Part shown: piece after piece, positions 1 to 64,000 of the stretch | How positions within the stretch are numbered: the first letter of the stretch is position 1 | How the letters are laid out: every line of letters starts with the position of its first letter | From: a virus | Virus record (IMG/VR): IMGVR_UViG_3300020182_000010 | Location: 64,001-128,000 of that record | Reading direction: 5' to 3' (one strand) | DNA length: 64,000 nucleotides | The notes under the pieces: model-generated | Seen by the model: the letters and a program-made list of their open reading frames with translations, nothing else | What the model was told of the DNA's origin: nothing | Databases searched by the model: none | Program-made: the position numbers and the translations under genes

Positions 1-139
1 CAGCCAGAACCTTTCTAGCGTCTAGCGGTATTTCCCACATTTCGTCGCTATCGTCATATACAATTATCAAGTCACCACAATCGTCTACTGAGATAGTAGT
101 GAAGTTACCCATGTCTACTGTTTCATCTACTTTTTTCAT
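1..139 (-). CDS. Hypothetical protein (5' part; runs off window)
   Basis: ATG at 139 overlaps the stop of the upstream gene (ATGA); open frame MKKVDETVDMGNFTT... to the window edge. Confidence 0.6.
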   Translation of the reverse strand, partial: MKKVDETVDMGNFTTISVDDCGDLIIVYDDSDEMWEIPLDARKVLA

Positions 140-570
140 TTGTAAGCCTTTCCAAATCCTTCTATATAAAGTCTATCTTTTTCCTCAAACCGCCAGATAT
201 TAAAGTCACTAAAAGTTGCGTACATTTTTGCTCCACGATCTCTGCGATTAAATGCAGATATCATTTCATCTGGTTTGCTATCATATATTTCTAATTTGCC
301 AAATAATGTAACACGTGGATTATTCATTTCAGTGCTATGTCTACTTTCTCCAACAAAATACAGTGATACATTTTCACTAATATCTCTAATATTTTTGGTA
401 TGTTGACTCAAATCACTTAGTAACAAATATATATTATTATCATCTAATAGTACTGGTGTTACTTTAGAAATTTCTGCATAAATCTTGCCAGTGGTTCCCA
501 TAGCGGATTGCTGATAATTCATCAATAGATATTCAACATCATCTTTTACTTTTTCTATATCATGATACAT
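136..570 (-). CDS. HugZ/HutZ-like pyridoxamine 5'-phosphate oxidase split-barrel protein
   Basis: YLLLSDLSQHTKNI, NPRVTLFG, FSDF and YIEGFGKAY motifs. Confidence 0.7.
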   Translation of the reverse strand: MYHDIEKVKDDVEYLLMNYQQSAMGTTGKIYAEISKVTPVLLDDNNIYLLLSDLSQHTKNIRDISENVSLYFVGESRHSTEMNNPRVTLFGKLEIYDSKPDEMISAFNRRDRGAKMYATFSDFNIWRFEEKDRLYIEGFGKAYK

Positions 571-733
571 CTATATTCTCCCTATAACCATCACTGACAC
601 CAGTGCCTACTACTTTTTTACTTCCACAATTCTTACAGTAACTTATATTAACAACAAAATTTAACCCATCAGCATTAATTATCTGGCAAGTTTTGCTTAA
701 TTCTAAATTCATACAACAATGCATTATACTCAT
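560..733 (-). CDS. Small Cys-rich (Zn-ribbon-like) protein, 57 aa, not in ORF track
   Basis: MSIMHCC...YCKNCGSKK; fills the gap and overlaps both neighbours. Confidence 0.55.
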   Translation of the reverse strand: MSIMHCCMNLELSKTCQIINADGLNFVVNISYCKNCGSKKVVGTGVSDGYRENIDVS

Positions 734-951
734 TTCGTTATAAACATTCCCTCACTTTTATCCAACGCAAGTAAAAATTCACTAAACATTTTTTGATTTA
801 TACAAATAGTCCAATGTCTATTTTCAGATTCAACCCATTGAGAAAAATATATACCATCACTTGCAAATCTAATGATAAAGTCATCAACGTTATTATTTTC
901 ATCCATGATTGTTACTTTAGATAGATCAAATTCGTGTTCGACGGTAAACAT
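730..951 (-). CDS. Hypothetical protein
   Basis: ORF translationally coupled to uvsE. Confidence 0.7.
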   Translation of the reverse strand: MFTVEHEFDLSKVTIMDENNNVDDFIIRFASDGIYFSQWVESENRHWTICINQKMFSEFLLALDKSEGMFITK

Positions 952-1964
952 TATTGTGTTTCCTCCTCAAATGGAATACTTGCTAAGTTTTTTGCTTTTG
1001 CTTCTACCATGATATCAAAATCATTACGAAAACTACCGGCCCATTCATTAACTGCTGAATTCCACATATAGTCACTGTGTGCCCTAAGTTTGCCTTTCTT
1101 GTGTCCAGTTTCGATTAGTTGTTGGAAATCTGGCCTTACATCAGTTTTATGACCAATAAGATAATCCTCACGACTACAACTATAATGCATTGCAGGGCGA
1201 ACTCCTCGCCAACTATCGATAACACGTTTGACACGATCATCATTCGCTTCAATATACTCGCCTTCACGGCACCAATGATGATGAATATCTAGGACAAGAG
1301 CAACATCTTTTTCTAGTTCTAAGCTATCACTGATACCCCATTTGTTTTCGTCATTTTCGATGGTAATACAGTTCCTTGCCTCTTGTGAGAGTTGGGGTAA
1401 GATGGCTTTGATACCGGCTGGACCTTGTCTGCCGGAGATGTGGACATTGATTTTGAAATCCTGAAATTGCTTACCATAGCCCATGTACCGTGCGATATCT
1501 GCATGATATTCAAACTCCTCTACTGAACGCTGAACAATGTCGGGATTGTCACTTGCAAGAACACAGAATTGTCCAGGATGCATTGACATTCTAACATTGT
1601 TCAAACGTGCTTTATTACCTATATTACTTAGCTTAGTTGCAATCATATCTGTAATATAGTTTGTTTTTGTAAGATGCCCAAAGGTTGCTTCTGTGTAAGC
1701 CGGCAGCATATCACTGCCAATACGAAGCATACGTTGTGATAGAGGAAGAGTAGAAACGTAATCAACTAGACGCTCTGTGGCGTTTAGATTATGTTTAACA
1801 ATATCATATACACGGTCTTGTGCTTCTTCTTGGTGTTCACGCATCCACCTGATAGTAGTACCACGATAGTTCAGTGGGCCTTCTATCTCTTTGAGCATCT
1901 TGGGCTTTAGCGTTCTATCATTATGCATGAATTTACACGCAAAGCCAACTCTTTTAATCGTCAT
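951..1964 (-). CDS. uvsE: UV-damage endonuclease UvsE/UvdE
   Basis: RVGFACK, SMHPGQFCVLASD, TIENDE, LDIHHH, HYS, RAHSD and MVEAKAK motifs. Confidence 0.92.
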   Translation of the reverse strand: MTIKRVGFACKFMHNDRTLKPKMLKEIEGPLNYRGTTIRWMREHQEEAQDRVYDIVKHNLNATERLVDYVSTLPLSQRMLRIGSDMLPAYTEATFGHLTKTNYITDMIATKLSNIGNKARLNNVRMSMHPGQFCVLASDNPDIVQRSVEEFEYHADIARYMGYGKQFQDFKINVHISGRQGPAGIKAILPQLSQEARNCITIENDENKWGISDSLELEKDVALVLDIHHHWCREGEYIEANDDRVKRVIDSWRGVRPAMHYSCSREDYLIGHKTDVRPDFQQLIETGHKKGKLRAHSDYMWNSAVNEWAGSFRNDFDIMVEAKAKNLASIPFEEETQ

Positions 1965-1966
1965 GG

Positions 1967-2224
1967 TTAAACCTTTTCATCTGTGTGAATAAATCGAATC
2001 ATAGCTTCAACATACATCATTTCAGATGGGACTACAACCGTTTTATTTATAGGAGGGTTAAACCAATGAGTATGATAAGATTGAAATCTTTCATTGCGTT
2101 TTAAACCTTTTAAAACTTTACCACGAATAGTCCATTTTCGTTTGCCACACTCTTGATTTAATAATTTAACAATACTATAGAATTGTTCACGACTTGTAAA
2201 TCCAAATTCAAATTCATGTGTCAT
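1967..2224 (-). CDS. Hypothetical protein
   Basis: ORF with AGGTGA RBS downstream of a TTGACT-N17-TATAAT promoter (about 2251-2279). Confidence 0.7.
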   Translation of the reverse strand: MTHEFEFGFTSREQFYSIVKLLNQECGKRKWTIRGKVLKGLKRNERFQSYHTHWFNPPINKTVVVPSEMMYVEAMIRFIHTDEKV

Positions 2225-2259
2225 ACTTCACCTTTAAATTGCATAGAAGTATTATAAAT

Positions 2260-2268
2260 GATAAATAC
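2260..2268 (+). promoter_or_regulatory. T4-type late promoter (GATAAATAC)
   Basis: Same motif found upstream of many structural-type genes in the window. Confidence 0.6.
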
Positions 2269-2303
2269 TTTAAAGTCAATAGTAAACTTAAAGGAATTCG
2301 AAA

Positions 2304-3890
2304 ATGTCAAACATGAAAAAATGGAAGAATATTGTCCAGACTGCAAATCTAAAAGAATCTGATTCAGAGGACGTAAACTATACAGATCATGAAGTATCTA
2401 TGGCAAAATCTCAACTGTTGAGTAGTGTAAAAAGTTCAAAACGAATTGCTAAACATTTGTCTGACAAGTCTGAAGAAGAAGGTCTTCCGGGATGGGTTGC
2501 AAGTAAACTAACAGTAGCAGAAGATTATTTGCAATCAGTTGCAGACTATATGGATGGCGAAGAATTACAAGAAGGCTACAAAGTTATGCCTCCAATGAGT
2601 GATAAGTATATAGCACGTGACGGTCTTGAAGGTCCGTTTAGTACACTTAGTGGCAAAGTAGTTTACTATGATCCAAAAGAAGGCTCATACTATGATCCAG
2701 ATTCTGACATGTATATTTCATATGATGAATTTCAGCAGTATGATAATGATTATAGTGGTATGAAAGATGATCATGACGAAGTTGAAGAAGGTAATGAATT
2801 TAGTGGCGCACTAGAAGATGCTAAAAAATCTGGCAAAAAAGAATTTAAAGTTGGTGGAAAAACATTCCAAGTAGAAAATTATCAAGACCGTTCGAATGCA
2901 GCGGCAGCCACACGCAACCAAATCAAAATAAACAAAAGTAATGCTTCGATGCCACAAGATGCAGTACGTAAAGTATCAGGCAATAGTTCATATACACATG
3001 CAACTAATCCATCTTATATAAAGAAAGCAAATGATCGTAAACATGATGGACTAGGTAAAAATGCAGCGACTATTAAGCGTATGAAACCAGGCGCAGATGG
3101 TAAATTTATATGGGGCAGAGACCAACTAAGTGACGGTACAGTACAAGAAGCAGAAAATGAAACAAAGTACGGCATTGTTCGCTATCCAGATACCGCAATC
3201 TCATACATTAAAAATGATGGCAATGGTTGGGAACATATTTACGACCGCTCATATGGATTTAAAGGTCCTGTTGCCAAAGCAGACTTGAAACATGCTAAGA
3301 AGATTGCAAAAGAAAAGATTCCATCACGAATGATTAATGAATGGGTATGCGGTGATTGTTCTGCTGAACCCTGTCAGTGTAATATTACAGAAGGAATACC
3401 AAAAGATACAACCTATGGAGTAGTAGTTGATGGTGTATATATTGCTAAAGGTAATAAAGCAAATATGCGTAGACTTGCCAAAGAAAAAGATGGTCAACTT
3501 ATGAATGCTCCGGGTAAAAAAGTAGGCGACAAAACTGCTAGTGTCAATGAATCAACAGAAATGAACAAAGAGCATTCGCCAAGTGTTGTAAAGCAAGCCG
3601 TGGCTATTGCTAGTAAAATGGGTGGCAATATGACAGGCGCAACGGCAGCTATTGAAAAGATGAGCCCAGGCTTATCTAAGCACCCACAAGTTGCAGCAGT
3701 TCTAAAAAGAGCAAACGAATCACAAATGATGTCAGAATCACAGTTTGATGAAGCGGCAGGCGAAAAAGATGCTTGCTATCACAAAGTTAAAAGTCGTTAC
3801 AAAGTATGGCCAAGTGCATACGCATCGGGCGCACTAGTAAAGTGTCGTAAAGTTGGTGCTTCTGATTGGGGCAATTCAAAGAAGAAGTAA
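2304..3890 (+). CDS. Multi-module putative internal head protein/polyprotein
   Basis: Mosaic of short modules separated by LKE-S, LQE-G, VEE-G, VQE-A, ITE-G, VNE-S; ends in a DACYHKVKSRYKVWPSAYASGALVKCRK module typical of marine T4-like phages. Confidence 0.6.
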   Translation: MSNMKKWKNIVQTANLKESDSEDVNYTDHEVSMAKSQLLSSVKSSKRIAKHLSDKSEEEGLPGWVASKLTVAEDYLQSVADYMDGEELQEGYKVMPPMSDKYIARDGLEGPFSTLSGKVVYYDPKEGSYYDPDSDMYISYDEFQQYDNDYSGMKDDHDEVEEGNEFSGALEDAKKSGKKEFKVGGKTFQVENYQDRSNAAAATRNQIKINKSNASMPQDAVRKVSGNSSYTHATNPSYIKKANDRKHDGLGKNAATIKRMKPGADGKFIWGRDQLSDGTVQEAENETKYGIVRYPDTAISYIKNDGNGWEHIYDRSYGFKGPVAKADLKHAKKIAKEKIPSRMINEWVCGDCSAEPCQCNITEGIPKDTTYGVVVDGVYIAKGNKANMRRLAKEKDGQLMNAPGKKVGDKTASVNESTEMNKEHSPSVVKQAVAIASKMGGNMTGATAAIEKMSPGLSKHPQVAAVLKRANESQMMSESQFDEAAGEKDACYHKVKSRYKVWPSAYASGALVKCRKVGASDWGNSKKK

Positions 3891-3891
3891 G

Positions 3892-4908
3892 ATGAAGATT
3901 TCAGAAATCATATCAGAGTCTAAAGAAATTAGAACAAAAAAGAACTCCGACGGGTTTACAATTGATTTAATCGTAGACGGCAAGCATGTTGGACAATACA
4001 CACACGCACGTGAAGATGACATTGTTCGTAATCAAGCAGAGATTTTTCCTGAGTATCGTGCCAAAGGTTACGGTACTATGCTGTTACTTGCGGCAATCAA
4101 AACAGCAAACGATTTAGATTTAGACTTTGAAGAAGATACACAAAGCCTAACACCAGCAATGAGTAGAATATACGATGAACTAGATGATAGTGGTATGATT
4201 TACGGTGGCAGGGGTGCATGGGCTATTAGCCCAAGTGGCGAATCAGAACTTGAAGACTTTTTAAACGAAGATTTACGTGCGTGGTTCGGTAAAGGTAAAA
4301 AAGTATACGAAGCATATGAAATAGAGTTTGTGTGTGTTAATCCTAACTTTTGTGACGCTACAGACCCAAAAAAACAGCAAGCACTGTTTAATGCACTAAA
4401 ACGTGTACCGGGTATTATTGTATACCGTCAAGATTTTGATGTTCATAACAGTATGGCTGCAATCATAAAAGATGAAAGCGACAGTGTTGCACCTGAGAAA
4501 GTACAACAATTAGCCAAACAACATGGTGTTGGTATTGACCTCGAAAACGACATAAGCCAAAGCATGATTGACGATATTGTTACCGGTAGACTGGAAGGTT
4601 TAATTGACTACTACGACACAGACTTAAACGAAGACCTACGTGCTTGGTTTGGCAAAGGTAAAAAAGGCGGTGCTGGCGGCGGCGGCTGGGATCGTTACAA
4701 CACCAATGGCGAACGTATTGGTAAATGTGGAGACTCTAAAGAGGGTGAAGGTAAGCCCAAGTGTCTATCTAAATCACGTGCGGCATCTCTACGTTCAAGT
4801 GGTGGCAAGAAAGCAATTGCTAATGCTGTAAAACGTAAGAAAACAAATGATCCAAATCGTAACCGAAAGGGCAAGGCAAAGAACGTTAACAATCATCCAA
4901 AGAAATAA
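3892..4908 (+). CDS. Multi-module protein with N-terminal GNAT-like domain (start re-assigned to ATG 3892)
   Basis: MKISEIISE leader; IFPEYRAKGYGTMLL acetyl-CoA motif A; duplicated LNEDLRAWFGKGKK; basic Cys-containing C-terminal module. Confidence 0.65.
   Translation: MKISEIISESKEIRTKKNSDGFTIDLIVDGKHVGQYTHAREDDIVRNQAEIFPEYRAKGYGTMLLLAAIKTANDLDLDFEEDTQSLTPAMSRIYDELDDSGMIYGGRGAWAISPSGESELEDFLNEDLRAWFGKGKKVYEAYEIEFVCVNPNFCDATDPKKQQALFNALKRVPGIIVYRQDFDVHNSMAAIIKDESDSVAPEKVQQLAKQHGVGIDLENDISQSMIDDIVTGRLEGLIDYYDTDLNEDLRAWFGKGKKGGAGGGGWDRYNTNGERIGKCGDSKEGEGKPKCLSKSRAASLRSSGGKKAIANAVKRKKTNDPNRNRKGKAKNVNNHPKK
4261..4666 (+). repeat. 43-bp direct repeat pair (4261-4303 and 4624-4666) encoding LNEDLRAWFGKGKK
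   Basis: Identical peptide; differences are synonymous. Confidence 0.9.
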
Positions 4909-4917
4909 GGATATAAA

Positions 4918-5115
4918 ATGGCACACTTGATAGTAACAACAGACTATTCAGTTACATACTGTAACAACTGTGGTGCTGGCTCACATTGTGGCACTAGCAA
5001 GTATACACAATTTAAAGATTATAAGTGTGATGGTGGAGAATTAAGAGAAGTAATTACATGCAGTCATTGCAATTGCAAAAAATGCAAAGGCAAAATTACA
5101 CAAAAGAAGACATAG
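4918..5115 (+). CDS. Small Cys/His-rich Zn-finger protein
   Basis: CNNC..HC, CSHCNCKKC; AAGGA RBS. Confidence 0.7.
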   Translation: MAHLIVTTDYSVTYCNNCGAGSHCGTSKYTQFKDYKCDGGELREVITCSHCNCKKCKGKITQKKT

Positions 5116-5119
5116 AATT

Positions 5120-5251
5120 ATGTATGATTTAAAATTTATAAAAGATTATGTTCACTATTTAAAGTTACACGAAAGATTACGTATGACTACTAATGATAGA
5201 AATAAATTTTGGAATACATATATGAAGGATAAATACGATGAAAATAAATGA
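5120..5251 (+). CDS. Small hypothetical protein (43 aa), not in ORF track
   Basis: MYDLKFIKDYVHYLKLHERLRM...; fills an intergenic gap. Confidence 0.4.
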   Translation: MYDLKFIKDYVHYLKLHERLRMTTNDRNKFWNTYMKDKYDENK

Positions 5252-6290
5252 TATAATTGTAGAAAATAAAGTTAATATGTCAGATGCCGATTTAGAAAAA
5301 GCAATTCGTGATTCTGCAGTAAAAAATAACATTGATCCTGATATTGCAGTTAGAGTATGGCGGCAAGAAGGAGGATCTGCATATCAAAGTAATCTAGTTC
5401 CTAAAAACGATACAACTCGTACAGTTGGTGGCAAAGAAGCTAGTTTTGGACCATTTCAATTATATACAGGTGGCGGATTAGGAAATGATTATGAGAAAAA
5501 ATATGGTGTTAAACTTGTAGATGATAACACACCAGCTGGAATACTTAGACAGATTGACTTTGCTTTGAAGCGTGTAAGAAAATCTGGTTGGACTCCATGG
5601 GCTGGGGCAAAGGCAGCTAAAATTAGCAAATGGCAAGGTGTTGACTTTACTAGTATTCAACAATCAATTTCTAATTCTGGGATAAAGATAGATGTTGATG
5701 GAGCGTATGGTCCAAAAACAAAACAAGCCATTAAAGATTTTCAAACGGCACAAGGGTTAGAAGTTGATGGTATTATTGGACCAAACACACAAGCAGCACT
5801 TAAAAAATTTAATAGTACCAAACCTAAAACTACAGTTGATAAACCAGAAAAAGTAGATATACCAAAACCCGTTGAACCGAAAAAACCTGCGGGAACAACC
5901 GCAGCACCCAAAACAAGTATTAGACCTAATGAAAGACCAACGACTGCAGCACCCAAAACAAGTATTAGACCTAATGAAAGACCAACGACTGCAGCACCCA
6001 AAACAAGTATTAGACCTAATGAAAGACCCACAACATCTGCGCCTACAACAAGTGTTAGACCAGTAGCAAGACCCACAACATCTCCAGATAACTTTGATGG
6101 AATCTCAAATGATACTAAAGATGCGATTGACACAACTATAAAGGCAGTAGTAAAAAAATCTAATATTAATAAAAAACCTAATGTAACTACATCAGTACCT
6201 AAACCAGTGGCACCTAAAAAGTCAAAAAATGATAGTTCAGGAATGATCGCTACTAAAAAAGTTTCTAAAGGCTCAACTAACAAAGATTAA
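5238..6290 (+). CDS. Lysozyme/transglycosylase-like cell-wall hydrolase with peptidoglycan-binding domain and Pro/Thr repeats
   Basis: RQEGG..SFGPFQL..GWTPW; VDGAYGPKTKQAIKDFQ..GLEVDGIIGPNT PG-binding motif; MKINDIIVE leader. Confidence 0.75.
   Translation: MKINDIIVENKVNMSDADLEKAIRDSAVKNNIDPDIAVRVWRQEGGSAYQSNLVPKNDTTRTVGGKEASFGPFQLYTGGGLGNDYEKKYGVKLVDDNTPAGILRQIDFALKRVRKSGWTPWAGAKAAKISKWQGVDFTSIQQSISNSGIKIDVDGAYGPKTKQAIKDFQTAQGLEVDGIIGPNTQAALKKFNSTKPKTTVDKPEKVDIPKPVEPKKPAGTTAAPKTSIRPNERPTTAAPKTSIRPNERPTTAAPKTSIRPNERPTTSAPTTSVRPVARPTTSPDNFDGISNDTKDAIDTTIKAVVKKSNINKKPNVTTSVPKPVAPKKSKNDSSGMIATKKVSKGSTNKD
5895..6074 (+). repeat. 45-bp coding tandem repeat (3 near-perfect copies + 1 degenerate), TTAAPKTSIRPNERP
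   Basis: Directly visible in DNA and protein. Confidence 0.95.
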
Positions 6291-6328
6291 AGAAGCCAAA
6301 TGCAAAGGATGACAAAGGAAGAATTATT

Positions 6329-6727
6329 ATGAAAATTAATGATATTTTAAATGAGCAATCAAATGCCATTATTGAAGAAATTACTCTTGAAGATACACAA
6401 GATTTTCATGACGAATTTGGATATCTTGGCTATAGCGAAGACGATAGTGATTTATTTGAAGCGGAATATCAAGGGCGTACTGTTAAACTAAACAAACCTA
6501 TGCGTGGGGATGTTAAAAAGTTCAAAGTATATGTAAAGAATGATAAAGGCAATGTAATCAAAGTTAACTTTGGACATGGTGGCACAAGTGCTAAAGCAAA
6601 AGGTGAAAAAACTATGCGAATTAGAGTTTCTAATCCTAAAGCACGTAAGAGTTTTAGAGCAAGACACAATTGTAAAAATCCAGGACCAAAAACTAAAGCA
6701 AGATACTGGTCTTGTAAGGCTTGGTAA
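6329..6727 (+). CDS. Conserved phage protein (DUF6321-like basic domain) with acidic pro-region
   Basis: MKINDILNE leader; FEAEYQGR..KVNFG..RKSFRARHNC..ARYWSCKAW. Confidence 0.65.
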   Translation: MKINDILNEQSNAIIEEITLEDTQDFHDEFGYLGYSEDDSDLFEAEYQGRTVKLNKPMRGDVKKFKVYVKNDKGNVIKVNFGHGGTSAKAKGEKTMRIRVSNPKARKSFRARHNCKNPGPKTKARYWSCKAW

Positions 6728-6754
6728 GTAGTATACTGCGAGAGGAAATAGAAA

Positions 6755-7186
6755 ATGAATAATAAATTCAGCATAGGTGTTGTTATTGCAATTGTATTGC
6801 AAGTTAGTGCATTTGTATGGTGGACAGCACAACAAGCACAAACGATTAACCAACTTAATGAACAAGTATCTGAACTTACAAGCCGTATGGCAGTTGAACA
6901 AGAAGTAAACTTACAGCGTGATGTATCGGACTTAAAAGACCAATACCGAGACCTTAAAGAAAAAACACTCGACGGTATCTTAGAAATTGATAAAGTCAGA
7001 TTAACAGAAGATAATCGGTTAGGTGAATATATTGATCGCAGACTAGCAGAACTAATCGGTGAATTACAATCTACATTTGCTCAACATGAATCGTGGATTG
7101 ACGAAATCGACGACGACATTGCAAAACTTGATAAAAAGTTAAGTGACAGAATTAGAGTTATAAAAGAAAAACAACGAGGGGAATAA
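6755..7186 (+). CDS. Membrane-anchored coiled-coil protein
   Basis: N-terminal TM segment followed by heptad-rich region; GAGGA RBS. Confidence 0.7.
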   Translation: MNNKFSIGVVIAIVLQVSAFVWWTAQQAQTINQLNEQVSELTSRMAVEQEVNLQRDVSDLKDQYRDLKEKTLDGILEIDKVRLTEDNRLGEYIDRRLAELIGELQSTFAQHESWIDEIDDDIAKLDKKLSDRIRVIKEKQRGE

Positions 7187-7187
7187 T

Positions 7188-7376
7188 ATGTGGATATTAT
7201 TATGGGTAGCATTGATTCCTAATACTCAACAATTGGCTACATACCAGCTGGGCACATTCGATTTGGAGAGTGCTTGCGGAGAGGCACTCCGTGATGCAAT
7301 GGTATTAGTATCTGATAATATGCAAACAATAGATTGCATTTGGATAGAACCTCCAATTAAATCAAAAAAAAATTAA
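7188..7376 (+). CDS. Small secreted/membrane protein
   Basis: Hydrophobic N-terminus, two Cys. Confidence 0.6.
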   Translation: MWILLWVALIPNTQQLATYQLGTFDLESACGEALRDAMVLVSDNMQTIDCIWIEPPIKSKKN

Positions 7377-8197
7377 AGACCCATTGCTTTCTGTGTGTTT
7401 ACACCAACAATACCATCAGCAACTAATCCGTTATTTCTTTGCCAGTCCATAACTGTGCGCTCTGTACCTGAACCAAAGATACCATCAGAACTTTCTCCCA
7501 ATACTTTTTGCATAGCAGCAACATCACTACCACGGTCGCCTTTGCGCAATGTTCGTTTCTTTGGGGTATAATGTCCACCTAAAACTTCTAATGCATGTTC
7601 CCAGTGTTTTGTCCTGTCTTCTAATCCAATTGTTCCACCATTAATTCTTTTAGTCATGGTAACAATATCTTGGTCATCACAATAGCGATTAATATTATTT
7701 GTATCCCAAAACCAACATGCACTTGCTAAAGCACCAATAGGTGTACGAACAAAATCAGTTGCATCTTCTGCACTCATATCTTCTGCTTTGCCAAATTGTG
7801 TATAATTATGTCGACCAGTAAGTTGCAGAATACCACCACCTCTAAAACGCCATCCGTCACCACTATCGGTATCACCATTATCCATTCTATTTGCGTAAAT
7901 TACATTTGCAATTTTTTCTGGCTGTCTGTGATAATCATCAGCATTCCTACCAGCACGTTCAAAATATTTTGGAAATATTGAATTTAATGCTTTAGAACTA
8001 TAGTTTAGATTTTCAGTCAACACAGTATAACCCGCACTTTCGTGTCCAGTTTGTGCAATAAATCCCGCTACTCTATTTTCTGTATCAATATCCCATCTGG
8101 GTAATACTCTCTCCATGGCGTCAAACCATTCACTAGCATTAATGCGTGGCAACAATTCTGCGACATGTTCTACTTTAAAATCAAATTTAAATCCCAT
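7373..8197 (-). CDS. GH19 endolysin with C-terminal peptidoglycan-binding domain
   Basis: FIAQTGHESAG, ENLNYS, GDGWRFRGGGILQLTGRHNY, TKRINGG; DGIFGSGT..DGIVG. Confidence 0.92.
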   Translation of the reverse strand: MGFKFDFKVEHVAELLPRINASEWFDAMERVLPRWDIDTENRVAGFIAQTGHESAGYTVLTENLNYSSKALNSIFPKYFERAGRNADDYHRQPEKIANVIYANRMDNGDTDSGDGWRFRGGGILQLTGRHNYTQFGKAEDMSAEDATDFVRTPIGALASACWFWDTNNINRYCDDQDIVTMTKRINGGTIGLEDRTKHWEHALEVLGGHYTPKKRTLRKGDRGSDVAAMQKVLGESSDGIFGSGTERTVMDWQRNNGLVADGIVGVNTQKAMGL

Positions 8198-8198
8198 T

Positions 8199-8624
8199 TT
8201 ATATCTCCTTCAATATAATAGATTTGTTTTCTATTAGAATTTCTCTGTTCCTTAGATGTTCTTTTTCGACATCATCTTTGTCTTGGCCATGATAGCGAAC
8301 AGCCAAATTCTTTTCAATCATTATTTCAGTGAATAGTTTATCATTAATACTAAAGTCACCAAGAATACGACCGAACTTTCCAGTTTTGTCTTTTGTAGTC
8401 ATTATTATTTGTGTTGACCCAACAGGCATTAAATCTTTAACAAAGTCTTTTGCTAAATTACCAAATTGTTTTTCTACTAAGTCCCGAGTACGGGTCTCAG
8501 GGGTGTCAATTCCCATAATACGAATACGCTCTTTATGTAACCATACTCCAAAACCTAGATCAATATCCACATCAACTGTGTCACCATCAACTACTCTAAG
8601 TATTTTGCATCTATATCTATACAT
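8199..8624 (-). CDS. Thermonuclease (SNase-like) family nuclease
   Basis: RVVDGDT, RIRIMGIDTPE, GKFGRILG. Confidence 0.88.
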   Translation of the reverse strand: MYRYRCKILRVVDGDTVDVDIDLGFGVWLHKERIRIMGIDTPETRTRDLVEKQFGNLAKDFVKDLMPVGSTQIIMTTKDKTGKFGRILGDFSINDKLFTEIMIEKNLAVRYHGQDKDDVEKEHLRNREILIENKSIILKEI

Positions 8625-8924
8625 TTACCAAAACTTCAATGATTTGGTTGCTTTTTTAGCAGCGTTATAAGCAGCATCTACAGACTTTTCAACTGTGCCA
8701 GTTGTTGCTTTCTTTGCTGATTTTGCAACTGCAGTTGCTTGCTTTTTAGCATCTTTAACACCTGCATCTGCTGCTGCTTTCGCCGCTGCGGCTGCTTCTA
8801 CTGCTAATTGTTCATTTTTTTGTGCCGCTTTAGTTGCTGCTACTGCTGCTTCTGCGGTCGCTTTTTCAGCAGCCTTAATTGCAGCATTCATTTTTTTATC
8901 CCAATCTTTTGGCATTTGTGACAT
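8625..8924 (-). CDS. Ala/Lys-rich helical protein
   Basis: Coupled to neighbours; resembles the helical region of 9516-11273. Confidence 0.7.
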   Translation of the reverse strand: MSQMPKDWDKKMNAAIKAAEKATAEAAVAATKAAQKNEQLAVEAAAAAKAAADAGVKDAKKQATAVAKSAKKATTGTVEKSVDAAYNAAKKATKSLKFW

Positions 8925-8925
8925 T

Positions 8926-9510
8926 TTATTTCTCCTTAGTTTCTTTAATTTTAAAATTCATACTAATAACAATTCGTTTGTCATTGGTATGGTTCTTTGT
9001 AACAAAGTGACTTATCGTACTATCAAACATTACAAATTTGTTTGGCTCCGCTTTAATAGTTGTTTGTTCAGTTATATACGGATTTTGTTTGTATTGGAAT
9101 ACCAAGTCTCCACTTCTTGGAGGAACTTGTACATAATATGCTGCACTAACGTGAGCGCCTTCTGCATAATTTTCTTCTGATTCATGAGTATGTAAATTAG
9201 TAGATTCATTTTTGCCATGCACCACTGACCAAAAAGCAGTGTTTGGATCTTCTGTACTACTAGTATTCCAACATAATTCAATTTCTGTGCCAAAAGCATC
9301 AAACCATTCTTTTTCTAAACTTGATGCGATTCTTTGTATTTGAGCGTTAAACTCAATTCTAACATCTTCTTTTCGTATATGGTCATCATCTTCTGCCATG
9401 AAGTTATTATTATAATAACTATTCATTATCATAGCAGAAAGCCCTAGTAGGTCTTCATTAAGAAATCCTACTAGGTACTCTTGCTTGAAAAGTACAATCT
9501 TTTCAGCCAT
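8926..9510 (-). CDS. Putative 2OG-Fe(II) oxygenase (TIGR02466-like)
   Basis: LHTH, SAAYYV, GDLVF, FDSTISHFV..RIVISMN. Confidence 0.8.
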   Translation of the reverse strand: MAEKIVLFKQEYLVGFLNEDLLGLSAMIMNSYYNNNFMAEDDDHIRKEDVRIEFNAQIQRIASSLEKEWFDAFGTEIELCWNTSSTEDPNTAFWSVVHGKNESTNLHTHESEENYAEGAHVSAAYYVQVPPRSGDLVFQYKQNPYITEQTTIKAEPNKFVMFDSTISHFVTKNHTNDKRIVISMNFKIKETKEK

Positions 9511-9515
9511 ATATA

Positions 9516-11273
9516 TTATCTAGTACCGTTTGGCAATAGAGAATAGTCAACCTGATAGAAACCATTTTCATGTAATGTAACTGCATTTGCATACTTTGTT
9601 TCAAGTAGTTCTTGTGCCATTACACCTTTTTGTTTTACACTATCACCAACATAGTTATAAGTATAAACACTAAGACCATCAACTGTGCTAACTAGTTTTA
9701 CATTTTCTTTGAGGCGAGTATCACTGAAGAGTTTCTTAAATGATTTACCTACAGATTTTGCTGCATCCTTGGCTGCTTTTGCTGCGGCATTCGCTGCATC
9801 TTCTGCGGCTTTTGCGGCGGCATTCGCTGCATCAGTGATTGCTTTCGATGCATCATTAATTGCATTATTACAAGTATTGATAGCATCATTGCAACCTTTA
9901 ATTGCTGTATTCGCACTATTCAGCATATTTTGTGCGCTGAATGTTTTTTCTGTCCAGTTAGCAACATCATTTGCTGCATCAGTGATTGCCTTACCTGTAT
10001 CCTCAATAGCCTGTCCTGTGTCATCTACCGCTTTTTGTGCACTTTTATAAGTTTGTTCTGCTTGTTTCGCTACATCGTTTGCAAGTTTTTCAGCATCTTT
10101 GGCTGCTTTAATTGCTTCATCTTGTGCCTTATCGATTCCATCAGTTACGTGATCCATTGCATCTTCAATTGTTCCACCAGCATCAAGGATTGCTTGTGCA
10201 CCATCTACTAGTGGACCAATATCAATATCAACATCAACATCAATATCTAATCCAACAAGTAATGCAGCCTTACCATCAATACCGAAACTGATTGTGTCAT
10301 CTTCATATGTAGCGTGTGCAGAACCTTGTGCCCCAACTTGTGCGCCTACACTCACTTCAGTACTACCTGATACTTCGGCACCGCCCAAATGTGCTGACCC
10401 ACTTGCTTCTGCACCTACACTAGCACCCGCAATGGCACCCGCTTCCACTGATGCACCGTGTTCACCGATACTTGCACTTGCACCTGCTTCAGCATATGCT
10501 TCAGCATGTACATTCGCTTCACCGTCTGCGCCGGCATCTATTGAAATATCACCTAATGGTGTATCTAGGCCGACACTTGCATCTACTGATCCACTTGCTC
10601 CTGCTTCTGCACGTGCACTTGCGCCAACAGACGCAGCAGCCGTTGCATCACTGCCATCCCAGCCTCCACTTGCATTAGCGTGTGCTTCTGCTTCTGCACT
10701 TGCGTGTGCTTCTGCTTCGCCTTCTGCACCAGCGTGGGCTGTTCCTAATGGACCTAAATCTTGCTCTGCATGTGCTTCCGCAATTGCGCTTGCACTTGCT
10801 TCCGCACTTGCGTGTGCTTCCGCACCTGCTGCAAAGGAACTGCCATCTGATTGAAATCCTGCACTTGCGCCTGCCTCTGCACTCGCACTTGCTTGCGCAC
10901 TACCGCTTGCTCCCGCCTGTTCGTTTCCCACTGATCCACCAGTTTCAACTGATGTACCTGCTGCAACATTAACGGTATATTGTGGTTTAGAAACTTTTAA
11001 AACATTCGCTTGGGCATTAGTAACAGCGGCTGCGGCAGCATTATAATCTGCCTCTGCTTGTTTTTCCGCTGCCTCTGCTGCCGCATGGTCTGCCTCTGCT
11101 TTATCATGCGCTGCTTGTGCATCACGTTGCTGTTTTTCTGCAGATGCTTTTTTGGCTTCTGCGTCTGCTTTGTCTTTTTGCGCTTGTGCCTTATCGGCTT
11201 GCGCTTTATTTTTTTTGTCTTGTTCTTGGGCTTTTTGTTGTTCTGCCCGTTTTTTGTCGTCCTCGGCGCTCAT
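9516..11273 (-). CDS. Ala/Gly-rich fibrous protein with C-terminal intramolecular chaperone/autoprocessing (peptidase S74) domain
   Basis: SDTRLKENV..YTYNY..GVMAQEL..YQVDYSLL; coiled-coil ends and an AxAxA beta-rich middle. Confidence 0.8.
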   Translation of the reverse strand: MSAEDDKKRAEQQKAQEQDKKNKAQADKAQAQKDKADAEAKKASAEKQQRDAQAAHDKAEADHAAAEAAEKQAEADYNAAAAAVTNAQANVLKVSKPQYTVNVAAGTSVETGGSVGNEQAGASGSAQASASAEAGASAGFQSDGSSFAAGAEAHASAEASASAIAEAHAEQDLGPLGTAHAGAEGEAEAHASAEAEAHANASGGWDGSDATAAASVGASARAEAGASGSVDASVGLDTPLGDISIDAGADGEANVHAEAYAEAGASASIGEHGASVEAGAIAGASVGAEASGSAHLGGAEVSGSTEVSVGAQVGAQGSAHATYEDDTISFGIDGKAALLVGLDIDVDVDIDIGPLVDGAQAILDAGGTIEDAMDHVTDGIDKAQDEAIKAAKDAEKLANDVAKQAEQTYKSAQKAVDDTGQAIEDTGKAITDAANDVANWTEKTFSAQNMLNSANTAIKGCNDAINTCNNAINDASKAITDAANAAAKAAEDAANAAAKAAKDAAKSVGKSFKKLFSDTRLKENVKLVSTVDGLSVYTYNYVGDSVKQKGVMAQELLETKYANAVTLHENGFYQVDYSLLPNGTR

Positions 11274-11418
11274 ATTACTATTATTCCTTTGCTTTTAAGA
11301 TTAATGTTCTTTGTATTTCCCATCAATATCATAATATGCAGAATTATATATTGCCCAAGATATACTATTATGTATTTTGTGGTCTTGCACTCTTAATTTT
11401 TTATACCATTGTGAGAAG

Positions 11419-11447
11419 AGTATAACACGATTTTTCATTCTTGTCAA
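11419..11447 (-). promoter_or_regulatory. sigma70 promoter TTGACA-N17-TATACT
   Basis: Near-consensus hexamers with 17-bp spacer. Confidence 0.7.
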
Positions 11448-11454
11448 CAACTTT

Positions 11455-12429
11455 TTATTTTTTCCATTCGCCTAATACACTATCATCTTTCAAATATTGT
11501 AATCTTTCAGCCCATTTTACTTCTTCACCTTGTTTAATGATGTTATCAATATTTTCAATATAAGAATCCATAAAGTGATCAGGTAATTCTTTGCCTATTT
11601 CATAGAATGAAAAACTTTCTCTTGCTGCAAATAACCAAAAACTATTTACACCAAAATTTAGACTATCAGGCTCTTCAAGGTAACAATACTTTCCATCTTC
11701 TAATAGTTTGATTAGTTCACCAGTGTGTGCATATCTATGCATATGGGTACCTGATGGGGGAACGAGTGGAACAACATCTGTTTCATTCACAACTCTTGTT
11801 AGTTTAATCTTACCTCGCATTTTTCGAATACCTTGAGATGATGTTACTTTAGGCTGACCAAAGTTTATACATTCAGATACCGTATGCCCTGAGTAGTCCA
11901 AATACCAACTTACTATTAGTGCTTCTGCAGCACCCAAACTATGCCCAGTTACATATGTAGACCAAGTTTTATCAAGTCTGGAAATCAAATCATCAGCAAT
12001 CATTTCTGCTGTGCTATGAAACCCTTTGTGTAGTTCTATACCAAGTCTAACACTTTTGCTACGAAAGAAATTTATATCTTGCATTGCATTATGTGAATTG
12101 CATGTACCACGTATAGAAATATATTGTTTTTTATTATCTGGATCGAATATGACAATGTATTTTATATCATTTATTTCATTGATATACATATCATAATCAG
12201 TATATAATCCTTTGATTACATTGTTGTCTTTCTTATATGCGGCTCTTGCGAATTGAGCAAACCATTTTATATTTTCCCAATCAACTTCGTGTGATTTTGT
12301 GAAACTTTGATTAAATTTATTCTCAAGCGAATAGCGTTTGATCATCCACCTTCGAACTATTTTTGCAATTTTCGATATTATCCATCCTTGGATAACCCAT
12401 CTAATCATATATGATATAATAAAACTCAT
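11455..12429 (-). CDS. Class 3 lipase (alpha/beta hydrolase)
   Basis: ISIRGT, HKGF, VTGHSLGAA, FGQPKV, DVVPLVP, distal His (DHFM). Confidence 0.88.
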   Translation of the reverse strand: MSFIISYMIRWVIQGWIISKIAKIVRRWMIKRYSLENKFNQSFTKSHEVDWENIKWFAQFARAAYKKDNNVIKGLYTDYDMYINEINDIKYIVIFDPDNKKQYISIRGTCNSHNAMQDINFFRSKSVRLGIELHKGFHSTAEMIADDLISRLDKTWSTYVTGHSLGAAEALIVSWYLDYSGHTVSECINFGQPKVTSSQGIRKMRGKIKLTRVVNETDVVPLVPPSGTHMHRYAHTGELIKLLEDGKYCYLEEPDSLNFGVNSFWLFAARESFSFYEIGKELPDHFMDSYIENIDNIIKQGEEVKWAERLQYLKDDSVLGEWKK

Positions 12430-12463
12430 TATAGTACTCCTATACTGAGTCTATTTATTACAT

Positions 12464-13870
12464 TTAATATTTCATATCTTCATCAATTGGTCTCACTTCA
12501 TTCGATATCAAAACAGTATTTACTAATGTTCTTACGCCAAATCCAACTGCCCCGCCCGGAACAACATCGTTGCCGCTTTCATTCCATGCCATGCCAGCAA
12601 TATCCAAATGTGCCCAATTACGATCTTTATCTACAAAACGATATAAGAATTCGGCAGCAGTAGTTGATCCACCACCTTTACCACCAATATTTTTCATATC
12701 TGCAATCTTCGAATCAATCATTTTATTCCAGTTTTTGCCCATCGGCATACGCCAATATGATTCACCGGCTAACTCACCACTTTCAATAATATCATTTCCA
12801 AACTCAGTAGAATTTGTAAATAGTCCAGCCATTTCGTGTCCCAATGATACGATGATGGCACCAGTTAGAGTTGCAAGATCAATAATACGATCTGGATCAT
12901 ATTCTGTTTGTACATAAGTCAATATATCGGCTAATACCAATCTACCTTCGGCATCTGTATTTAAGTTTTCAACTGTTTGTCCACTTAGTGATGTAACAAT
13001 ATCGCCGGGCTTAATCGCATTACCATCTGGCATGTTCTCTACTAGTCCAACAATTCCGACTACATTGGCTTGAATATTTTGTGCGGCGATGGCATGCATT
13101 GCTCCTACAACCGCAGCACTACCACCCATATCAAATTTCATATCACCCATGCCAGCACTTGGTTTGATAGAAATTCCACCAGTATCAAAGGTTACACCTT
13201 TGCCCACCAATGCAATCGGTCGTTCATCATCTCCGCCATTCCATTCCATTACAACAACATATGAATCTCTACGTGATCCTTGCCCCACACTTAGTAGCAA
13301 ATCAAATCCCATTGCTTTCAATTGTGCCTCGTGATATACTTTTACTGTTACACCCAACGGCATAAGTTCAGTACTAATAATATTTGCATATGTTTCAGGA
13401 TATAAAACATTACCTGGTTCTGAAACAAGATCACGTGCAAACGCAACACTTTTATGTATTGATACTTCTGGTACTGCATCGATGTGAACTGTTAGAGTTT
13501 CTGTATCTTTTTTAGATTTATATTTGTCAAACGTATATAATGCCAGATGTGCACCTTCATATATTGATTCATTAAAATCATTGTTAATTTCAAAGTACAA
13601 ATTATCAACACGACTTTTCCATTGTTTTACTAACTTACCACCAAAGTTACGCCAATCATTTCCAGTTACTGTATCTGTTTTTACAACAATAATCGCATCT
13701 ACATTAATCTTAGATGGAAAAGATATCACCACTTCTCCAGTATCTTTTGTTGCTAGTGATTTTAGTCCGCACACACTAGATACTACTCCACCTGATTTTT
13801 TATCAAGTGCTTTATATTCCTTGGAATCATACAATACTACAATTGCAGAGTTGGGTTCATAAGAACTCAT
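12464..13870 (-). CDS. pepA: Leucyl aminopeptidase (M17)
   Basis: GKGVTFDTGG, MKFDMGG, NTDAEGRL, LATLTGA, HLDIAG. Confidence 0.95.
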   Translation of the reverse strand: MSSYEPNSAIVVLYDSKEYKALDKKSGGVVSSVCGLKSLATKDTGEVVISFPSKINVDAIIVVKTDTVTGNDWRNFGGKLVKQWKSRVDNLYFEINNDFNESIYEGAHLALYTFDKYKSKKDTETLTVHIDAVPEVSIHKSVAFARDLVSEPGNVLYPETYANIISTELMPLGVTVKVYHEAQLKAMGFDLLLSVGQGSRRDSYVVVMEWNGGDDERPIALVGKGVTFDTGGISIKPSAGMGDMKFDMGGSAAVVGAMHAIAAQNIQANVVGIVGLVENMPDGNAIKPGDIVTSLSGQTVENLNTDAEGRLVLADILTYVQTEYDPDRIIDLATLTGAIIVSLGHEMAGLFTNSTEFGNDIIESGELAGESYWRMPMGKNWNKMIDSKIADMKNIGGKGGGSTTAAEFLYRFVDKDRNWAHLDIAGMAWNESGNDVVPGGAVGFGVRTLVNTVLISNEVRPIDEDMKY

Positions 13871-14310
13871 TATTTAAATCCTTTTTCTTTCATTAATTGA
13901 TTATGTTTTTCTATGTATTCATCTTTAAACTTTGGATGATTTGCATAATAATTTGCACCTTTGCCACCAGTATGTGCAAGTCTCACACTACCTGGAAAAC
14001 CATCGACATCATCTTTGTGTCTAGGGATAAAATGAATATGAGGCCACATAACTGTTTGTCCTGCGGCTTCGCCCATATTCATACCAAAATGATAAGCATC
14101 AATCTTGCCTTCATTTCTAAGAGCATCACCATATTCAATAGTTGCTTCTAATGCAAGTGTGATAAATTTTATATTATTTTGTCGAGGGACAAAAAGTAAG
14201 TGTCCATCACACACTGGCCATTTATCTTCATAAACTGCATAGTAATATTCATTGTGAAGCCGAAGATGTTCTGATTGCTCAAAGGGGGTGTCTTCAAATT
14301 TTTCAATCAT
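13870..14310 (-). CDS. HIT family nucleotide hydrolase (start re-assigned to ATG 14310)
   Basis: PVCDGHLLFVP, AGQTVMWPHIHFIPR. Confidence 0.9.
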   Translation of the reverse strand: MIEKFEDTPFEQSEHLRLHNEYYYAVYEDKWPVCDGHLLFVPRQNNIKFITLALEATIEYGDALRNEGKIDAYHFGMNMGEAAGQTVMWPHIHFIPRHKDDVDGFPGSVRLAHTGGKGANYYANHPKFKDEYIEKHNQLMKEKGFK

Positions 14311-15019
14311 GCCAGATATCCAAAACTGGCAATAAATGTGAAACAACCATCGCCGATTTTTTTGAACTATCATCCACGAATGTATCGAAATCTGTATGCG
14401 AATCTTCTCCTGCGAGATCACTTAGTACTCTGACAACAATGAATGGCACATTACATTGGCAACATACTTGTGCCAAAGCAGCACCTTCCATTTCGATAGC
14501 ATCAGCATTAAATTGATTGTAAAACATTTCTCTAGTCTGTGAACAACTAAGATACGTATCACCAGTTAGTATTGTTCCAAATTTTACATTTTTTCCCAGA
14601 TGTGATTGTAAATATTTTCGCATTTCAATACTCATTTCAAATGAGATTGGATTAGTTGAATCATCCAATGCTGGAAAACTTCCAGGTAAACTAGAGTATA
14701 CTTCTCCGTTTACTATGGCGCCATAATCATGTTGAATAAGTCTGTCTGCAATTATTACATCGCCGATATTATAGTTTGGATTTAGTCCACCCGCAACACC
14801 ACTAAACACGATACTATTACATTCAAAATGAGAAATTAATATGGTAGTTACAACTGCAGAGTTTACTTTTCCAATACCAGACTCAACTGCAATGATATCA
14901 ATGCCATTAATCTTACCAATTTGAAATTTCTTTTTCATAATTGTTTTAGTTACTGGTTCATTATCCCATTCAATTTTTGAATATTCTTCTGGAATAGCGG
15001 AAATCATTCCGACTGTCAT
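14303..15019 (-). CDS. mtnN: 5'-methylthioadenosine/S-adenosylhomocysteine nucleosidase
   Basis: SGIGKVNSA, SGVAGG, TGDTY, EMEGAA, RVLSDLA. Confidence 0.92.
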   Translation of the reverse strand: MTVGMISAIPEEYSKIEWDNEPVTKTIMKKKFQIGKINGIDIIAVESGIGKVNSAVVTTILISHFECNSIVFSGVAGGLNPNYNIGDVIIADRLIQHDYGAIVNGEVYSSLPGSFPALDDSTNPISFEMSIEMRKYLQSHLGKNVKFGTILTGDTYLSCSQTREMFYNQFNADAIEMEGAALAQVCCQCNVPFIVVRVLSDLAGEDSHTDFDTFVDDSSKKSAMVVSHLLPVLDIWHD

Positions 15020-15022
15020 TAA

Positions 15023-15766
15023 TTAATCCTCTTCAATATTATATTCTAGTCTATAACTTATTGCTAGGTGGCCTCGCATACTATTATTTATATTTTCATT
15101 ATATACTACGACATCAGAAATGTCAACGTCTATATTACTTACTAACTTATCTAAATTTGATGGGATGTGGTCTGGTACATACCAAGTATCATATTCATCT
15201 AAATGTGATTTGAAGCCATACTTATCTAACAGATGTTTGGTAGTTTCATCTTGCGGTGATCCAGGAATAGTATGAAAATCACCAGCAATAATAGTAGGTC
15301 TATCTTTATAAAGATTTAATAAAAACTCAATATCTGACCTTCTATCTAAATCGTTTATAAGTATTGAATTATTATCATTATTATCATTATTATCTTGCGG
15401 ATAACAGGGCAAAAATGTAATGATATTTACATTGTCGAGTTGTGCCCGTAATGCTGTGCAGCCTTGAGATTTATTATTTTTACCAATTTCTATCACCTTT
15501 TCATAGGACGGCAAAATAACACTTTTCATCTTTGAAAATGGATGACCAATATGATTTTTTCCCATTGCAACACATAAATTGCCTACCCCAGGAGTAGATT
15601 CTAGTAAGAATAGTCTGCAATCTAATACATTTTCTATTTCTTTCTTTGCTTCCATTGGCACACGCTGTAATAGGAATACATCTGCATCTTTTGCTGCGGT
15701 GCGTAAATAGTCTATTCCGCGCTGCATTGCATCCATGTTATATTGTAGTATTTTAATACTAGTCAT
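15023..15766 (-). CDS. Endonuclease/exonuclease/phosphatase (EEP) family protein
   Basis: KILQYN, DVFLLQ, IIAGDFH, LDKL, GHLAI (degenerate motifs). Confidence 0.65.
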   Translation of the reverse strand: MTSIKILQYNMDAMQRGIDYLRTAAKDADVFLLQRVPMEAKKEIENVLDCRLFLLESTPGVGNLCVAMGKNHIGHPFSKMKSVILPSYEKVIEIGKNNKSQGCTALRAQLDNVNIITFLPCYPQDNNDNNDNNSILINDLDRRSDIEFLLNLYKDRPTIIAGDFHTIPGSPQDETTKHLLDKYGFKSHLDEYDTWYVPDHIPSNLDKLVSNIDVDISDVVVYNENINNSMRGHLAISYRLEYNIEED

Positions 15767-15770
15767 TGAA

Positions 15771-16085
15771 TTATTCAGCAGGTTCTATACTAGTTGAAAG
15801 AGAAAAACCATTGGTTCTAGATGCACGTGTAGTTTCTTCAACTTTTTGTTCTGCAATTTCCATATAGTACATACCTACAATAGCATTTCCTTCATTATGA
15901 ATTTTACCTGCTAAATCAACCGATGTTTCAGATGTATGATTAAATAATTTTATTAATACTTCGATTACGAATTCAATGGGGGTAGTATTATCATTATGCA
16001 TTATTACATAATATCTTTTTGGAGCATCTATCCCCAATTCTGTTTCACTGATATTTGATACTAATGTTTTTTCATCTACTATCAT
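15771..16085 (-). CDS. clpS: ATP-dependent Clp protease adaptor ClpS
   Basis: YYVIMHNDNTTPIEFVIEVL..IHNEG..EIAEQK. Confidence 0.9.
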   Translation of the reverse strand: MIVDEKTLVSNISETELGIDAPKRYYVIMHNDNTTPIEFVIEVLIKLFNHTSETSVDLAGKIHNEGNAIVGMYYMEIAEQKVEETTRASRTNGFSLSTSIEPAE

Positions 16086-16125
16086 ACGTTGTTATTCCAA
16101 TTTTCATTTATACAGTATATTTATT

Positions 16126-16157
16126 AAAAAGAGAGAAATATTTCTATTTCTCTCTTA
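16126..16157 (-). terminator. Rho-independent terminator after hsp20
   Basis: AAGAGAGAAATA/TATTTCTCTCTT stem followed by T run. Confidence 0.7.
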
Positions 16158-16174
16158 ATATTATATCACAATTG

Positions 16175-16591
16175 TTAACGAATTGCAATAGTTTTTGGTT
16201 GTTTTTCCTCTGGAACTTTACGTTCCAGTGATACAAATAATAGTCCATCTTCCATAGTTGCATCAATTACTTCAACATAATCTGCCAGTTTCCATTCACG
16301 TGAAAAAGCACGGTTTGCGATACCACGGTGAAGAAACTCACGGCCTTCTTGTTCAATATCTGGTTTTGATCCAGTGATTGTAAGTAGTCCTTCTTTAATC
16401 GTAATTTCAATATCATCACGACTAAATCCTGCAAGTGCTAATGTAATTTGATATTTGTTTTCATCGATAGTTTCTACATTATATGGAGGATATCCTGTAT
16501 TATCCAAACGATTGAAATCATTTAGTAGTCTATCAAAGCCCAATACTGAGCGATGAAAATCAGGTAAGTTTAGTGTTGTTACTCTTGTCAT
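16175..16591 (-). CDS. Small heat-shock protein Hsp20 (IbpA-like)
   Basis: GFDRL, YPPYNV, ALAGF, LHRGIANRAF, DGLL, VPEEKQP. Confidence 0.93.
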   Translation of the reverse strand: MTRVTTLNLPDFHRSVLGFDRLLNDFNRLDNTGYPPYNVETIDENKYQITLALAGFSRDDIEITIKEGLLTITGSKPDIEQEGREFLHRGIANRAFSREWKLADYVEVIDATMEDGLLFVSLERKVPEEKQPKTIAIR

Positions 16592-16645
16592 TTTTTTTCT
16601 CCTTTAATAAGCAAGAATGTAGAATCCCAATAGGCGATCCCAGTT
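16592..16645 (-). promoter_or_regulatory. ROSE-like RNA thermometer in hsp20 5' UTR
   Basis: UCUUGCUU pairs with AAGGAGA (SD) with a bulged G; additional upstream hairpin. Confidence 0.65.
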
Positions 16646-16657
16646 AAATAAGTGTTA

Positions 16658-17188
16658 CTATTCTTTAGCAACACCTGCAAGTTTTTGTAGACGACCGATG
16701 AAACCTACATCATCACGTTCACCTTCAAAAACAAATGTGTTTGACTTTTTGTTGTTTCGCAACTTGGTATACATTTCACCTGCTTTGCCAGGACTTAATG
16801 TACCTACGTCAAACATCTCGTCACCAGATTTGTCATAGACTTTTGCGCCCTCTTTATCTTTAATAAGAACACCGTCTTGATTATAACTTGCACCAAGTTC
16901 AATCATCTGTTGACGAAACTTTTCATCTGCTCCCTCTGGAGCAATAACGAAAAGTGAATCTTCTGCCACATGCACTTCTTCTGGAGTGCCTTGATTTTCA
17001 ATCCAATAGCCATCCACAAAAAAGAAGCCATAGCCTAACTTGCGAATAGTTGCCGCAAGTTGCCGGTTACGTCTTACATTTTCTTCACGATCATACTCGC
17101 CGCGAAACGCTGTCAATAGAGCAATAGGTCTATCTGATTTTGCGTGTTGCCAAATGCGTGATAACGATGCTTCTTGTACTTGTGTCAT
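16658..17188 (-). CDS. Conserved phage hypothetical protein
   Basis: EASLSRIWQH..LTAFRGE..YNQDGVL; own promoter. Confidence 0.7.
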   Translation of the reverse strand: MTQVQEASLSRIWQHAKSDRPIALLTAFRGEYDREENVRRNRQLAATIRKLGYGFFFVDGYWIENQGTPEEVHVAEDSLFVIAPEGADEKFRQQMIELGASYNQDGVLIKDKEGAKVYDKSGDEMFDVGTLSPGKAGEMYTKLRNNKKSNTFVFEGERDDVGFIGRLQKLAGVAKE

Positions 17189-17236
17189 TTTTTCTCCTAA
17201 TAATTAATATAATGTATTTATTACATTATGTCAATA

Positions 17237-17473
17237 CTATACACCAATTTTTTCTGAAAAAAGTACAATATTTTTTGCTGGACCTATATTACATGGCAGA
17301 TCACCATATTCATCAATATAATGTTGAATAACCGCCTTATACCATATTTGGCTATTATGATGCGCCTGTTTATTAAATCGCCAAATACCATTACTAGACC
17401 CATCCATTGTAAGTAATGCTCTGGTTGATTCTTTCTGTAATGTTCTTAAATCTAGAGTATCTAAATCTATCAT
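17237..17473 (-). CDS. Hypothetical protein
   Basis: Coupled to bS21 (ATGA overlap). Confidence 0.65.
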   Translation of the reverse strand: MIDLDTLDLRTLQKESTRALLTMDGSSNGIWRFNKQAHHNSQIWYKAVIQHYIDEYGDLPCNIGPAKNIVLFSEKIGV

Positions 17474-17724
17474 ATATTATCTTGTTGACGTTTCATTTTT
17501 TGCCAACGCTTTCTTCCAGCATCTTTAGCCTTACGTTTTATTTCGCTTGGCTTTACATATTCTTTTCGTGTTCTAATTTCTTGTACTAGTCCTTCTTCGG
17601 TGCATTTCTTTTTAAATCTACGAAATGCTTTTTCAAAGTTTCCATTTTTTACTTCAACAGTCATTCCAGACTTCGCATATCTGTCACTGTCGTTTCCTTT
17701 TACATAGTGATTATTTTTAGTCAT
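17470..17724 (-). CDS. rpsU: Ribosomal protein bS21
   Basis: VEVKNGNFEKAFRRFKKKC..EIRTRKEYVKPSEIKRK. Confidence 0.9.
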   Translation of the reverse strand: MTKNNHYVKGNDSDRYAKSGMTVEVKNGNFEKAFRRFKKKCTEEGLVQEIRTRKEYVKPSEIKRKAKDAGRKRWQKMKRQQDNI

Positions 17725-18241
17725 TTTTTTGTATTAAACCTATAATTCTATTGCCATTTAGTTTTAATGGCTGTTCATATTTCCAGTTGGCTAAACCATT
17801 AGAAATTGCTTCTACAAAAAATGTCAGAACATCATGTGCTTTGGCATTTTCTCGGCCTTTCATTTGTATAGTTATTTTAACCTTAGAACCGTTATCAATA
17901 AACTTCTGTGCTTTGCGCAATTTTATTTGTAAGTCATGAATACCAATTCCAGGTCTGAATTTAACTTCTTTAATGTCAACAGCATTTGCCCTAGCAGATT
18001 TCTCTTGAAATTTCTGACGCTTTTTCAATTCATAATTGTATTTATTAAGACTAATTATTTTCGCTACCGGTGGCTTTGCATCTGGAACCATTAGTACTAA
18101 ATCCAAGCCTTCATCAGTTGCCATACGTTGTGCAGTCTCTTTTGACATCACGCCCAGTGTGTCGCCATCACTTCCTATAATTCGCAACTCATTAACTGTT
18201 ATTTGCTCATTATACTTAATTGCGGATTTGCTTCTATCCAT
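17717..18241 (-). CDS. infC: Translation initiation factor IF-3
   Basis: NEQI..LRIIG, GLDLV..PPVAKI, IKEVKFRPGI..HDL..K, GRE. Confidence 0.92.
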   Translation of the reverse strand: MDRSKSAIKYNEQITVNELRIIGSDGDTLGVMSKETAQRMATDEGLDLVLMVPDAKPPVAKIISLNKYNYELKKRQKFQEKSARANAVDIKEVKFRPGIGIHDLQIKLRKAQKFIDNGSKVKITIQMKGRENAKAHDVLTFFVEAISNGLANWKYEQPLKLNGNRIIGLIQKND

Positions 18242-19504
18242 TTATGTGTTTTGCTTAACCTTTTCTTCTTCATTGAACACTAACATTGGTTCTTTGTTTC
18301 CTAAAATGAATTCGTCTGTTATATGCACAGAACGAAGTCCTTGTTTTGCCAATTTTGGCAACTTAAATTGTATTTGTAAAAGTGATTTTTCAATTACACT
18401 TCTCAAACCTCGAGCACCTGTTTTATCAGTTGTTGCTTTTTCAGCAATACAATCAAGAGCAGAATCAGAAATAATTAACTCTACGCCATCAAATCTAAAC
18501 AATTTTTCAAATTGTGCAACAATACTATTTTTAGGCTCAGTTAATACTTGTACTAACTGACTTTTAGTAAGAGAATCAAGTCCAACAATAATTGGAAATC
18601 TGCCCATAAATTCTGGGATGACTCCATATTTTATTACATCTTGTGCTTCTACTTGCTCACGGATATTTATCTTTTTAGTTGATTTATCATAGATAACTGC
18701 ACCAAATCCGATGCCTGCATTTGATGTTACTCTACGTTCAATAATTTTATCAATACCAACAAAGGCGCCGCCTACTATAAACAATATTTTACTTGTATCA
18801 ATTTCAATCATATCTGATCCAGGATGCTTACGCCCACCACTAGGTGGAACACGAACAATTGTACCTTCTACAATTTTAAGCAATGCTTGCTGAACACCTT
18901 CACCACTAACGTCTTTTGTAATAGAAACATTTTCACCTTTTTTGGCTTTTTTATCAATTTCATCAATATATACAATACCTAATTCTGCTTTTTTAACATC
19001 AAAATCTGCAGCAATAAGTAATTTCTGGACTACGTTTTCTACATCGTCGCCTACATATCCACTTTCAGTTAATGAAGTTGCGTCAATTTGTGCAAATGGA
19101 ACATCTAAAAATTTAGCAACTGTTTTTGCAAGTAATGTTTTGCCAGTTCCCGATGGTCCCATAACCATTACATTAGACTTGTCTAATTCTATACCATCTG
19201 AATCATCAGAGTTAATACGTTTATAATGATTATATACTGCAACACTAAGCACTTCTTTTGCTTCGTCTTGTCCAATAACAAATGCATCTAAAAATTCTTT
19301 GATATCTTCTGGGCCTGGAATTGACTCTATACTATCACCACTAGCACTAGTAATAGTCAATTTTTCTTTGGGGTCATGAATTATTTCATAGCACAAGTCA
19401 ATGCACTCATTGCAAATGAACTGATTTGGTCCAGCAATGAGTGTTTTAACTATATCTTTTTCTTTGTTACAAAATGAACAAGTGTAATTTTTAGTATCTG
19501 TCAA
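18242..19504 (-). CDS. clpX: ATP-dependent Clp protease ATPase ClpX (TTG start)
   Basis: CSFC..ICNEC Zn domain, [20 protein letters not shown] loop, GARGLR. Confidence 0.96.
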
Positions 19505-19516
19505 GTATCACCTATA

Positions 19517-20887
19517 TTATTTTTTATCTAACCAGCCTTGAGTTTCCATTAGACTCGTATTTCGTTTTCTAATTATATCTTCCTCTGTTTCCTCTTTAAC
19601 AGTTTCTTCTATAATAGTATCGTCTATATTAGCGTTAATGTCAAGTTCTTTTTTTTCTTTTTTTGCAAAAATTGCATCAAATATTTCTTCTTGGTGACCA
19701 TTATTACTATTACGATTTTGGAAACTATAATTAGCAGCAATTAATAATAATACTGCCAATGGATCAAAAACAAAAATGAATACAATTATTAACCAACGAA
19801 CTGCATCGTCAATTGTATTTCGTTCAGTATTACCATAAACAAGTTCTGCAATATATTTAATTGGTCCAACTTCTGCTTCTAACATACGAACTTCAGTTTC
19901 TAATTCAAATTTGGTATCTAGTAATTTAGATATACTAGTCTCAGTTTCTTTAACAGTTTCTAGCAATTCTGTGATTTTTTCGGTATTATCAATTTCGGCT
20001 ACACGATCTAGTTGACTACGTAATCGTGTAATAGTTGTTTGCGATTTCTGTACGTCACGGTCAGCAATAGAACGAAGTCTTTTTATTTCAACTCTTGCCT
20101 GTTCAACAACTGACGTATCAATACTATTACGAATATCTTCTACAATATTAACAAGTCTCTTCTTTTCTGATTGTTGTGATATACGAAACTGTTCCACTTT
20201 TTTTGCTGTTTGTGGACCGTAATTGCCATCAGTCTTAACTCCAACTAAGGCTTGTATTTTTTTTATATCATCATTTATAATGAATGACTGTAAATTATCA
20301 AGCGTAGTATCTACTTTAGAAATTTGTAGCAGATATGATTTTACCTGATTATCTGTGCCATTCTGTTCATTTAAAATAATAGCAAGTTGTTCATCAACTG
20401 CAGGTTGAACCCTAGCGTATGCTTGGTCCATACGCATTTGTTCTGCATCTATCTGTGCTTGTATTTCATCGGTGTTATTTGTATTTTGTGTTTCAAGTTT
20501 TTCAATCTTAATTTCTGAACGTGCTATAGTATCTTCATAGCGAACTATATCATTATCTATACGTTCTACACGTGCTTGTGATTGTAAACTTTCACTTGCC
20601 TGCTCTAAGTGAGCACGTGATAAAAAGCCAAAAATGCCCATCGATGTGATGAACATTAATACAATTACTGCAAATGTAAGATAAGATTTTAATAGAAACG
20701 GTGCACGTTTCCAATTACGGTAGACCCAAGATGCAGCAACTAACTTACCTACTTCTAAAGATCCTGCCATTATGGCAACTGGGATTGCCGATGCAGCAAA
20801 AATAGCCACAAGTCCTGCAACTGAAAACCATGCAGCAACCGCGGCTATAGTTAAGGCTACGATAAACACCAAAAGTGAAAAAAACAT
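19517..20887 (-). CDS. Multi-TM coiled-coil membrane protein with embedded PG-binding motif
   Basis: N-terminal TMs, LEVGKLV, ITSMGIFGFLS, VKTDGNYGPQT, EVGPIKYIAEL, FVFDPLAV. Confidence 0.7.
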   Translation of the reverse strand: MFFSLLVFIVALTIAAVAAWFSVAGLVAIFAASAIPVAIMAGSLEVGKLVAASWVYRNWKRAPFLLKSYLTFAVIVLMFITSMGIFGFLSRAHLEQASESLQSQARVERIDNDIVRYEDTIARSEIKIEKLETQNTNNTDEIQAQIDAEQMRMDQAYARVQPAVDEQLAIILNEQNGTDNQVKSYLLQISKVDTTLDNLQSFIINDDIKKIQALVGVKTDGNYGPQTAKKVEQFRISQQSEKKRLVNIVEDIRNSIDTSVVEQARVEIKRLRSIADRDVQKSQTTITRLRSQLDRVAEIDNTEKITELLETVKETETSISKLLDTKFELETEVRMLEAEVGPIKYIAELVYGNTERNTIDDAVRWLIIVFIFVFDPLAVLLLIAANYSFQNRNSNNGHQEEIFDAIFAKKEKKELDINANIDDTIIEETVKEETEEDIIRKRNTSLMETQGWLDKK

Positions 20888-20924
20888 TCTACTCTCCTAA
20901 GGATAATTACAGCCCTCTTCATCT

Positions 20925-20933
20925 GTATTTATC
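20925..20933 (-). promoter_or_regulatory. Late promoter GATAAATAC
   Basis: Recurrent motif. Confidence 0.55.
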
Positions 20934-20957
20934 ATTTTGGAGAGTAAAATTTACATA

Positions 20958-21461
20958 TTACATATCTACATTTAAGTATACAGTAGTACCCTTTTTAAAC
21001 CATTGTTGCGTATATAAACGAACTGTTTGCCCACCAATATCAACAGTTACCATATTATCACCACGCACTTGTGATACTTTATTGGTATATGTTGTACGAC
21101 ATTGACGTTCTTGCCGATATCCCACAATAACAGTTTCCTGTTTACCTTTTTTATTAACTTTGTCTGCACCAATAATTGCACCTAAAACGGTCATTGCATC
21201 TTTGCCACTACCGTTACCGAATTGATTGCCGATTGCACCGCCGATAATTGCACCTACTAGAGCATCACCAGAACTGGCTTGTCCTGTTCGGCGTGTTTCA
21301 TAAATTGGAACATCTACTGTATTACATGTTTGAATTGGAACTTCCTGAACAACATCACGATATGTTTCCTTCATTCCAATCACAGTGCCGCGTACCTGTT
21401 CCGCATAAGAAACAGTTGCAGTCATTAAAAGTGCGGCAGTAATTGCCAATACATTTTTCAT
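20958..21461 (-). CDS. Glycine-zipper 2TM (YcfJ-like) exported protein
   Basis: Signal peptide; GAIIGGAIGNQFGNGSGKDAMTVLGAIIGA. Confidence 0.85.
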   Translation of the reverse strand: MKNVLAITAALLMTATVSYAEQVRGTVIGMKETYRDVVQEVPIQTCNTVDVPIYETRRTGQASSGDALVGAIIGGAIGNQFGNGSGKDAMTVLGAIIGADKVNKKGKQETVIVGYRQERQCRTTYTNKVSQVRGDNMVTVDIGGQTVRLYTQQWFKKGTTVYLNVDM

Positions 21462-21550
21462 TTTTCAAGTCCTCTAATAATGCTTTCAAGTTTTTCTACC
21501 CGTTGTTCAAGTAGAATAATTTTTCTTTCTAGTAGTTGATAATTATCCAT
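21458..21550 (-). CDS. Tiny coiled-coil protein (30 aa), not in ORF track
   Basis: MDNYQLLERKIILLEQRVEKLESIIRGLEK; ATGA overlap with the next gene. Confidence 0.5.
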   Translation of the reverse strand: MDNYQLLERKIILLEQRVEKLESIIRGLEK

Positions 21551-21553
21551 CGA

Positions 21554-21940
21554 TTAAGATCCTGTTACAAGTTCAAGTGTGCCATCTTCACCGAATTCAA
21601 AGTCTTCGATATAACGATGATGTGTTCCACTTTGTTTGATGCATGATTCAGCAGCAGCCCACAATGCCTTGATTGAGCCATTTACTGCAAGAGAACTAAC
21701 TTGCATCATAGTGTCGTTAGTACCATTTCGAAAATCTGCATTAATTTCTTCAAACGTTGCGTCTGGACGAACAAACTCATAAGTTACTTTACGAACTTTA
21801 TCGGAGAACAATTCAAACTCAGGACGTCTTGTGCCGAATTCATACATACTCCAAACAGTTGACATGCCCAATTCTTGCTGCATTTCATCAAAGTGGTTCA
21901 TTGCAACTGTGAATTCATCGTATTGCGCTTGATTTGTCAT
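21554..21940 (-). CDS. Early hypothetical protein (start re-assigned)
   Basis: AAAGGAAA RBS before ATG 21940; directly behind an early promoter. Confidence 0.7.
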   Translation of the reverse strand: MTNQAQYDEFTVAMNHFDEMQQELGMSTVWSMYEFGTRRPEFELFSDKVRKVTYEFVRPDATFEEINADFRNGTNDTMMQVSSLAVNGSIKALWAAAESCIKQSGTHHRYIEDFEFGEDGTLELVTGS

Positions 21941-21972
21941 ACTGTGTTTCCTTTGTTTCAATCTATACTTAC

Positions 21973-22001
21973 TTTATACAGTGATTCGTTTAGAATGTCA
22001 A
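21973..22001 (-). promoter_or_regulatory. Early promoter TTGACA-N17-TATAAA with CGAATCA (GANTC) in spacer
   Basis: TGATTCG at 21982-21988 (+). Confidence 0.85.
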
Positions 22002-22009
22002 GCTTTTTA

Positions 22010-22291
22010 TTACGCTGCAGATAACATTTCTGCAGGAACTTTCCAATTCATATATCCCACTTTAACATGAATATAACGACGGTTTACTTTACTGATAACT
22101 CCAGTCTCGACCATATTACTGCGAGTGTTAGTAAATTTAACATTATCGCCAATAACAAATGAACGCACTTTTTGATTGGCTAAGAATCTACCCTGTAATT
22201 GAAGACGGTTATTTACTTCACGACATTGATCGAAATCTGCTTTGCCCAAAAGTGCAAGAACTGTTTCCATTTCAGATGTTGATAGTTTCAT
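22010..22291 (-). CDS. Early hypothetical protein (SH3-like C-terminus)
   Basis: FVIGDNVKF..TGVISKVNRRYIHVK..WKVP. Confidence 0.7.
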   Translation of the reverse strand: MKLSTSEMETVLALLGKADFDQCREVNNRLQLQGRFLANQKVRSFVIGDNVKFTNTRSNMVETGVISKVNRRYIHVKVGYMNWKVPAEMLSAA

Positions 22292-22325
22292 AATAATTCT
22301 CTCTGCTGTTTCAATCTATACTTAC

Positions 22326-22354
22326 TTTATATAGTGATTCGTTCAGAATGTCAA
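22326..22354 (-). promoter_or_regulatory. Early promoter with GANTC in spacer
   Basis: TTGACA-N17-TATAAA; TGATTCG at 22335-22341; leader nearly identical to the 21955-22001 copy. Confidence 0.85.
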
Positions 22355-22377
22355 GTATTAATTAAGTTAATATAATA

Positions 22378-22887
22378 TTATATTATATTTTTCTCTCTTT
22401 TTAAATCAAACGGTGTTATTTCCAAATTACTTAATTCAGAAAGAAAAGAACATTCAGTTTGATTATTTAATTTCCATCCAGTTGGACAAATAAATCTACC
22501 AGTTCTTTTTGTATTATATATAAATGCTTTAAAATTTTTATTAATAGATGTTGAATTATAATCTATCTTTTTTGTGCCCTGAAGTGGATTACCAAATAAT
22601 GGTTTCCAATTTCTGGCCTTGCCGTTTGTAGTTGTTGTAAACTTGTTATATTCATAATCAATTAAATATAACTCACTTTGATCACCTACATTTGCATCTG
22701 CCATTGTGTGAAGAAATAATTCAGATGTATGTTGCAATTCATCATCATTTGGCCACTCATACATAGTTGCCAACATTTCCGCATGCTTATACGAAATTGT
22801 TTCCAATGCTAAATTAGTAGTGAGATATCGTTCAAGTATAGAAGCCACTGTAATAGAATATATGAAATCTGGAACTTTATTAGACAT
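22378..22887 (-). CDS. Hypothetical protein
   Basis: ORF in operon. Confidence 0.65.
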   Translation of the reverse strand: MSNKVPDFIYSITVASILERYLTTNLALETISYKHAEMLATMYEWPNDDELQHTSELFLHTMADANVGDQSELYLIDYEYNKFTTTTNGKARNWKPLFGNPLQGTKKIDYNSTSINKNFKAFIYNTKRTGRFICPTGWKLNNQTECSFLSELSNLEITPFDLKREKNII

Positions 22888-22898
22888 GTTTGTACTTT

Positions 22899-23237
22899 CT
22901 AATCATACTGATCCAATAAATGTGTTTTATCCTCAGTATATCCTTTGGCAGGATTAATTTCATCTGCGCCATTTAATGGTTCTTTTTGGTCTACAATTAC
23001 TTCCCATTTCTCAGACCATTTTGCATTAATATCATATAATCGTTGTGTGAATAACGGATCGGTATCTGCTATAATTGCATCTGCTGGACATTCGGGTTCA
23101 CAAACACCACAATCTATACATTCATCTGGATTGATTACCAGCATTTCTTCACCTTCGTAGAAACAGTCCACTGGACATACTTCTACACAGTCAGTGTACT
23201 TGCATTTAATGCAATCCTGTGTTACTACGTATGTCAT
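22899..23237 (-). CDS. fdxA: 7Fe ferredoxin FdxA
   Basis: [47 protein letters not shown]. Confidence 0.93.
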
Positions 23238-23440
23238 TGTTGTTCACCGTTAATAATATCATCTAATGCACTAATTATCACAGTGTGATGTAAGATACCA
23301 TCGCCCCATGTTTCGCAATGTTTTTTTCCCGCAGCATCAGCAAGTTCTTTATTACTATATACTCCAAGAAATTTATTAATACTGGAATTATTATTTTTAT
23401 TATATGTATGAACTACATAGATATTTGTGGTTATATTCAT
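23234..23440 (-). CDS. Hypothetical protein (start re-assigned)
   Basis: AGGAAAGAG before ATG; [11 protein letters not shown] motif. Confidence 0.6.
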
Positions 23441-23483
23441 CTCTTTCCTATCTTCTCTACTACATCGTAGTATATAATTATTG

Positions 23484-23708
23484 TTACGTACTTTTATCAA
23501 GCATCCATAATTTACTACAATAATAACATGCTGCCCATGGTTTACTATATGTTACATTGATAGAAAATAATGGATGGTCATTGTTATCACAGTATCCACT
23601 CCATTCGTCTGTTAATAGTACTTTTTCTTTTTTTTCTATCAAGTCTGCCTGTCTTATATTTTTCTGTTCTTGTTCTACTTGACTCAGATTAAATCTTTTT
23701 TTTCGCAT
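23484..23708 (-). CDS. Small zinc-finger (CHCC-like) protein
   Basis: C....HP.....CYYC. Confidence 0.6.
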   Translation of the reverse strand: MRKKRFNLSQVEQEQKNIRQADLIEKKEKVLLTDEWSGYCDNNDHPLFSINVTYSKPWAACYYCSKLWMLDKST

Positions 23709-23709
23709 T

Positions 23710-24093
23710 TTACTCTAAACTTCCGTCTTCTCTCATTTGTTTTCTAATTTTAGTGGCACTAATATCATGCATTTCTTTTCCTAAGTCGTGTTCAGTAAAA
23801 GTGTAGCCTACTCCACGTCCATAACTAATATCTACAATATTAGGTACGAGTAATATTACATAATCATGTTCTCTTTTAAATCCTTGTTTGCCTAATTCTA
23901 AACTAATTTTAAACACAATATTTTCAAAATCAAAAGGGTTATCATCTTGTGTTGCTGTGCGTCCAGCACCTGCGTCCTCACCAATAATACCGCCAACATC
24001 ACGTACCATTATGGCAACTTGTCCAGTTTCTTTGTAAGCACGTTTGAATAATTCAGTATGACCATCATGCCAAGGTTGCCATCTTCCTAGCAT
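23710..24093 (-). CDS. HIGH-family nucleotidyltransferase (cytidylyltransferase/ATP-sulfurylase-like)
   Basis: GRWQPWHDGH and ISATKIR; true start may lie about 10 codons upstream. Confidence 0.8.
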   Translation of the reverse strand: MLGRWQPWHDGHTELFKRAYKETGQVAIMVRDVGGIIGEDAGAGRTATQDDNPFDFENIVFKISLELGKQGFKREHDYVILLVPNIVDISYGRGVGYTFTEHDLGKEMHDISATKIRKQMREDGSLE

Positions 24094-24115
24094 TTGTGCT
24101 GTAGGTTTTTTGTAA

Positions 24116-24541
24116 TCAAATATTATTAATACCCATCCACCGTTGTACTACTGGCATAAGTTGCTGATGTGCATCGTTAAACCATTTCTCAATATGGTAG
24201 TCAACATCTTCAGGAGTTTCGAATAGTTTATTTGTGTCTTCAAATCGTCCTTCTTTGATAGTATCCATCCACACTGTAAAGTCAGCATCAAACTCTAATC
24301 TAGTTATGTAAGTAGGACACACAAAGTCAACAACTGCTACCTTGCCCGCCATGACTACTCCATCTGCTAAATGACGCATACGTTGCGCATGCCTTACACG
24401 CCCTTTTTTAGTAAAGTCCCAATCATCATACTTAGTACGCACCTCGTCTGCATTAATATGTACGCCATCTATTAGTTTAGCAAACGGTTTTGCAAGTGTG
24501 GTTTTGCCACTGCCAGGTAAACCAAATATTAATATTTTCAT
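24116..24541 (-). CDS. Adenylyl-sulfate (APS) kinase-like P-loop kinase
   Basis: GLPGSGKTT, NADEVR..DWDFT..GR, FVCPT, FETPE. Confidence 0.75.
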   Translation of the reverse strand: MKILIFGLPGSGKTTLAKPFAKLIDGVHINADEVRTKYDDWDFTKKGRVRHAQRMRHLADGVVMAGKVAVVDFVCPTYITRLEFDADFTVWMDTIKEGRFEDTNKLFETPEDVDYHIEKWFNDAHQQLMPVVQRWMGINNI

Positions 24542-24682
24542 AGATTTGATTCCTTCACAATATTCTCTTTAGAGCATATATACATATTACAGCAATTATT
24601 TATCAATGTCAAGCAAAATTAGTTGTATTTATAATAGCATAAATATATACATATCAAAAGTCTCACAGCAGAAAGAAAAACC

Positions 24683-25309
24683 ATGATACAGTATATTCAT
24701 CAATATGGCGATCAAGTAGCACTACAATCAAATCTAAACTGTGATCATTTGTTACAAGAATTAAGTCAGTTTGATGATGAATGGTCACAATATAATGTAT
24801 TAAAACCAACAATTAGACGACAAGGATTATGCGTATTAAATGAACGAGGAAATGTTGGGCCTGGCCCTGCACTTAATTCTCTTAGAGAATGGAATAAAAA
24901 ATACAATACTACTTTTTCTGAATCTGATTTTAATAAGCCTACCGAAGTATATAATAATAGTTTACAACTACAATCTATACTTGGAGAAATTCTTCCATAT
25001 TGTGTTAGAACCCATTTTTTAAGATTGGGACCAGGAGGATTTTTCCCACCACACCGAGATCATATTGGGAAAGAGCAATCTACATTTAGATTAATTGTTC
25101 CGATTAAGGCATTCAATCCACCAGATGCACGATTTATGATAGAAGATAGATCATTGTATTGGGAAGAGGGTAGAATGTATGCAGTAAACACAACCAAAGA
25201 ACACACATTGTTTAATGCTAGTAATCAAGATAGTATCTGGTTAGTAATTAATGCTAAAGTATGCGATGAAACTATTAGATTTGTGTCAAAAAATTTAAAA
25301 AGTAGATAA
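24683..25309 (+). CDS. Asp/Asn beta-hydroxylase-like 2OG-Fe(II) oxygenase
   Basis: GGFFPPHRD..RLIVP..NTTKEHTLFN. Confidence 0.8.
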   Translation: MIQYIHQYGDQVALQSNLNCDHLLQELSQFDDEWSQYNVLKPTIRRQGLCVLNERGNVGPGPALNSLREWNKKYNTTFSESDFNKPTEVYNNSLQLQSILGEILPYCVRTHFLRLGPGGFFPPHRDHIGKEQSTFRLIVPIKAFNPPDARFMIEDRSLYWEEGRMYAVNTTKEHTLFNASNQDSIWLVINAKVCDETIRFVSKNLKSR

Positions 25310-25804
25310 GTTAGATTGATGTAACTCATTAATTGTTTCTACATACGACATACTTATTACTATTCTGTTGTGTGGACTTTTAGAGTTATCTATCCTATGT
25401 GGAATGTCTACTCTCCAGCATTTTGGAGTTTGTAAATCTATAGTTTCTAAAACATTGTTACTTTCCATAGACTCCATATACTGAAATACACTAGTTTCAT
25501 GTACATTAACAGGAATATTAATTGCAGTGATCCGTTGTCTTATACCGCTTGCGTCTGCTTTATCATCAACGTGTGTTGCACATACACTATTTTTTGGTAC
25601 TGTAATAATTGCAGCATAACTAGGAGATATTGGCAGTGCATCAAAAATGTATGATAATTTGCTCATTTCCGATTGTGTCATAAGATGCGGTATTATTGTC
25701 CACGATGCATAAAGTGGGTTAGTTGGATTGTTACTTATATGAGTTATCCATTCTATATCGTCGGGACGAATAGATGGAACGTTTTTAATTTCAAACCATT
25801 TCAT
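25295..25804 (-). CDS. Putative 2OG-Fe(II)/cupin oxygenase
   Basis: HVD..AINIPV..VDIPHRIDN..RIVIS. Confidence 0.7.
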   Translation of the reverse strand: MKWFEIKNVPSIRPDDIEWITHISNNPTNPLYASWTIIPHLMTQSEMSKLSYIFDALPISPSYAAIITVPKNSVCATHVDDKADASGIRQRITAINIPVNVHETSVFQYMESMESNNVLETIDLQTPKCWRVDIPHRIDNSKSPHNRIVISMSYVETINELHQSNLSTF

Positions 25805-26283
25805 TTTTGTATCCTTTGTATATCTCCAATAGCGTCTGGCTCTCGGGTATGAACTGTAATTGCTATTCGTGTATTAGTTAACTCAGTAATATTATGATAT
25901 GTACTTACTGTGATATTATGCCAAACATTGTTTGGAAAGATTTCTCTTTCAATTTCATTTAAATCATCATCATACCATACAGTATTAACATTTCCGCCTG
26001 TATTGATAATGTAATTGTAACAGTTTGTTCTGCCAAAGTCTTTATGTATAGGTAAGTCCTGTGTTATTAATTGGAATGATATATCTACATCATTATCAAA
26101 ATATGGTTGTAAAAACGATTTTATCTCTTGTGGCGCAGTATGCAATGAGTACTTAGGCACTACATTATTTGGAGGTTCTACTCCGCTAAAATCTCTCGGG
26201 ATTTTTCGTATTTCATCTTCTGTGAACTTATCGATGATATCATTTGGAATTTGTGGAATATTCGGACAGTAACGATATAACAT
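25801..26283 (-). CDS. Putative 2OG-Fe(II)/cupin oxygenase
   Basis: PIHKD..YNYII..TYHNI..RIAIT. Confidence 0.7.
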   Translation of the reverse strand: MLYRYCPNIPQIPNDIIDKFTEDEIRKIPRDFSGVEPPNNVVPKYSLHTAPQEIKSFLQPYFDNDVDISFQLITQDLPIHKDFGRTNCYNYIINTGGNVNTVWYDDDLNEIEREIFPNNVWHNITVSTYHNITELTNTRIAITVHTREPDAIGDIQRIQK

Positions 26284-26293
26284 TAATTTACCT

Positions 26294-26893
26294 TTATACT
26301 AAGTGTTGAGTAAGTTCTCTGAAAAACTTCCAATCTGTTTTTTTATTATTAAATTTGAAAATCATTATTGCTCTTTGATGCGATTGTGGCAGTGGATTAA
26401 AAACACTATGCCATTTTTGATTATTAAATAGAACTGGAGTATCAGTTAATGCAAATTCATATGCGTGTGCTAATTCTCCGCTACTATACGCTTCACTTTT
26501 TTTCATTTTCTCGCCTATCACTTCGTCTATAGGTTCCCAGAAACTAGTAGTAATTTGTTCATTGCATCCAAAGACAGGGATATTTATACTACATGGATAA
26601 TTAATATTATCAGGATGATTGTCTCTATGGATAGGAATAAATTGTTTACTTCTGCGTTGGTCATGAAAATATCCAATCCACACACGGTCTATTACCATAT
26701 ATTCGTGTAGTTCCTTTGGTATTAAATGAAGTGCGGAATCTGTCATCGGTTCACTATTTAAAAACACTTGTTTCTTTTCATCATAGTGCTTATGAAATAT
26801 ATGATTTGCGACAGTAGTATCAATATTCAACGGAACAACATAGTCACTAATACTGTATTGAGTGTTATGTGTAATTGATTTCATTAAATCCAA
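26294..26893 (-). CDS. Putative 2OG-Fe(II)/cupin oxygenase
   Basis: PIHRD..SINIPV..KWHSVFN..RAIM. Confidence 0.7.
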   Translation of the reverse strand: MDLMKSITHNTQYSISDYVVPLNIDTTVANHIFHKHYDEKKQVFLNSEPMTDSALHLIPKELHEYMVIDRVWIGYFHDQRRSKQFIPIHRDNHPDNINYPCSINIPVFGCNEQITTSFWEPIDEVIGEKMKKSEAYSSGELAHAYEFALTDTPVLFNNQKWHSVFNPLPQSHQRAIMIFKFNNKKTDWKFFRELTQHLV

Positions 26894-27339
26894 TCCTTCG
26901 GAGTATCAATAATATCTTTTACTATATCTCCACACATCTGATGTGTTTTATAAACTGCCCATTTTTGTTTCTCATTAATAGTTTGCTGCACCAGACTGTT
27001 GAAGTCTACAGTTGATCCAGTAATTTTGTCTAAAGAAGATTTAACATATTTTTGTTCTCGGACGCTGCTAACAATTTTATAATTATTTTTAATAAATTCT
27101 AGTATTTCAGCATCTAGTAAATTCAATGTATGCCAATGGCCATGAAGAATATGTTTTTTATTTAAGACTACTTCTCGTATATTATATTCATTGCCATGTA
27201 AAAATTCAGAGGTATGTAATACCCCCATCGCGGTTGGTTTATTTAACAATGTCGAATAATGTTTTGCTAAACTGCGACTTGCAGTTCTTGGAAAACTGAT
27301 TACCGCTATATTACAAATAGTGTTTGACATATCATACAT
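26884..27339 (-). CDS. Sulfotransferase-like (P-loop) protein
   Basis: N-terminal VISFPRTASRSL resembles the 5'-PSB PAPS-binding loop; short. Confidence 0.45.
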   Translation of the reverse strand: MYDMSNTICNIAVISFPRTASRSLAKHYSTLLNKPTAMGVLHTSEFLHGNEYNIREVVLNKKHILHGHWHTLNLLDAEILEFIKNNYKIVSSVREQKYVKSSLDKITGSTVDFNSLVQQTINEKQKWAVYKTHQMCGDIVKDIIDTPKDWI

Positions 27340-28060
27340 TTCCCGGTGATACGTTGTTTAAAATAAAAGAATCTACCGCATATTTTGCAAAATCTTCTCC
27401 GTAATGAAACGTATGTTTAGTAGAAAAATTGTTATCCTTCGCATAATTAGTATAGGCAAATGGTATGCTATTAAGTTTTAATATGCTTTTAGATTCTAGA
27501 ATCCAAGACAAATCATTCCAATTTGAACTCAACGAATGACTTTTTTCTTCGTCTGTGAGCATGGCATCTTCTATATCTGAAAACATAAACTTGCATGGTA
27601 TGTTTTCATTGTCACAGAATGATTTTAATAATATTATATGTTGAAGTAAATCTGTCTTATCTTGTATTGAATTTTGTATATATTCAAAATACCCAAGTGC
27701 TGCTGCATTGAAACCTCTACCCTGATTTAATTTTTCATACCATAAAGATAGTGTAACTGGGTTATTAAGTGTTTTTAAAAACAATTCACGCCTATGTGAA
27801 TATGTCATCATAAACACTGCGTTGGGTTTCTTGTTTTGTTGAATTAAGTTTTTTATACCGATTATTGCTTTTCGTGTGATTAAATTGTTCGATGCTCCTG
27901 GTCTAGAATCGTTAATGACCGATACCCCCATCTGTTCTCCTAACAAAGCCGGCCACGAAAATTTGCTGGTTTTGAAATTATCGACAAATGTATTACCCAC
28001 ATCATCCATTCCAAATCCTTGTGTATGAGAACAGCCACCTGCATATAAAATATTTTCCAT
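27332..28060 (-). CDS. SGNH/GDSL-like hydrolase or acyltransferase (start re-assigned)
   Basis: GGCSHTQG, SWPALL, NDSRPGASN, C-terminal His. Confidence 0.65.
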   Translation of the reverse strand: MENILYAGGCSHTQGFGMDDVGNTFVDNFKTSKFSWPALLGEQMGVSVINDSRPGASNNLITRKAIIGIKNLIQQNKKPNAVFMMTYSHRRELFLKTLNNPVTLSLWYEKLNQGRGFNAAALGYFEYIQNSIQDKTDLLQHIILLKSFCDNENIPCKFMFSDIEDAMLTDEEKSHSLSSNWNDLSWILESKSILKLNSIPFAYTNYAKDNNFSTKHTFHYGEDFAKYAVDSFILNNVSPGNV

Positions 28061-28653
28061 TAGATATTTATTGTTTTTCGCATATTTTCGCATAGTCTTA
28101 TATCTTTAAGTGGTATGTTTGGAATTTCAAAATGTAAGCACAATCTATTTTCCGTAACATTTTTAACGCCGTGCCGTTTTGTAATGTTTAGAAATGTCGG
28201 AGAAGTTATTTGATACTCTCCGCCATCTTCATAATACGTGATTGATGACGAAATCCCCCACAGAGGTATCATCAGAACCGTATTTTTTCTATATGGAAAA
28301 TCTGAGTGTGTAGGCACATCTTCTCCTGCATGTTGAAGGAAAAATGAAACATCACCAATAACGATGTCGTTGTCAATTTTTTCTGATAACTGTTTTATTA
28401 TATTTGCAATTGTAGGATGAGTAGTGTCACACTTTGAAACAAAATCAGTACGCTTGTGTACTTTTTTTGTAATCGATTTTTTCAAATCTTTAATCGTATT
28501 ACCGATTACGTTTATCCCTGTATTTTTACAGAATTCATCTTTGTGATTAATATCAATATCATCAATATCATATGATCGCAGAGAGTTATAATAAGAAGTT
28601 AATACATCCACATCATAATCTAAATCTATGACTAGTACTTCACGATCATCCAT
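28060..28653 (-). CDS. Putative 2OG-Fe(II)/cupin oxygenase
   Basis: PTHSD..LMIPL..TKRHGVKN..RLCL. Confidence 0.7.
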   Translation of the reverse strand: MDDREVLVIDLDYDVDVLTSYYNSLRSYDIDDIDINHKDEFCKNTGINVIGNTIKDLKKSITKKVHKRTDFVSKCDTTHPTIANIIKQLSEKIDNDIVIGDVSFFLQHAGEDVPTHSDFPYRKNTVLMIPLWGISSSITYYEDGGEYQITSPTFLNITKRHGVKNVTENRLCLHFEIPNIPLKDIRLCENMRKTINI

Positions 28654-28722
28654 GAGGTAATTTATCCAAATTCTCTATCTCCATAGTAATTATATGTATT
28701 CAAAAAACTATATTCATATTTA

Positions 28723-29400
28723 TTATATTATAAACTGTGTTCGCCATAACATACGTTCACCCTCGAATGCTACTCTTTTATGGATCATTTTTAGATTGTC
28801 CCAGATTAATATCTCGTTATCCTGCCATTCATGCATATATGCATTTGCTTCTACCCATTCTTTAATAGGACGTAAGTCTATTTCATTATTGCGCAATGTG
28901 TTTATACTACAATATAGTATATCTTCACCAGTGACATGATGCTTAATATTAAATGGTCGCTTTATTTTTTGTTTCTCTAGTAATCGTAGTTGTCTATCAG
29001 TAAAACATTCGCCATGCAAATGTATAGGAGGGTAGTATTCACCTATAGAATCTTTATACAGTTCTCTAAGTTCAAGTGGTGCATTACTCATATTACAGAA
29101 CCAAGTTGGTGAAAGATGAGCATTTTTTACATTGTACAATATTGTACCAAAGTAGTTTCCTCTACCATAACTCCAATCATTATGCCAGTCTACATCGCCG
29201 GTATTGAACAATCCATTATTACTTAACTCTTGCACAGTACGATTGTCATTAATCACATGCTTGTCTGTGATTAATGGTTTTCCTAATTCACTGACAATAT
29301 ACTCGAAATCTGTTAATGTTATTGAACTATTTAATGAGACTTTCACAAGACCATTCGTCATAAGATCCTGCTTGATGGTCTCTATATTCAATTGTTTCAT
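28723..29400 (-). CDS. TauD/TfdA-family dioxygenase (canonical HxD)
   Basis: DWHND, TWFCNM, HEWQDNEILIWDNLKMIHKR, RMLWR. Confidence 0.85.
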   Translation of the reverse strand: MKQLNIETIKQDLMTNGLVKVSLNSSITLTDFEYIVSELGKPLITDKHVINDNRTVQELSNNGLFNTGDVDWHNDWSYGRGNYFGTILYNVKNAHLSPTWFCNMSNAPLELRELYKDSIGEYYPPIHLHGECFTDRQLRLLEKQKIKRPFNIKHHVTGEDILYCSINTLRNNEIDLRPIKEWVEANAYMHEWQDNEILIWDNLKMIHKRVAFEGERMLWRTQFII

Positions 29401-30262
29401 CTACCTTTTCCTTTACTTCCTCGTCTCTATACCAAATACCTGCTCTCCACAATTCGCGGTCGCCAGTATATGCTTCTCTTTTATGTAGACTGTGATGTTG
29501 GTCACTAAAACAGATATCATAATTATTCCATTCGTGTTCATACACATATTTTTCATCTTGTGTATGCTTTTTCAGTTTATAATATAAGTTATGCTGTGCA
29601 TCTTTAGAAATTCCACTAAATCCTCGAATAACAGTCCAAGGAAAATATAGGCCTTCCTTATTATTGATAGGGTGAGTTGTGACTAAATCTTTTCTTGGTG
29701 TTTGTTTTTCGAAACTGTTTTGTCCATCTATATCTTTGAACTCCATCATAGTTTGTTCATCACTAAAAATTCTCTTGTAATACATTTGCTCAAGTTTCAA
29801 CTTAGCATTATATGTTACGATTTTAGACTTTATGTTACGAAGAATGTCTTTTGTATTATCATCCAAATCTGCAAAAGCCGTTTGACTATCAGAGAAGAAC
29901 GTATTTCCACCACTCTCTGCATTTTGATGCATGTACATAACTACAACATCATCATGTCCCTTACGATTCATTCCAGCACTATGCCACTCTAATTCACCGT
30001 CTTCTTCACCGCTAAATAATCCATTTTTTCTAACTTTAATAAGTTCGCCATGTCCCGCGACATTTCCTTTGACTTTTGTATTTTGTGATACCACCTCACC
30101 AATTGTTTTATAAAATGATACTAGAGTTTCTGGTGGTACTGGATCATTATTTCTCACTACCACTACACGGCAATCACCTATTAGTTCTCTAATTTTATCT
30201 GCATCGTTTTCATAATCGCATTCAGTCACAATTGCTGCAAATTTATTTTTTTCTACAATCAT
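29327..30262 (-). CDS. TauD/TfdA-fold enzyme with HxA (halogenase-type) iron motif
   Basis: EWHSAG, GGNTFFSD..AFADL, LVTTHP, HEWN..DQHHSLHKR, RELWR. Confidence 0.8.
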   Translation of the reverse strand: MIVEKNKFAAIVTECDYENDADKIRELIGDCRVVVVRNNDPVPPETLVSFYKTIGEVVSQNTKVKGNVAGHGELIKVRKNGLFSGEEDGELEWHSAGMNRKGHDDVVVMYMHQNAESGGNTFFSDSQTAFADLDDNTKDILRNIKSKIVTYNAKLKLEQMYYKRIFSDEQTMMEFKDIDGQNSFEKQTPRKDLVTTHPINNKEGLYFPWTVIRGFSGISKDAQHNLYYKLKKHTQDEKYVYEHEWNNYDICFSDQHHSLHKREAYTGDRELWRAGIWYRDEEVKEKVDETIEYRDHQAGSYDEWSCESLIK

Positions 30263-30815
30263 TTTTCACTCTTTCTAACCCTATATTTATACAGTCTTTC
30301 GTCAATGGAAGCCAAGTTATATTTTGTTCACAACTACTATCTCCGTTGCATACATAAAACTGGTCTGTTTCCATGATCCAGTCTGGCCATTGCATTTTGT
30401 TGTGCAAGAAGTATTTAAATCCATTAATACCGAACTTACCTTCTCTACTCATAAATGCATAATCAAATTTAAGATTGCCAACTAATTCTATCTGCTGTTC
30501 AATCATTTGTTTTGTATATTCAATATCGTTAACCGCAAATCTATAATCCGAAGATTTAATAAATCTATTTAGAACCCTACATCCATTTCCATAAAATTGT
30601 TTTCTATGTAAAACAGAAGAAAACCCCAATATTTTACCAGATTGCGTTTCATACGTTGATGCTCCAACCCAATCATCAATGTTTAACCGCTTCATTGTAT
30701 AATTATATTTTAGATTGTCTTGAAAATTTGATTGTGTAATAAACTGTTTTATGCTTTCAATATATGATTCCCAATTATTATCGGCAGAATTTATTGTTTT
30801 AATAGTTAAATTCAT
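30243..30815 (-). CDS. GNAT-fold-like protein
   Basis: KILGFSSV..RVLNRF..QQIE..YAFMSRE pattern; weak. Confidence 0.45.
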   Translation of the reverse strand: MNLTIKTINSADNNWESYIESIKQFITQSNFQDNLKYNYTMKRLNIDDWVGASTYETQSGKILGFSSVLHRKQFYGNGCRVLNRFIKSSDYRFAVNDIEYTKQMIEQQIELVGNLKFDYAFMSREGKFGINGFKYFLHNKMQWPDWIMETDQFYVCNGDSSCEQNITWLPLTKDCINIGLERVKNDCRKK

Positions 30816-31734
30816 TTTGCTTCACATGTTCAAAGAATGGCGCAATTGTCCAATTCTGAGTCAACCGTCCTCTACTAGTGTTATCATGATCAATAACACC
30901 GTCATCGTCAATTTCCCAATCAATTAATCTTACGTATACTGGTCCTGCTTGTGTTTCATACTCAAACATCCAGGATGAAAGAGTTTCACCACTTTGTGGT
31001 CCTGCCGCAACAACTCCCGCTGCAGTCTTATATATGTCTTTTTCATTAATACCTAGTTGTAATTTTGCTATATCTTTAAGTTCTTGTATATTATATGAAG
31101 AATTTTCCATATATCTACCAATTTGTCCCACACTTTTCATTCGAAGTACGGGACGAATTCTATTATATGGCGGAGTAGTATTAAAATCTATTCCACTATT
31201 GCAGGCTAGTTCACCAAATAATTCTATTTGTCTTTTTAATGTATGTTCGTTTACATTTTTTGCAATGATTGTACCAGTGTTCACTGGCAGTCTCGCATCA
31301 AAAACATTTTTCAATGCTCTAACTTTTACCGTTGACCAATTGCCTTCATCTAATACTTTGTATACATTATCATCATCTGCGCCGTTCATACTAAGCAATA
31401 GTAATCTGAGGCCTGCATCTTTTAGATTGGATGTGTAACTCTTATTTGCTAACTTTAGTCCGTTGGTAGTTAGACTAGGGCGATGTCCTAATCTTTTTGT
31501 AGTTGCAATAATCTCACATATATCCTCTCTCATAGTAGGTTCTGCTCCTATTAATCTGATATAGGTACGAGCAGGTAATCGTTTGATAATGTCAAATAAT
31601 TTATTTTTATCAATATCTGGAATATCACGATTTGGAATATAACAGTTAGCACACTCCATGTTACATCGATGAGTTAGATCAACTACAATGTTACTGAATG
31701 TATTATTTTCTGGTTCTAATTCGTAATAATTCAT
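30799..31734 (-). CDS. Radical SAM enzyme (MoaA/NifB/PqqE-like core)
   Basis: LTHRCNMECANCY (CxxxCxxC), GAEPT, TTNG. Confidence 0.9.
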   Translation of the reverse strand: MNYYELEPENNTFSNIVVDLTHRCNMECANCYIPNRDIPDIDKNKLFDIIKRLPARTYIRLIGAEPTMREDICEIIATTKRLGHRPSLTTNGLKLANKSYTSNLKDAGLRLLLLSMNGADDDNVYKVLDEGNWSTVKVRALKNVFDARLPVNTGTIIAKNVNEHTLKRQIELFGELACNSGIDFNTTPPYNRIRPVLRMKSVGQIGRYMENSSYNIQELKDIAKLQLGINEKDIYKTAAGVVAAGPQSGETLSSWMFEYETQAGPVYVRLIDWEIDDDGVIDHDNTSRGRLTQNWTIAPFFEHVKQNEFNY

Positions 31735-32070
31735 TTATGATTCAATTGATTTGTATTCTGCCTGTGTTATAGTCTCTATGTCACTTATTACTAAATATTC
31801 ACCTAATGATTGTAATAACATTGTTAGATCATTATGCATATCAGATGCATGAGCCTTATATCGGTAGTAATTGGTCTGGAGCACATTGGAACCGTTATCT
31901 ACTCTGGTAGATTTTCTATCACCACTAATGTCAAGCTCTTTTTCATCAGATAGCCGATATGTTATACTGGTGAATTGATCTGAACCAATTGTTTCTTCAA
32001 ACCACGATAGATATTGATCATGGTTTTTTCCATCTGGGTAATCTATACTAACTGTAAATTTATATGGCAT
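31735..32070 (-). CDS. Hypothetical protein, first gene of the tailoring operon
   Basis: AAAGGAAAA RBS; TATAAATA at 32115-32122. Confidence 0.7.
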   Translation of the reverse strand: MPYKFTVSIDYPDGKNHDQYLSWFEETIGSDQFTSITYRLSDEKELDISGDRKSTRVDNGSNVLQTNYYRYKAHASDMHNDLTMLLQSLGEYLVISDIETITQAEYKSIES

Positions 32071-32114
32071 TTTTGTTTTCCTTTTGTTTTAATTAAATAA
32101 TTTATCTAGTTATC

Positions 32115-32122
32115 TATTTATA
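32115..32122 (-). promoter_or_regulatory. T4-type late promoter TATAAATA
   Basis: Exact T4 late consensus just downstream of a terminator. Confidence 0.65.
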
Positions 32123-32142
32123 TAATTATATAATTAAGTAAA

Positions 32143-32169
32143 TTGGTCTGGGCAAATTGCCCAGACCAA
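32143..32169 (-). terminator. Hairpin terminator
   Basis: TTGGTCTGGGCA/TGCCCAGACCAA perfect stem. Confidence 0.75.
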
Positions 32170-32175
32170 CATCTA

Positions 32176-32526
32176 TTATTTTCCTTTGTTTACAAAATTG
32201 TAAAACTGTTGTGCAGCTTCAAGAATTTGTTCTGTTCCTGGAACTTCTGGCATTTCTACCTTCGTTACAACTTCATCATGTTCTTTGCGAACTGATGTTT
32301 CGAACATACCATATTTTGCATAATAGTCCTGCCACATTTGTGATTGTGCCATTTCTAATACTTGAGTGCGAATTTCATAACCATTTTTATTAAAAGTTAC
32401 TTTAGGAAGTGAAGGAGGTGTCATTTTTTGAAATGCTTCTGTAAATGCCTCTGGTTTCATTCCGGTGTTTTTGTATAAATCGCTGAATTTTTCAGCCATC
32501 TCTGTCATTTGTTTCATATCGAACAT
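32176..32526 (-). CDS. Conserved phage hypothetical protein downstream of tmRNA
   Basis: NKNGYEIRTQVLEMA..ILEAAQQFYNFVN; AC-rich leader + AAAGGAGA. Confidence 0.75.
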   Translation of the reverse strand: MFDMKQMTEMAEKFSDLYKNTGMKPEAFTEAFQKMTPPSLPKVTFNKNGYEIRTQVLEMAQSQMWQDYYAKYGMFETSVRKEHDEVVTKVEMPEVPGTEQILEAAQQFYNFVNKGK

Positions 32527-32555
32527 ATTGTTCTCCTTTGTGTGTGTGTGTTGTG

Positions 32556-32820
32556 TAACTATTCTGTTGCTAGGTCAGTTACCAACCCCCACGTGCTTAA
32601 ATTAAGCCGCTAATGCCATTTCTGGCGCATAATTGTTATTTGCAATTATAAAGTTTATTCGCGGTAACGGCGCTTATATCCCGGTAACTCCATTCATCTA
32701 TCTTGTCAGTCGATCCTATTTCAGCCCCATAAGAAACACACTTATCTAAATGTGCTTATGGTGGAGCTGCGCGGTACTGCCCCACGGTCCTGTCCAATCA
32801 TCAAATCACTTCAACGTTAC
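32556..32820 (-). ncRNA. ssrA: Circularly permuted two-piece tmRNA (alphaproteobacterial type); outer ends approximate
   Basis: T-arm CGTGG-GGCAGTA-CCGCG + CAGCTCCACCA (CCA ends 32759) precede a 30-nt intervening hairpin and GGGGCTGAAATAGGATCGAC (starts 32728); G3-U pair; tag ORF 32643-32602 ANNNYAPEMALAA*. Confidence 0.93.
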
Positions 32821-32824
32821 ATTC

Positions 32825-32855
32825 TATTTATAACATATTTTGATAGTGTTGTCAA
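32825..32855 (-). promoter_or_regulatory. Overlapping sigma70 (TTGACA-N17-TATAAA) and late (TATAAATA) promoter of tmRNA
   Basis: Both motifs visible immediately upstream of the tmRNA. Confidence 0.65.
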
Positions 32856-33430
32856 GTGTTGAATTTATTTTTAATAATTTCAACTACTCTGTCAGATAGA
32901 ACTATCTCATAATGGTTTCTATCTACTTCTGCATATTCTATATCATTACGACAAGTCATACTTTTACGTGTGACAATGCCATCATTTTCACCTGATATCC
33001 ATGGTACATCGCCAACTGTTGTGACTACCTGAAGCCAATTACACGAAATATCAATATTACGACTACCTCTGATAAATCTACTATGTGTTGTAATGTCACT
33101 AAACATTTCATATCCAGAAAAGAATTTCATTGTTGCTCCCCAAACCGCAATCTCACTGCCATTAAATGGTGTTGCTAAACTAACAACATTTTTTATTGTA
33201 TCAAATTCACTTTGTAAATATGTTGCATATACACCACCAAGACTATGTGCTATTACAAAAAATTCATCATCTATATCATTCAAAGTTTTCATCATTATAG
33301 CAAGATTATCAACTGCCGCTGTATGTTTACTATAATTTAAATATATAGGATCTTTACAATCCAAAGATTTCTGAATGAAGGCGAAACTTCTTTCACTAGC
33401 AGTTGCCCCATGTATATACACTATTCTCAT
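32852..33430 (-). CDS. Alpha/beta hydrolase (esterase/lipase)
   Basis: YIHG, IAHSLGG, LATPFNGS, NDGIV, NHYE. Confidence 0.85.
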   Translation of the reverse strand: MRIVYIHGATASERSFAFIQKSLDCKDPIYLNYSKHTAAVDNLAIMMKTLNDIDDEFFVIAHSLGGVYATYLQSEFDTIKNVVSLATPFNGSEIAVWGATMKFFSGYEMFSDITTHSRFIRGSRNIDISCNWLQVVTTVGDVPWISGENDGIVTRKSMTCRNDIEYAEVDRNHYEIVLSDRVVEIIKNKFNT

Positions 33431-33434
33431 TCAT

Positions 33435-34130
33435 TCAAGTCCTGACGCTGTTGTGCTTGCGATCCATAAACATCTTTGCTGTTTCAACTGCTACTGCTGC
33501 ATCTCTACAATACGCATCTGCACCAATTGCTTTTCCAAATTCTTCATTTAGTGGTGCGCCGCCTACTAGTATTGTATAATCATCACGCATACCTTTTTCA
33601 ATCATTACATCAATAACAACCTTCATATATGGCATTGTTGTTGTAAGTAATGCACTCATACCTAATATATCTGGATTATGTTCTTCGATTGCATCAAGAT
33701 AAGCCTGAACATCGTTATTAATACCAATATCGTGTACATCAAATCCTGCACCTTCCATCATCATGCCAACTAAGTTCTTACCAATGTCATGTATATCACC
33801 TTTAACTGTGCCGATAACCATAGTTCCAACTTGTGGTGCGCCTGTTTCCGCAAGTAGAGGTTTAAGAATTGACATACCGCCTTTCATAGCGTTTGCTGCC
33901 AGTAGCACTTCAGGCACAAACAATATGCCATCTCTGAAGTCGATGCCAACAATTGTCATACCAGCAACTAAAGATTCTGTTAGTACACGATATGGTTCCC
34001 ATCCTCGCTCTAATAGAATATTTGTGCCTTCTTCTACCTCTTCTTTTAGACCATCATACAAATCATCGCCCATTTGAATTACTAATTCTTCATCATTTAA
34101 TTCAGAGAGTACAATATTATCATCTTCCAT
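33435..34130 (-). CDS. Stand-alone cobalamin-binding (corrinoid) protein, split methionine-synthase type
   Basis: FVPEVLLAANAMK cap domain; GTVKGDIHDIGKNLV (DxHxxG), SALLTTT, VGGAP. Confidence 0.92.
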   Translation of the reverse strand: MEDDNIVLSELNDEELVIQMGDDLYDGLKEEVEEGTNILLERGWEPYRVLTESLVAGMTIVGIDFRDGILFVPEVLLAANAMKGGMSILKPLLAETGAPQVGTMVIGTVKGDIHDIGKNLVGMMMEGAGFDVHDIGINNDVQAYLDAIEEHNPDILGMSALLTTTMPYMKVVIDVMIEKGMRDDYTILVGGAPLNEEFGKAIGADAYCRDAAVAVETAKMFMDRKHNSVRT

Positions 34131-34175
34131 TATTCTTCTCACTTGTATAGGTTAACATATCTATTTATAAGCAAT

Positions 34176-34205
34176 AAAAAAGGGGCGCTATTAGCACCCC
34201 TTTTT
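34176..34205 (-). terminator. Rho-independent terminator
   Basis: GGGGTGCTA/TAGCGCCCC stem flanked by A/T runs. Confidence 0.8.
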
Positions 34206-34226
34206 CTCAATATATTCACTTTTATA

Positions 34227-35000
34227 TTAGAATGAAAAACTTAGTGTAACTGATGGTGTTACTGTTTCATCATCTACATTATAATTAACATCTGTTTCTA
34301 CACTGGCACCAGACCAATCAAATTCATGTCCTACGCCGACGTTTTCTAGTAAATCGTCTTCGTCACCATTAATATATGTTGTTAAACCATATGTACTAAC
34401 AGTAGAATCTAATTCATATGCTAATGTATCTGTTTCATATGATACAGTTGTACCAAGTGCAACACCTGTAACTTCTGCCGTATCAACCCGTGCACCCCAA
34501 GTATATTCTTCAGATGTGCGATTGTAATCCATAGATGCCGTTACATCTACAACTGCTAAATCAACATTATATGCAAGTTGTACATTTGACACTTCGGTAA
34601 TGTCAGTTGTAATATCAGTAAAACCAACTGCTACAGCGGCTGGACCGTATGATAATATCACTGATTCATCAATAGTTGGTACTGCAACTGATGAAAAGTC
34701 TGATGTTGCTTCTACAAAAATACCGTCTTGGTCACCCAATGATACTGTTGTACCTAAAACTTCTGTTCCAACATGCCATTTATCTAGTGCAATTGTGGCA
34801 CTATCAACTGATTCAAACTCTAGTCCAACGTTTGCTGCACCTTCGCCTGCTGCAACATCAATACCGATTGTAGTTGTTGCTTCGTACTTATCTGTTGCTT
34901 TATTTTCAGCAACTTTCATTTCCACAGAAGCATCAACATCTGCAGCAAATGAAGTCGTAGCCATTAAAATAGCGGCTACTGTTGTTAGTAATAGTTTCAT
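34227..35000 (-). CDS. Porin-like outer-membrane beta-barrel protein
   Basis: Signal peptide (..TSFA), acidic alternating beta pattern, C-terminal LSFSF beta-signal. Confidence 0.7.
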   Translation of the reverse strand: MKLLLTTVAAILMATTSFAADVDASVEMKVAENKATDKYEATTTIGIDVAAGEGAANVGLEFESVDSATIALDKWHVGTEVLGTTVSLGDQDGIFVEATSDFSSVAVPTIDESVILSYGPAAVAVGFTDITTDITEVSNVQLAYNVDLAVVDVTASMDYNRTSEEYTWGARVDTAEVTGVALGTTVSYETDTLAYELDSTVSTYGLTTYINGDEDDLLENVGVGHEFDWSGASVETDVNYNVDDETVTPSVTLSFSF

Positions 35001-35144
35001 TATTATATTTCCTTTTAAACAAAAATATGAGCAGATAAACTGCTCACACTATTCTACTTATACTAATATAATACATTTTTGCTTTATTATCAAGCGGTTA
35101 TAAAGTTAATATTAGTGTATGTGACATTTATGATACACTTTTAA

Positions 35145-35390
35145 TTATGCTTTAGTATTTTTCTTTGCATTCTTTTTTGTCTTAGTTTTAGATGCTGGCT
35201 TTTTTGTTTTGGTAGTTGGTATGATTTTTTTATCATACCAACCCCATCGATTTAATAATGGTTCAACTGCATATTTAACTTGTGAGTCATTCCAATTATA
35301 TAACTTTTTAATATCAGAAAAAAGTTTATCTTTATCTTCATAAATTTGCATCATATTAATGATGTTTTTATCTATGTCGATCCAGTTCAT
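35145..35390 (-). CDS. Hypothetical protein with Lys-rich tail
   Basis: ORF in operon. Confidence 0.65.
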   Translation of the reverse strand: MNWIDIDKNIINMMQIYEDKDKLFSDIKKLYNWNDSQVKYAVEPLLNRWGWYDKKIIPTTKTKKPASKTKTKKNAKKNTKA

Positions 35391-35542
35391 TCAGATTTCC
35401 AGATAGTCCATATACCATATGCAATTGCTGCATATGCAATTAAATCAACTGGTACAATGAGCATTGCAATTCCAGTTGCAACTAGTGCTGCACCGTCGAG
35501 TGTTGTACGTTCTTTTAGTCTATTTTTAATCCAATTAATCAT
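35387..35542 (-). CDS. Small 2-TM membrane protein (holin-like), 51 aa, not in ORF track
   Basis: MINWIKNRLKERTTLDGAALVATGIAMLIVP..YGIWTIWKSE; AAGGAG RBS. Confidence 0.7.
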   Translation of the reverse strand: MINWIKNRLKERTTLDGAALVATGIAMLIVPVDLIAYAAIAYGIWTIWKSE

Positions 35543-36464
35543 TTTTTTTCTCCTTTAATAATTTATTATAAAACAGTTCTTCATCTGGACAATTATTATG
35601 TTCAATTTGAATAGTTGTATGTACTATTTTATAATTATCGATTAATAGTTTCTTGGTATTATATATTGTATCATCACATTCGCCATCATCCAATATATTG
35701 ATGTGCATAGCGGCTGAAATTTGTCCGCTTGCTAATTCCCATATATGTATATGGTGAACATTACTAACATGATCGATATTTGTTATAATATCTTTTACTA
35801 TAACATCAACATCAATATGTTCTGGTTTTCCAGTCATTAGTATTCTAATACAATCTTTTAATAATTCCCAACCACTTTTTAATATCAAACTGGCCAGAAC
35901 TACACTTATAATAGGATCAATATAATACCAATCAGTAAAATATATTACGATACCACCTATAATGGCACCAACACTGCCTAAAATATCAAGTAAGATATGA
36001 AGTATCACTCCTCGCATATTAATATTATGACCATCATGGTGATGATGCACCACTTTAAATAAAACCAAATTAACGATTAATCCAACAATAGCAATTGGTA
36101 ACATCCAATATATATCAACATGCTCAGGATTTAGTATACGATAAATTGCTTCGTATATAATATATCCAAAAAGTCCAATCCACATCAGTGCATTTAAAAA
36201 TGCTGCAATAACTTCCGCTCTCATAAATCCATATGAATATGTATCTGTTGGTGGTTTTCTGCCAATCCAAAATCCAAATACTGCAATAATCATTGCTAAT
36301 GCATCAGTTGAAAGATGTAATGCATCACTCAATAACGCAAGTGAATTACTTATATGTGCACCAAATAATTCGATAACAACAAATAATATTAAAATAAAAA
36401 TGCTTATTTTTAATGCACGTTCTTCTTTGCCGGCTTTTCTGATATGATATTGATTATGCTTCAT
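35535..36464 (-). CDS. Cation diffusion facilitator (CzcD/ZitB-type Zn/Co/Cd exporter)
   Basis: SLALLSDALH..D, YSYGFMRAE, His-rich loop, HILLDILGS, HHIHIW, HTTIQIE. Confidence 0.92.
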   Translation of the reverse strand: MKHNQYHIRKAGKEERALKISIFILILFVVIELFGAHISNSLALLSDALHLSTDALAMIIAVFGFWIGRKPPTDTYSYGFMRAEVIAAFLNALMWIGLFGYIIYEAIYRILNPEHVDIYWMLPIAIVGLIVNLVLFKVVHHHHDGHNINMRGVILHILLDILGSVGAIIGGIVIYFTDWYYIDPIISVVLASLILKSGWELLKDCIRILMTGKPEHIDVDVIVKDIITNIDHVSNVHHIHIWELASGQISAAMHINILDDGECDDTIYNTKKLLIDNYKIVHTTIQIEHNNCPDEELFYNKLLKEKKND

Positions 36465-37378
36465 AAATTTTTCATCTTTGTATTATACAATTCTCTAATA
36501 CCGTTTTCTATACTAATAGTTGGATTCCAACCAATAAGTTTTGTTGCTTTGGATATGTCAGCAAGTGTTTCAGTTGCGTAACCTTTGGGTTTATCTTGAT
36601 TCTCTACTTCTAAATTAGGAAAAAACTCACGTAAAACATTAACAACTTGATTTACAGAAAAATTTTCACCAGTTCCAACATTAAAAATCTCACTCTTTAC
36701 TTTAGATTCCATACTTGCAATACATGCATGTGCAACATCACTAACATGAATATAATCTCTTCTATATTCACCATCACCGTGAACTGTTAATGGTGTATTT
36801 TCATTAGCCATACGATAAAATCTACTGATCATCAATCCATTATTATCGTCTGATGGTTGTTCATCACCATATATGGTAAAAAAACGTAATACATTATAAT
36901 TTAGTCCAAAGACGTTTTTATATTGTTTACATAATTGTTCGCCAAATAATTTAGTCATTGCATAATAATTTAATGGATCCGGTTTATGAAATGGTTTATG
37001 TGGTATAGGATTATTCCCATATATACTTGATGAACTAGCATAAACAAATTTACGAATACCTACAGCATGTGCGGCAGTTAATACGTTACGTGTACCAGTA
37101 ACATTAATGTCAAAGTAAGTATCAGGATCAATAAAACTATCCGGTATTCGGGTCTTTGCTGCTAGATGTATAACATAATCTTTTCCGGCAGTTGCCATTA
37201 CACACTTAGCTGCATTTTGTATATCACCTTTAATATACTTTACCATTTTAAAATCAGTAGGCTTTTCTACAATATCTAAAACAGTTACTTCGTAACCTTT
37301 TCTTAGTAATTGTCTGACAACTTCTCTGCCTACGAAACCAGCGCCGCCAGTGACAAGAACTTTACCTTTTGCTAACAT
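36461..37378 (-). CDS. NAD-dependent nucleotide-sugar epimerase/dehydratase
   Basis: VTGGAGFVG, HLAA, ASSSSIYG, YAMTK, RDYIHVSD. Confidence 0.92.
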   Translation of the reverse strand: MLAKGKVLVTGGAGFVGREVVRQLLRKGYEVTVLDIVEKPTDFKMVKYIKGDIQNAAKCVMATAGKDYVIHLAAKTRIPDSFIDPDTYFDINVTGTRNVLTAAHAVGIRKFVYASSSSIYGNNPIPHKPFHKPDPLNYYAMTKLFGEQLCKQYKNVFGLNYNVLRFFTIYGDEQPSDDNNGLMISRFYRMANENTPLTVHGDGEYRRDYIHVSDVAHACIASMESKVKSEIFNVGTGENFSVNQVVNVLREFFPNLEVENQDKPKGYATETLADISKATKLIGWNPTISIENGIRELYNTKMKNL

Positions 37379-37495
37379 ATGAATTCTTTCTAAGTTTCTT
37401 TATTCAACATATTTAGTCTATTAATATTTTTACTATTATAACAGAATAATATACAAATAGCAAGTATTATTTTTTAATTGACAAATTGGCACTGT

Positions 37496-37508
37496 TGCAT
37501 TGGATGCA
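37496..37508. promoter_or_regulatory. LysR-type T-N11-A palindrome TGCA-N5-TGCA
   Basis: TGCATTGGATGCA upstream of the DUF1127-like operon. Confidence 0.4.
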
Positions 37509-37663
37509 TACCGAGTCTTCTCAAAATGCAGTTGTTTTTGTTGTTTTTTAGTGCTATATTATAATAAATAATAGTAGAGAAACATAGTATTGTTTCACTA
37601 TATGGCACTGGGAAAGACTAGGGTATTGCTTCCCTCAAGCATCAGACAATTTGGAGAAACTAT

Positions 37664-37852
37664 ATGACACTAAATGTATTTAGTGCCTTGACAAATCTTT
37701 TTGGCGGATTTGCTAGTAAGGCAACAAAACGCTCAGACTTGATGACTTGGGCAAAAACAGAATATGCACGTGATTGGCAATTTGCTTATAATTACATGCT
37801 AGACAATGATGGGAAGGCGCCATCACACAGACACATACAAGGAATAAAGTAA
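37664..37852 (+). CDS. Small hypothetical protein
   Basis: GGAGA RBS; WAKTEY..DW motif. Confidence 0.7.
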   Translation: MTLNVFSALTNLFGGFASKATKRSDLMTWAKTEYARDWQFAYNYMLDNDGKAPSHRHIQGIK

Positions 37853-38088
37853 TGATTAACAAATTAATCGCAACACTCACAAACATTCGTAATACAATGG
37901 ATTATAACAAAAAAGTACGTCAAACAATTAGAGAATTATCCGCACTATCAAACTATGAACTAAATGATATCGGTATTTCACGTAGCGAAATTTATCATAT
38001 TGCGCATACATCATATAAAAAGTCAGCAAAGGTCAAAGCCGATGATGTACATGTTAGTACAAATGAAAATTTGAGAGGATTTGTATAA
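37852..38088 (+). CDS. DUF1127 (YjiS-like) small protein
   Basis: RQTIRELSALSNYELNDIGISRSEI. Confidence 0.85.
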   Translation: MINKLIATLTNIRNTMDYNKKVRQTIRELSALSNYELNDIGISRSEIYHIAHTSYKKSAKVKADDVHVSTNENLRGFV

Positions 38089-38261
38089 TGACAACATTAG
38101 TAATGGAATATACAATTAATCCGTTTTGGACTGCACTCCGCACATTTGGACGCGGAACGTGGGCATTAATGGAATCGATAGGTAGAGCAAGAGCCGCCGC
38201 TGAATTGCATCGCCTAGGTTATACAAAAGAAGCAAAACGCTTGATGTTGGAGATCAGATAA
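38088..38261 (+). CDS. Small protein (57 aa), DUF1127-related; not in ORF track
   Basis: TAATG coupling; ESIGRARAAAELHRLGY. Confidence 0.7.
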   Translation: MTTLVMEYTINPFWTALRTFGRGTWALMESIGRARAAAELHRLGYTKEAKRLMLEIR

Positions 38262-38395
38262 TGTGGAATAGATTTATTAAAGCAATGGAATACCGCTCAT
38301 ACTGTATGGCAATTAGAGAACTACGCAACAAAGGCTTATACAGAGAAGCACAACGTGTTAGTGAATACAAGCACAATATGTATCCGACTAATTAG
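38261..38395 (+). CDS. Small protein (44 aa); not in ORF track
   Basis: TAATG coupling; AIRELRNKGLYREA resembles the preceding protein. Confidence 0.65.
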   Translation: MWNRFIKAMEYRSYCMAIRELRNKGLYREAQRVSEYKHNMYPTN

Positions 38396-38410
38396 TAGTA
38401 TGACAAAAAA

Positions 38411-38662
38411 TTAATTAGGACCAGCAATAAATTGTAGTTTGCGCATAATGCATTCTACATCTGCTGGTTCAAGATAAGGTATAACATCATCATCTATATG
38501 TATACCAGGCAGTTGAACAAAATTATTATCCTTGAACACCGCGATTTCATAAAAATCTTTATCTGGTTCTCGGATCACACTCAAATCATATTTACCAAAA
38601 GATTGTTTGGCTTGAAAGTGCCGTGGATGTATCTCACTAAATTTCAAATCATAAAAATTCAT
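38411..38662 (-). CDS. Early hypothetical protein
   Basis: YDLSVI..FYEIAVF..DDVIPYL. Confidence 0.7.
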   Translation of the reverse strand: MNFYDLKFSEIHPRHFQAKQSFGKYDLSVIREPDKDFYEIAVFKDNNFVQLPGIHIDDDVIPYLEPADVECIMRKLQFIAGPN

Positions 38663-38870
38663 CTAACGTATCCTCAAATTTTTCTTCGATTGATTTAATG
38701 TGTTTGCATTTTTTAAACGCTGGACAATCACAAGTAAATCCGTTGGGTTTCATTTCGATATTATATATGCCGCCCTTGCTACCAGTTGCAGTCCATGTAG
38801 TTCCGAGTGCCCAATGATTTTTAGTATTAATCAGGTCACTGGGAAATATACGTGGCCCATACTTTGCCAT
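38649..38870 (-). CDS. SWIM zinc-finger protein
   Basis: GSKGGIY..FTCDCPAFKKCKHI. Confidence 0.8.
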   Translation of the reverse strand: MAKYGPRIFPSDLINTKNHWALGTTWTATGSKGGIYNIEMKPNGFTCDCPAFKKCKHIKSIEEKFEDTLDEFL

Positions 38871-39211
38871 TATACAGATTCAAATCCAAAGTTTGCTACA
38901 ACTGAACGATTACCATCAGCATCTTCAATAATATTTCCAACTGAAATACTAGACATTTTTCCAAACCGCTCAATCCGATCTTCTGGTCCAATATTTCCTA
39001 CTTCAAAAACATGATCCAGGCTATCAGCAATAATGTTTGCAACATGGGTATAACATTCATCGAATTTCATAGCAGCCGCTTTAAAATTTCCAAATGTTGC
39101 ATCTGCATACGCAGTTGCTTTTTCATGGCAATTCCAGCCCTCTTTATTAACCAGTTCTACTAGTTTTTCATCTAATTGAATTTGATAAACTTTAAAAACT
39201 TGTACTGACAT
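38870..39211 (-). CDS. Early hypothetical protein (YodL-like)
   Basis: KVYQI..SLDHVFEVGN..SISVGNII. Confidence 0.65.
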   Translation of the reverse strand: MSVQVFKVYQIQLDEKLVELVNKEGWNCHEKATAYADATFGNFKAAAMKFDECYTHVANIIADSLDHVFEVGNIGPEDRIERFGKMSSISVGNIIEDADGNRSVVANFGFESV

Positions 39212-39242
39212 ATGAGATTTCCTTGTTGCTATCTATACACTC

Positions 39243-39271
39243 TTTATATAGTGATTCGTTCCGTTTGTCAA
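39243..39271 (-). promoter_or_regulatory. Early promoter with GANTC in spacer
   Basis: TTGACA-N17-TATAAA; TGATTCG 39252-39258. Confidence 0.85.
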
Positions 39272-39274
39272 GTT

Positions 39275-39649
39275 TTATTGCATGTGTGAACTAACAAAAT
39301 CTGGACCAAAAAATTCTGCACACATCACTTCTTCTGACGGGCGAGTTTTAGCATAGCGCAAGTGAATTTTAATAAAGTCTTCGGATGACGTTTCTGCGAA
39401 ATCTTTTTTCACACCTCGTCTGAACATCGCTTGCATAGCAGAGTTGAGCATTTCTTTTTGTTCTGCTGTGCATTCTTCTTTTATTGAAAGTGCATATGCG
39501 GCACAGCACAATTCTACGATATTTTTTACTTTGTTGATAGGACACATATAGAAATGACGCAAACCTGATTCTCGACTCTGACTTGCTTTGAAGATTGAGT
39601 TAACACGAATTTCTAGTTCACGCTCAGTCATATCATATACATTATACAT
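39275..39649 (-). CDS. Early hypothetical protein
   Basis: Own promoter and GAGAGGA RBS. Confidence 0.7.
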   Translation of the reverse strand: MYNVYDMTERELEIRVNSIFKASQSRESGLRHFYMCPINKVKNIVELCCAAYALSIKEECTAEQKEMLNSAMQAMFRRGVKKDFAETSSEDFIKIHLRYAKTRPSEEVMCAEFFGPDFVSSHMQ

Positions 39650-39678
39650 AACAGTATCCTCTCTCTGATTACTTAATT

Positions 39679-39707
39679 AATATAGAGCGATTCGTTAGTA
39701 TTGTCAA
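39679..39707 (-). promoter_or_regulatory. Early promoter with GANTC in spacer
   Basis: TTGACA-N17-TATATT; CGATTCG 39688-39694. Confidence 0.8.
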
Positions 39708-39712
39708 GTCTT

Positions 39713-40165
39713 TTATGCTGATTTCTTTTCGTAAACTGCTTCGCCATTAGAGAACACACCAATTTGTTCCATTTCTCCAAAGTTTGCGTGAAACTTTTTG
39801 GCAATCTTGCTGACCCATGCTTCTGCTAGTGGATTAACATCATCACCATAGTAACCTTTTTTAGCAACAATCCAGACAGCCGCACACCCACAGTATTCAC
39901 TAACACCAAAATAAGCAAGTTGATTTTCAGCAATTGCTAATTCCTCACGGTCAACCCACTCTTCGCACTCTGACATAGATGGGAAAAGTTCTTTTACTTT
40001 CTCGACCATCCATTCTTTAAAGTGATCCCAATCATCACCGACGAGATATTCATCGAAATTATCAAAATCAACACAATTGTTTTCTTCATCCCATCCGTAA
40101 CCGTGCTCTGATACATCGTAGTACGCAACGATTGCGTCACGTGGTGTAGAAACTGAACGACCCAT
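39713..40165 (-). CDS. Early acidic hypothetical protein
   Basis: MGRSVS..GVSEYCG..FSNGEAVY. Confidence 0.75.
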   Translation of the reverse strand: MGRSVSTPRDAIVAYYDVSEHGYGWDEENNCVDFDNFDEYLVGDDWDHFKEWMVEKVKELFPSMSECEEWVDREELAIAENQLAYFGVSEYCGCAAVWIVAKKGYYGDDVNPLAEAWVSKIAKKFHANFGEMEQIGVFSNGEAVYEKKSA

Positions 40166-40197
40166 AGTTATTTCCTCTTCTCAGTGATTACTTAATT

Positions 40198-40226
40198 AAT
40201 GTAAAATGATTCGTTAGATTTGTCAA
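40198..40226 (-). promoter_or_regulatory. Early promoter with GANTC in spacer
   Basis: TTGACA-N17-TACATT; TGATTCG 40207-40213. Confidence 0.8.
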
Positions 40227-40381
40227 GCTATCTTTTTTAATTTTTCTAAGACTTCCCACATTTCTACCAATACAGGATGAGTTTTTCCTTCGAGACCTGG
40301 CATGTTATCGTAAACCAAGTCATGTACTTCGCCCAACTTTTCTTCGACCACTTCCATTATTTCTTCTTTAGTAAGAGTCAT
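40223..40381 (-). CDS. Small early protein (52 aa), not in ORF track
   Basis: MTLTKEEIMEVVEEKLG..; own promoter and AAAGGGA RBS. Confidence 0.7.
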   Translation of the reverse strand: MTLTKEEIMEVVEEKLGEVHDLVYDNMPGLEGKTHPVLVEMWEVLEKLKKIA

Positions 40382-40410
40382 AACATCCCTTTCTCTCTGA
40401 TTACTTAATT

Positions 40411-40439
40411 AATGTAAAATGATTCGTTAGATTTGTCAA
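40411..40439 (-). promoter_or_regulatory. Early promoter with GANTC in spacer (identical to the 40198-40226 copy)
   Basis: TGATTCG 40420-40426. Confidence 0.8.
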
Positions 40440-40462
40440 GTATTATTTAACACTTTTAGAGA

Positions 40463-40651
40463 TTAAAACTCGTCAATTAAAACACAATCTTCCTCTTCAT
40501 CTTCACTCAAGTAAATAGAATCAAAAAGGGATTTAGGAACAACACCCAACCCAACCTTAGAACGTGTTTGACAATAGTGTTCATAATCTACACACTCTTT
40601 GATTTCGGGCAGAAAAGATAATGGATGGGATGTGATAATTTCTTGTGTCAT
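40463..40651 (-). CDS. Small early hypothetical protein
   Basis: Own promoter (40683-40711, lacks GANTC). Confidence 0.65.
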   Translation of the reverse strand: MTQEIITSHPLSFLPEIKECVDYEHYCQTRSKVGLGVVPKSLFDSIYLSEDEEEDCVLIDEF

Positions 40652-40712
40652 GTGATTCTCTTTCTTGTTAACTTATACATACTTTATAGCAGATGTATAT
40701 TATGTTGTCAAG

Positions 40713-40743
40713 TAAAAAGGGCACCGAAGCGCCCTTTTATTTT
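40713..40743 (-). terminator. Terminator with C(UUCG)G tetraloop abutting the next -35 box
   Basis: GGGCGC-TTCG-GTGCCC-TTTTT. Confidence 0.85.
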
Positions 40744-40754
40744 CCTCATTTGTA

Positions 40755-41009
40755 CTAATTAGCAAAAAGTGGTTGCATTGTTTCGAAAACTTTATTGTAA
40801 GCATTTACTTCTGCTTCATAGTATTCATAAAAATCGGAATCATCAGCGAAGTGTGCGTGGTCACAATTATAACTAGCACAATGTTCATCCCAAACACGGT
40901 TCATTGCTTCCATACCTTCAAGCAAATCACCACGACCATAAGAAGTCATTACTGTTTTCGCATCTTCAAAGGTAGTATTGAACTGGTAAAAACTAGGAAT
41001 TCTAAACAT
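40755..41009 (-). CDS. Early hypothetical protein
   Basis: Own promoter and GGAGA RBS. Confidence 0.75.
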   Translation of the reverse strand: MFRIPSFYQFNTTFEDAKTVMTSYGRGDLLEGMEAMNRVWDEHCASYNCDHAHFADDSDFYEYYEAEVNAYNKVFETMQPLFAN

Positions 41010-41042
41010 ATCGTGTTCTCCGTTTTTCTAACTTATACATTC

Positions 41043-41071
41043 TTTATATACTGATTCGTTTAGAATGTCAA
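41043..41071 (-). promoter_or_regulatory. Early promoter with GANTC in spacer
   Basis: TTGACA-N17-TATAAA; TGATTCG 41052-41058. Confidence 0.85.
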
Positions 41072-41078
41072 GTAAAAA

Positions 41079-41903
41079 CTAAGAAAACATATTATTTAAA
41101 TTGCCGTCGAATATAAAATGACCTGTGTGGTCTAATTTAACTAATGGGTCAAGTAATATTTCACCGCCAATATTTTGCCAACGACGGCAAAATGCATAAT
41201 CTTCTGATAGATATCGTTTAGTATCAGGTTCCAAGTAAGTGTCAAAGAATAGATAAGTCCATTTAGCAAACTCTGGATCTAAATTTAAATCATTGTTAAA
41301 GTAAAGATCCGGATATTCTTTGACCATTTTCATAATAACTTCACGCTTGATTAACATGAAACCGGTTGCAGCATCTTTAAGTAATGCTAATCCATCAGTC
41401 ATTTGCATTCTTGGCGTATCTTCATCTAAATTATACTTGAAGTTAAGAGCATAATTTGATCCCACTGAATTTAATATGTCACTATCTATTGATGAATTGT
41501 TTTTAACTGCATTTTGTATTTTATTCCAATCCAATTCTTTCTTTGGATATGCACCAACGACAATATCTTTGTCATGCTGTAGCATATGTAAAATATCCAG
41601 TGCATCAAAATTTATATCTGCATCTATAAACATCATATGTGTTGCTGCAGGATTAGACATAAAGTATGCTACCATATGACATCTTGCACGTGATATCAAT
41701 GATTCATTTGCACTTGTGGTAAGAGAATAGGGGATTCCATACTTAGTGAACATCATATGTGCACGTGACCAAGACCGAAAAAAAGGTTCAGTTACCTGTC
41801 CACCATAACATGGAGTACAGTAATGCACATGTGTTTTTTTAATGAAGTCTAAATCAATTTCTTTTCTAAATTGCTGGCAGTGCTCTAATGCGCTATTATT
41901 CAA
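41079..41903 (-). CDS. GT-A fold glycosyltransferase-like protein (TTG start)
   Basis: TPCYGG, ESLISRAR, FIDADI (DxD), ATGFMLIKR, LSEDYAFC. Confidence 0.8.
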   Translation of the reverse strand: MNNSALEHCQQFRKEIDLDFIKKTHVHYCTPCYGGQVTEPFFRSWSRAHMMFTKYGIPYSLTTSANESLISRARCHMVAYFMSNPAATHMMFIDADINFDALDILHMLQHDKDIVVGAYPKKELDWNKIQNAVKNNSSIDSDILNSVGSNYALNFKYNLDEDTPRMQMTDGLALLKDAATGFMLIKREVIMKMVKEYPDLYFNNDLNLDPEFAKWTYLFFDTYLEPDTKRYLSEDYAFCRRWQNIGGEILLDPLVKLDHTGHFIFDGNLNNMFS

Positions 41904-41938
41904 TTTTTATCCACTTCATTAATTTATAGTATTACTAC

Positions 41939-41967
41939 ATTATATACGATTCTACAGTAGATGTCAA
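41939..41967 (-). promoter_or_regulatory. sigma70 promoter TTGACA-N17-TATAAT with CGATTCT
   Basis: GANTC at 41948-41952. Confidence 0.65.
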
Positions 41968-42644
41968 CGTTTTTGATCTTGTATCCATGCCTTTGCTTGT
42001 CTACTGTCAGGAGAACTATTTAAAAATTTCTGTACATTTTTATATACGGTATTAAAGTTCTCTTGGCGTTCTTTATTTTCCTGGCCCATTGTATTATCTA
42101 CAACATGAAAGTCAGCAGCGCCAAAAACTTGCTGAAATTGCATCAGATTATTCTGAACTCTATGCCACATTTTTATTACTACCTCGTCTGGTAATCTTCT
42201 AGCTCTATTTTTGTTTAACCTCGTTGCTTGTTCAAGGCTAGTGTTTACCATAATCATCATTGTGTTGTAACCCAATGACTTTAATGCTTCACTATCTTTT
42301 TTAACTTTGCTCACATCTTTGCCTGTGCCATCAATTAGTACACCCAGTCTACCATCTAAAAAGTGTCCACGTCTTTTTTGTGTAAGGTCTTTTGCTTTTT
42401 TGCGTACTTCTTGTCCTTGTGTTGAAAACACTTGCTCTGGATCACTTAGGTCAATATCTTGTTTCTGTGCTAAGTACTCATAAATTTCATCACTATTGAT
42501 AGTTTTGAGGCCAGTGCCGCCCAACATCTTTCCAGCCACATATGACTTTCCAGATCCAGGACCACCAGCCATAAAAACTGCTTTGAAAATATGGGGATCA
42601 TTCACGCCCTCTTCCATAGATTGTATGATTTCATTAACCCGCAT
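41964..42644 (-). CDS. Zeta-toxin/PNK-like P-loop kinase with putative capsid-targeting leader
   Basis: AGGPGSGKS, INSDEIYE, LIDGTG, RARRLP; MRVNEIIQSMEE leader; late promoter 42674-42681. Confidence 0.75.
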   Translation of the reverse strand: MRVNEIIQSMEEGVNDPHIFKAVFMAGGPGSGKSYVAGKMLGGTGLKTINSDEIYEYLAQKQDIDLSDPEQVFSTQGQEVRKKAKDLTQKRRGHFLDGRLGVLIDGTGKDVSKVKKDSEALKSLGYNTMMIMVNTSLEQATRLNKNRARRLPDEVVIKMWHRVQNNLMQFQQVFGAADFHVVDNTMGQENKERQENFNTVYKNVQKFLNSSPDSRQAKAWIQDQKR

Positions 42645-42679
42645 TTGTACTTACTCCATTAATTCATTATATATATTTA

Positions 42680-44770
42680 TCATGAACCTAAAACTGTTTG
42701 TGATTTTATTGATTCCCAAGATGTGATACTATTTGCTATTTTAGGAGAAATATTATTAATAATTCTAGTATGTCGTGGTTTTATACTGTTCATATAAAGT
42801 ATACGCTTTTCTTCTTCCTTAACTGAGTCATAATCTGCGCCAGGAGATTCATATGATAATTCTTTTCGTATGCTATATAAATCACGTAAAATTTTCTTGT
42901 AGCTAGAAAGTTCTTCGACTATTATAATTGCTTGTTGTTTTTGTCCTGATTGGAATATACTAGTATTACTTCCTGTATATTGCCTAATATCATTAATTGT
43001 ATTTCTAATTAATGTTTGTTGTGCAGTTACATTAGGACCTATTTCAGACCGCCACATTGTTTTAAATACACTAGCAAGTACAGACATTAATGGTAATCCA
43101 TTACTGTTGTTATCAGTGATTACATTATTGCCAGAAGTATTAATAATATCTGCTTCTGATGTAGATAATGCAACTTGTGGATTAGATGAATCACTACGGG
43201 TATTAAATGATTGGTCTGAATTACTGCCACCAAATGTGATGCCATCTATATCTTTAATACTAGGAGGTAAATCTAAATCAGGAATGGGTAATTGGGATGT
43301 TGCACGTTTAGAAATAGATGAAATGACAGATGAAGTAGCTGATATTGAATTACTACCTGTCAGAGGTTTTTTAATAACTCTTGATGATCCATCAGATGAT
43401 GTAATGGTCTCAAATTTTGAATCTAGACCAATCTTATCAGCATATAGATCAAATAAGTATGAGTCTACAGGTTGGTAGATACTTGCTGCTAGACTAAATG
43501 GAGATTGTGGGACACCAGGTTGTGAAGCCGCTTCAGAATTTACACTACTAATTATAGAATCAACATCCCCAGCAAACACACGCGGATCAAGACTGGTAGG
43601 AATATTAAAACCTGCATTTCCTGTCGGCAAGGGTGCATTTAATAGTCCTGCTGCATCTTTCAATGCAGATGATCCTGTATTCATTAATACTGCTAATTTA
43701 CATGGATCTAGCATTGCAGCAGCCATTGTCATTGCTTTTAGTTTGTCTGCTATTTGTGCTGTCATATTTGCAAGGCTTGATATTTCTCCAAATATTTGAT
43801 TTGCCACACTTGAAACTGCATTCATTGCACTTGATGCCATATTACCCAAATCACCCAATATGCTTTTAATATTTGGTAACGATCCTAATGCATTCGTCAA
43901 TGCACTATTAACTACTCCTGATATATCAGATATCAATGAATTAATATTACTGGATATTGGTCCAACTATTCCAGAAATTATATTTGAAATATTATTTGAA
44001 ATACCATTGAAAAAATCCATAATACCAGACTGTCCTAATATATTCATAATAGATGTTTTTGCACTATCTAAAAGATCAAACGCACTATCAAAACCGCCTG
44101 ACATTACTCCCATCAATTCATTAAATAAGCTACAACTACTATCTTGCTCTCCAAAACTTCTATTAAGACCTGACAACGTATCTGCATCTTGCAATGTTTG
44201 TGGCAAATCTGTAATTTGTTGGTTAGTATGAATATTTAAATTATTATACATTTCAATAGCGGCAGTTCCCAACACGGCACCAATTAATATTTTATCAAAA
44301 TCTATTCCAGTTTGAGATAAAACACCGGCAATTATCGTACTTTTAGTAAGAACACTGCCACCATTACTTTCATTAGACAACATGTTAAAAGAGTCATTTG
44401 CACTATTTAATGATACAACCCCTGGACTTGAAACATATTCAGTATAATTTGTATTACCATTTGTAGAAACTGCACTATACGGATTGGTAAAATTGTTATC
44501 TGCTAATTCACTTGATATAATAGATAATGCTTGCTTTCTATTATATTGTTCTTCTGCTGCATTTAATTCTGCTAAACGTGCAGGAGACAATCCAATATTA
44601 TTTTTTTCATCATAAAATTGCACAGGAGTGTTAACAGTTTCTCCTAAAGAATCAAATATAATACTATCTGAATTAGGTGTATTTGATCCGGTTAGACTGC
44701 CGCCGCCTTTTCTTATAAATTCTTGATATCGTCTTTCAAATTCTGCTTCGCTCATTGACATCTTATTCAC
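42680..44770 (-). CDS. Large Ser/Asn-rich putative virion (baseplate/tail) protein
   Basis: Coupled to the PAAR gene; amphipathic helical middle. Confidence 0.5.
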   Translation of the reverse strand: MNKMSMSEAEFERRYQEFIRKGGGSLTGSNTPNSDSIIFDSLGETVNTPVQFYDEKNNIGLSPARLAELNAAEEQYNRKQALSIISSELADNNFTNPYSAVSTNGNTNYTEYVSSPGVVSLNSANDSFNMLSNESNGGSVLTKSTIIAGVLSQTGIDFDKILIGAVLGTAAIEMYNNLNIHTNQQITDLPQTLQDADTLSGLNRSFGEQDSSCSLFNELMGVMSGGFDSAFDLLDSAKTSIMNILGQSGIMDFFNGISNNISNIISGIVGPISSNINSLISDISGVVNSALTNALGSLPNIKSILGDLGNMASSAMNAVSSVANQIFGEISSLANMTAQIADKLKAMTMAAAMLDPCKLAVLMNTGSSALKDAAGLLNAPLPTGNAGFNIPTSLDPRVFAGDVDSIISSVNSEAASQPGVPQSPFSLAASIYQPVDSYLFDLYADKIGLDSKFETITSSDGSSRVIKKPLTGSNSISATSSVISSISKRATSQLPIPDLDLPPSIKDIDGITFGGSNSDQSFNTRSDSSNPQVALSTSEADIINTSGNNVITDNNSNGLPLMSVLASVFKTMWRSEIGPNVTAQQTLIRNTINDIRQYTGSNTSIFQSGQKQQAIIIVEELSSYKKILRDLYSIRKELSYESPGADYDSVKEEEKRILYMNSIKPRHTRIINNISPKIANSITSWESIKSQTVLGS

Positions 44771-45072
44771 CCATTAATATATGTTTTGCCTGCTCCAGAT
44801 GCCACTTTAATTCCACATGAGTGAGAATCATTAAGTCTACCAAGTGGTCTGCCATTGACATACACATTAGGAGAACCTTGTACCAATGGGGTGACATGGG
44901 GAACACATGATGGAGGTGAACCCATTGGTATATCGTGTGGGAAAGTTCTATCTCCTGTACGATACGCAAGTTTACCTTCTATGATAACATTTTCACTGCC
45001 CATGCCACACTTCCCTGGCGCACAAGGCGAATGCGCTGTTAATGTGTCTGTTGTTCTAGCAGCAGGTGGCAT
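44767..45072 (-). CDS. PAAR-repeat spike-tip protein (T4 gp5.4-like)
   Basis: MPPAARTTD..H, GSENVIIEG..R.GD, GSPNVYVNGRPLGRLND..CG. Confidence 0.88.
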   Translation of the reverse strand: MPPAARTTDTLTAHSPCAPGKCGMGSENVIIEGKLAYRTGDRTFPHDIPMGSPPSCVPHVTPLVQGSPNVYVNGRPLGRLNDSHSCGIKVASGAGKTYING

Positions 45073-45383
45073 TATGTAATTAATCCTGGTGTATCTGGTA
45101 CAACCAATCCGCTTGTAGCGGCTCGATATGCATCTGTTGTTTCTTTATTTGTTTTTAATACTGCAACTACTTTATCTGCTTTAAATGATACTTCGCCCTC
45201 TGCATCACCAGTAATGGTAAACGGCTGAAATGCAGCACCTTGCGGACCAATTGCTATAGTAAGAGGTCGTGCTAAAACAATTGTTTCAGTGCTTTCACTT
45301 ATCAATTTTCCCAATGCTTCCTGACCACTCATTAGAGAAATGGTAACAATATCATTTACTTTATGTTTCGCTTGTACTAACAT
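45072..45383 (-). CDS. Conserved Sm-like-fold hypothetical protein
   Basis: DIVTISLMSGQEALGKL..YRAATSGLVVP. Confidence 0.7.
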   Translation of the reverse strand: MLVQAKHKVNDIVTISLMSGQEALGKLISESTETIVLARPLTIAIGPQGAAFQPFTITGDAEGEVSFKADKVVAVLKTNKETTDAYRAATSGLVVPDTPGLIT

Positions 45384-45434
45384 TTTATCCTCATTCTATT
45401 ATGTTATATTTATTCATTTAATTAACTTCTACTA

Positions 45435-45878
45435 TTATATATCTCTAAACTTTAATGTATTTAAAATGAATTCTTTAGAGAACCTTTTTAATATATCAAA
45501 ATCTTTACTTACATCCTCAAACTTCTCTAGTATTCCACTTCTCCTGTTTAATACCCACCCATCAACCACACATATAAGATACATATCACCGTGAAGTAGA
45601 TCATGTATTAATAATAATTCTGGGTCTTTATCAGGACATGCATGAAGCACGGTATATAAACAGCCTAAACCGTTACCACTGTTAGTATAAAATCCTTCAG
45701 TTATATACTCCCATACATCTGGCCAAATACTAGGGTTATCATAATTAAATCCATTATGATGATAATCTAATCTTTTCCACCAGTCTATAACTTCCTGTAA
45801 GTTATGTTCTGTAAAATTATTTTTAAGTTCTAATCTTCTTTGTCGCCACTCATAAAGAAGTGTAGATTGTTCTTTCAT
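45435..45878 (-). CDS. Conserved hypothetical protein
   Basis: WPDVWEYI..LGCLYT. Confidence 0.7.
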   Translation of the reverse strand: MKEQSTLLYEWRQRRLELKNNFTEHNLQEVIDWWKRLDYHHNGFNYDNPSIWPDVWEYITEGFYTNSGNGLGCLYTVLHACPDKDPELLLIHDLLHGDMYLICVVDGWVLNRRSGILEKFEDVSKDFDILKRFSKEFILNTLKFRDI

Positions 45879-48074
45879 TTACATTGACCATCTTTTTATA
45901 GTGTAACTAATTTCTGTAGTATAAGTTGCATTTTGTTCAAAATAAATTTTTAAATTATCGCCTTTTTCTGCGGATGCTGATAAAGTTGAATTACTCAAAT
46001 CATTTAGCATTGCGGTATAATTCCATAATGGATCAGCAGATGAAATTATAACATCGTCGCCATCCTGTTTAGTATCGCCTATGATACCAGTTGTATTCAT
46101 TACAGTTTCAAACCAATTATTGATTGCTGTCTCATTTTGATTTGCAACACGTATAACATTTTCTATCATAACATCAAAAGAAATATTTGAAAATTCTACT
46201 TCCGGCGCAACTGGTGCTGCAGGAACTGCAGGTGGAGTAGGGTATAATGGATTCGGATACATTTCTGCTATATTATCAGTATTTAAATCCTGCCATAATT
46301 CAGTACTTTCATCTGTTAATTTAACTTGATTTACACCATGTGGGTAACCATTAATTATTTTTATTGTACCAGTACGAAGAAATAAATTTCCTTCTACTGT
46401 ACTTTCTTGCTTTAATGAATAATTAATAAAAAATGCACTGCATAGTTCAGAATGATATTTTAAGAATGTATCTGATGTTGTTTCAAATGTTTTCTTAAAT
46501 AAACTAGAACGTTTGCCGCTATGATGGGAATGCGATGATAGATGTTGATCTGCAAACATTTGATTATATGTATTCTCTGTCAATACTTCTACATTTCGGC
46601 GAGACCGTGCATAATATGGAGCAACAAATTCTGGAACGTCAACATAACCAACATTTGTAGTATCAGCATAACTAATATCTGATGGGATACCAACCAATGA
46701 CTTTGTATAATAATATGCGCGGTGTGTGTTGCTATAATCATATAGTGTGAAATCATTTGAGCCTGCTTGATCTTTTTCTTTAATATACAATGTGGCAAGT
46801 CCAACTTCAGATGTTTCAGGTTCTGCATATGTTAACTGATAGTCAAGTGTATTCTGAACTGCAATATTCTCAGTTCTATAGACTGGTAGAGTAGTATCAT
46901 CGTATCTGTAATAATTATTGATTTCATCCAATGACATTGTTGCCAAATCTGAATTAGCAGGTAGACTTGCAATTCTAGGTGATAGTAAATCAAATTCAGA
47001 TAATACAAGTGATAATCCGTTTTGTAAATCTCTACTATAGTCTATATAATAGTCATTATTTACAAGTGCTGATCCATCACTTCTAAGATTTGGTGTTGAA
47101 AGTGGAGTTGCATCTAAATCCTGTGTTTCAATATCAGTTGTATGGAATTGAAAATCTTGTGTACCGTTACCAAGTTGTTGCCAAACAGTATCTTGTTTAT
47201 ACCAATATGTAACTCTATCTGGTCCAGTAATCACTGCAACATCGCCACCTAATCCAAGAGCATTGTCTGGTGAATTTGTTGTATAATCTATGTTTGCGTT
47301 CAAAGGATGATAATTAAGAATATGGTCAATAACCTCAGATGCCCATTCAGAACCATCCCACTTGAATAATCCAAAATTAGACTTACTCATATAAGTTGAA
47401 TTATCGTTAGGAGAAATAATTTGTGCTGGCATAGCATCATTATGCCTCATATATAATGAAGTTATAGTTATATCTTTTACTGGATCATATGATTTAGATG
47501 TTACGACACCGTGTGTATAATCTTCAACGCCAATAACTTCTAATACTTCTCCGGTGCCATCTAACGGACCAAGGGCAAGTGATGTAAACTGTACATTAAT
47601 ATCATTTGATACGGCACCCATGGTTCTATACTCTGTGTTGCCAATCTTTTTTATAATATATGTTTTTCCAGCATCAATTTCAGAAGATGGTATTCTATGA
47701 TTATCATATTTGTATTCTTTTAGATATACCGTTTCACCAACTGTAAAATTCACATTGCCTTTCCATTCTACATTTTCTAAATAAAAATGCATTGCGCCAA
47801 TTAAAGCATCAACATCTTGAACATTTCTTATTACTAAATCTTCGTCAACTTTCAGACCAGGTTCTGGATTATCATTACTATCTAACCAAGTTTGTATAAC
47901 TGCGTGTGCGTTTGCGAATGCATCAAATTGAACTTCATTAATTGATTCATCAATACCGACGAATAATTGGTTGGTATCTGTGGTGAAGCCCATTTCACCA
48001 GTTTCTAATGTATCAACGCCTATTTCCTCACGGAGGCCGCGTCTTAGTAGAATTTTTACGTTTGTTATTGCCAT
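45879..48074 (-). CDS. Virion structural/fibre protein
   Basis: N-terminal KILLRRG..LETGEMGFTTDTNQLFVG fibre-attachment motif; late promoter 48098-48106. Confidence 0.7.
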   Translation of the reverse strand: MAITNVKILLRRGLREEIGVDTLETGEMGFTTDTNQLFVGIDESINEVQFDAFANAHAVIQTWLDSNDNPEPGLKVDEDLVIRNVQDVDALIGAMHFYLENVEWKGNVNFTVGETVYLKEYKYDNHRIPSSEIDAGKTYIIKKIGNTEYRTMGAVSNDINVQFTSLALGPLDGTGEVLEVIGVEDYTHGVVTSKSYDPVKDITITSLYMRHNDAMPAQIISPNDNSTYMSKSNFGLFKWDGSEWASEVIDHILNYHPLNANIDYTTNSPDNALGLGGDVAVITGPDRVTYWYKQDTVWQQLGNGTQDFQFHTTDIETQDLDATPLSTPNLRSDGSALVNNDYYIDYSRDLQNGLSLVLSEFDLLSPRIASLPANSDLATMSLDEINNYYRYDDTTLPVYRTENIAVQNTLDYQLTYAEPETSEVGLATLYIKEKDQAGSNDFTLYDYSNTHRAYYYTKSLVGIPSDISYADTTNVGYVDVPEFVAPYYARSRRNVEVLTENTYNQMFADQHLSSHSHHSGKRSSLFKKTFETTSDTFLKYHSELCSAFFINYSLKQESTVEGNLFLRTGTIKIINGYPHGVNQVKLTDESTELWQDLNTDNIAEMYPNPLYPTPPAVPAAPVAPEVEFSNISFDVMIENVIRVANQNETAINNWFETVMNTTGIIGDTKQDGDDVIISSADPLWNYTAMLNDLSNSTLSASAEKGDNLKIYFEQNATYTTEISYTIKRWSM

Positions 48075-48091
48075 GTCGTGTAACTCCTAGA

Positions 48092-48781
48092 TTACATGTA
48101 TTTATCAAAATACTCTTGAACCTTAGTAGCCCACAATAGTGAATACTTGTCGAATTCCTCTCCCTCTACAACAAATTCTTGATAATTACCGAGATTATCT
48201 GCTTCCGCATCCCATCCAATCATCATAATAACAATAGTACGAATATCAGTTCCATATAATTCATTATGTGCGGCAGCATATGCAGCACCTTGTAGAAAAT
48301 AATCATCAATCCATGCACGTTTTTTGGGCTTACGAGTTGTTTTAAAATCAATAATTGCTTGTTGCCCTTTGTATACACCAATACAATCTGCAGTTCCTGC
48401 ATATAGTCCTGGATAGTATAATGGGACTTCTGTTCCCCACACTTCACTAATATTACTAAGACCATCGTTGATAACAATATCTGACAGTTCTTTAGCCATC
48501 TGATGGATGAGGTTTGTGCCACTTGGTCTATCCTCTTCAAGAATAAACTTTTCTAAATGCAAGTGAACTTGTGTGCCAATTCCAGTAGCAAGGTTCATAA
48601 TACGATTTGCTTCTTCATTACCGACACGTTTTCGCCATTCGTGTAGCGCAGTTTTGTCCGCAAGTGCACTCAAAACTGTTGTAACACTTGGGAGGGGCTT
48701 ACCTTCAGGTGTTTGATAGTGACGGGATCCGTCTAAATTGACACGTGATAGGGGAGCATAAGTATAGGTTTCTTTTAACAT
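48092..48781 (-). CDS. PD-(D/E)xK exonuclease (Cas4/MGME1-like)
   Basis: PSVTTVL, GTQVH, E..L, YAGTADC..IIDFKT, YFLQ..AYA. Confidence 0.88.
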   Translation of the reverse strand: MLKETYTYAPLSRVNLDGSRHYQTPEGKPLPSVTTVLSALADKTALHEWRKRVGNEEANRIMNLATGIGTQVHLHLEKFILEEDRPSGTNLIHQMAKELSDIVINDGLSNISEVWGTEVPLYYPGLYAGTADCIGVYKGQQAIIDFKTTRKPKKRAWIDDYFLQGAAYAAAHNELYGTDIRTIVIMMIGWDAEADNLGNYQEFVVEGEEFDKYSLLWATKVQEYFDKYM

Positions 48782-48861
48782 AAGACAATAGTATCATATA
48801 AATTTAAGACTGTCAAGAAAAAAGCGCAAGAAAGAATCCTGCGTTTTCAATGATTTAGAAA

Positions 48862-49140
48862 TTAACTTGTATACATCTTACGATATGCTTCGATATCTTT
48901 CTCATACTGCTTCGAACAGAAGTTAGATTGACGTTTCCAAAAATTCATCTTACGCTCACATATGTCTAACTCTTTAGATGCATGATGCTTTTCAACTGTA
49001 TCGTCACTTTTTAGAAGTATGAATTTCAGGAAGAAGTAATTTTCAAGATGCTTACAAATCATGTGATTTGCATCGTATTTTTCTGCATTAAATGCAGAAG
49101 CGAATGTACGCTTTTCAGTATCGCTATAAAAAAACATCAT
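48862..49140 (-). CDS. Early hypothetical protein (start re-assigned)
   Basis: AAAGGAGA RBS; own promoter; flanked by direct repeats. Confidence 0.75.
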   Translation of the reverse strand: MMFFYSDTEKRTFASAFNAEKYDANHMICKHLENYFFLKFILLKSDDTVEKHHASKELDICERKMNFWKRQSNFCSKQYEKDIEAYRKMYTS

Positions 49141-49170
49141 GTGTATTCTCCTTTTGTTTAACACATGATG

Positions 49171-49199
49171 TTTATAGCATTGATTCGAGGATTTGTCAA
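49171..49199 (-). promoter_or_regulatory. Early promoter with GANTC in spacer
   Basis: TTGACA-N17-TATAAA; TGATTCG 49181-49187. Confidence 0.8.
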
Positions 49200-49256
49200 G
49201 AAAAAAGCGCAAGATAAAACTCTTACGCTTTAATAGGTTATAATTTTTTAAATTAA

Positions 49257-49712
49257 TTATAGATGTTTTTGTAATTCTTCTATCATTGATGCCTTTGTAT
49301 GTCTACGATCTAATTGGATACCTATATTTTCATCTGCCCATATATCAATTTCTTTCTTAGTCATGGATGTAAAATTAGGAGTAGTTTCTATTTTTTTATT
49401 ATTTTTGGTTTCTACAACTATACTTTCTGTGGTCATATCTACTGTAATTGGAGTAACTGTTTCTATTACTGCATCTTCAACTTTTTCAGCAACCGCTTTT
49501 TTTATAATTACTTCATCTTTAATACTTTGGATACGACTATTATTTTCTCTTGCCTTTTTGTTTTCTAATGTTAGGCGGCGCTTTTCTGCCTTTTCATCTG
49601 ACATTGTTGCTAGAGCATTTTCAATAATATTATTACTATCAATAATAATTTTTTTCATTTCTTTTTTAGAAACAACTTTAATTTCTTTATCACCTTTAAT
49701 AATTAATGGCAT
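49257..49712 (-). CDS. Hypothetical protein with C-terminal HeH-like motif
   Basis: MTKKEIDIWA..GIQLDRRHTKASMI. Confidence 0.65.
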   Translation of the reverse strand: MPLIIKGDKEIKVVSKKEMKKIIIDSNNIIENALATMSDEKAEKRRLTLENKKARENNSRIQSIKDEVIIKKAVAEKVEDAVIETVTPITVDMTTESIVVETKNNKKIETTPNFTSMTKKEIDIWADENIGIQLDRRHTKASMIEELQKHL

Positions 49713-50032
49713 TACTTGGTTCTCCTTGTTGTTGCTTTTGTGGCAAGTTTTTTTACAGTTTCTTTAGAACTATCATCATTATCTGATGTAGGGGCAAATT
49801 CTAACTCTATACTGTTTGCATTTGCATTACTTACGTATTTACTTTTTGATAAAATATCAGTTAAACTCTCAGGTGTAATAGAATGACCCAAGTCATTCAG
49901 TTCACGCACCATTATATCAGTTCCAATAGTATTAATATCATTTGCTTTTAAGCGAACAAGATATACATTAATATCATTCATAAGTTGAGACTTATAATTA
50001 TCATTTTCGCTTAAAAGTGTTGAAATTTTCAT
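49712..50032 (-). CDS. Putative head-associated protein
   Basis: MKISTLLSE leader. Confidence 0.6.
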   Translation of the reverse strand: MKISTLLSENDNYKSQLMNDINVYLVRLKANDINTIGTDIMVRELNDLGHSITPESLTDILSKSKYVSNANANSIELEFAPTSDNDDSSKETVKKLATKATTRRTK

Positions 50033-50033
50033 T

Positions 50034-51146
50034 TTATGACCTCTTTGCTCGGCCTAATGGTTCACTATCTGGTCCAGATGCTGCTTCGTCACCTGCTGCA
50101 AAATCTACATCGTCTTCAAAATCATCAGACATATCACCACCGATTATATCACCTGAAGACATGTCATCTGATGGTTTTTCGCCATTAAGAACCAAAACTG
50201 CATCATTTACTGTATCTTTTGTTGCACGTGCCTGCCCTAGTAAACTTGCTACGGCATCGTTTACTTTATCTTTAAATGATGATGCTTGGTCTGCGCCATG
50301 TGAGTAAGCCATTTCATCAGTAAGTGGACCAAGTTGATCATTTTGTAGTTTGCCTAGTTTTTCAATCATGTCTTGTAGTTCATCTACCATGCCACGTGCT
50401 GCCATCATAACTTCTGCTTCTGCTGCATCACTTTCAAGTAATGTATTAAGTTGTGCTAGAAGGCCTTCTTCTAATTTTTCTCTATCCATTTTGTATTCCT
50501 TTGGTGCTTCGTAAGTATTGCCATACTTTTTCATTGTATCAAATGATGGTTTTTCGCTCTCAGTTGCTTTTTCTGCTTTTGCAGCATGTACTGCTTTGCG
50601 TTGTGCATCAGATTTATACTTACCTTCATTGATTGATTCGTAGTACTCATTTGCCATTTCTTTGCCGTACTTTTTAGAAAATTCTTCTTTTGACATTGTT
50701 TCTGAATCATCAATAATCATATCACTCATGCGGCCTTCAACAAATGATTCATTCTTTAAGAATGCTGGCTTATCATCTTTTGTGCCCATCTTGCCGTCTT
50801 TACCAGCAGCCATTGGCATTTTATCTGACTTTGCTTTACTCTTTTTAGTAGTCTTGCCTTTTTTCTTTGCATCTTGATATGCTTTCAGACCAGCGGGTAA
50901 TTCACCTTCAGCAACGTGTGCTTTTAGTAGTGATTTAATAGTTTCAATCATAAGCATGTTTTCGACATATGCACGATCCTGGTAGTCTGAAGTCATTTCT
51001 CGCTTTTTTGCTTCTAGTTGTGCTTTTGCTTCTCTTAGTGATTCTAGATCACCATCTACTTCGTACCCAAAATTACTTTTCATGTACTCATTCATTTTTG
51101 AAGAGATAGCAACCGGGTTAGAGTTGTAAAAAATTGTTTTTCTCAT
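50034..51146 (-). CDS. Putative prohead core/scaffold-like protein
   Basis: Helical and acidic, many xxE-S/G sites; late promoter 51179-51187. Confidence 0.55.
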   Translation of the reverse strand: MRKTIFYNSNPVAISSKMNEYMKSNFGYEVDGDLESLREAKAQLEAKKREMTSDYQDRAYVENMLMIETIKSLLKAHVAEGELPAGLKAYQDAKKKGKTTKKSKAKSDKMPMAAGKDGKMGTKDDKPAFLKNESFVEGRMSDMIIDDSETMSKEEFSKKYGKEMANEYYESINEGKYKSDAQRKAVHAAKAEKATESEKPSFDTMKKYGNTYEAPKEYKMDREKLEEGLLAQLNTLLESDAAEAEVMMAARGMVDELQDMIEKLGKLQNDQLGPLTDEMAYSHGADQASSFKDKVNDAVASLLGQARATKDTVNDAVLVLNGEKPSDDMSSGDIIGGDMSDDFEDDVDFAAGDEAASGPDSEPLGRAKRS

Positions 51147-51208
51147 GGTATTTGCCCCAATACATTAAGTTATATCATGTATTTATCTTTTTAGTTTCAT
51201 TTCCTAAT

Positions 51209-51835
51209 TTACTTAATAGATTCATATATTGCTTTTATACTGCGTTTTGCACTTCCTGCCTCAGATTTAGCACGTGTAAATCTTGCTTCCGCAATATTCA
51301 TTTTACTAATATCTTTACGCTTTTTTGCTTTTGCATATGTATCTTTATACTGAATGGCATCAAAATAGAATTTTTCGAATACTGCGTTACTTGCCATTAT
51401 TTTTGTTAATTCTGGTGAGTTTATTTTCTTTCCAGAATTCAAATGTCTTGTTATAACATATGCAGTTTCATACAAACAAATTTCCTCAAATAATGTATCA
51501 TCTGAACGATTGTCCCTAATATCATAGTAACCATTGTCATTTTTTTCAACAGAAAACATTCCTACTTTTACACCATTATGTGTCTTTGTAGACTCATTCA
51601 TTGTTGTTGCAACTTTTTTACTAACATTGTTACTGGCACTATTAAATGCGTTCATAATATTTTCCATTGCTTTAATATCTGCAGTTTTAACTCCATGTGA
51701 TACATCAATATGACCAGAGTCAGCCATTACTTGCTGTTCATGGGCAACCTGTTCTTTTAATGCAGTTTTGTCACCGTTCAGTGCCTTCATTAAATTTGAC
51801 ATTGCATTCACATCTTGTTTACTAGGTGTTGTCAT
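51209..51835 (-). CDS. Conserved hypothetical (head-region) protein
   Basis: GGAGGA RBS; MNE-S site. Confidence 0.7.
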   Translation of the reverse strand: MTTPSKQDVNAMSNLMKALNGDKTALKEQVAHEQQVMADSGHIDVSHGVKTADIKAMENIMNAFNSASNNVSKKVATTMNESTKTHNGVKVGMFSVEKNDNGYYDIRDNRSDDTLFEEICLYETAYVITRHLNSGKKINSPELTKIMASNAVFEKFYFDAIQYKDTYAKAKKRKDISKMNIAEARFTRAKSEAGSAKRSIKAIYESIK

Positions 51836-51846
51836 TACATCCTCCG

Positions 51847-52041
51847 TTAGTTGACTCTATATCCACGTAGTGTTGGTACTAACACGCCCTTATGTACTAA
51901 TTTATCAGCAATAATTATTGAGCGTTCACTCAATTGAGATTCATTAACATATTCGTTTTCTGAAAAGAACTGGTTTAATAAATCACTTTCTTCTTCGGTG
52001 ATCATAACATATATACCACCTAATACTTCTTGTAACTTCAT
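51847..52041 (-). CDS. Small winged-helix-like protein
   Basis: LSERSIIIADKLVHKGVL. Confidence 0.6.
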   Translation of the reverse strand: MKLQEVLGGIYVMITEEESDLLNQFFSENEYVNESQLSERSIIIADKLVHKGVLVPTLRGYRVN

Positions 52042-52053
52042 TTTAAACTCCTC

Positions 52054-52614
52054 TTATTTATTGAGTTTATTTAATAGACTTCTAAATTGCTGGGCCGTTT
52101 TGGGATCACTTGCAAGTGCGTCTAACGATTTTGCTTGCTGTGCCATCGCAAAACGTTGAACAGGCGTTAATGCTTTGCCTTGTTCGGCTCTATCAAGTGC
52201 CTTTGCTGCCTGTTGACCACTAATGCCACCCAATGCTTTCTTGCCTAGGCGTTGCATTGCTTGTGCCTTTTTAGTCATTGCAGATGAACTAGAATCTTGG
52301 CTAGGCGCGGATGCTTGTGCTTGTGACTGAGCTTGTTGCATGCCCTTCATTTCGCCTGGTGTTAATGAAGTTCTTGTTCCCTGCGAACCAGTAGAATATT
52401 CTTCATCAAGACTAAAACCTAAAACTTCTTTCGCTGTTTTTTCATCTCTATCACGTAATGCTCTCATTAATTCAATATATTTACCAAAGTCAAGAGTTTT
52501 CATTCTATTACGAACATCATCATCACTTGCTCCAACTAAATCAGCAATACCAGTTAATCTTGTATTATATGACTCCGTTAACATAACATTCTCTATACTA
52601 TCTTTTAAACTCAT
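52054..52614 (-). CDS. Hypothetical (head-region) protein
   Basis: LTE-S, LDEE sites. Confidence 0.65.
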   Translation of the reverse strand: MSLKDSIENVMLTESYNTRLTGIADLVGASDDDVRNRMKTLDFGKYIELMRALRDRDEKTAKEVLGFSLDEEYSTGSQGTRTSLTPGEMKGMQQAQSQAQASAPSQDSSSSAMTKKAQAMQRLGKKALGGISGQQAAKALDRAEQGKALTPVQRFAMAQQAKSLDALASDPKTAQQFRSLLNKLNK

Positions 52615-52620
52615 TTTATA

Positions 52621-52905
52621 TCACCTATTCAACATTTTTAATCGTTTGCTTGCTGGGTTCATACGTTTTGTCATCTTCGATTTACGTGTTAGTCTCTTGC
52701 CCATTTTAGCTTTAGTTTTTGCTAAAGTGAACCGCTTCTTAACATCTACTGGCTTAAAACATGCTGTGGGATTAGCAACTGTTTTGCCTTTTAGTCTTCC
52801 TGATGAACAGCGATACTTACGAACTACCTTTTTACCACTACGTGCATAAACTAGTTTCGCTTCGTAAAATTCTTCGTCATTTTTTACAATTTCTTCTATA
52901 AGCAT
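52621..52905 (-). CDS. Basic prohead-core-like protein
   Basis: Acidic leader ending FYE-A, then a very K/R-rich body. Confidence 0.6.
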   Translation of the reverse strand: MLIEEIVKNDEEFYEAKLVYARSGKKVVRKYRCSSGRLKGKTVANPTACFKPVDVKKRFTLAKTKAKMGKRLTRKSKMTKRMNPASKRLKMLNR

Positions 52906-53153
52906 TATATCACCTTAAACACAGAAGTCAATAGTGCAATTAACAATGTCCCAAATAATGTTGAACTTGCCCAAACAACTATCTTTTTCAATTCTGTAAA
53001 TTGTTCCTTTGTATCTAATGTTTGACGTTCTACTAATGTTTCTAACCGCCCAATCGATTCATCTAATTTCTTAAATCGTTCATGATTAACTGCTACATGA
53101 GTTTCTAAACTCTGCATCTCAAGTGCTGCTAATTGCGGTTCATTTATAGACAT
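52905..53153 (-). CDS. Coiled-coil protein with C-terminal TM (XhlA/holin-like)
   Basis: SLETHV..ERFKKL..C-terminal TM; late promoter 53179-53187. Confidence 0.6.
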   Translation of the reverse strand: MSINEPQLAALEMQSLETHVAVNHERFKKLDESIGRLETLVERQTLDTKEQFTELKKIVVWASSTLFGTLLIALLTSVFKVI

Positions 53154-53216
53154 CGTTCTTCTCCACTAAATGTTATATGTATTTATCATTTTAGTTTAGA
53201 AGAATTATCCACATAT

Positions 53217-53246
53217 AAAAAAACCCAGTTATTAACTGGGTTTTTT
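53217..53246. terminator. Bidirectional Rho-independent terminator
   Basis: AAAAAACCCAGTT/AACTGGGTTTTTT. Confidence 0.85.
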
Positions 53247-53274
53247 CTTTACATTCACTGCTTAATGGGGTATC

Positions 53275-53345
53275 TCCACATTCTATTTCATTATGCGAAT
53301 GATTCCAAGACCATACTAGGTAGTGGGCGCTCAATAGAATGTAGA
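53275..53345 (-). other. Structured RNA element (13-bp stem enclosing 45 nt) immediately 3' of a TAG stop
   Basis: TCTACATTCTATT pairs with AATAGAATGTGGA (one G-U) on the minus strand. Confidence 0.55.
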
Positions 53346-53346
53346 A

Positions 53347-53736
53347 CTATAATAATTCAGACATCTCAAATTCTATTGTAATAGGATCTAATGGTACACC
53401 ATCTATATCCACACCGTAGAATATTTCTTTTAGTATTGCAACATTATCACCGCTACGTTCAAATGCTTGTCCATGCTCTACCGCAAATTTAAAAATCATG
53501 CCATTACCAGTTAGAGTTGGTGCTAGTCCAGTAAGTGATACTGGAATAGGACTATTCATAATTACAGGTTGGGCTACCAGATTAATTAGATTACAAACAT
53601 CATCAAAATTTTGTTGTGACTGATCTAATATATTACCGGTTGATGTGATATCTAATGTTTTTAGATAGATAGTATAAAAATTCAGATTGCCAGATAGATT
53701 TTCGCTTGAACCTGCCGAGCCATGTATTCTTGTCAT
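53347..53736 (-). CDS. Putative virion (decoration-like) protein
   Basis: Tandem TATAAATAC late promoters (53764-53785); N-terminus resembles 53854-54108. Confidence 0.65.
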   Translation of the reverse strand: MTRIHGSAGSSENLSGNLNFYTIYLKTLDITSTGNILDQSQQNFDDVCNLINLVAQPVIMNSPIPVSLTGLAPTLTGNGMIFKFAVEHGQAFERSGDNVAILKEIFYGVDIDGVPLDPITIEFEMSELL

Positions 53737-53798
53737 ATTATTTCTCCGATTGAATTATTAAATGTATTTATACTATGTATTTATATCATATATAAAAC

Positions 53799-53829
53799 AA
53801 AAAAAGACCCACCATTGGTGGGCCTTTTT
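53799..53829 (-). terminator. Rho-independent terminator
   Basis: GGCCCACCA/TGGTGGGTC stem + T run. Confidence 0.8.
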
Positions 53830-53853
53830 ACTCTAACAAGTAGAGTTTATATC

Positions 53854-54108
53854 TTAGTAATCAAAATCTGCTGCTGAATAATCGTCGCCTAGTGCTGCTG
53901 TTAGTGTAGTCGCTGTCCATGCGCCGTTATTTTCTACTGCAACGCGCTCTGCGCCTTCGCCTAGAATTACAACAGTTGCACGTGTGCCTACTGTTTCAAC
54001 AACATGTTTCGCAGAGATTGTACCTGCTACTTTTGAGATTGTGAAATGTACAAGTGATCCTGTTAGGAATTGACCTGCATCATATGATTCGTGTACTTTT
54101 GCTACCAT
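53854..54108 (-). CDS. Putative small virion protein
   Basis: Own late promoter (54157-54164) and terminator. Confidence 0.7.
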   Translation of the reverse strand: MVAKVHESYDAGQFLTGSLVHFTISKVAGTISAKHVVETVGTRATVVILGEGAERVAVENNGAWTATTLTAALGDDYSAADFDY

Positions 54109-54187
54109 TTTATTTCTCCATTAAAATTTGTTGAGACTTTATCATCTCTATACTTTTATTTATCATTTTTGTTCCAACAATTGTATG

Positions 54188-55039
54188 TTACTTTCTTCTA
54201 GATTGAAATTTTGTTAGACCAGATTTTGTTGGATTATCATATGTTGTCTTTGCTAATCGTTTGCCCAGTGCATCTGCACCTTTAGCAATTGCATAGGCTC
54301 CGCCAACTGCTACAACCGCTTTAACAATTGGACGATCCCAAATCTTTTTCTTTGTGTCATTTCTGTCATTCACAATATAATTACCACGCTTTTGAAAGGA
54401 AAGTAATGGTTGCATAAACTCACTTCGCATTGCTTTAGAACGCATATATTGAACACTACGTGTTACTACTAATGCACGTTGATTTTGATTCAGATTATCC
54501 CAATCACCAACTAATCTACGCATAGACTTTAACATGCCATCTTGTATATTTAATTGGCGCTGAAATCTAAGTAACATTTTTTGTTCAAATGCTGGACTAT
54601 TTTTACTATTGCCTATATGAGTTAGATATTGTACTAAATCTGCTTTATTTGGAGATAATCTTTTCTTTGCAATTTCATCTTTTTCATTACTATTATCTTG
54701 ATCTTTTCCCATAAGTCTATTAAGAGCAATATATAAATCAGTTCCGCTTGTTCTAAATGTATCAAAATTTCTAAATGCTACTGTACGTTTGGCATATTCA
54801 CTTGCCAATGGCGCATAATCATAATCTTTATTAAAAATATTTAATAGCATTAGGTACATGAATGATACATCGGACGCATCATCTAAATTAACCTCACTTG
54901 CAATTTTTTTATTTCTAAAAAGTCGGCTCTCAGTTAGTTCATTCACTAACTGTAAACTTTTATCTTCATCATCACTTATATCATGGCCGCCATAAATTTC
55001 TGCCCATTGACTTGCTGTATATTTTTTATCATTTGCCAT
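54188..55039 (-). CDS. Conserved hypothetical (head-region) protein
   Basis: ELTE-SRLFR site; FRTSGTDLY motif. Confidence 0.7.
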   Translation of the reverse strand: MANDKKYTASQWAEIYGGHDISDDEDKSLQLVNELTESRLFRNKKIASEVNLDDASDVSFMYLMLLNIFNKDYDYAPLASEYAKRTVAFRNFDTFRTSGTDLYIALNRLMGKDQDNSNEKDEIAKKRLSPNKADLVQYLTHIGNSKNSPAFEQKMLLRFQRQLNIQDGMLKSMRRLVGDWDNLNQNQRALVVTRSVQYMRSKAMRSEFMQPLLSFQKRGNYIVNDRNDTKKKIWDRPIVKAVVAVGGAYAIAKGADALGKRLAKTTYDNPTKSGLTKFQSRRK

Positions 55040-55042
55040 GCT

Positions 55043-55237
55043 TTATTTCCTTTTATCTAGTATATCCTTCATGACATTTGTTGCTGTGTTGGTAAACCAT
55101 CGTGGTGCCACACTGTGTATTAATAATGCTGGTACTAATAATTGCAATTTTACCGCAGCACTTAGTGCAGTAGCCATATGTTGTAATCCACTTTCATTAA
55201 CACTTTCTAAATGCTCTTTACATTTTTTACTAAACAT
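55043..55237 (-). CDS. DUF6356-like small protein
   Basis: HLESVNES..QH..LIHSVAP.WFTNTA. Confidence 0.65.
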   Translation of the reverse strand: MFSKKCKEHLESVNESGLQHMATALSAAVKLQLLVPALLIHSVAPRWFTNTATNVMKDILDKRK

Positions 55238-55241
55238 TATA

Positions 55242-57296
55242 TTATCTTTCTTTTGTCATGTTTGCAGCACTAAAACCACTGCGATTAACTAATTTACTAT
55301 CACCCTGGCCAATAACGTAGCCTTCGCCACCTCGCTGTCCATTTGTATATGCCTCTACATCTGCGTCACTTGCATCTAATTGTGCAATTATATCATTTTT
55401 TACTTTCATAATGCCCATTATTACTGTAAATAATGCCTTCATTCCTGCAGCATTGTTATTTACATGATTGTTCATTCTATCTTTCATCTGTTCAGACATT
55501 TTGGCAGTTGCTATCCATTTTGACCAATCACCTGTTAAGTTATTCAACTTACGTGCTTTTGTCATATTATTTACATATGTATAAAGTGCATTTTTGAAAC
55601 TTGATAACTTGTTTGATTTTAAAAAATTATCATCTAATAACATATCTATTTTATTGGCACTAGAATTTGCAATGCTTGCTACTTTATCTAAATCATCTGC
55701 TTGTACTCTTGGACCTTTTGTGAGTGTCACTGGTGGCATGATAAGAAGATTACCTGAGTTTAACTCTGATGTATCTACTTTACTTTTTGTTCCATCAAGT
55801 TCAATCTTAGCATGTAAAACTACACCTGATTGACTTTTTGATATCTGTTTACCGATATCACTATTGCCACGAACACGATATGTTACCGTATTTGGTGTGA
55901 AAACAAAATGCCCATCTTCTGCACTTGGTTTTGTAAAATATAATAAGTCACCATGCACATAACCTCTAAAGTTTTCTGGCGTTGCTGCTTCATATATATC
56001 CCATATATTTGTCATTTGTTTTACAAAAGCCTTGCGGTTAGCATCCGGTGCTTCTTTGCCGCGTCTTAAAAACATTGATGCCATGTCATTTTTACTTGTT
56101 ACTTTTCCATCATATCCTTTGGCACCGAAGCCACTCTTGTCTGTTAATACAAATTCACCATTCTCATTGCGACCAAAGATTACCGCAGGCGAACCATCCC
56201 ATTTAACAGTAACATTTTCAGGAGATTTCTCTAAATTCTTTAATGTTTCAATCGATTTCGCAACACCTTTTGAACCATGCCAAATAGCAAAGTCTTCAAC
56301 ATGTTGAATACGTGCATCTGATTCACGCAACGAAGATTTAGCCCCTTCACTTAACTCGGTTGGAACACCAGCATTTTGAATACTTGGATTTGATTTGAAG
56401 TCTTTGAAAATCTTTTGTGCTAGTTCTTCTGGATAGTTTTTCTTAACTGCCGCATACAATGATTCAAAACTATCCATATCTGCAGGACTATCTAACTGTA
56501 GTTTTTTAGCAATCGTTGCATCGTCATAATATGGACCGCCAATTACTTCGTTATTGTTTTTCTTAGTATAACCTTCGCCGTTCTTTTTAGGAACAGGTGT
56601 TCTACGAACACGCACTAGACCGTTTGAACTCCACATCCAACGTTCCATTTCCATTGGACGACCATCTTCAGTTTTCTCATCACTTGCCGCCACGTTTAAT
56701 CTGCCCGCAATACTGGCAATCATGATGTTACGATGAACACCTTTATACTTGCTATCTTCTTCATGTGGTGAGTGATAATATGTTTTCATCCATTTTGGAT
56801 CGCCTGGCATAAAGTCCAATTGTACAAAACCAGTACGCCCTTCAGGTACACCTAAACTTTTTTTAGTTTTAGGGTCAAACATTTCACGGTTAGGGTCATA
56901 ATTTTGGATTTTAATTTTAGTAATGTGTACGCTGGTTTTCGCATAGTATGAAATTAGCGGATGATTTTTTAGCATTTCGCCAAATTCGTCACTTTTTTCT
57001 GGGGGGATCTTGATTGCAACGTCAATATCTCCGCTAAACTGTTTTTTGCCAACACTACCAAGTGCCTGACTAACAAGATCAACACCCAATGCATTAGACA
57101 ATGGTGTTAGTGTTGCTTTAATTTCGTCACGGTGAATTGGACCAACACCTGGTGCTGATCCGCTTTCATTAATTTGTGTATCATCAAGTAAGTTCTTCAT
57201 ACGATTATGTAGACCAACTTGTTTTAAGCGTGGCTTTCTTGGACCTCGAAATCGGCGTTCAATTCCCTGATTTAAAATTATGTCTGATATCTTCAT
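55242..57296 (-). CDS. Two-domain protein: Pol-beta-type nucleotidyltransferase + ATP-grasp ligase-like (KWDG; DUF6267-like) domain
   Basis: LGSVGKKQFSGDIDV..VQLDFM; HVED..TVKWDGSPAVIFG..GDLLY..GEGYV..KLVNR; MKISDII leader and linker LSE-G/LRE-S. Confidence 0.7.
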   Translation of the reverse strand: MKISDIILNQGIERRFRGPRKPRLKQVGLHNRMKNLLDDTQINESGSAPGVGPIHRDEIKATLTPLSNALGVDLVSQALGSVGKKQFSGDIDVAIKIPPEKSDEFGEMLKNHPLISYYAKTSVHITKIKIQNYDPNREMFDPKTKKSLGVPEGRTGFVQLDFMPGDPKWMKTYYHSPHEEDSKYKGVHRNIMIASIAGRLNVAASDEKTEDGRPMEMERWMWSSNGLVRVRRTPVPKKNGEGYTKKNNNEVIGGPYYDDATIAKKLQLDSPADMDSFESLYAAVKKNYPEELAQKIFKDFKSNPSIQNAGVPTELSEGAKSSLRESDARIQHVEDFAIWHGSKGVAKSIETLKNLEKSPENVTVKWDGSPAVIFGRNENGEFVLTDKSGFGAKGYDGKVTSKNDMASMFLRRGKEAPDANRKAFVKQMTNIWDIYEAATPENFRGYVHGDLLYFTKPSAEDGHFVFTPNTVTYRVRGNSDIGKQISKSQSGVVLHAKIELDGTKSKVDTSELNSGNLLIMPPVTLTKGPRVQADDLDKVASIANSSANKIDMLLDDNFLKSNKLSSFKNALYTYVNNMTKARKLNNLTGDWSKWIATAKMSEQMKDRMNNHVNNNAAGMKALFTVIMGIMKVKNDIIAQLDASDADVEAYTNGQRGGEGYVIGQGDSKLVNRSGFSAANMTKER

Positions 57297-57511
57297 TTCT
57301 TATCTCCAAATGGATTTTCACCTGTTAATTGAGGTCTTGAAAACCATAATTTAAACCAAGCATCAGTTCCAGGCTCAATATCATTCTTTTTTTGATACTC
57401 ACCTTTTTCTTGTCCAGTATGAGATATATTTTCCTGATGTTGTGATACATCATAGGGCTTATATATACCTGCTAAAACCTTCAGTTGATGTAACTGCTGT
57501 TCAAAGTCCAT
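57293..57511 (-). CDS. Conserved phage hypothetical protein
   Basis: LKVLAGI..IEPGTDAWFKLWFSRPQLTGE. Confidence 0.75.
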   Translation of the reverse strand: MDFEQQLHQLKVLAGIYKPYDVSQHQENISHTGQEKGEYQKKNDIEPGTDAWFKLWFSRPQLTGENPFGDKK

Positions 57512-57747
57512 TATTTGTCTACACTATTCATGCCTCGCTTAAACTTCCGCGGGTCTTTTGTGCGGATACTATTAACCAAACGTTTTTGTAAATCATGTGA
57601 AGTTTCTTCATCAAAAGTATTTTCAATGAATTCCATTAGGTGTATTGCACCTGCAATCAAGTGTTCACCTTTTTGTTCAACCAAACGTTTGTTATCTTTA
57701 TCATAAGACATGCTGTTTAGTTCTTCAAATAGACTTTTACGTTTCAT
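57511..57747 (-). CDS. Conserved phage hypothetical protein
   Basis: RLVNSIRTKDPRKFKRG; late promoter 57766-57774. Confidence 0.75.
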   Translation of the reverse strand: MKRKSLFEELNSMSYDKDNKRLVEQKGEHLIAGAIHLMEFIENTFDEETSHDLQKRLVNSIRTKDPRKFKRGMNSVDK

Positions 57748-57772
57748 AACAATCCTCCGTTAAGTGTATTTA

Positions 57773-59191
57773 TCAAGTTTCGTCAAAAGCCGATCTAGTT
57801 TTAGTTTTCAACATTGCACGGAGAGAACTCGCTGCCTGTGTTTTTTCGAAAACAGGAGTATCATCATCTGACTTATTTAGAGTTGTTTTCTTTCTAAGTT
57901 GATCAACAACACTAGAGGGGGCACCGCTATTGCTTGGTGTGCCTGCACCAGTGCTATCTTGGTCTGGATCATCTGATATACGTAAACTGTCTCTATCAAA
58001 TAATAAACTTACTTTACTGCCGACACCAGATGATGAACGTGTTTTTAATAGTTGTAATTGATATTGTCCACGTTCACGCATAGCATTCGATGTAAAAATA
58101 CCAATCACATTATCAGCAGTTTGAATTTTACTAATGCCACCAGCAATATGAGAATGATCAAATTCAATTTCTTCAACTGCACTACGATTTAATTGTGATG
58201 CAGTTACAGTAACAGTCTGTGTTTCCATAGAAAAGTTACGCATTTCTTCTGTAACATATTTGTCTTTGGTAAAGGTGTCACCTGCTTGTACTTTTTTAGT
58301 TGCCGGCATTAACAAATCTAGATAGTCAATGCACATGCAATCTACTGTTTTGCCAGTTTGTATCTGAAGTTCTTTCAAGTAAGACCGTAGATCATTGATT
58401 GTTGAACCACTCGGAAGATACTTTATACGTAGCATACCGGACTGTTTGCCTTTCGCTTTAACTTGTAGTTCAACATCATCTAAGTCTTTAAAAATGCGTC
58501 TAGTACTGCGGTCCGTCTGCATTGCATACATACGCATACTTGAAAGTTCCTCGGATAACTCCAATGTGAAGTAGACACAATTCAACCCAGCCTCCGCCCA
58601 ATTCAGGCTCATATTTTGCATAAAAAGGGATTTACCTGCTCCGGAGCCACCTGCAAAAATCGTAATCTCCCCACGATTAATGCCACCATATAGCTTATCA
58701 TCAAGAGATTTCCAACCAGTGGTAATCTGACCATTGTTGTCTTTCATCCGTTCAAGCACACCTCTGGGATCAGCAAAATAATCTGTTCCCAAACTACGTG
58801 CCAGTCCAATTTGAACAGCCTCTTTGATTCTAAGTTCTACTTCACCATACTTGCCAGTCTCAAGTAAATCTGTGCTATCGATAATAGCCTTCTCAATAGC
58901 CTTGTGACGGCAAAATGTCTCAAACTCATCCACAAACCATTCTTCGTGCTGGGTTATGTTTTCCAACTTCTCAATGTCTTGTCCTGTTTCTGCTTTAATA
59001 ATTGCAGGATCTGGTAGTGTAGAATAGTCTTCACTATAATCAATAAGTTGTTTGACCACAGGACGGACACTGCGGTCGAAATATTCAGGCTTGATAATCC
59101 CTCTGATCCTAGTATATAGTTCAGGATTAGTCACCATGAATTGAATGAATAGTTTTTGTAAGTCTGGGCTATAATTTTTTACTTCTGACAT
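57773..59191 (-). CDS. Replicative DnaB-like helicase (T4 gp41-like)
   Basis: GGSGAGKS, TLELSE, IDYLDL, TASQLNR, KTR. Confidence 0.93.
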   Translation of the reverse strand: MSEVKNYSPDLQKLFIQFMVTNPELYTRIRGIIKPEYFDRSVRPVVKQLIDYSEDYSTLPDPAIIKAETGQDIEKLENITQHEEWFVDEFETFCRHKAIEKAIIDSTDLLETGKYGEVELRIKEAVQIGLARSLGTDYFADPRGVLERMKDNNGQITTGWKSLDDKLYGGINRGEITIFAGGSGAGKSLFMQNMSLNWAEAGLNCVYFTLELSEELSSMRMYAMQTDRSTRRIFKDLDDVELQVKAKGKQSGMLRIKYLPSGSTINDLRSYLKELQIQTGKTVDCMCIDYLDLLMPATKKVQAGDTFTKDKYVTEEMRNFSMETQTVTVTASQLNRSAVEEIEFDHSHIAGGISKIQTADNVIGIFTSNAMRERGQYQLQLLKTRSSSGVGSKVSLLFDRDSLRISDDPDQDSTGAGTPSNSGAPSSVVDQLRKKTTLNKSDDDTPVFEKTQAASSLRAMLKTKTRSAFDET

Positions 59192-59231
59192 TTGTATAGT
59201 ATATCATTTCTATGTGTAAAGGTCAACACTT

Positions 59232-60098
59232 TTAGTCAAACAGTGCTGGATTTAAATTGTTTTCTTCTTTCTTGCGTAATCGGTCTCTCTTCCATCCTTC
59301 GCGCTGCTTTTCTCGTTTTGCAAGTTCTTCTGCAGATGGTGAGATAGGCTCTGGATCAGGGACTACTTCAACTTCGTCCAATGTTGGCAAGAAAGCATCA
59401 TATGCATTCTTATTCATTTCAAATCCAACAAATTTTCTACCATATCGCAATGCAGTTCTAGGTGTAGTGAAGCCGCCACAGAATGGATCCATTACTACAT
59501 CGCCACGGTTACTACTATACAATATAAACTTTTCAATCCAATCTTCATTTAGTTGGTTCTTGTTTTTAATTTGTCCCGGCTTATGGCTACGTGGCATTGT
59601 TTGAACTGTCAGACGATCATGATAACTATCTTTACTATCTGTATAATAAGCATTAGTATTAAATGTGCGCTTTTGTTTGCTTGTTTCTGGCTTTGACCAA
59701 AACAATACATGATAGTGACTACTTACAAATTTGTTTTTTGTTGATACACCAAAACTATATTGTGCAATAATATGATTAATTTCTTTTAAGTCTGTTGAGT
59801 GCAATGCATTAAGTATATGATGCAAATTTGTATATCCACTGACAATATACATACTACCGCCTGGTCGTAAAACCCTTGCACATTCTGTAATCCATTGCCT
59901 AGAAAAATCACCGTATGTTTCTAATGGAACTTCTACATAGCCAGGAACTACGTTGCCTTCGTCACGATTATAATGTGCGTCAAGTTTATCACCCTCAATA
60001 CCATAAGGAGGATCAGTAAATATCAAATCTACTGTTCCATCTTCTATATGCTCATTGATGCCGCTAGTACAATCTTGATTATAAACTGTATGATTCAT
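59232..60098 (-). CDS. Beta-class N6-A/N4-C DNA methyltransferase
   Basis: DLIFTDPPY (motif IV) precedes VMDPFCGG (motif I). Confidence 0.9.
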   Translation of the reverse strand: MNHTVYNQDCTSGINEHIEDGTVDLIFTDPPYGIEGDKLDAHYNRDEGNVVPGYVEVPLETYGDFSRQWITECARVLRPGGSMYIVSGYTNLHHILNALHSTDLKEINHIIAQYSFGVSTKNKFVSSHYHVLFWSKPETSKQKRTFNTNAYYTDSKDSYHDRLTVQTMPRSHKPGQIKNKNQLNEDWIEKFILYSSNRGDVVMDPFCGGFTTPRTALRYGRKFVGFEMNKNAYDAFLPTLDEVEVVPDPEPISPSAEELAKREKQREGWKRDRLRKKEENNLNPALFD

Positions 60099-60145
60099 TT
60101 ACTCTCCTTAACATTTGATAATTATACTATAAATCAAATAAAATA

Positions 60146-60730
60146 TCAAGCATTTTGTATACTTTGTTTCACAGATTCAATTACCGCGCGTTGTGCTTTA
60201 CGTTTTTCATCTTTGTAATTAACTTCAACTAGTTGTGTATTTGAAATATCTTCTGGTCTAAAAATAAACTCCAATGCATCAAATGGAATGTGTGCTTCAA
60301 TGCCGTCAGATACTCCAACCAAATATGGTTTAACATCTTCAGCACTGATGATTGCAATTGCGTTCTGTTGTCCAAGCATATAAAAATCTGCAGGATTTTC
60401 AATTGTTGTGCCTTTGTTTTCACCTAAACTATTTTTTAGTTTTACTTTGACTGTCTTTTTTTGATTATTGCGTTTAGTAAACATACCATCTGTCATATAT
60501 TTAAATTCTATATCTAAATTTTCTATGATATCTCTATGGTCTCTACCGATATCATCAACCCAAACCAGCCGCCCGTCTGTTGCTGCTTCAACTGTTTGTT
60601 CAATTATATCTGCCTTATCAAATCTATCTTTGCGGTCGTTCAACTGTGATCCCAAACTATATACAACCGAACTATATACTTGTGAATTAATTACTGATTT
60701 TAATTGAGTAGCATATGTAGAAGTTTTCAT
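60146..60730 (-). CDS. PD-(D/E)xK nuclease-like protein (restriction endonuclease-like); start uncertain
   Basis: E..VE..DDIGRDH..DIEFK; the ORF-track TTG start coincides with the promoter -35 box. Confidence 0.5.
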   Translation of the reverse strand: MKTSTYATQLKSVINSQVYSSVVYSLGSQLNDRKDRFDKADIIEQTVEAATDGRLVWVDDIGRDHRDIIENLDIEFKYMTDGMFTKRNNQKKTVKVKLKNSLGENKGTTIENPADFYMLGQQNAIAIISAEDVKPYLVGVSDGIEAHIPFDALEFIFRPEDISNTQLVEVNYKDEKRKAQRAVIESVKQSIQNA

Positions 60731-60848
60731 TATCGTGTTTCCTAATATTTCAAAATGTCCCCAATAGTCTTCTGGTTCTATCTGAGTTTCGTCAAGATTG
60801 TTAAGAATATCCAACAAATCATCTCTCTGTTTATTAGCGTATACGTTC

Positions 60849-60877
60849 TTTATATAATGATTCTTATTGCTTGTCAA
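60849..60877 (-). promoter_or_regulatory. Early promoter TTGACA-N17-TATAAA with TGATTCT
   Basis: GANTC at the same offset as in the other early promoters (60858-60864). Confidence 0.75.
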
Positions 60878-60878
60878 G

Positions 60879-60904
60879 TAAAAAGAGCGCCGAAGCGCCC
60901 TTTT
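60879..60904 (-). terminator. Terminator with C(UUCG)G loop
   Basis: GGGCGC-TTCG-GCGCTC-TTTTT. Confidence 0.85.
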
Positions 60905-61118
60905 ATTTTCCTCTACTAAATCTATCTTTTGGTCTATAAAAAATCTTTTGATTATGAAATCTTCCTAGCAAATCACGAATTTCTTTTAACTCTTCGGCTA
61001 GTTTATCATCATGCTCTTCCATTAAACGTTTTGCCCTTCTGGAAACTTTTGCACTTAATGCGTTTTCTATAATTTCTAAATCCCTAACTGTTAACTTGAA
61101 ATTTTCATTCGGTTTCAT
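60903..61118 (-). CDS. Conserved hypothetical protein (start re-assigned)
   Basis: MKPNENFKLTVRDLEIIE..LLGRFHNQKIFYRPK. Confidence 0.7.
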   Translation of the reverse strand: MKPNENFKLTVRDLEIIENALSAKVSRRAKRLMEEHDDKLAEELKEIRDLLGRFHNQKIFYRPKDRFSRGK

Positions 61119-61137
61119 AGTGCTGCTACCTTGCTTT

Positions 61138-61824
61138 TTAGTATGTTTTAATAATTTTATCAGCAATTCCATGTTTAATTGCCTCTTCTGGAGTTAACCA
61201 CATATCACTTTCTGGAAGCAAGTGTTTACGAATGTAACTTTCTGTTTTGCCTGTGCATTTTTTATAATGGTCAAGCATCCGTTCTGTTGATAATTCAAAC
61301 TCTTTAACAATTGACATTAGTTCATGTTCTTTGCCTTTTGATCCCCAACTATATTGATGTGACATTACACTTGTATTTTGTGTGAGATAACGATGACCTT
61401 TTTCACCTGACATCATTAACAGAACACCACAACTTGCAATCATGCCCATTCCATATGTATATACTGGAATTTCACTTTGTTTAATTGTGTCTATAAGATG
61501 CAATGCACTATTTACAGCACCTCCTGGTGAATTAATATAAAGATGAATTATATTAGGTCTTTGTTCAGCAGGCATCATATTATATTCCATAATCATTTTG
61601 ACTAATGGCATACAATTTTCTTGATTGAATTCTTTATCCATGAATAATACACCATTATCATACAGTATTTCACCTGGCTTTTTTGGTGGCATTGGTGGCT
61701 GCGGCATCGGCATTTGTGGTGTTGCCGGTTGCTCTTTTGGTGATGGAATTACTTTTGTTTCTACTGCTGGTTTTTTCTCTGGTGTCTTTTTGGTTGTTTT
61801 CTTTTTGACTGGATTCTTTGCCAT
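61138..61824 (-). CDS. clpP: ATP-dependent Clp protease proteolytic subunit
   Basis: LYINSPGG, IASCG (Ser), MSHQ (His), DMWL..EEA..GIAD; Pro-rich propeptide. Confidence 0.92.
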   Translation of the reverse strand: MAKNPVKKKTTKKTPEKKPAVETKVIPSPKEQPATPQMPMPQPPMPPKKPGEILYDNGVLFMDKEFNQENCMPLVKMIMEYNMMPAEQRPNIIHLYINSPGGAVNSALHLIDTIKQSEIPVYTYGMGMIASCGVLLMMSGEKGHRYLTQNTSVMSHQYSWGSKGKEHELMSIVKEFELSTERMLDHYKKCTGKTESYIRKHLLPESDMWLTPEEAIKHGIADKIIKTY

Positions 61825-61842
61825 GTATTTGTATTTCCTATA

Positions 61843-62844
61843 TTATCCTAAACGCATTTTTACGTTAATTTTAGTACTATTACTTATCTTACTATCAATT
61901 ATACTCTTTAGAGTATATAACTTACCATATTTATTCACTGCATCAGCGGCGTCTTTTATATCATCTTCCCATCTTGGAAAACTAACTGACCAACCGTTTT
62001 CAATTGCTTGCTTAATTAATTTTTCACCTGCTTTATCTCTATCAGGGCTTAAAATAATATCACCTTTAAATAAATTGATATAATCTATCTGCTCCTTACT
62101 CGCCTCATTGCTCATTATAGCCACACAGTCTAATGCAGCCGCATCAAACACTCCTTCTGTTATTATTAGATACTTACGCTTACTATTAATAACATCTATA
62201 TTATATATAAAGTCTTTAGGCGTCTTCATCATGTACTTTGAATCTGCTTTACCAGTATAGTCTCTACCAGTATAACCTACTATACGTCCACCTTGGTAAT
62301 AGGGAATAATAACACGGTGTCTGAATACTGGATGTGGGCTCCAGTATATGTTATTCACATGATCATATAGTCCACGATCTATCAAGTATTTAGCACCTAA
62401 AATCGCTCTTTTATCAGGTGCGTCAATTTGTAGTATATCTTCCAATAACATACTTCCAACTGGCAATTCACAATCTTTAAATTTAGGTATTATAGTTCTA
62501 GACTTTTTACTAGCAAATGTCATTGGGCCATCTGCTAATTCTTTATCTCTAATCGCTTGTAATTGAATACGTTTTATATCACTATCAGGAATTCCCAAAT
62601 TACGCATTAGCAAAATCATTTTCTTATTAATGACTCTACCTAACTTATGTGATGCAGTAAATCCACAATTAAAACAATGATACGATATACTATCTATATC
62701 GTTTCTAATGCCGCCGCGCAATCTTGTATCATTTCTTGCTTCGCCATTATCTATGCAACAAGGGCAATTAAATGATAACCAGCCACCACTACTAGGTCTC
62801 TGAGGTCTAGGCAGACTCGAATATATAACTTCCTGTAGATTCAT
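61843..62844 (-). CDS. DNA primase (T4 gp61-like)
   Basis: CPCC..HCFNC Zn domain, TOPRIM TEGVFDA, PDRDKAG, KDAADA. Confidence 0.9.
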   Translation of the reverse strand: MNLQEVIYSSLPRPQRPSSGGWLSFNCPCCIDNGEARNDTRLRGGIRNDIDSISYHCFNCGFTASHKLGRVINKKMILLMRNLGIPDSDIKRIQLQAIRDKELADGPMTFASKKSRTIIPKFKDCELPVGSMLLEDILQIDAPDKRAILGAKYLIDRGLYDHVNNIYWSPHPVFRHRVIIPYYQGGRIVGYTGRDYTGKADSKYMMKTPKDFIYNIDVINSKRKYLIITEGVFDAAALDCVAIMSNEASKEQIDYINLFKGDIILSPDRDKAGEKLIKQAIENGWSVSFPRWEDDIKDAADAVNKYGKLYTLKSIIDSKISNSTKINVKMRLG

Positions 62845-62893
62845 AAGTTTATAATAAACTATAATATAATAATTGTCAAGTATTATTTAAAAT

Positions 62894-63829
62894 TTAAATC
62901 CACTTTGCAATTTTGCGACCACCCATTGGATATACTCCAAATCTAGCACCTTTAATACCAAAGTTATTTCTATCTTTTGAGTATCTTACCATTAATACTG
63001 GTTCAAACTCTCCTTCAAGTCTTTCCTTATTTGCATGAGATGAACCAGTTGCAACAAGTTTATTACCATCAAATTTTGGTTCACCCTGTAATACCAAATC
63101 AACATTTTGCGGTCCTGTCTTGCCGCCCCAGCCTATACCATAAATTGCAATACCGCGTAGTCTTCCATCTTTTAGTTTTCTAGCAAATGTTGAGCCTTTA
63201 ATCATTTGTCCATCAGGTGATATATCTCTGACTGCCTGTACAAATGAATCTATTTCTTCTTTAATACTTGGTATACGGTTATAAACAACCGCAAGTTCTT
63301 TATCTGAAACTCCGCCCCATTGTCCAAAGTCTTTTGCCTGAGAACCTTTTTTATGTGAAACCCAAGCAACTGCATTACCACTTGCGTCAACTGCATGAAA
63401 ATCTGATTTAGGAGTACCTGGAGTAGAAACAAACTTGGCGACCGATACAGTCCGATTACCAATGACAAGATCAATTTCTGCATTATCTTGTTTCATCTGT
63501 CCTAGCATTTTATTTATTGTTCCAAGTGCAGCATCTTCATCACGTGTAGAAAACCCTAAGCCTTTGCCACCGAACTCACTAGTTTTTTCCAAACCTGAAA
63601 GTCTCACTGTGCGACCGTCTTCTAGTTCAAACGTATCAGGAATAATACCATTTTTAAGATTATCTATAACTTCAGAATTCTTCTTAATAATTACAGATGG
63701 CTCACTTTGTCCAGCAAGAACGAAAGGCTCACCTTTTTTAATCTTGGCAATCAATGTTTGTAATCTATTGGGATTATCTTTTAAGTTTCGTTTTACAAGA
63801 GGTCCTTCTTGAAGTTCATTATATTTCAT
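62894..63829 (-). CDS. Restriction-endonuclease-like (PK.D..S.K) protein with putative capsid leader (start re-assigned)
   Basis: MKYNELQEG; LEKTSEFGG; TPKSDF..WVSHK..FGQWGG. Confidence 0.55.
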   Translation of the reverse strand: MKYNELQEGPLVKRNLKDNPNRLQTLIAKIKKGEPFVLAGQSEPSVIIKKNSEVIDNLKNGIIPDTFELEDGRTVRLSGLEKTSEFGGKGLGFSTRDEDAALGTINKMLGQMKQDNAEIDLVIGNRTVSVAKFVSTPGTPKSDFHAVDASGNAVAWVSHKKGSQAKDFGQWGGVSDKELAVVYNRIPSIKEEIDSFVQAVRDISPDGQMIKGSTFARKLKDGRLRGIAIYGIGWGGKTGPQNVDLVLQGEPKFDGNKLVATGSSHANKERLEGEFEPVLMVRYSKDRNNFGIKGARFGVYPMGGRKIAKWI

Positions 63830-63842
63830 TTGTCTCTCTCTT

Positions 63843-64000
63843 TTAATTCCGTAACATGACTTTAGATATAGAGCCACTTGTTGCAGTATATGAAATTCGT
63901 ATCCAATTAACATTGGCATTAACCATATATGCTTGAACGCCCGACTCATTATTAACTATAATATTTTTATCGTAAAATAGATTAGGCGTAAGATCGAACC
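63843..64000 (-). CDS. 3' end of a beta-rich (structural-type) protein entering from outside the window
   Basis: Open frame FDLTPN..NWIRISY..SISKVMLRN*. Confidence 0.6.
   Translation of the reverse strand, partial: FDLTPNLFYDKNIIVNNESGVQAYMVNANVNWIRISYTATSGSISKVMLRN

Follow-up and report, generated by a model that had tools for sequence, protein, structure and literature searches.

A GANTC-containing spacer box in the sigma70-type promoters of a marine phage clade, probably a binding site for host GcrA

Promoters and genes of the window

The window is a 64,000-nt stretch of the 155-kb record G000 of an uncultured marine jumbo phage. The sigma70-type promoters of this phage and its relatives consist of TTGACA, a 16- or 17-nt spacer and hexamers resembling TATAAA, TATATT or TATAAT. 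Ten promoters of the window contain a GANTC motif (the box) in their spacer and are listed below with the genes behind them and with two box-less promoters; orthologues are those of the relatives used for comparison, namely G001 (92%-complete), G002 (complete) and G005.

21973..22001, minus strand: class-A promoter TTGACA-N7-CGAATCA-N3-TATAAA of a 128-aa ORFan (21554-21940)
22326..22354, minus strand: class-A promoter with CGAATCA, of a 93-aa ORF (22010-22291); box kept in the G001 orthologue
32552..32859, minus strand: two-piece (permuted) alpha-type tmRNA gene, tag ANNNYAPEMALAA
32827-32855, minus strand: class-B promoter of the tmRNA, without box
39243..39271, minus strand: class-A promoter with CGAATCA, of a 113-aa ORFan (38870-39211); the G002 orthologue has AGAATCG
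39679..39707, minus strand: class-A promoter with CGAATCG and -10 TATATT, of a 124-aa ORFan (39275-39649)
40198..40226, minus strand: class-A promoter with CGAATCA and -10 TACATT, of a 150-aa ORFan (39713-40165); the G005 orthologue has CGAATCG
40411..40439, minus strand: class-A promoter with CGAATCA and -10 TACATT, of a 52-aa ORF (40223-40381); box kept in the G001 orthologue
41043..41071, minus strand: class-A promoter with CGAATCA, of an 84-aa ORFan (40755-41009)
41939..41967, minus strand: variant promoter TTGACA-N8-AGAATCG-N2-TATAAT (box shifted 1 nt) of a 274-aa phrog_1574 protein (41079-41903)
49171..49199, minus strand: class-A promoter TTGACA-N6-CGAATCA-N4-TATAAA of a 92-aa ORFan (48862-49140)
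59198..59226, minus strand: class-B promoter of a DnaB-like helicase, TTGACC-N17 with TGn and TATACT, without GANTC
59232..60098, minus strand: beta-class DPPY amino-methyltransferase, 288 aa, PF01555
60146..60817, minus strand: 223-aa ORF, the first gene downstream of the 60877 promoter, with no match in Pfam, PHROG or NCBIfam
60849..60877, minus strand: class-A promoter with the variant AGAATCA (TGATTCT), of the 223-aa ORF and the methyltransferase

All ten GANTC-bearing promoters were found at the + strand coordinates given in an earlier note on this DNA, and their single orientation was confirmed: all ten are minus-strand promoters, so that TGATTCG reads as CGAATCA in promoter sense. On the + strand, the 7-mer is TGATTCG in seven cases, CGATTCG in one (39688), CGATTCT at 41947 and TGATTCT at 60858. 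The spacer measures 17 nt in 10/10, and the box starts 7 nt after TTGACA except at 49181 (6 nt) and 41947 (8 nt), which gives the general form TTGACA-N6/8-(C/A)GAATC(A/G)-N3/4-TATAAA-like for the ten minus-strand promoters of the window. The box of the 49171..49199 promoter is thus shifted 1 nt in the opposite way to that of the 41939..41967 promoter. Because orthologues of the 274-aa phrog_1574 gene in G001, G002 and G005 lack a box, the one at 41939..41967 may be lineage-specific or due to chance.

Behind the box promoters lie mostly small ORFans, 31-274 aa in length (with one exception of 418 aa), whose leaders measure 15-29 nt (with one exception of 81 nt). Because of this small size and these short leaders, the box-driven genes are, as judged from gene content, probably early. 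The absence of the box from the tmRNA and helicase promoters, as described earlier, was upheld; the 11.4-kb gene mentioned alongside them was not recovered, since the window has no such ORF (the largest ORF is 731 aa in the window, and 6.7 kb in the record, outside the window), and no promoter of a primase was located. The second sigma70 class carries TGn, and TGATAAATA is likely a late motif of this phage.

Conservation and position of the box

A search of the window with TTGACA-N6-9-GAATC-N3-5-TANNNW yielded 12 matches, corresponding to the ten distinct minus-strand promoters, one overlapping duplicate and a + strand match at 50690 that is probably spurious, while 100 dinucleotide shuffles gave an expectation of 0.06 +/- 0.24. 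The whole record contains 23 box-bearing promoters, and roughly half of the phage's host-type promoters have the box at a constant position. An unbiased count of 8-mers upstream of ORFs, made over the whole record, ranked CGAATCAC first (11.6-fold), above the -35 words, and 17 of the 21 gene-strand copies of CGAATCA in the record fall within promoter spacers.

The box promoters recur across a clade of ~342-kb marine phages at 17-24 per genome, always with the box on the gene strand, and a reversed control pattern gave no matches in the clade genomes scanned. Orthologous genes with 39-57% protein identity still share the box, whereas their spacers have fully diverged in the 5' half. Extended flanks are common to several promoters of the record (e.g. 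TATAAAGTAAGTATAGATTG), as would be expected if a single promoter cassette had recently been duplicated. However, all 23 sites of the record are distinct 75-mers, two subfamilies with differing downstream sequence have only the box in common, and the box is retained at orthologous promoters of deeply diverged genomes. Recent duplication, which the earlier note had named as a possible explanation of the conservation, is excluded by the orthologues and the distinct 75-mers; chance is refuted by the shuffles (10 sites found versus 0.06), and we regard either origin as extremely improbable.

With either a 16- or a 17-nt spacer, GAATC ends 4 nt before the -10 hexamer, and thus spans -21..-17 with its centre at -19 (reckoned with the -10 hexamer at -12..-7). 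Among the 68 boxes of G000, G001 and G002, the centre base is always A or T (65 GAATC, 3 GATTC, no GAGTC and no GACTC), and the flanks vary only by C>A on the 5' side and A>G on the 3' side.

GcrA is a cofactor of Alphaproteobacteria that binds domain 2 of sigma70 and reads CcrM-methylated GANTC sites of the YGAKTCK type. Read on the template strand, YGAKTCK (the Caulobacter GcrA set) fits 66 of these 68 boxes, and the flank variation equals the degeneracy that the GcrA motif has at K and Y. The commonest box, CGAATCA, is TGATTCG on the other strand, i.e. the top GcrA consensus: MEME gives TGATTCG as the consensus for the GcrA sites of Caulobacter (PMC4647560), and the 7-mer is contained in the DNA of the GcrA-DBD crystal (PMC5887438). 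GcrA boxes have their centre in the spacer, at -20 +/- 1 or -30 +/- 2, or else within +5..+30 (PMC9976885), and the phage box, by its sequence-derived position, falls into the first of these ranges. The nontemplate strand of the cryo-EM GcrA-RNAP scaffold reads TTGACA-N6-CGAATCC-N4-TATAAT (PMC9976885); strand and distance from -35 equal those of the 16-nt phage form, and the scaffold box lies 1 bp further from -10.

Several observations count against a GcrA reading. The phage box is 1 bp nearer to -10 than in the solved complex, and its A/T-only centre is narrower than GcrA's K (G/T), although the genomes are AT-rich. The -35 and -10 elements are near-perfect, so that an activator is perhaps unnecessary. 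Moreover, a search with an E. coli-like promoter pattern did not find the box promoter type in Atu_ph07, HTVC008M, Cr30, phiM12 and phiCbK, which are cultured phages of Alphaproteobacteria, and a published scan of alphaproteobacterial phages revealed no GcrA-site signal (PMC9437464). Some selection bias also attaches to the match, since the motif had been picked for its likeness to a known one.

The anchoring of the box to -10 rather than -35 would also suit an intrinsic element that RNA polymerase holoenzyme reads unaided by cofactor or methylation, through a sigma or beta-prime zipper contact with the spacer (~-17 to -22) or through DNA shape, thereby raising promoter strength. In G000, an extended -10 (TGn) occurs in 1/21 box-bearing versus 7/13 box-less promoters, as if the box could replace a polymerase contact; box and TGn nevertheless occur together in G001 and G002. 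The spacer contacts known so far have little sequence specificity, but the box has 5-7 near-invariant bp, which hold more information than the -10. In two G005 promoters TGATTCG is flipped and lies 4 nt further upstream, which suits a tethered protein domain better than a polymerase contact of fixed position. As an intrinsic element would also leave the GcrA-site identity and the genome-wide GANTC depletion (see below) unexplained, we consider it distinctly improbable.

Any site-specific factor could account for the fixed position, the strand bias and the confinement to a single promoter class. The box could thus be an operator for a transcription factor that the phage encodes or the virion delivers, acting as activator of the class or as a repressor closing it at the early-to-middle switch, with the likeness to GcrA sites being coincidental. 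Small proteins without annotation number in the hundreds in this phage, and the box is missing from the related cultured alphaproteobacterial phages. However, no candidate was identified, and the match to the GcrA top consensus, its degeneracy and its position would all be chance. The box is, moreover, unchanged across lineages whose early proteins share 39-57% identity, which a slow-evolving host reader fits better than a phage protein that evolves fast; we therefore find a phage factor unlikely.

Host class, GANTC usage and the methyltransferase

The phage host is probably an alphaproteobacterium, as suggested by three independent signals: an alpha-type tmRNA, a tRNA-His with A73 and without G-1 in one relative, and strong genome-wide GANTC depletion. 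The tmRNA scored 126 bits with Rfam alpha_tmRNA RF01849 (gathering score 50) and 113 bits with RF04321; a permuted tmRNA was detected by ARAGORN in all four lineages (G000, G001, G002 and G005), and its combination of T-loop and permutation pattern matches almost only Alphaproteobacteria among GTDB genomes. A close relative of the tmRNA and an identical tag were both looked for and not found, which counts against the GcrA reading. The tRNA-His of G001 combines A73 with a missing G-1 and a D-loop of 9 nt, traits shared with the RRCH/SAR11 alphaproteobacterial type (PMC3064791, PMC3937112); its U1.G72 in place of the G1.U72 identity pair also counts against the GcrA reading. GcrA is encoded in three of the five low-GC or small alphaproteobacterial genomes examined (G259, G064 and G093).

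Among interrupted 5-mer palindromes, GANTC ranks first or second for depletion in the first three phage genomes tested (O/E 0.63-0.86, z down to -11.8) and third in G005 (O/E 0.79); its density in G000 is higher in non-coding DNA. Alphaproteobacterial genomes share this pattern of depletion and non-coding occurrence (PMC3973325).

No GcrA homologue was found in the phage, either by Pfam at E <= 1 or among 11,080 ORF segments (full-sensitivity hmmsearch, best E 0.6), and the search for gcrA and ccrM that had been suggested for the rest of the genome, extended to the two (near-)complete relatives, revealed neither a phage gcrA nor a CcrM orthologue. The methyltransferase at 59232-60098 matches PF01555 (E 1.7e-33) and has a beta-class fold with its DPPY aligned to that of CcrM. 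Its identification as CcrM was rejected: it scored 98 bits with NF050803 (equivalog cut-off 830) and 97 bits with PRK11524, has 288 aa versus ~366, lacks the C-terminal DNA-binding domain and aligns to 6PBD only over residues 15-250. It is similar to the catalytic domain of CcrM but no orthologue of this enzyme.

The location of this methyltransferase behind a box-bearing promoter would fit a methylation-sensitive switch operating without GcrA, in which a phage or host methyltransferase marks the site and the mark, or another reader, separates parental from new DNA or shields the site from restriction. GANTC is also less depleted in the genomes with the methyltransferase (O/E 0.86 and 0.79) than in those without it (0.63 and 0.66), a comparison of two genomes versus two. 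Nevertheless, the enzyme is accessory, being absent from complete G002 and 92%-complete G001, which both keep their boxes, and its low CcrM score and missing C-terminal domain also argue against such a switch, which we deem highly improbable. The GcrA/CcrM reading of the earlier note held in part: all features open to a sequence test, namely 7-mer, position, strand and alphaproteobacterial signals, fit it, and GcrA dependence, m6A marks brought from the previous host, early timing and cell-cycle coupling are its presumed parts.

Proposed mechanism and comparison with known systems

We propose that the conserved 7-mer is probably the binding box of host GcrA, and infer an alphaproteobacterial host with GcrA and CcrM, in which GcrA reads the promoters of early genes. 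The box would be built into one class of near-consensus sigma70 promoters, on the face and at the -10 distance where the DNA-binding domain of GcrA would dock, with sigma held by the other GcrA domain. Host RNA polymerase carrying GcrA would prefer these promoters for binding and opening, and would thus express mostly small, probably early genes. The promoter adenines would be methylated, in most clade members by host CcrM, and the box promoters may be coupled to the cell cycle.

It is conceivable, albeit doubtful, that early transcription in this widespread clade of marine jumbo phages is epigenetically gated, with only CcrM-methylated parental genomes being read efficiently by GcrA-loaded RNA polymerase. 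Box promoters would then be switched on at injection, lose activity with the build-up of under-methylated progeny DNA, and be active only in hosts or cell-cycle stages containing GcrA, which would amount to an early-to-middle switch and host-state sensor made wholly of host parts.

Dependence of promoters on Dam/GATC adenine methylation is known from enterobacterial Mu mom, P1 cre and the IS10 transposase, which can be likened to the phage box in that an N6-adenine methylation site lies in or beside a promoter with methylation-dependent transcription. Those are single promoters, at which methylation mostly blocks a repressor or changes polymerase affinity, whereas the phage has a whole promoter class whose GANTC box matches a dedicated methyl-reading sigma cofactor. 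Early promoters of the T4 type are numerous, dispersed, strong sigma70 promoters with extended conservation, located before small early ORFans and accompanied by separate middle and late classes. The phage resembles them in its dispersed strong sigma70 promoters before small ORFans, its second class with TGn and its likely late motif; however, T4 early promoters are not known to us to have a separate 7-bp element in the spacer that matches the site of a host cofactor.

We found no paper describing a GcrA-type box in phage promoters, and a prophage-like operon of Brevundimonas is GcrA-dependent (PMC7987155). Host CtrA boxes function in promoters of alphaproteobacterial phages, termed "lytic deferment" (PMC9437464); in phiCbK and vB_BsubS-Delta, they likewise furnish phage promoters with a site for a cell-cycle regulator of the host and tie expression to host state, but the regulator, the motif (TTAA-N7-TTAA) and the lineages differ from those of this clade. 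The closest known systems come from Caulobacter crescentus, namely those of its GcrA-activated, CcrM-methylated sigma70 promoters that have an upstream box, PcsM among them (PMC4647560, PMC5887438, PMC9976885). The phage promoters differ from these in lying on a phage genome rather than a chromosome, in their ~20 copies with near-consensus TTGACA/TATAAT, and in a box 1 bp nearer to -10 with only A or T at its centre. Both have a single GANTC box in the spacer, with the same TGATTCG 7-mer and the same nontemplate CGAATC strand, at 6-7 nt (phage) versus 6 nt (Caulobacter) from -35 and with the box centre at -19 versus -20 +/- 1 (PMC9976885).

Box-bearing promoters of the window and the source record

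The source record is a 155,152-bp IMG/VR phage of 35% G+C (42% complete according to CheckV), and almost all genes in the window are oriented on the minus strand. A sequence check placed all ten GANTC-containing promoters proposed in an earlier note exactly where they had been reported. Read in promoter sense, these conform to TTGACA-N7-CGAATCA-N3-TATAAA (the heptamer in the spacer being referred to as the box), with three departures among the ten:

49199, minus strand: promoter with the box 1 nt closer to the –35 hexamer
41967, minus strand: promoter with the box 1 nt farther from the –35 hexamer and reading AGAATCG
60877, minus strand: promoter with the box reading AGAATCA

The composite promoter pattern occurred at 10 distinct minus-strand places in the window against 0.06 expected from shuffles, while the whole record contained 23 box promoters, 23/23 of them on the gene strand. 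The sole plus-strand match in the window (50690-50719; TTGACATTGTTTCTGAATCATCAATAATCA) overlaps a minus-strand ORF and probably represents a false positive. A blind count over the record returned CGAATCAC as the top-ranked 8-mer upstream of ORFs. When the promoters were aligned on the box, its 7 bp C-G-A-A-T-C-(A/G) carried as much information as the –35 hexamer and more than the –10 hexamer. Moreover, two promoter subfamilies with the leaders GTAAGTATAG... and AATTAAGTAATCAG... have only the hexamers and the box in common, and of the 21 CGAATCA sequences on the gene strand of the record, 17 fall inside promoter spacers.

The genes behind the boxes are mostly small ORFans of 31–274 aa (with one exception of 418 aa), and are preceded by leaders of 15–29 nt, or 81 nt in one case. 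Scans of 10 downstream proteins against Pfam and PHROGs assigned a named function to none of them (one fell into PHROG 1574, whose function is unknown), so that these genes can be called early only presumptively.

The tmRNA and helicase promoters indeed lack the box, as had been claimed, and carry an extended –10 element (TGn) together with TTGACA or TTGACC, respectively. The tmRNA gene of the related genome G005 (around 131583, gene strand) has a box-bearing promoter (TTGACATTCCAAGACGAATCG...) whereas that of the window (32827-32855) is box-less, and promoter class is therefore not fixed per gene. In the TGn promoter of the helicase (window 59191-59226, minus strand), the –10 hexamer is followed at exactly 7 nt by the helicase ATG at 59191, and the mRNA may be leaderless or the real start codon may lie farther downstream. 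A third motif, TGATAAATA, has 22 sense-strand copies (its core GATAAATA occurs 22 times in sense versus 2 times in antisense) and is probably a late promoter. An 11.4-kb gene, also listed earlier as lacking the box, is present in neither the window nor the record. An ORF of 6.7 kb outside the window (G000:C1:148378-155097 of the record), which may be the giant gene that was meant, reaches to about 55 bases from the contig end and contains in its 5′ part at least 3 repeat copies at a spacing of 831–834 bp, each with TTGACAAGTGTTAGAAAGATCAATAGCTA.

Conservation of the box among related phages

With the helicase as query, over 80 related viral contigs were retrieved (74–99% identity), among them two 342-kb genomes, G002 (with terminal repeats, rated 100% complete) and G001 (rated 92%). 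The box was present in every lineage tested (17–24 copies in G001 and G002) and was matched in the most distant group as well, in these relatives without exception on the gene strand. With the pattern reversed as a control, the five records tested first gave 0 matches, and five fragments tested afterwards gave two, which were scattered. The position of the box is fixed relative to the –10 hexamer, with GAATC ending 4 nt ahead of it, and the spacer measures 17 nt where TGn is absent or 16 nt where it is present. Mutual exclusion of box and TGn, which is true in the record, was refuted clade-wide by the 16-nt promoters of G001 and G002, which have both.

In front of orthologues at 39–57% protein identity, TTGACA, the box and the –10 hexamer were kept while the 6–7 nt from the –35 hexamer to the box were wholly different. 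Since the box was retained as the adjoining spacer diverged, it is under purifying selection rather than recently copied, and the recent duplication that the earlier note had entertained is thereby ruled out. Together with the excess over shuffled sequence, this retention makes chance or duplication an extremely improbable origin of the pattern.

In G002 (gene-strand 80841, 169062 and 337735) and in G411, G414 and G415, some promoters have a further GANTC immediately behind the –35 hexamer (TTGACAGAATCA.GAATC), which precedes the main box by 7 bp. A regular second box near –30 was nevertheless rejected, as this arrangement is limited to 3/21 promoters of G002 and a small number in other contigs, with a centre near –26.

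Host class and methyltransferases

The window tmRNA is an Rfam alpha_tmRNA match, and 4/4 lineages examined have a permuted tmRNA whose tags conform to the alphaproteobacterial type AN(D/N)N..A.AA; nearly all matches to its T-loop and permutation pattern were in Alphaproteobacteria. The tags vary by lineage (ANNNYAPEMALAA, ANDNYQPEMAMAA, ANTNAAPAMAKLAA and ANENFAPVAYALAA; window gene 32511-32859, minus strand, and relatives). An exact search of GTDB genomes for the tag ANN(N)[FY]APEMALAA gave no match, and BLAST against 80 alphaproteobacterial loci and 401 sampled alphaproteobacterial genomes found no close tmRNA relative (best 77% over 82 nt). The tRNA-His of G001 (L243:11025-11100, minus strand) has A73, a T at –1 without an encoded G-1, a 9-nt D-loop, and U1.G72 instead of G1.U72; its stem could be 8 bp long if T(–1) paired with A73. 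A73, the lack of an encoded G-1 and the 9-nt D-loop are derived traits of the Rhodobacteraceae/Rhizobiales/Caulobacterales/Hyphomonadaceae clade and most SAR11 (PMC3064791, PMC3937112). The same genome (loci L237-L254) encodes 28 tRNAs (29 genes including tmRNA), one of which has a CTA anticodon (amber suppressor, labelled Pyl by ARAGORN; gene-strand 209371-209445), so that TAG codons might be read through or recoded in this lineage.

GANTC was the most depleted interrupted palindrome in the record and G001 and the second most depleted in G002, and it was about twice as dense outside as inside the ORFs of the record. The same pattern was described for CcrM-bearing Alphaproteobacteria by Gonzalez et al. 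(PMC3973325). Avoidance of 4-mer palindromes varies, with an O/E of 0.25 for AGCT in the record and for GATC in G002. GcrA is encoded in 3/5 small or low-GC alphaproteobacterial genomes sampled, and the box-promoter pattern gave too few matches to interpret in five alphaproteobacterial genomes. The helicase is equidistant from those of Pseudomonas, Agrobacterium and Sinorhizobium jumbo phages and is also carried by NCBI assembly GCA_028108065.1, and the ESM Atlas yielded nothing on the host for the phage PepA. The window further encodes ClpX (18242-19504) and an M17 aminopeptidase (12464-13870).

As to a phage-borne gcrA or ccrM, for which the rest of the genome was also checked, neither Pfam nor an unfiltered custom HMM search revealed, at that sensitivity, a gcrA in the record or five relatives, and a methyltransferase was present that is not CcrM. 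This beta-class DPPY enzyme, encoded behind the variant promoter at 60877, has CcrM as its closest solved relative, but was rejected as CcrM on scoring 98 bits against an equivalog cut-off of 830 and missing the C-terminal domain; no close phage relative of it was found. PF01555 enzymes are missing altogether from G001 and G002, whereas a G005 cluster (L215, L218; G005:C1:40473-46253) contains two beta-class enzymes and one of the Dam family (TIGR00571, 247 bits). The methyltransferases are therefore accessory in the clade rather than a conserved part of the system, so that in most members host CcrM would be responsible if the boxes are methylated. GANTC was less strongly depleted in the pair of genomes that carry a methyltransferase than in the pair that lack one, a hint from two versus two genomes. 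Some other methylation-based switch acting at the boxes appears improbable to us.

Candidate GcrA boxes and known systems

GcrA and CcrM are the textbook example of an epigenetic transcription module in Alphaproteobacteria, described to our knowledge for chromosomal genes only. Haakonsen et al. ranked all 32 NGANTCN classes and defined the GcrA site as TGATTCG, or more broadly YGAKTCK (PMC4647560), and TGATTCG is also the DNA in the GcrA-DBD crystal (PMC5887438). Read on the template strand, 66/68 phage boxes are YGAKTCK, with no flank variants beyond what the degenerate consensus permits. Spacer boxes of Caulobacter are centred at –20 ± 1 or –30 ± 2, as the DBD must occupy the face opposite the polymerase (PMC9976885); the phage box is centred at –19. 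The nontemplate strand of the GcrA cryo-EM scaffold reads TTGACA-N6-CGAATCC-N4-TATAAT (PMC9976885), to which the 16-nt phage form is identical in strand orientation and –35 distance, although the phage box lies one base pair nearer the –10 hexamer. Two G005 promoters have TGATTCG flipped and 4 nt farther upstream, an arrangement that a flexibly linked domain could tolerate.

Because box sequence and degeneracy, position, strand, sigma-2-side anchoring, invariance over deep divergence and host-class markers agree, we consider it somewhat probable, judging from sequence, that the conserved boxes are host GcrA boxes. Several points count against this reading: the core promoters are strong as they stand, the base at the centre of the box varies less than the GcrA motif would permit, and it was a familiar look that drew attention to the motif. 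Recognition of the box by a phage-specific factor is an unlikely alternative, and an element intrinsic to polymerase recognition is less likely still.

Also against host GcrA, nothing comparable is seen in cultured alphaproteobacterial phages, and a published scan of such phages for GcrA sites was negative (PMC9437464). The promoter type was absent from Atu_ph07, PA5oct, XaC1, Vibrio 2.275.O, HTVC008M, Cr30, phiM12 and phiCbK. Sinorhizobium phage Phosso (PV764938.1) gave 11 loose TTGAC...GANTC...TANNNT matches versus 0 for the reversed control, several with GATTCCTATGTTA, and their GANTC positions and flanks are inconsistent; these may represent a distinct family of GANTC-containing promoters, here in a cultured jumbo phage of an alphaproteobacterium. 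No paper linking GcrA to phage promoters was found in the searched literature.

If host GcrA does read these boxes, this would be the first virus to exploit a methylation-reading sigma cofactor, with an optimal GcrA box in about 20 promoters, and the box would provide a promoter-encoded host-class marker for uncultured phages. Since members of the clade abound in metagenomes from coasts and estuaries, the mechanism could touch many natural infections. Precedents exist in a GcrA-dependent prophage-like operon (PMC7987155) and in the CtrA boxes of phiCbK-type phages (PMC9437464), beside which GcrA boxes would form a second phage route to alphaproteobacterial cell-cycle coupling.

Follow-up and report, generated by a model that had tools for sequence, protein, structure and literature searches.

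Genes and signals at the locus

The stretch of DNA analyzed here (the window) comprises 64,000 nucleotides of an IMG/VR virus record. The source is an uncultured marine giant phage, and the 155-kb record represents only 42% of its genome. The region of interest is organized in two transcription units: unit 1, which runs from 32122 to 25295 on the minus strand, and unit 2, which holds genes M and N together with FdxA. The features are as follows.

32143..32169, no strand: hairpin with a 12-bp stem, separating the operon from the gene upstream of it (32176-32526)
32115..32122, minus: TATAAATA, a T4-late-promoter-like word, 45 nt 5′ of the first ATG and just past the 12-bp hairpin
31735..32070, minus: A, acidic protein of 111 aa, fold unknown; abuts the radical SAM gene B
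30799..31734, minus: B, radical SAM enzyme with invariant CNMECANC; anchor of the cassette
30243..30815, minus: C, GNAT-fold protein (acyl-transfer fold)
29327..30262, minus: D, TauD-fold Fe/2OG enzyme with an HxA site (WHSAG)
28723..29400, minus: E, Fe/2OG dioxygenase of the TauD/TfdA type, canonical HxD site; no gene accompanies B more constantly
28060..28653, minus: F, AspH-like cupin oxygenase, HSD...H; accessory
27332..28093, minus: G, SGNH/DUF6071-like protein; accessory
26884..27339, minus: H, P-loop protein of 151 aa, kinase/sulfotransferase fold, with invariant HGHWH and a PRTAS loop; frequent accessory after E
26294..26893, minus: I, AspH-like oxygenase, HRD...H
25801..26283, minus: J, probable cupin oxygenase, HKD...H; weak profile support
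25295..25804, minus: K, AspH-like oxygenase, HVD...H; final operon gene
24683..25309, plus: L, Asp_Arg_Hydrox-family oxygenase; its 3′ end overlaps the 3′ end of K by 15 nt
24584..24633, minus: promoter region of unit 2, with TATAAATA at 24626-24633 followed by TTGACA-17-TAATAT at 24612-24584
24116..24541, minus: M, APS-kinase-like P-loop kinase, C-terminal lid absent
23710..24093, minus: N, minimal HxGH/ISxTxxR nucleotidyltransferase with NMNAT-like motifs
22899..23237, minus: FdxA-type 7Fe ferredoxin, packed tightly with M and N in one unit
14303..15019, minus: MtnN (MTA/SAH nucleosidase); the distance to gene K, where the operon ends, exceeds 10 kb

Unit 1 consists of 11 genes, A-K, on the minus strand with coding sequence from 32070 to 25295, and all ORFs are intact. 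A and B abut, overlaps are present at B/C, C/D, D/E, F/G, G/H, H/I, and J/K, and just two intergenic spaces separate the genes (69 nt between E and F, 10 nt between I and J). The operon encodes the 111-aa protein, the radical SAM enzyme, the GNAT-fold protein, two TauD and four AspH-like oxygenases, the SGNH-like protein, and the P-loop sulfotransferase/kinase-fold protein; L, a fifth AspH-like gene, is convergent to it. The tightly coupled operon with these enzymes described in an earlier note on this DNA is thus borne out in its packing and in its family assignments. The terminator-like hairpin marks the boundary of the operon. Late expression behind TATAAATA had also been suggested. The word does lie upstream of the operon, but it is not enriched across the window (10 observed versus 12.5 expected), and late expression is therefore suggested by its position only.

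Unit 2, which comprises M, N, FdxA, two small ORFs, and an ORF of 169 aa, is a module distinct from unit 1 and is served by a host-type promoter of its own. M scores above the Pfam APS_kinase cut-off over the N-terminal two thirds, but M and N fall far short of the APS-kinase and NMNAT equivalog cut-offs, and a search of the 155-kb record for ATP sulfurylase found none. Moreover, cultured phages of Xylella and Stenotrophomonas encode M and N as one fused protein without having the cassette, and there the fused gene is located among replication genes. Conversely, the cassette occurs without M-N in 74 of 80 loci, the pair being found within 4 to 6 kb of B in the other six. The proposal that this pair could supply PAPS is not supported. 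FdxA and MtnN each pass the NCBIfam equivalog cut-offs, which agrees with their earlier identification; their suggested role as nearby support functions finds no counterpart in linkage, as FdxA accompanies the cassette in 0 of 80 loci and MtnN is distant here and not cassette-linked in relatives.

Core enzymes and accessory genes

B matches Radical_SAM with 55 bits (cut-off 29.5). Over the SAM-binding core its best solved relatives are the lipid-coupling GDGT-MAS (8e-25) followed by MoaA (6e-20). In contrast to GDGT-MAS/Tes and MoaA, B has no second Cys cluster or auxiliary Fe-S cysteines, carries a conserved C-terminal domain of its own (W273, RGRxT, FFEHVK), and scores well under the cut-offs of known families. 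The GNAT fold of C is supported by an AF2 model with pLDDT 90.5, a Foldseek E of 1e-6, and a VIA Z of ~11; at the sequence level C has no Pfam match, no family, and no recognizable Q/RxxGxG (CoA-binding) motif.

E matches TauD with 56 bits, has the site WHND, and carries the full HxD...H...R motif set. Its nearest solved relatives (1.9e-19 to 1e-7), namely TfdA, the ScoE/Rv0097-type amino-fatty-acid oxygenases, TauD, and AtsK, are all small-molecule enzymes. Relative to these, E (225 aa) is the shorter protein, it is invariably coupled to a radical SAM enzyme, and it scores well under every NCBIfam equivalog cut-off.

D matches TauD with 109 bits, and its WHSAG lines up with WHSD of TfdA. The HxA reading of the earlier note is confirmed: none of the 15 D-type orthologues departs from HxA, and the 2OG Arg and distal His are retained too. 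In this respect D resembles the Fe(II)/2OG halogenases SyrB2/CmaB/HctB, WelO5, and BesD, in that the triad carboxylate is replaced by Ala, both His and the 2OG-binding Arg are kept, and the substitution is conserved across orthologues. On the basis of this halogenase-type iron site D is a candidate halogenase. The likeness has limits. D is a member of the TauD/TfdA family PF02668, whereas Iyer et al. (2010, PMC2938197) place SyrB2, CmaB, and HctB among the phytanoyl-CoA dioxygenases; the family comparison covers these three halogenases. D has no carrier protein nearby, and a sister lineage has HxN. Since D-type proteins of a sister clade and of Pelagibacter phage Mosig carry HxN instead of HxA, the absent carboxylate may signal chemistry other than halogenation. 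In AspH, a two-His iron site is still able to hydroxylate (PMC10947486).

Among the accessory genes, F, I, and K are tied to AspH-like families (hhalign 92-97%) and J weakly so (42-52%), and L matches Asp_Arg_Hydrox with 31 bits (cut-off 22.6). The HxD..H triad is present in every member of the F, I, J, K, and L families save 1 of 27 I-type sequences. G has a Pfam match below threshold, and the ESM Atlas places it beside viral SGNH/DUF6071 clusters (TM ~0.8). Fold comparison of H gives a tie between kinases and sulfotransferases (Z ~9).

Conservation of the core and comparison with known systems

The earlier note named random shuffling of gene content among relatives as the outcome that would speak against it. 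The reverse is seen: all 11 non-redundant loci in which B is at least 60% identical keep the order radical SAM-GNAT-TauD(HxA)-TauD(HxD) and the strand, a co-inheritance that among related phages partly reflects shared descent. The gene immediately 5′ of the cassette belongs to nine different clusters in these 11 loci. At 48-60% B identity, C is retained in seven of 10 loci and TauD likewise in 7/10. The closest relative with DNA available (B 85%) reads A-B-C-D-E′-H-I-J-K, the order unchanged, with F and G missing; in a relative at 93% B identity, G is located between the TauD genes D and E. Hence, accessory content varies even at 85-93% B identity, including some inverted genes. H, I, J, and K vary among relatives, and only the first five genes form the stable part: unit 1 pairs a conserved set of enzymes with a tail that varies.

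In the B tree, a clade of 41 rows (aLRT 100) holds all TauD-partnered B, including those of Geminicoccaceae and Rhodospirillales chromosomes. In the alphaproteobacterial chromosomes B and E overlap and are followed by GNAT, beside ABC exporters or within an RTX/HlyB/HlyD type I secretion operon. In sister clades all 22 loci have a fatty-acid desaturase paired with B, while an ACP occurs in 10 of the 22 and C likewise in 10. One sister-clade group carries an AcpS-like gene, recognized by motif only. Across phages and some bacteria the core is thus passed on together, and it is not a random island. Protein A is found in one narrow sub-clade, where it leads the B-C-D-E core; an HMM search found it in none of 80 IMG/VR loci, and it has no Cys, no repeats, and no leader/core organization. 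It is therefore not a general substrate, which weakens its proposed role as a candidate substrate. Taken together, the operon, the enzyme palette, and the co-inherited core of the earlier reading stand, whereas the substrate role of A, PAPS supply, and the FdxA/MtnN linkage are unsupported or weakened.

Comparable phage enzyme islands are already in the literature, as uncharacterized systems. Iyer, Abhiman, de Souza, and Aravind (2010, PMC2938197) described tandem dioxygenase/halogenase arrays in cyanophage Syn9, with function predicted from context, and bacterial operons with β-hydroxylase, sulfotransferase, PAPS synthetase, and acetyltransferase, predicted to modify tail-collar/collagen-like proteins. 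As in those systems, several distantly related Fe/2OG oxygenases share one phage operon with function assigned by context only, and an acetyltransferase-fold protein, a sulfotransferase-like protein, and a predicted halogenating function are combined with them. In contrast, the present cassette has a radical SAM enzyme and two TauD-fold enzymes as its anchors, its halogenase candidate is an Fe/2OG HxA enzyme rather than a flavin tryptophan halogenase, and it has no bona fide PAPS synthetase and no adjacent tail-collar/collagen-like gene. The host recognition cluster of pelagimyophages and cyanomyophages, defined by tail fibres and a location between VrlC and gp14 (Zaragoza-Solas et al. 2020, PMC7029224), is likewise a variable accessory island of marine myophages with radical SAM cassettes. 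The island of Pelagibacter phage Mosig EXVC030M has a C homologue (hhalign 92.5%), a desaturase, two AspH-like genes, and a D-type TauD whose carboxylate is missing (WHSN); profile comparison of its MoaA-like gene (one of two so annotated) with B gave no match. Unlike that cluster, the present cassette belongs to a jumbo phage from a different lineage and is separated from fibre-like genes by 10-14 kb.

Possible role of the cassette

We consider it about an even chance that unit 1 is one tailoring pathway acting on one substrate, most likely a small anionic or acyl-type metabolite that the host provides, or else an acyl group finally passed to an acceptor. In such a pathway, B would cleave SAM and take hydrogen from an unactivated carbon, and E would hydroxylate beside a carboxylate, sulfonate, or heteroatom, as for TfdA, TauD, AtsK, and ScoE. 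D, with its open iron site, might install chloride or bromide or give another non-hydroxylating outcome, and C would join an acyl donor via an amide or ester. AspH-like enzymes could add further hydroxyls, on one of which H may place a sulfate or phosphate ester. The exchangeable tail comprises the AspH-like hydroxylases F, I, J, and K with convergent L, the SGNH-like G, and the P-loop protein H. The 155-kb record (42% of the genome) contains no scaffold-building enzyme, ACP, or desaturase, and the acyl reading consequently leans on the sister clades. The lack of a recognizable CoA-binding motif and of a sequence-level family for C weighs against this reading. Two features fit a protein target as well: AspH-type enzymes include protein hydroxylases, and one bacterial locus lies in an RTX secretion operon. 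That B's next-best relatives MoaA, BlsE, and viperin act on nucleotides is a further point against the pathway.

Modification of a protein or peptide seems unlikely. On this reading, hydroxyl, acyl, and perhaps sulfate groups would be added to a virion fibre, to protein A, or to some protein that the host makes or that is secreted. Substrates of this kind were predicted by Iyer et al. (2010, PMC2938197), five AspH-like genes lie at the locus, and the AspH family includes protein β-hydroxylases; yet the nearest characterized relatives of E fall outside the protein/amino-acid β-hydroxylase branch. The related island abuts tail-fibre genes in Mosig and in distant viral loci, whereas here the nearest fibre genes are ~14 kb and ~10 kb from the two operon ends. 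In Geminicoccaceae locus L088, B-E-GNAT is flanked by a gene for an RTX protein on one side and by genes for HlyB/HlyD-type exporters on the other, a layout that recalls the hly operon, with the acyltransferase gene hlyC paired with toxin and exporter genes, but this context is seen in a single bacterial locus. Protein A is conserved and abuts B in its sub-clade, but most cassettes are without it, and it lacks Cys, repeats, and a leader/core organization.

It is quite improbable that the locus is a hypervariable accessory island whose enzymes each act alone on host metabolites and whose adjacency is historical. In its favour are the differences in accessory genes among close relatives (F/G presence, G between D and E, inversions), the unrelated flanking genes (corrinoid protein, CDF transporter, epimerase, ClpX, lipase), and the published precedents of radical SAM cassettes in pelagimyophage hypervariable islands (PMC7029224) and of the tandem dioxygenase arrays in Syn9 (PMC2938197). 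Against this, core order and strand persist amid diverse flanks down to ~50% B identity, and the core recurs in bacterial chromosomes with B overlapping E. Nucleoside or nucleotide chemistry, or phage DNA modification, with phosphorylation and nucleotidylation by M and N, appears very improbable. B does resemble nucleotide-acting radical SAM enzymes (MoaA, BlsE, viperin-type), M lies directly 5′ of A-B in the relative with 93% B identity, and the proximity of M-N to B in six loci and the place of the fused gene among replication genes point the same way. However, as described above, M-N occurs without the cassette in cultured phages and the cassette is mostly without M-N, the operon shows no base-modifying families (thymidylate-synthase-like, DpdA, TET/JBP), and the sister-clade partners are ACP and desaturases.

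Returning to the tailoring pathway, many phages and some bacteria share the core as a unit, and because of this recurrence the cassette probably tailors one molecule.

Organization and conservation of the operon

Eleven minus-strand ORFs, abutting or overlapping and separated solely by gaps of 69 nt and 10 nt, extend from position 32070 down to 25295, which bears out the tight coupling claimed in the earlier note. The operon begins with a 111-aa protein (A), a radical SAM enzyme (B), a GNAT-fold protein (C) and two TauD-family proteins (D and E, reading HxA and HxD, respectively). It continues with F to K, among which F, I, and K are AspH-like oxygenases, J is a probable one, G is SGNH-like, and H has a P-loop kinase/sulfotransferase fold; a further AspH-like oxygenase (L) is convergent on the plus strand. 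Upstream of gene A there is a hairpin with a 12-bp stem together with the word TATAAATA. The suggested late expression finds the word in place ahead of gene A but not enriched, its frequency in the window being no higher than in shuffles, and late expression is for this reason plausible only. A scan for sigma-70 promoters and terminators gave counts at chance level.

To what extent the operon is a unit was addressed with 80 viral loci carrying B relatives at 35-73% identity, plus closer metagenome contigs; all window genes were mapped onto the sampled loci and all locus ORFs were clustered. In all 11 non-redundant loci where B identity is at least 60% and at least 3 kb is available downstream of B, C and the TauD genes lie beside B in the same order and on the same strand, and the gene immediately upstream belongs to nine different clusters. 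The closest relative with DNA (L083, B 85% identical) reads A-B-C-D-E'-H-I-J-K, without F and G, and a 93% relative carries an M-like kinase, A-B-C-D, a G-sized gene, and then E. By these gene orders, genes one to five form a stable block and the remainder is exchangeable. Hence, random shuffling of gene content, the outcome that would speak against a concerted pathway, is not borne out for the core (B-C-D-E), and the idea of the whole operon as one cassette stands for its first five genes and not for the later ones. None of the 80 loci carries FdxA or any gene from either side of the region. A search for direct repeats around the cassette turned up only short, AT-rich pairs attributable to chance, plus a duplicated promoter elsewhere. 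A 49-nt direct repeat (21954-22002 and 22307-22355; 96% identical), which includes TGATTCG and a reversed TTGACA, is probably a duplicated promoter.

Three groups emerge from 84 B sequences in a quick maximum-likelihood tree, whose long-branch warnings concern the deepest split only. The clade of the window (41 rows, full support) combines B with TauD genes and extends to copies on the chromosomes of Geminicoccaceae, Rhodospirillales, and another alphaproteobacterial MAG. In the second clade, to which many Bdellovibrionota chromosomes belong, the partners are a fatty-acid desaturase and an acyl carrier protein, in some loci adjoined by a probable AcpS (motif reading only). The third has a desaturase, a C homologue, AspH-like genes, and a D-type TauD around B. 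At the alphaproteobacterial loci, a small GNAT comes after B and the E-type TauD gene with which B overlaps; an ABC exporter is located upstream of B in L089 and L092. This overlap and these contexts make B and E the minimal conserved pair, with C and D as additions of the phage lineage. On a Geminicoccaceae chromosome (L088, 5517-13925), genes for an RTX-repeat protein, B, TauD E, a GNAT, an HlyB-type protein, and HlyD follow one another, and the HlyB-type protein has a C39-like domain without the catalytic Cys. This locus is a type I secretion operon in which three tailoring enzymes are embedded. The GNAT after B and E in L088 was compared with C, and a relation was undetectable.

The enzymes of the cassette and protein A

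B belongs to the radical SAM superfamily (PF04055, 55.4 bits vs a gathering cut-off of 29.5), and its CxxxCxxC cluster motif, CNMECANC, is invariant in 41 B sequences. MoaA (66 bits vs 231-325), Tes (62 vs 450), and SPASM-twitch enzymes (TrsS, 87 vs 490) were rejected as identities; with a single Cys outside the SAM motif, B does not qualify as carrying a C-terminal auxiliary Fe-S cluster. The best solved relative is the lipid-coupling enzyme GDGT-MAS, followed by MoaA. The family comprises 1165 proteins in public metagenomes, and an ESM Atlas search with B returned solely its own viral radical SAM clusters. No homologue of B, E, or I was found in 50,697 phage records, the sole matches being a radical SAM protein of Enterococcus phages at 27% (B) and a TauD of phage Mosig, also at 27% (D). 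A PHROGs search yielded only "radical SAM".

For C, searches of Pfam, NCBIfam, and PDB profiles gave zero matches, and the GNAT assignment comes from an alignment-based AlphaFold (AF2) model (pLDDT 90.5). Foldseek reported 347 matches at E <= 0.001, of which the top ones listed are GNATs, and VIA-align gave Z 11.3 and rmsd 3.9 over 144 aligned residues; AHL synthases and FeeM are tied at Z ~10. The Q/RxxGxG/A acyl-CoA loop was not seen in the C alignment consensus. Among the AspH-like proteins, L scores 31.4 bits against Asp_Arg_Hydrox (cut-off 22.6), and profile-profile comparison (hhalign) ties F, I, and K to AspH-like clusters at 92-97% and J weakly at 42-52%. The HxD...H triad is kept in all five families F, I, J, K, and L. 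The enzyme palette read from the sequence is thereby largely confirmed: by Pfam score for B, D, E, and L, by predicted fold for C, and by likeness to AspH for F, I, and K.

G is a candidate SGNH protein and H a candidate sulfotransferase. The nearest ESM Atlas structural clusters of G are viral SGNH/DUF6071 proteins (TM ~0.8), at a sub-threshold DUF6071 score (16 bits vs 27). H has no Pfam match; its model (AF2, pLDDT 88) shows the P-loop fold common to small kinases and sulfotransferases, and its fold matches to Stf0 (Z 9.0), Schistosoma sulfotransferases, Cpz8, and SgdX2 are equalled by kinases at Z 8-9. Its loop reads PRTAS(R/K)S, without a Gly-rich Walker A, and HGHWH is invariant.

Only eight relatives of protein A turned up when 1.8 billion representatives were searched exhaustively with phmmer; seven of the eight are 106-115 aa long. 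The one examined (32% identical) lies directly ahead of radical SAM-C-TauD genes, as does the homologue in L083 (41%); an A-family HMM had no match in the other loci. A is acidic and without Cys, and its 13 invariant residues are scattered over the full length. A RiPP precursor was rejected on these features and on the lack of a PqqD-type match at E up to 10. A was proposed earlier as a substrate or scaffold, a proposal that its narrow sub-clade, lack of Cys, and spread of invariant residues do not favor; it looks like a folded partner protein limited to the sub-clade rather than a precursor peptide or a general component. Kinship with other ~100-aa neighbours of B (clusters 6, 62, 134, 485, and 508) was rejected since hhalign found no relation; the only related pair among those B-side small proteins is 134 and 485. 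Permissive searches of PDB and Pfam with A gave nothing consistent. Residues 49-93 of A weakly match nine Ig-like (Big_13/PKD) repeats of P0162, a 2468-aa bacterial Kelch/Ig surface protein (L118, 6001-13404; summed E 2e-6). This match may hint at a beta-sandwich, or may be compositional.

TauD-family proteins D and E and the possible chemistry

D and E are members of the TauD/TfdA family (PF02668, 109 and 55.9 bits vs a gathering cut-off of 27). The nearest solved relatives of the E profile are TfdA, ScoE/Rv0097-type amino-fatty-acid oxygenases, TauD, and AtsK, which are small-molecule enzymes that oxidise a carbon adjoining a carboxylate, sulfonate, sulfate, or amine. The motif WH[NHR]D is common to all E-type proteins. 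In D, the WHxD motif reads WHSAG, which HMMER aligns with the WHSD of TfdA. H[SC]A is present in all 15 D-type orthologues, and both the distal His and the RELWR arginine (the 2OG Arg) are kept; D can thus be rejected as a canonical 2-His-1-carboxylate 2OG dioxygenase, as the carboxylate ligand is absent. HxN is found in a more distant (sister) D-type group and in the TauD of the cultured Pelagibacter phage Mosig. The D lineage is thus one defined by carboxylate loss.

An HxA/G site with the distal His and 2OG Arg, as found in D, is the sequence criterion for Fe/2OG halogenases. The carboxylate loss is a hallmark of such enzymes, which makes D a candidate halogenase and is not proof. Iyer et al. 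2010 (PMC2938197) place SyrB2, CmaB, and HctB in the phytanoyl-CoA dioxygenase family and not in the TauD family, and human AspH, which has only two His ligands, is a hydroxylase (PMC10947486). It appears improbable that D is a genuine TauD-fold Fe/2OG halogenase in a phage-encoded radical pathway which, late in the infection of a marine alphaproteobacterium, makes a metabolite or surface decoration that is both halogenated and acylated. Such a pathway would combine the radical SAM enzyme, the halogenase, hydroxylases, and acyl transfer, perhaps with sulfation.

With or without halogenation, we put at roughly evenly balanced the reading that the cassette tailors a small molecule of anionic or acyl type, perhaps with a last step that passes an acyl group to an acceptor. 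It is favored by the relatives of E, by the likeness of B to GDGT-MAS, by the acyl-transfer fold of C, and by the ACP and desaturase that sister clades carry as their own. The AspH-like enzymes in the operon, the RTX/type I secretion locus, and the related island adjoining tail fibres in Mosig would also fit a protein target (a virion fibre, a secreted protein, or A itself), which we consider unlikely but a rival to be taken seriously. That the genes form an island of unrelated enzymes is distinctly unlikely, and nucleotide chemistry very improbable.

The M-N pair, the genome setting, and related islands

M (APS-kinase-like) and N (a nucleotidyltransferase) lie in a separate, tight unit behind a TTGACA-17-TAATAT promoter, together with two small ORFs, FdxA, and a 169-aa ORF. 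M-N-type genes are located as follows.

Window, 23710-24541: M and N
L086, 4992-5738: M-N-type gene
L087, 4001-4732: M-N-type gene

M matches APS kinase over its N-terminal two thirds only. As an APS kinase it was rejected (28 bits vs cut-offs of 127-139; Pfam model positions 5-89 of 152 only; 141 aa, without the lid). N carries HxGH and ISATKIR, motifs like those of NMNAT (24 bits vs 127). In cultured phages Salvo (gp32) and Sano (Xylella phages), Bacata, Suzuki, and DLP_6 (a Stenotrophomonas phage), M-N is one fused protein of ~245 aa whose annotation goes no further than "kinase" or "adenylylsulfate kinase"; it is set among replication and nucleotide genes, and no B match was found in those phage records. 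The fusion looks like a widespread bifunctional phage enzyme. The link of M and N to the cassette is loose: M adjoins A in one close relative, and M-N lies within 4-6 kb of B in six loci. ATP sulfurylase (PF01747) was not found in the 155-kb record (42% of the genome). Given these scores, the fusion and separate unit, and the missing ATP sulfurylase, the proposed supply of PAPS by M and N is unsupported. FdxA and MtnN, put forward as possible support functions, reach NCBIfam equivalog scores, so their identities stand; a link between FdxA and the cassette does not, given its absence from the 80 loci.

The window covers bases 64001-128000 of a 155-kb IMG/VR virus record, whose CheckV completeness (42%) suggests a jumbo phage with a genome of ~350 kb or more. 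GC is ~33% across the window without a compositional break at the cassette, and zero nucleotide similarity to cultured phages was found. Fibre-like genes flank an accessory stretch of roughly 30 kb.

9516-11273: Peptidase_S74 fibre-like gene
42680-48074: Mtd_N and DUF7217 fibre-like proteins

ClpX, ClpS, HSP20, IF3, an M17 aminopeptidase, DnaB, and other accessory genes are also encoded in the window. Directly downstream of the Peptidase_S74 gene is an extra cupin/AspH-like gene (8926-9510; TIGR02466 family, weak Asp_Arg_Hydrox match). A 456-aa protein (19517-20887), between ClpX and a glycine-zipper protein, has a sub-threshold N-terminal Tetraspanin match (30.6 bits vs 32.1) that suggests a membrane protein. 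Besides its SAM-dependent radical enzyme and MtnN, the phage has a SAM lyase family gene (16658-17188; PF23780, 43 bits); the destruction of SAM and its use may be separated in time. Two genes upstream of the operon is an MtgC/MtbC-like corrinoid-binding protein (33435-34142; 194 bits, below cut-off), and beyond it are a CDF cation-efflux gene (35535-36464) and an NAD-dependent sugar epimerase/dehydratase (36461-37378).

Islands of the same general kind have been described. Iyer et al. 2010 (PMC2938197) predicted, with none tested, arrays in cyanophages that combine up to ten dioxygenases with tryptophan halogenases, and bacterial beta-hydroxylase/sulfotransferase/PAPS synthetase/acetyltransferase operons with tail-collar or collagen-like proteins. 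Zaragoza-Solas et al. 2020 (PMC7029224) gave the hypervariable "host recognition cluster" of pelagimyophages its name and reported radical SAM cassettes in it; the cluster is defined as an island among tail-fibre genes, between VrlC and gp14. The defined, mobile radical SAM/GNAT/TauD(HxA)/TauD(HxD) core and its bacterial counterparts are described in neither paper. In Mosig (MT647606.1; L121, 2121-8374), a cultured pelagimyophage, the island adjoining the tail-fibre genes comprises two AspH-like genes, a fatty-acid desaturase, an aminotransferase, an FMN reductase, a peroxiredoxin, a methylase, and a C homologue; its TauD has WHSN in place of WHxD. One "MoaA-like" Mosig gene was rejected as a B homologue, having no match to the B profile.

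Marine phage genomes are full of unexplained radical SAM/oxygenase islands. Here, a compact four-to-five-gene unit kept across phages and bacteria offers a defined target for expression and assay, and Mosig, with homologues of two core genes beside its tail fibres, a laboratory entry point. If D is a halogenase, it would represent a new lineage within the TauD family and new virus-encoded chemistry in chloride- and bromide-rich seawater, and the cassette would give viruses their first known pathway of Fe/2OG halogenation.

What the first reader, a model, noticed from the sequence alone, without database searches (positions are those of the whole stretch)
29327..30262. TauD-fold enzyme with an HxA iron site: candidate phage-encoded Fe(II)/2OG halogenase
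Seen: the TauD motif WHxD reads WHSAG here (His 29981-29983, Ala 29975-29977). The distal His (HSLHKR) and the Arg of RELWR are retained, and the adjacent paralogue (28723-29400) has the canonical WHND. Known: replacing the carboxylate ligand with Ala/Gly opens a halide site in 2OG-dependent radical halogenases (SyrB2 HxA; WelO5, BesD, AdeV HxG). Inference: a marine phage may halogenate a metabolite, nucleotide or protein, paired with a hydroxylase twin.
Basis: partly seen in the sequence, partly recalled or inferred. Interest (0 to 1): 0.85.

Follow-up and report, generated by a model that had tools for sequence, protein, structure and literature searches.

The report
Phage TauD enzyme lacking iron carboxylate
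A group of uncultured marine phages carries a TauD-type iron enzyme in which the usual acidic iron-binding residue is always alanine, the hallmark of radical halogenases, so it is a good but untested candidate for the first viral enzyme of that kind.

Summary
ORF 29327-30262 (-) is a 311-aa TauD/TfdA-family protein (Pfam 109 bits). Its iron motif reads W93-H94-S95-A96. The distal His260, the 2OG residues Thr121 and Arg269, and Arg273 are intact.

Ala96 is not a one-off:
- It is invariant in 73 homologue clusters down to about 50% identity.
- It is encoded by GCA, GCT and GCC in different loci.
- It defines a well-supported clade found only on viral or uncultured contigs.
- The adjacent paralogue always keeps HxD.

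In about 18 loci the gene sits in a conserved cassette: radical SAM, GNAT-fold protein, TauD(HxA), TauD(HxD).

The halogenase reading is plausible but unproven. The clade lies inside a TauD subfamily where the same position is mostly Asn and switches repeatedly with Asp. AspH shows that a two-His site can hydroxylate. I could not inspect model coordinates for a substitute carboxylate such as Asp104. No known halogenase is detectably related.

My odds are halogenase about 0.42 and two-His oxygenase about 0.35. It is not a taurine dioxygenase. First readers of this scan flagged the same motif in at least four other phage genomes.

The parts
29327..30262 (-). TauD/TfdA-fold Fe(II)/2OG enzyme with an HxA iron motif (311 aa). 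The last ~26 residues are poorly conserved and modelled at low confidence.
   Evidence: Pfam PF02668 E 5e-31, 109 bits. AF2 model pLDDT 87.5. Foldseek hits TauD, RdpA/AAD, AtsK and PlaO1 at E ~1e-17.
29975..29983 (-). Codons for His94-Ser95-Ala96. This is the proximal His, with Ala at the facial-triad carboxylate position.
   Evidence: H94 and A96 are invariant in alignment A1.
29900..29902 (-). Thr121, the 2OG-binding Thr of the GGxT motif.
   Evidence: Invariant in A1. 96-98% Thr in all three groups. Equivalence to TauD Thr126 rests on motif spacing and my own knowledge.
29483..29485 (-). His260, the distal iron ligand.
   Evidence: Aligned to the distal His of TfdA/RdpA. 100% His in all groups.
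29444..29458 (-). Arg269 to Arg273 (RELWR): the 2OG C5-carboxylate Arg and the family's substrate-anion Arg.
   Evidence: Both are 100% Arg in the HxA clade.
29951..29953 (-). Asp104, acidic in every HxA lineage. It is a candidate substitute carboxylate that could not be checked in 3D.
   Evidence: Acidic in 14/14 HxA clusters, 27/61 HxN and 10/44 HxD/E. No coupling in phylogenetically independent pairs.
28723..29400 (-). Canonical paralogue, TauD(HxD), 225 aa, with WHND and IHKR. It overlaps the upstream gene by 74 nt.
   Evidence: Pfam TauD E 8e-15. WH[NH]D in every locus that has it.
30243..30815 (-). GNAT-fold protein (190 aa), a conserved cassette partner.
   Evidence: No Pfam hit. AF2 pLDDT 88. 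Foldseek top hits are all GNAT acetyltransferases, TM 0.5-0.6. Present in 18 loci.
30799..31734 (-). Radical SAM enzyme (311 aa, CxxxCxxC, no auxiliary-cluster cysteines). It is the most conserved cassette member.
   Evidence: Pfam Radical_SAM E 1e-14. Weak matches to TrsS, MoaA, Tes and PqqE, all below cut-offs. 50-73% identity in 18 loci.
25295..28653 (-). Accessory island genes (197, 253, 151, 199, 160 and 169 aa). The 197-, 151-, 199- and 169-aa families recur next to the cassette in other phages; the 253- and 160-aa ORFs did not recur.
   Evidence: tblastn synteny and clustering. No significant Pfam or NCBIfam hits.
24683..25309 (+). AspH-like hydroxylase, convergent with the island.
   Evidence: Pfam Asp_Arg_Hydrox E 2e-7. 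A separate AspH-like ORF family, not clustered with this ORF, lies next to the cassette in 9 other loci.

Best explanation
The gene encodes a catalytically competent Fe(II)/2-oxoglutarate enzyme of the TauD/TfdA fold. Its iron is held by only two protein ligands, His94 and His260, because the facial-triad carboxylate is a strictly conserved alanine. 2OG would bind through Thr121 and Arg269, as in TauD. The freed coordination site is most likely filled by a halide, since chloride and bromide are plentiful in the sea. After O2 activation, a halo-ferryl species would abstract hydrogen from an unactivated carbon and return the halogen. The substrate is probably an anionic or zwitterionic small molecule, because the family's substrate-anion Arg273 is kept. 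It would be made or handled by the co-inherited radical SAM enzyme and GNAT-fold transferase, and further hydroxylated by the canonical HxD twin. Shown here: family and fold, motif, conservation, virus-only distribution and cassette synteny. Inferred: metal and 2OG binding, halide binding, the reaction and the substrate.
For: It is TauD family by Pfam and by fold. The alignment to solved TfdA/RdpA structures places A96 on the Asp ligand, with both His and both Arg retained. A96 and H94 are invariant in 73 clusters at 50-100% identity. Ala is encoded by GCA (8), GCT (7) and GCC (2) in distinct loci, although Asp or Glu is one mutation away. The HxA clade has support 100 in the tree. The deeper lineages P0074-P0083 keep Ala while the flanking residues vary. 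The gene and its twin hold HxA and HxD respectively in every locus, so these are two differentiated functions rather than decay. The cassette radical SAM - GNAT - HxA - HxD is conserved in ~18 viral loci. The literature uses HXG/A as the defining criterion for mining these halogenases, and independent families have evolved it (PMC11186838; PMC8407142).
Against: There is no biochemical evidence. No known halogenase is detectably related by sequence or among the top fold matches. The clade sits inside a subfamily where the same position is mostly Asn and switches with Asp many times, so this lineage may simply tolerate a missing carboxylate while remaining an oxygenase. AspH is a natural two-His 2OG hydroxylase (PMC10947486; PMC13168262). 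Asp104 is acidic in every HxA lineage, and its distance to the metal could not be measured. One clade member has Glu (P0087) and one has Cys (P0076).
Confidence: 0.42

Rival explanations
1. It is a two-His Fe/2OG oxygenase (a hydroxylase or another oxidative tailoring enzyme). Water fills the vacant site, as in AspH, and halide plays no role.
For: AspH works this way (PMC10947486; PMC13168262). In the enclosing subfamily the carboxylate position is Asn in 59 of 103 tree rows. The tree needs 15-16 changes each for the Asn and Asp states, and 7-9 of them are forced by well-supported branches. This shows that relatives function without a charged ligand. Cellular relatives carry HxN or HxD.
Against: If the position were merely relaxed, the phage clade should also vary among N, D, G and S. 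It does not: Ala is fixed through synonymous changes, even where neighbouring residues differ. A canonical HxD paralogue is kept alongside it.
Confidence: 0.35
2. The third ligand is supplied from elsewhere. Either a relocated protein carboxylate (Asp104/Asp105) or a carboxylate, phosphate or similar group of the bound substrate completes an ordinary oxygenase site.
For: Position 104 is Asp or Glu in 14/14 HxA clusters, including the second small HxA clade, against 44% of HxN and 23% of HxD/E sequences. It replaces the PP motif of TauD/RdpA at the same spacing from the His (the TauD sequence is from my own knowledge). Many clade-specific basic residues (R100, K191, R213, R262) suggest a strongly anionic substrate.
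Against: In phylogenetically independent pairs that differ at position 96, acidity at 104 or 105 does not change, so the raw correlation is mostly shared ancestry. P0087, which has Glu at 96, also keeps Asp104. There is no geometric evidence.
Confidence: 0.13
3. It is a non-catalytic paralogue, for example a regulatory or scaffolding partner of the HxD twin that no longer binds iron productively.
For: Loss of a metal ligand is a common route to pseudoenzymes. The gene is always next to an intact paralogue.
Against: Both His, Thr121, Arg269 and Arg273 are at or near 100% conserved. The protein is more conserved than would be expected for a decaying copy. Some loci carry it without the twin (L024, L026, L028, L054).
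Confidence: 0.05

Closest known systems
TauD / TfdA / RdpA (AAD) group of Fe(II)/2OG dioxygenases (PF02668)
   Same: Same Pfam family and fold. The proximal and distal His, the GGxT Thr and both C-terminal Arg sit at the same spacing.
   Different: Ala replaces the Asp ligand. Identity is only 15-19%. It scores 28 bits against the taurine dioxygenase equivalog cut-off of 313. The genomic context is a radical SAM/GNAT cassette, not a sulfonate or herbicide catabolic operon.
SyrB2-type Fe/2OG halogenases (HxA) and the WelO5, BesD and AdaV families (HxG)
   Same: Carboxylate replaced by a small non-coordinating residue that is conserved across orthologues. Both His and the 2OG site are retained. 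BesD likewise works beside an Fe/2OG hydroxylase, BesE (my own knowledge).
   Different: No detectable sequence relationship, and none appears among the top fold matches. No carrier protein is nearby. The host is a virus. Activity is untested.
AspH (aspartate/asparagine beta-hydroxylase)
   Same: A natural 2OG oxygenase with only two His ligands (PMC10947486).
   Different: Different family (PF05118, against PF02668 here). It acts on a protein substrate and has Gly rather than Ala (my own knowledge).
VirX1, cyanophage flavin-dependent halogenase
   Same: A marine phage-encoded halogenase, described as the first halogenase characterised from a virus (PMC8407142).
   Different: It is flavin-dependent and halogenates aromatic rings electrophilically. 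Fold and mechanism are unrelated.
Uncharacterised HxN TauD subfamily (e.g. Bdellovibrionales MAG protein MCB0365587.1)
   Same: These are the nearest cellular relatives (about 23-33% identity). They also lack the carboxylate, and the one locus examined (L006) sits next to a B12-binding radical SAM gene.
   Different: They have Asn, which could still ligate iron, rather than Ala. The flanking genes in L006 are not homologous to the phage cassette partners.

Membership tests
TauD/TfdA family (PF02668) Fe(II)/2OG oxygenase fold | Match to the family HMM above the gathering score | tested here: met
   109 bits against a cut-off of 27, residues 19-274
TauD/TfdA family (PF02668) Fe(II)/2OG oxygenase fold | Double-stranded beta-helix fold like the solved members | tested here: met
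   AF2 pLDDT 87.5. Foldseek E 7e-18 to 1e-15 against TauD, RdpA, AtsK and PlaO1, TM 0.64-0.82
TauD/TfdA family (PF02668) Fe(II)/2OG oxygenase fold | [quoted passage not shown] | tested here: not met
   Both His are present. The carboxylate position is Ala96, invariant in the clade
TauD/TfdA family (PF02668) Fe(II)/2OG oxygenase fold | 2OG-binding Thr and Arg | tested here: met
   T121 and R269 conserved
Taurine dioxygenase proper (the usual 'tauD' AMG annotation) | Equivalog-level similarity to TauD | tested here: not met
   NCBIfam PRK09553 scores 28 bits against a cut-off of 313
Taurine dioxygenase proper (the usual 'tauD' AMG annotation) | Sulfonate-utilisation gene context | tested here: not met
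   The neighbours are radical SAM, GNAT-fold, a second TauD and small unknown proteins in ~18 loci
Fe(II)/2OG radical halogenases (functional class) | Carboxylate ligand replaced by Ala or Gly, conserved among orthologues | tested here: met
   HxA in all clade members except P0087 (Glu) and P0076 (Cys); three synonymous Ala codons
Fe(II)/2OG radical halogenases (functional class) | No other protein carboxylate reaches the iron, so the coordination site is open | tested here: inconclusive
   No model coordinates were available. Asp104 is a sequence-level candidate but shows no independent coupling
Fe(II)/2OG radical halogenases (functional class) | Homology to a characterised halogenase family (SyrB2, WelO5/DAH, BesD, AdaV) | tested here: not met
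   None among the PDB sequence hits up to E = 10 or the top Foldseek hits
Fe(II)/2OG radical halogenases (functional class) | Halide-dependent turnover and a halogenated product | not testable with these tools
   Needs enzymology and mass spectrometry
Two-His 2OG hydroxylases (AspH type) | Iron held by two His only, with hydroxylase activity | tested here: inconclusive
   A two-His site is predicted from sequence. Activity is unknown, and it is not homologous to AspH (Pfam PF02668, not PF05118)

The most novel reading that the evidence does not exclude
This is a fifth, independently evolved lineage of Fe(II)/2OG radical halogenases. It would be the first in the TauD/TfdA fold and the first encoded by viruses. 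It would be widespread in uncultured marine myophage-like phages of alphaproteobacteria (SAR11-type hosts) and would act with a radical SAM enzyme, a GNAT transferase and a hydroxylase twin to make a chlorinated or brominated metabolite, or a modified macromolecule, during infection.
Probability: 0.4. Interest if true: 0.85.

Novelty: new variant of a known kind. Interest (0 to 1): 0.68.

Why it matters
If it is a halogenase, it would add a new scaffold for C-H halogenation. It would also show that abundant ocean phages carry out radical halogen chemistry during infection. VirX1, described as the first halogenase characterised from a virus, is flavin-dependent (PMC8407142).

Whatever the chemistry, the result corrects an annotation habit. 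Viral 'tauD' genes are routinely counted as sulfur-starvation auxiliary metabolic genes (PMC8940887, PMC9469726). This clade lacks the TauD iron ligand, scores far below the taurine dioxygenase equivalog, and belongs to a radical SAM tailoring cassette.

The work also exposes a large uncharacterised TauD subfamily with Asn at the ligand position. That raises a separate question about how these enzymes bind iron.

Tried and rejected
- **Cultured phages.** tblastn of the protein against 50,697 GenBank phage records, and megablast of 20 kb around it, found nothing. The radical SAM partner hit only two Enterococcus phages at 27% identity. No cultured phage is available for testing.
- **PHROGs.** No family matched either TauD gene.
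- **Bdellovibrionales HxN locus.** Its flanking genes of similar size (310, 175 and 197 aa) are not homologous to the phage cassette partners.
- **Locus L054.** The 189-aa gene upstream of the HxA gene is unrelated to the GNAT partner.
- **Sugar-nucleotide neighbours.** The HAD, NTP-transferase and carbamoyltransferase genes seen in some loci are absent from this record, so a sugar-nucleotide pathway reading is not general.
- **Compensatory carboxylate.** The raw association at position 104 did not survive the independent-pairs test.
- **T4-type late promoter TATAAATA.** There are 10 copies against 12.5 expected. The copy 22 nt upstream of the HxA start lies in the conserved coding end of the GNAT gene. 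It is therefore not evidence of separate regulation.
- **Literature.** Searches found no paper describing a TauD-family or viral Fe/2OG halogenase, or an HxN TauD enzyme.
- **Atlas and NCBIfam.** Neither gave a function for the radical SAM or GNAT partners.
- **Not run.** No complex prediction was run, because no binding claim is made.

Full report
**What is there.** The window is part of a 155-kb IMG/VR virus record that CheckV estimates to be 42% complete. It encodes a DnaB-like helicase and virion proteins and ribosomal protein S21. An alphaproteobacterial-type permuted tmRNA lies just upstream of the island studied here. These features fit the pelagimyophage-like phages described in PMC7029224, which also reports radical SAM cassettes in such genomes. 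ORF 29327-30262 on the minus strand gives a 311-aa protein. It matches Pfam TauD (PF02668) at 109 bits against a cut-off of 27. An AlphaFold2 model built on 73 homologues has mean pLDDT 87.5; only the last 26 residues are disordered. The model matches TauD, RdpA/AAD, AtsK and PlaO1 structures at E about 1e-17.

**The motif.** HMMER alignments to solved TfdA-type and RdpA-type enzymes place His94 on the proximal iron ligand and Ala96 on the Asp ligand. His260 falls on the distal ligand, and Arg269 and Arg273 on the two conserved family arginines. Thr121 sits in the GGxT motif. The neighbouring gene 28723-29400 is a shorter TauD paralogue with WHND and IHKR.

**Is Ala a one-off?** No.
- A search of 5.8 billion clustered proteins returned 73 clusters at 50-100% identity. 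H94 and A96 are invariant in all of them.
- In 17 distinct DNA loci Ala is encoded by GCA (8), GCT (7) or GCC (2). Asp or Glu would be a single transversion away.
- A profile search of 1.84 billion representatives, followed by alignment to the profile, shows that the nearest further clusters (P0074-P0083) also carry Ala. In these the residues after it (GMNR in the core clade) vary freely.
- In a FastTree of 129 sequences the HxA sequences form a clade with support 100: 19 Ala, one Cys (P0076) and one Glu (P0087).
- A scan of one genome for each of 185,579 prokaryotic species found no relative above 29% identity. Those relatives carry HxD or HxN, never HxA.
- Every contig of the clade whose gene context I examined carries phage genes such as ThyX, DnaB, RNaseH, RNR and cell-wall hydrolase.

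**The cassette.** tblastn of the window's island proteins against 25 IMG/VR loci and several ENA loci, together with clustering of all ORFs, shows a conserved core in about 18 distinct loci down to about 49% identity. The core is radical SAM (311 aa), a 190-aa protein, TauD(HxA) and TauD(HxD).
- The 190-aa protein has no Pfam hit. It folds confidently (pLDDT 88), and its top structural neighbours are all GNAT acetyltransferases.
- The radical SAM enzyme is the most conserved member. It has the CxxxCxxC motif and no auxiliary-cluster cysteines. It reaches only sub-threshold similarity to TrsS, MoaA, Tes, PqqE and BlsE.
- In every locus the first TauD gene reads WH[S/C/N]A and the second reads WH[N/H]D. 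The two paralogues therefore hold distinct, stable states.
- Variable accessory genes include an AspH-like hydroxylase, several small unknown proteins and, in some phages, HAD, NTP-transferase and carbamoyltransferase genes. The last three are absent here.

**What complicates the halogenase reading.**
- The HxA clade lies inside a subfamily of 103 tree rows in which the ligand position is Asn in 59 and Asp in 17. The tree needs about 15 Asn changes and 16 Asp changes, and at least 7-9 of these are forced by well-supported branches. A more distant outgroup of 26 rows is almost entirely HxD. Relatives of this enzyme evidently work without a charged third ligand.
- One HxN protein, in a Bdellovibrionales MAG, also lies beside a B12-binding radical SAM gene. 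The HxE member of the Ala clade (P0087) lies among about eight radical SAM genes. The link to radical SAM chemistry is therefore older than the Ala state.
- AspH is a natural 2OG hydroxylase with only two His ligands (PMC10947486, PMC13168262).
- Position 104 is acidic in 14/14 HxA clusters against 44% of HxN and 23% of HxD/E sequences. This could mean a relocated carboxylate. However, the association disappears in phylogenetically independent pairs. I had no access to model coordinates to measure distances.
- No characterised halogenase is detectably related by sequence or among the top fold matches. Membership of the known halogenase families is excluded, and only the functional analogy remains.

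**Weighing it.** The Ala is rigidly fixed through synonymous change, in a lineage whose relatives switch freely between Asn and Asp. A canonical twin is maintained next to it. Both points argue that Ala marks a distinct chemistry rather than relaxed constraint. The HXG/A motif is the criterion the field uses to find these enzymes, and it has arisen independently in several families (PMC11186838, PMC8407142). I therefore rank radical halogenation first at about 0.42. A halide-independent two-His oxygenase follows at about 0.35, a ligand supplied from elsewhere at about 0.13, and a non-catalytic paralogue at about 0.05. The substrate is unknown. Retention of the family's anion-binding Arg273, of Glu90 (at the position of a substrate-amine contact in TauD, from my own knowledge) and of a GNAT partner suggests an amino-acid-like or other anionic amine, but this is speculation.

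**What it is not.** It is not a taurine dioxygenase. It scores 28 bits against the equivalog cut-off of 313, lacks the Asp ligand, and has no sulfonate-utilisation context. Viral 'tauD' counts used as sulfur auxiliary metabolic genes (PMC8940887, PMC9469726) may include this clade.

**Novelty.** Searches of 8.4 million papers and preprints found no TauD-family or virus-encoded Fe/2OG halogenase, and no description of the HxN subfamily. VirX1, described as the first halogenase characterised from a virus, is flavin-dependent. First-reader notes of this scan flag the same HxA/HxD pair in at least four other phage genomes and an HxN TauD beside a B12 radical SAM gene in another. Those notes are unchecked, but they agree with my locus survey.

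Noticed in passing
window 32552-32859 (-): Phage-encoded alphaproteobacterial-type, circularly permuted tmRNA (Rfam alpha_tmRNA 126 bits; tmRNA_permuted 113 bits), immediately upstream of the island. It points to an alphaproteobacterial host.
   Followed up: partly
window 17506-17661 (-) (G000:C1:81506-81661): Ribosomal protein S21 gene in the phage record (Pfam 56.5 bits). PMC7029224 lists S21 among proteins core to pelagimyophages.
   Followed up: no
proteins P0082-P0215; locus L006:8001-8945: A large uncharacterised TauD subfamily with Asn at the carboxylate-ligand position (WHxNG), switching repeatedly with Asp. Members occur in Bdellovibrionales, Thermodesulfobacteriota, Binatia and other MAGs. 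The one locus examined (L006) lies next to a B12-binding radical SAM gene.
   Followed up: partly
L033:83-12930: The only Glu-bearing member of the HxA clade (P0087) lies in a dense cluster of about eight radical SAM genes, plus an AMP-binding enzyme and a 2OG-FeII_Oxy gene.
   Followed up: no
L024:4375-6151: One viral contig carries two tandem HxA copies (both WHNA) and no HxD twin.
   Followed up: no
window 33435-34142 (-): Stand-alone cobalamin-binding protein (B12-binding plus B12-binding_2 domains) close to the island.
   Followed up: no
window 29327-29400: The HxA gene and its twin overlap by 74 nt. The overlapping C-terminal tail of the HxA protein (residues 286-311) is unconserved and modelled at pLDDT below 50. 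Many homologues end about 20-40 residues earlier.
   Followed up: partly
window, whole: All 10 copies of TATAAATA lie on the minus (coding) strand, although the count (10 against 12.5 expected) is not enriched. Copies sit upstream of the ORF starts at 1964, 24541, 32070 and 34142.
   Followed up: partly
window 24116-24541 and 23710-24093 (-): A small P-loop kinase (APS-kinase-like, E 8e-7) and a weak cytidylyltransferase-like ORF lie at the edge of the island. Both recur in L016.
   Followed up: no
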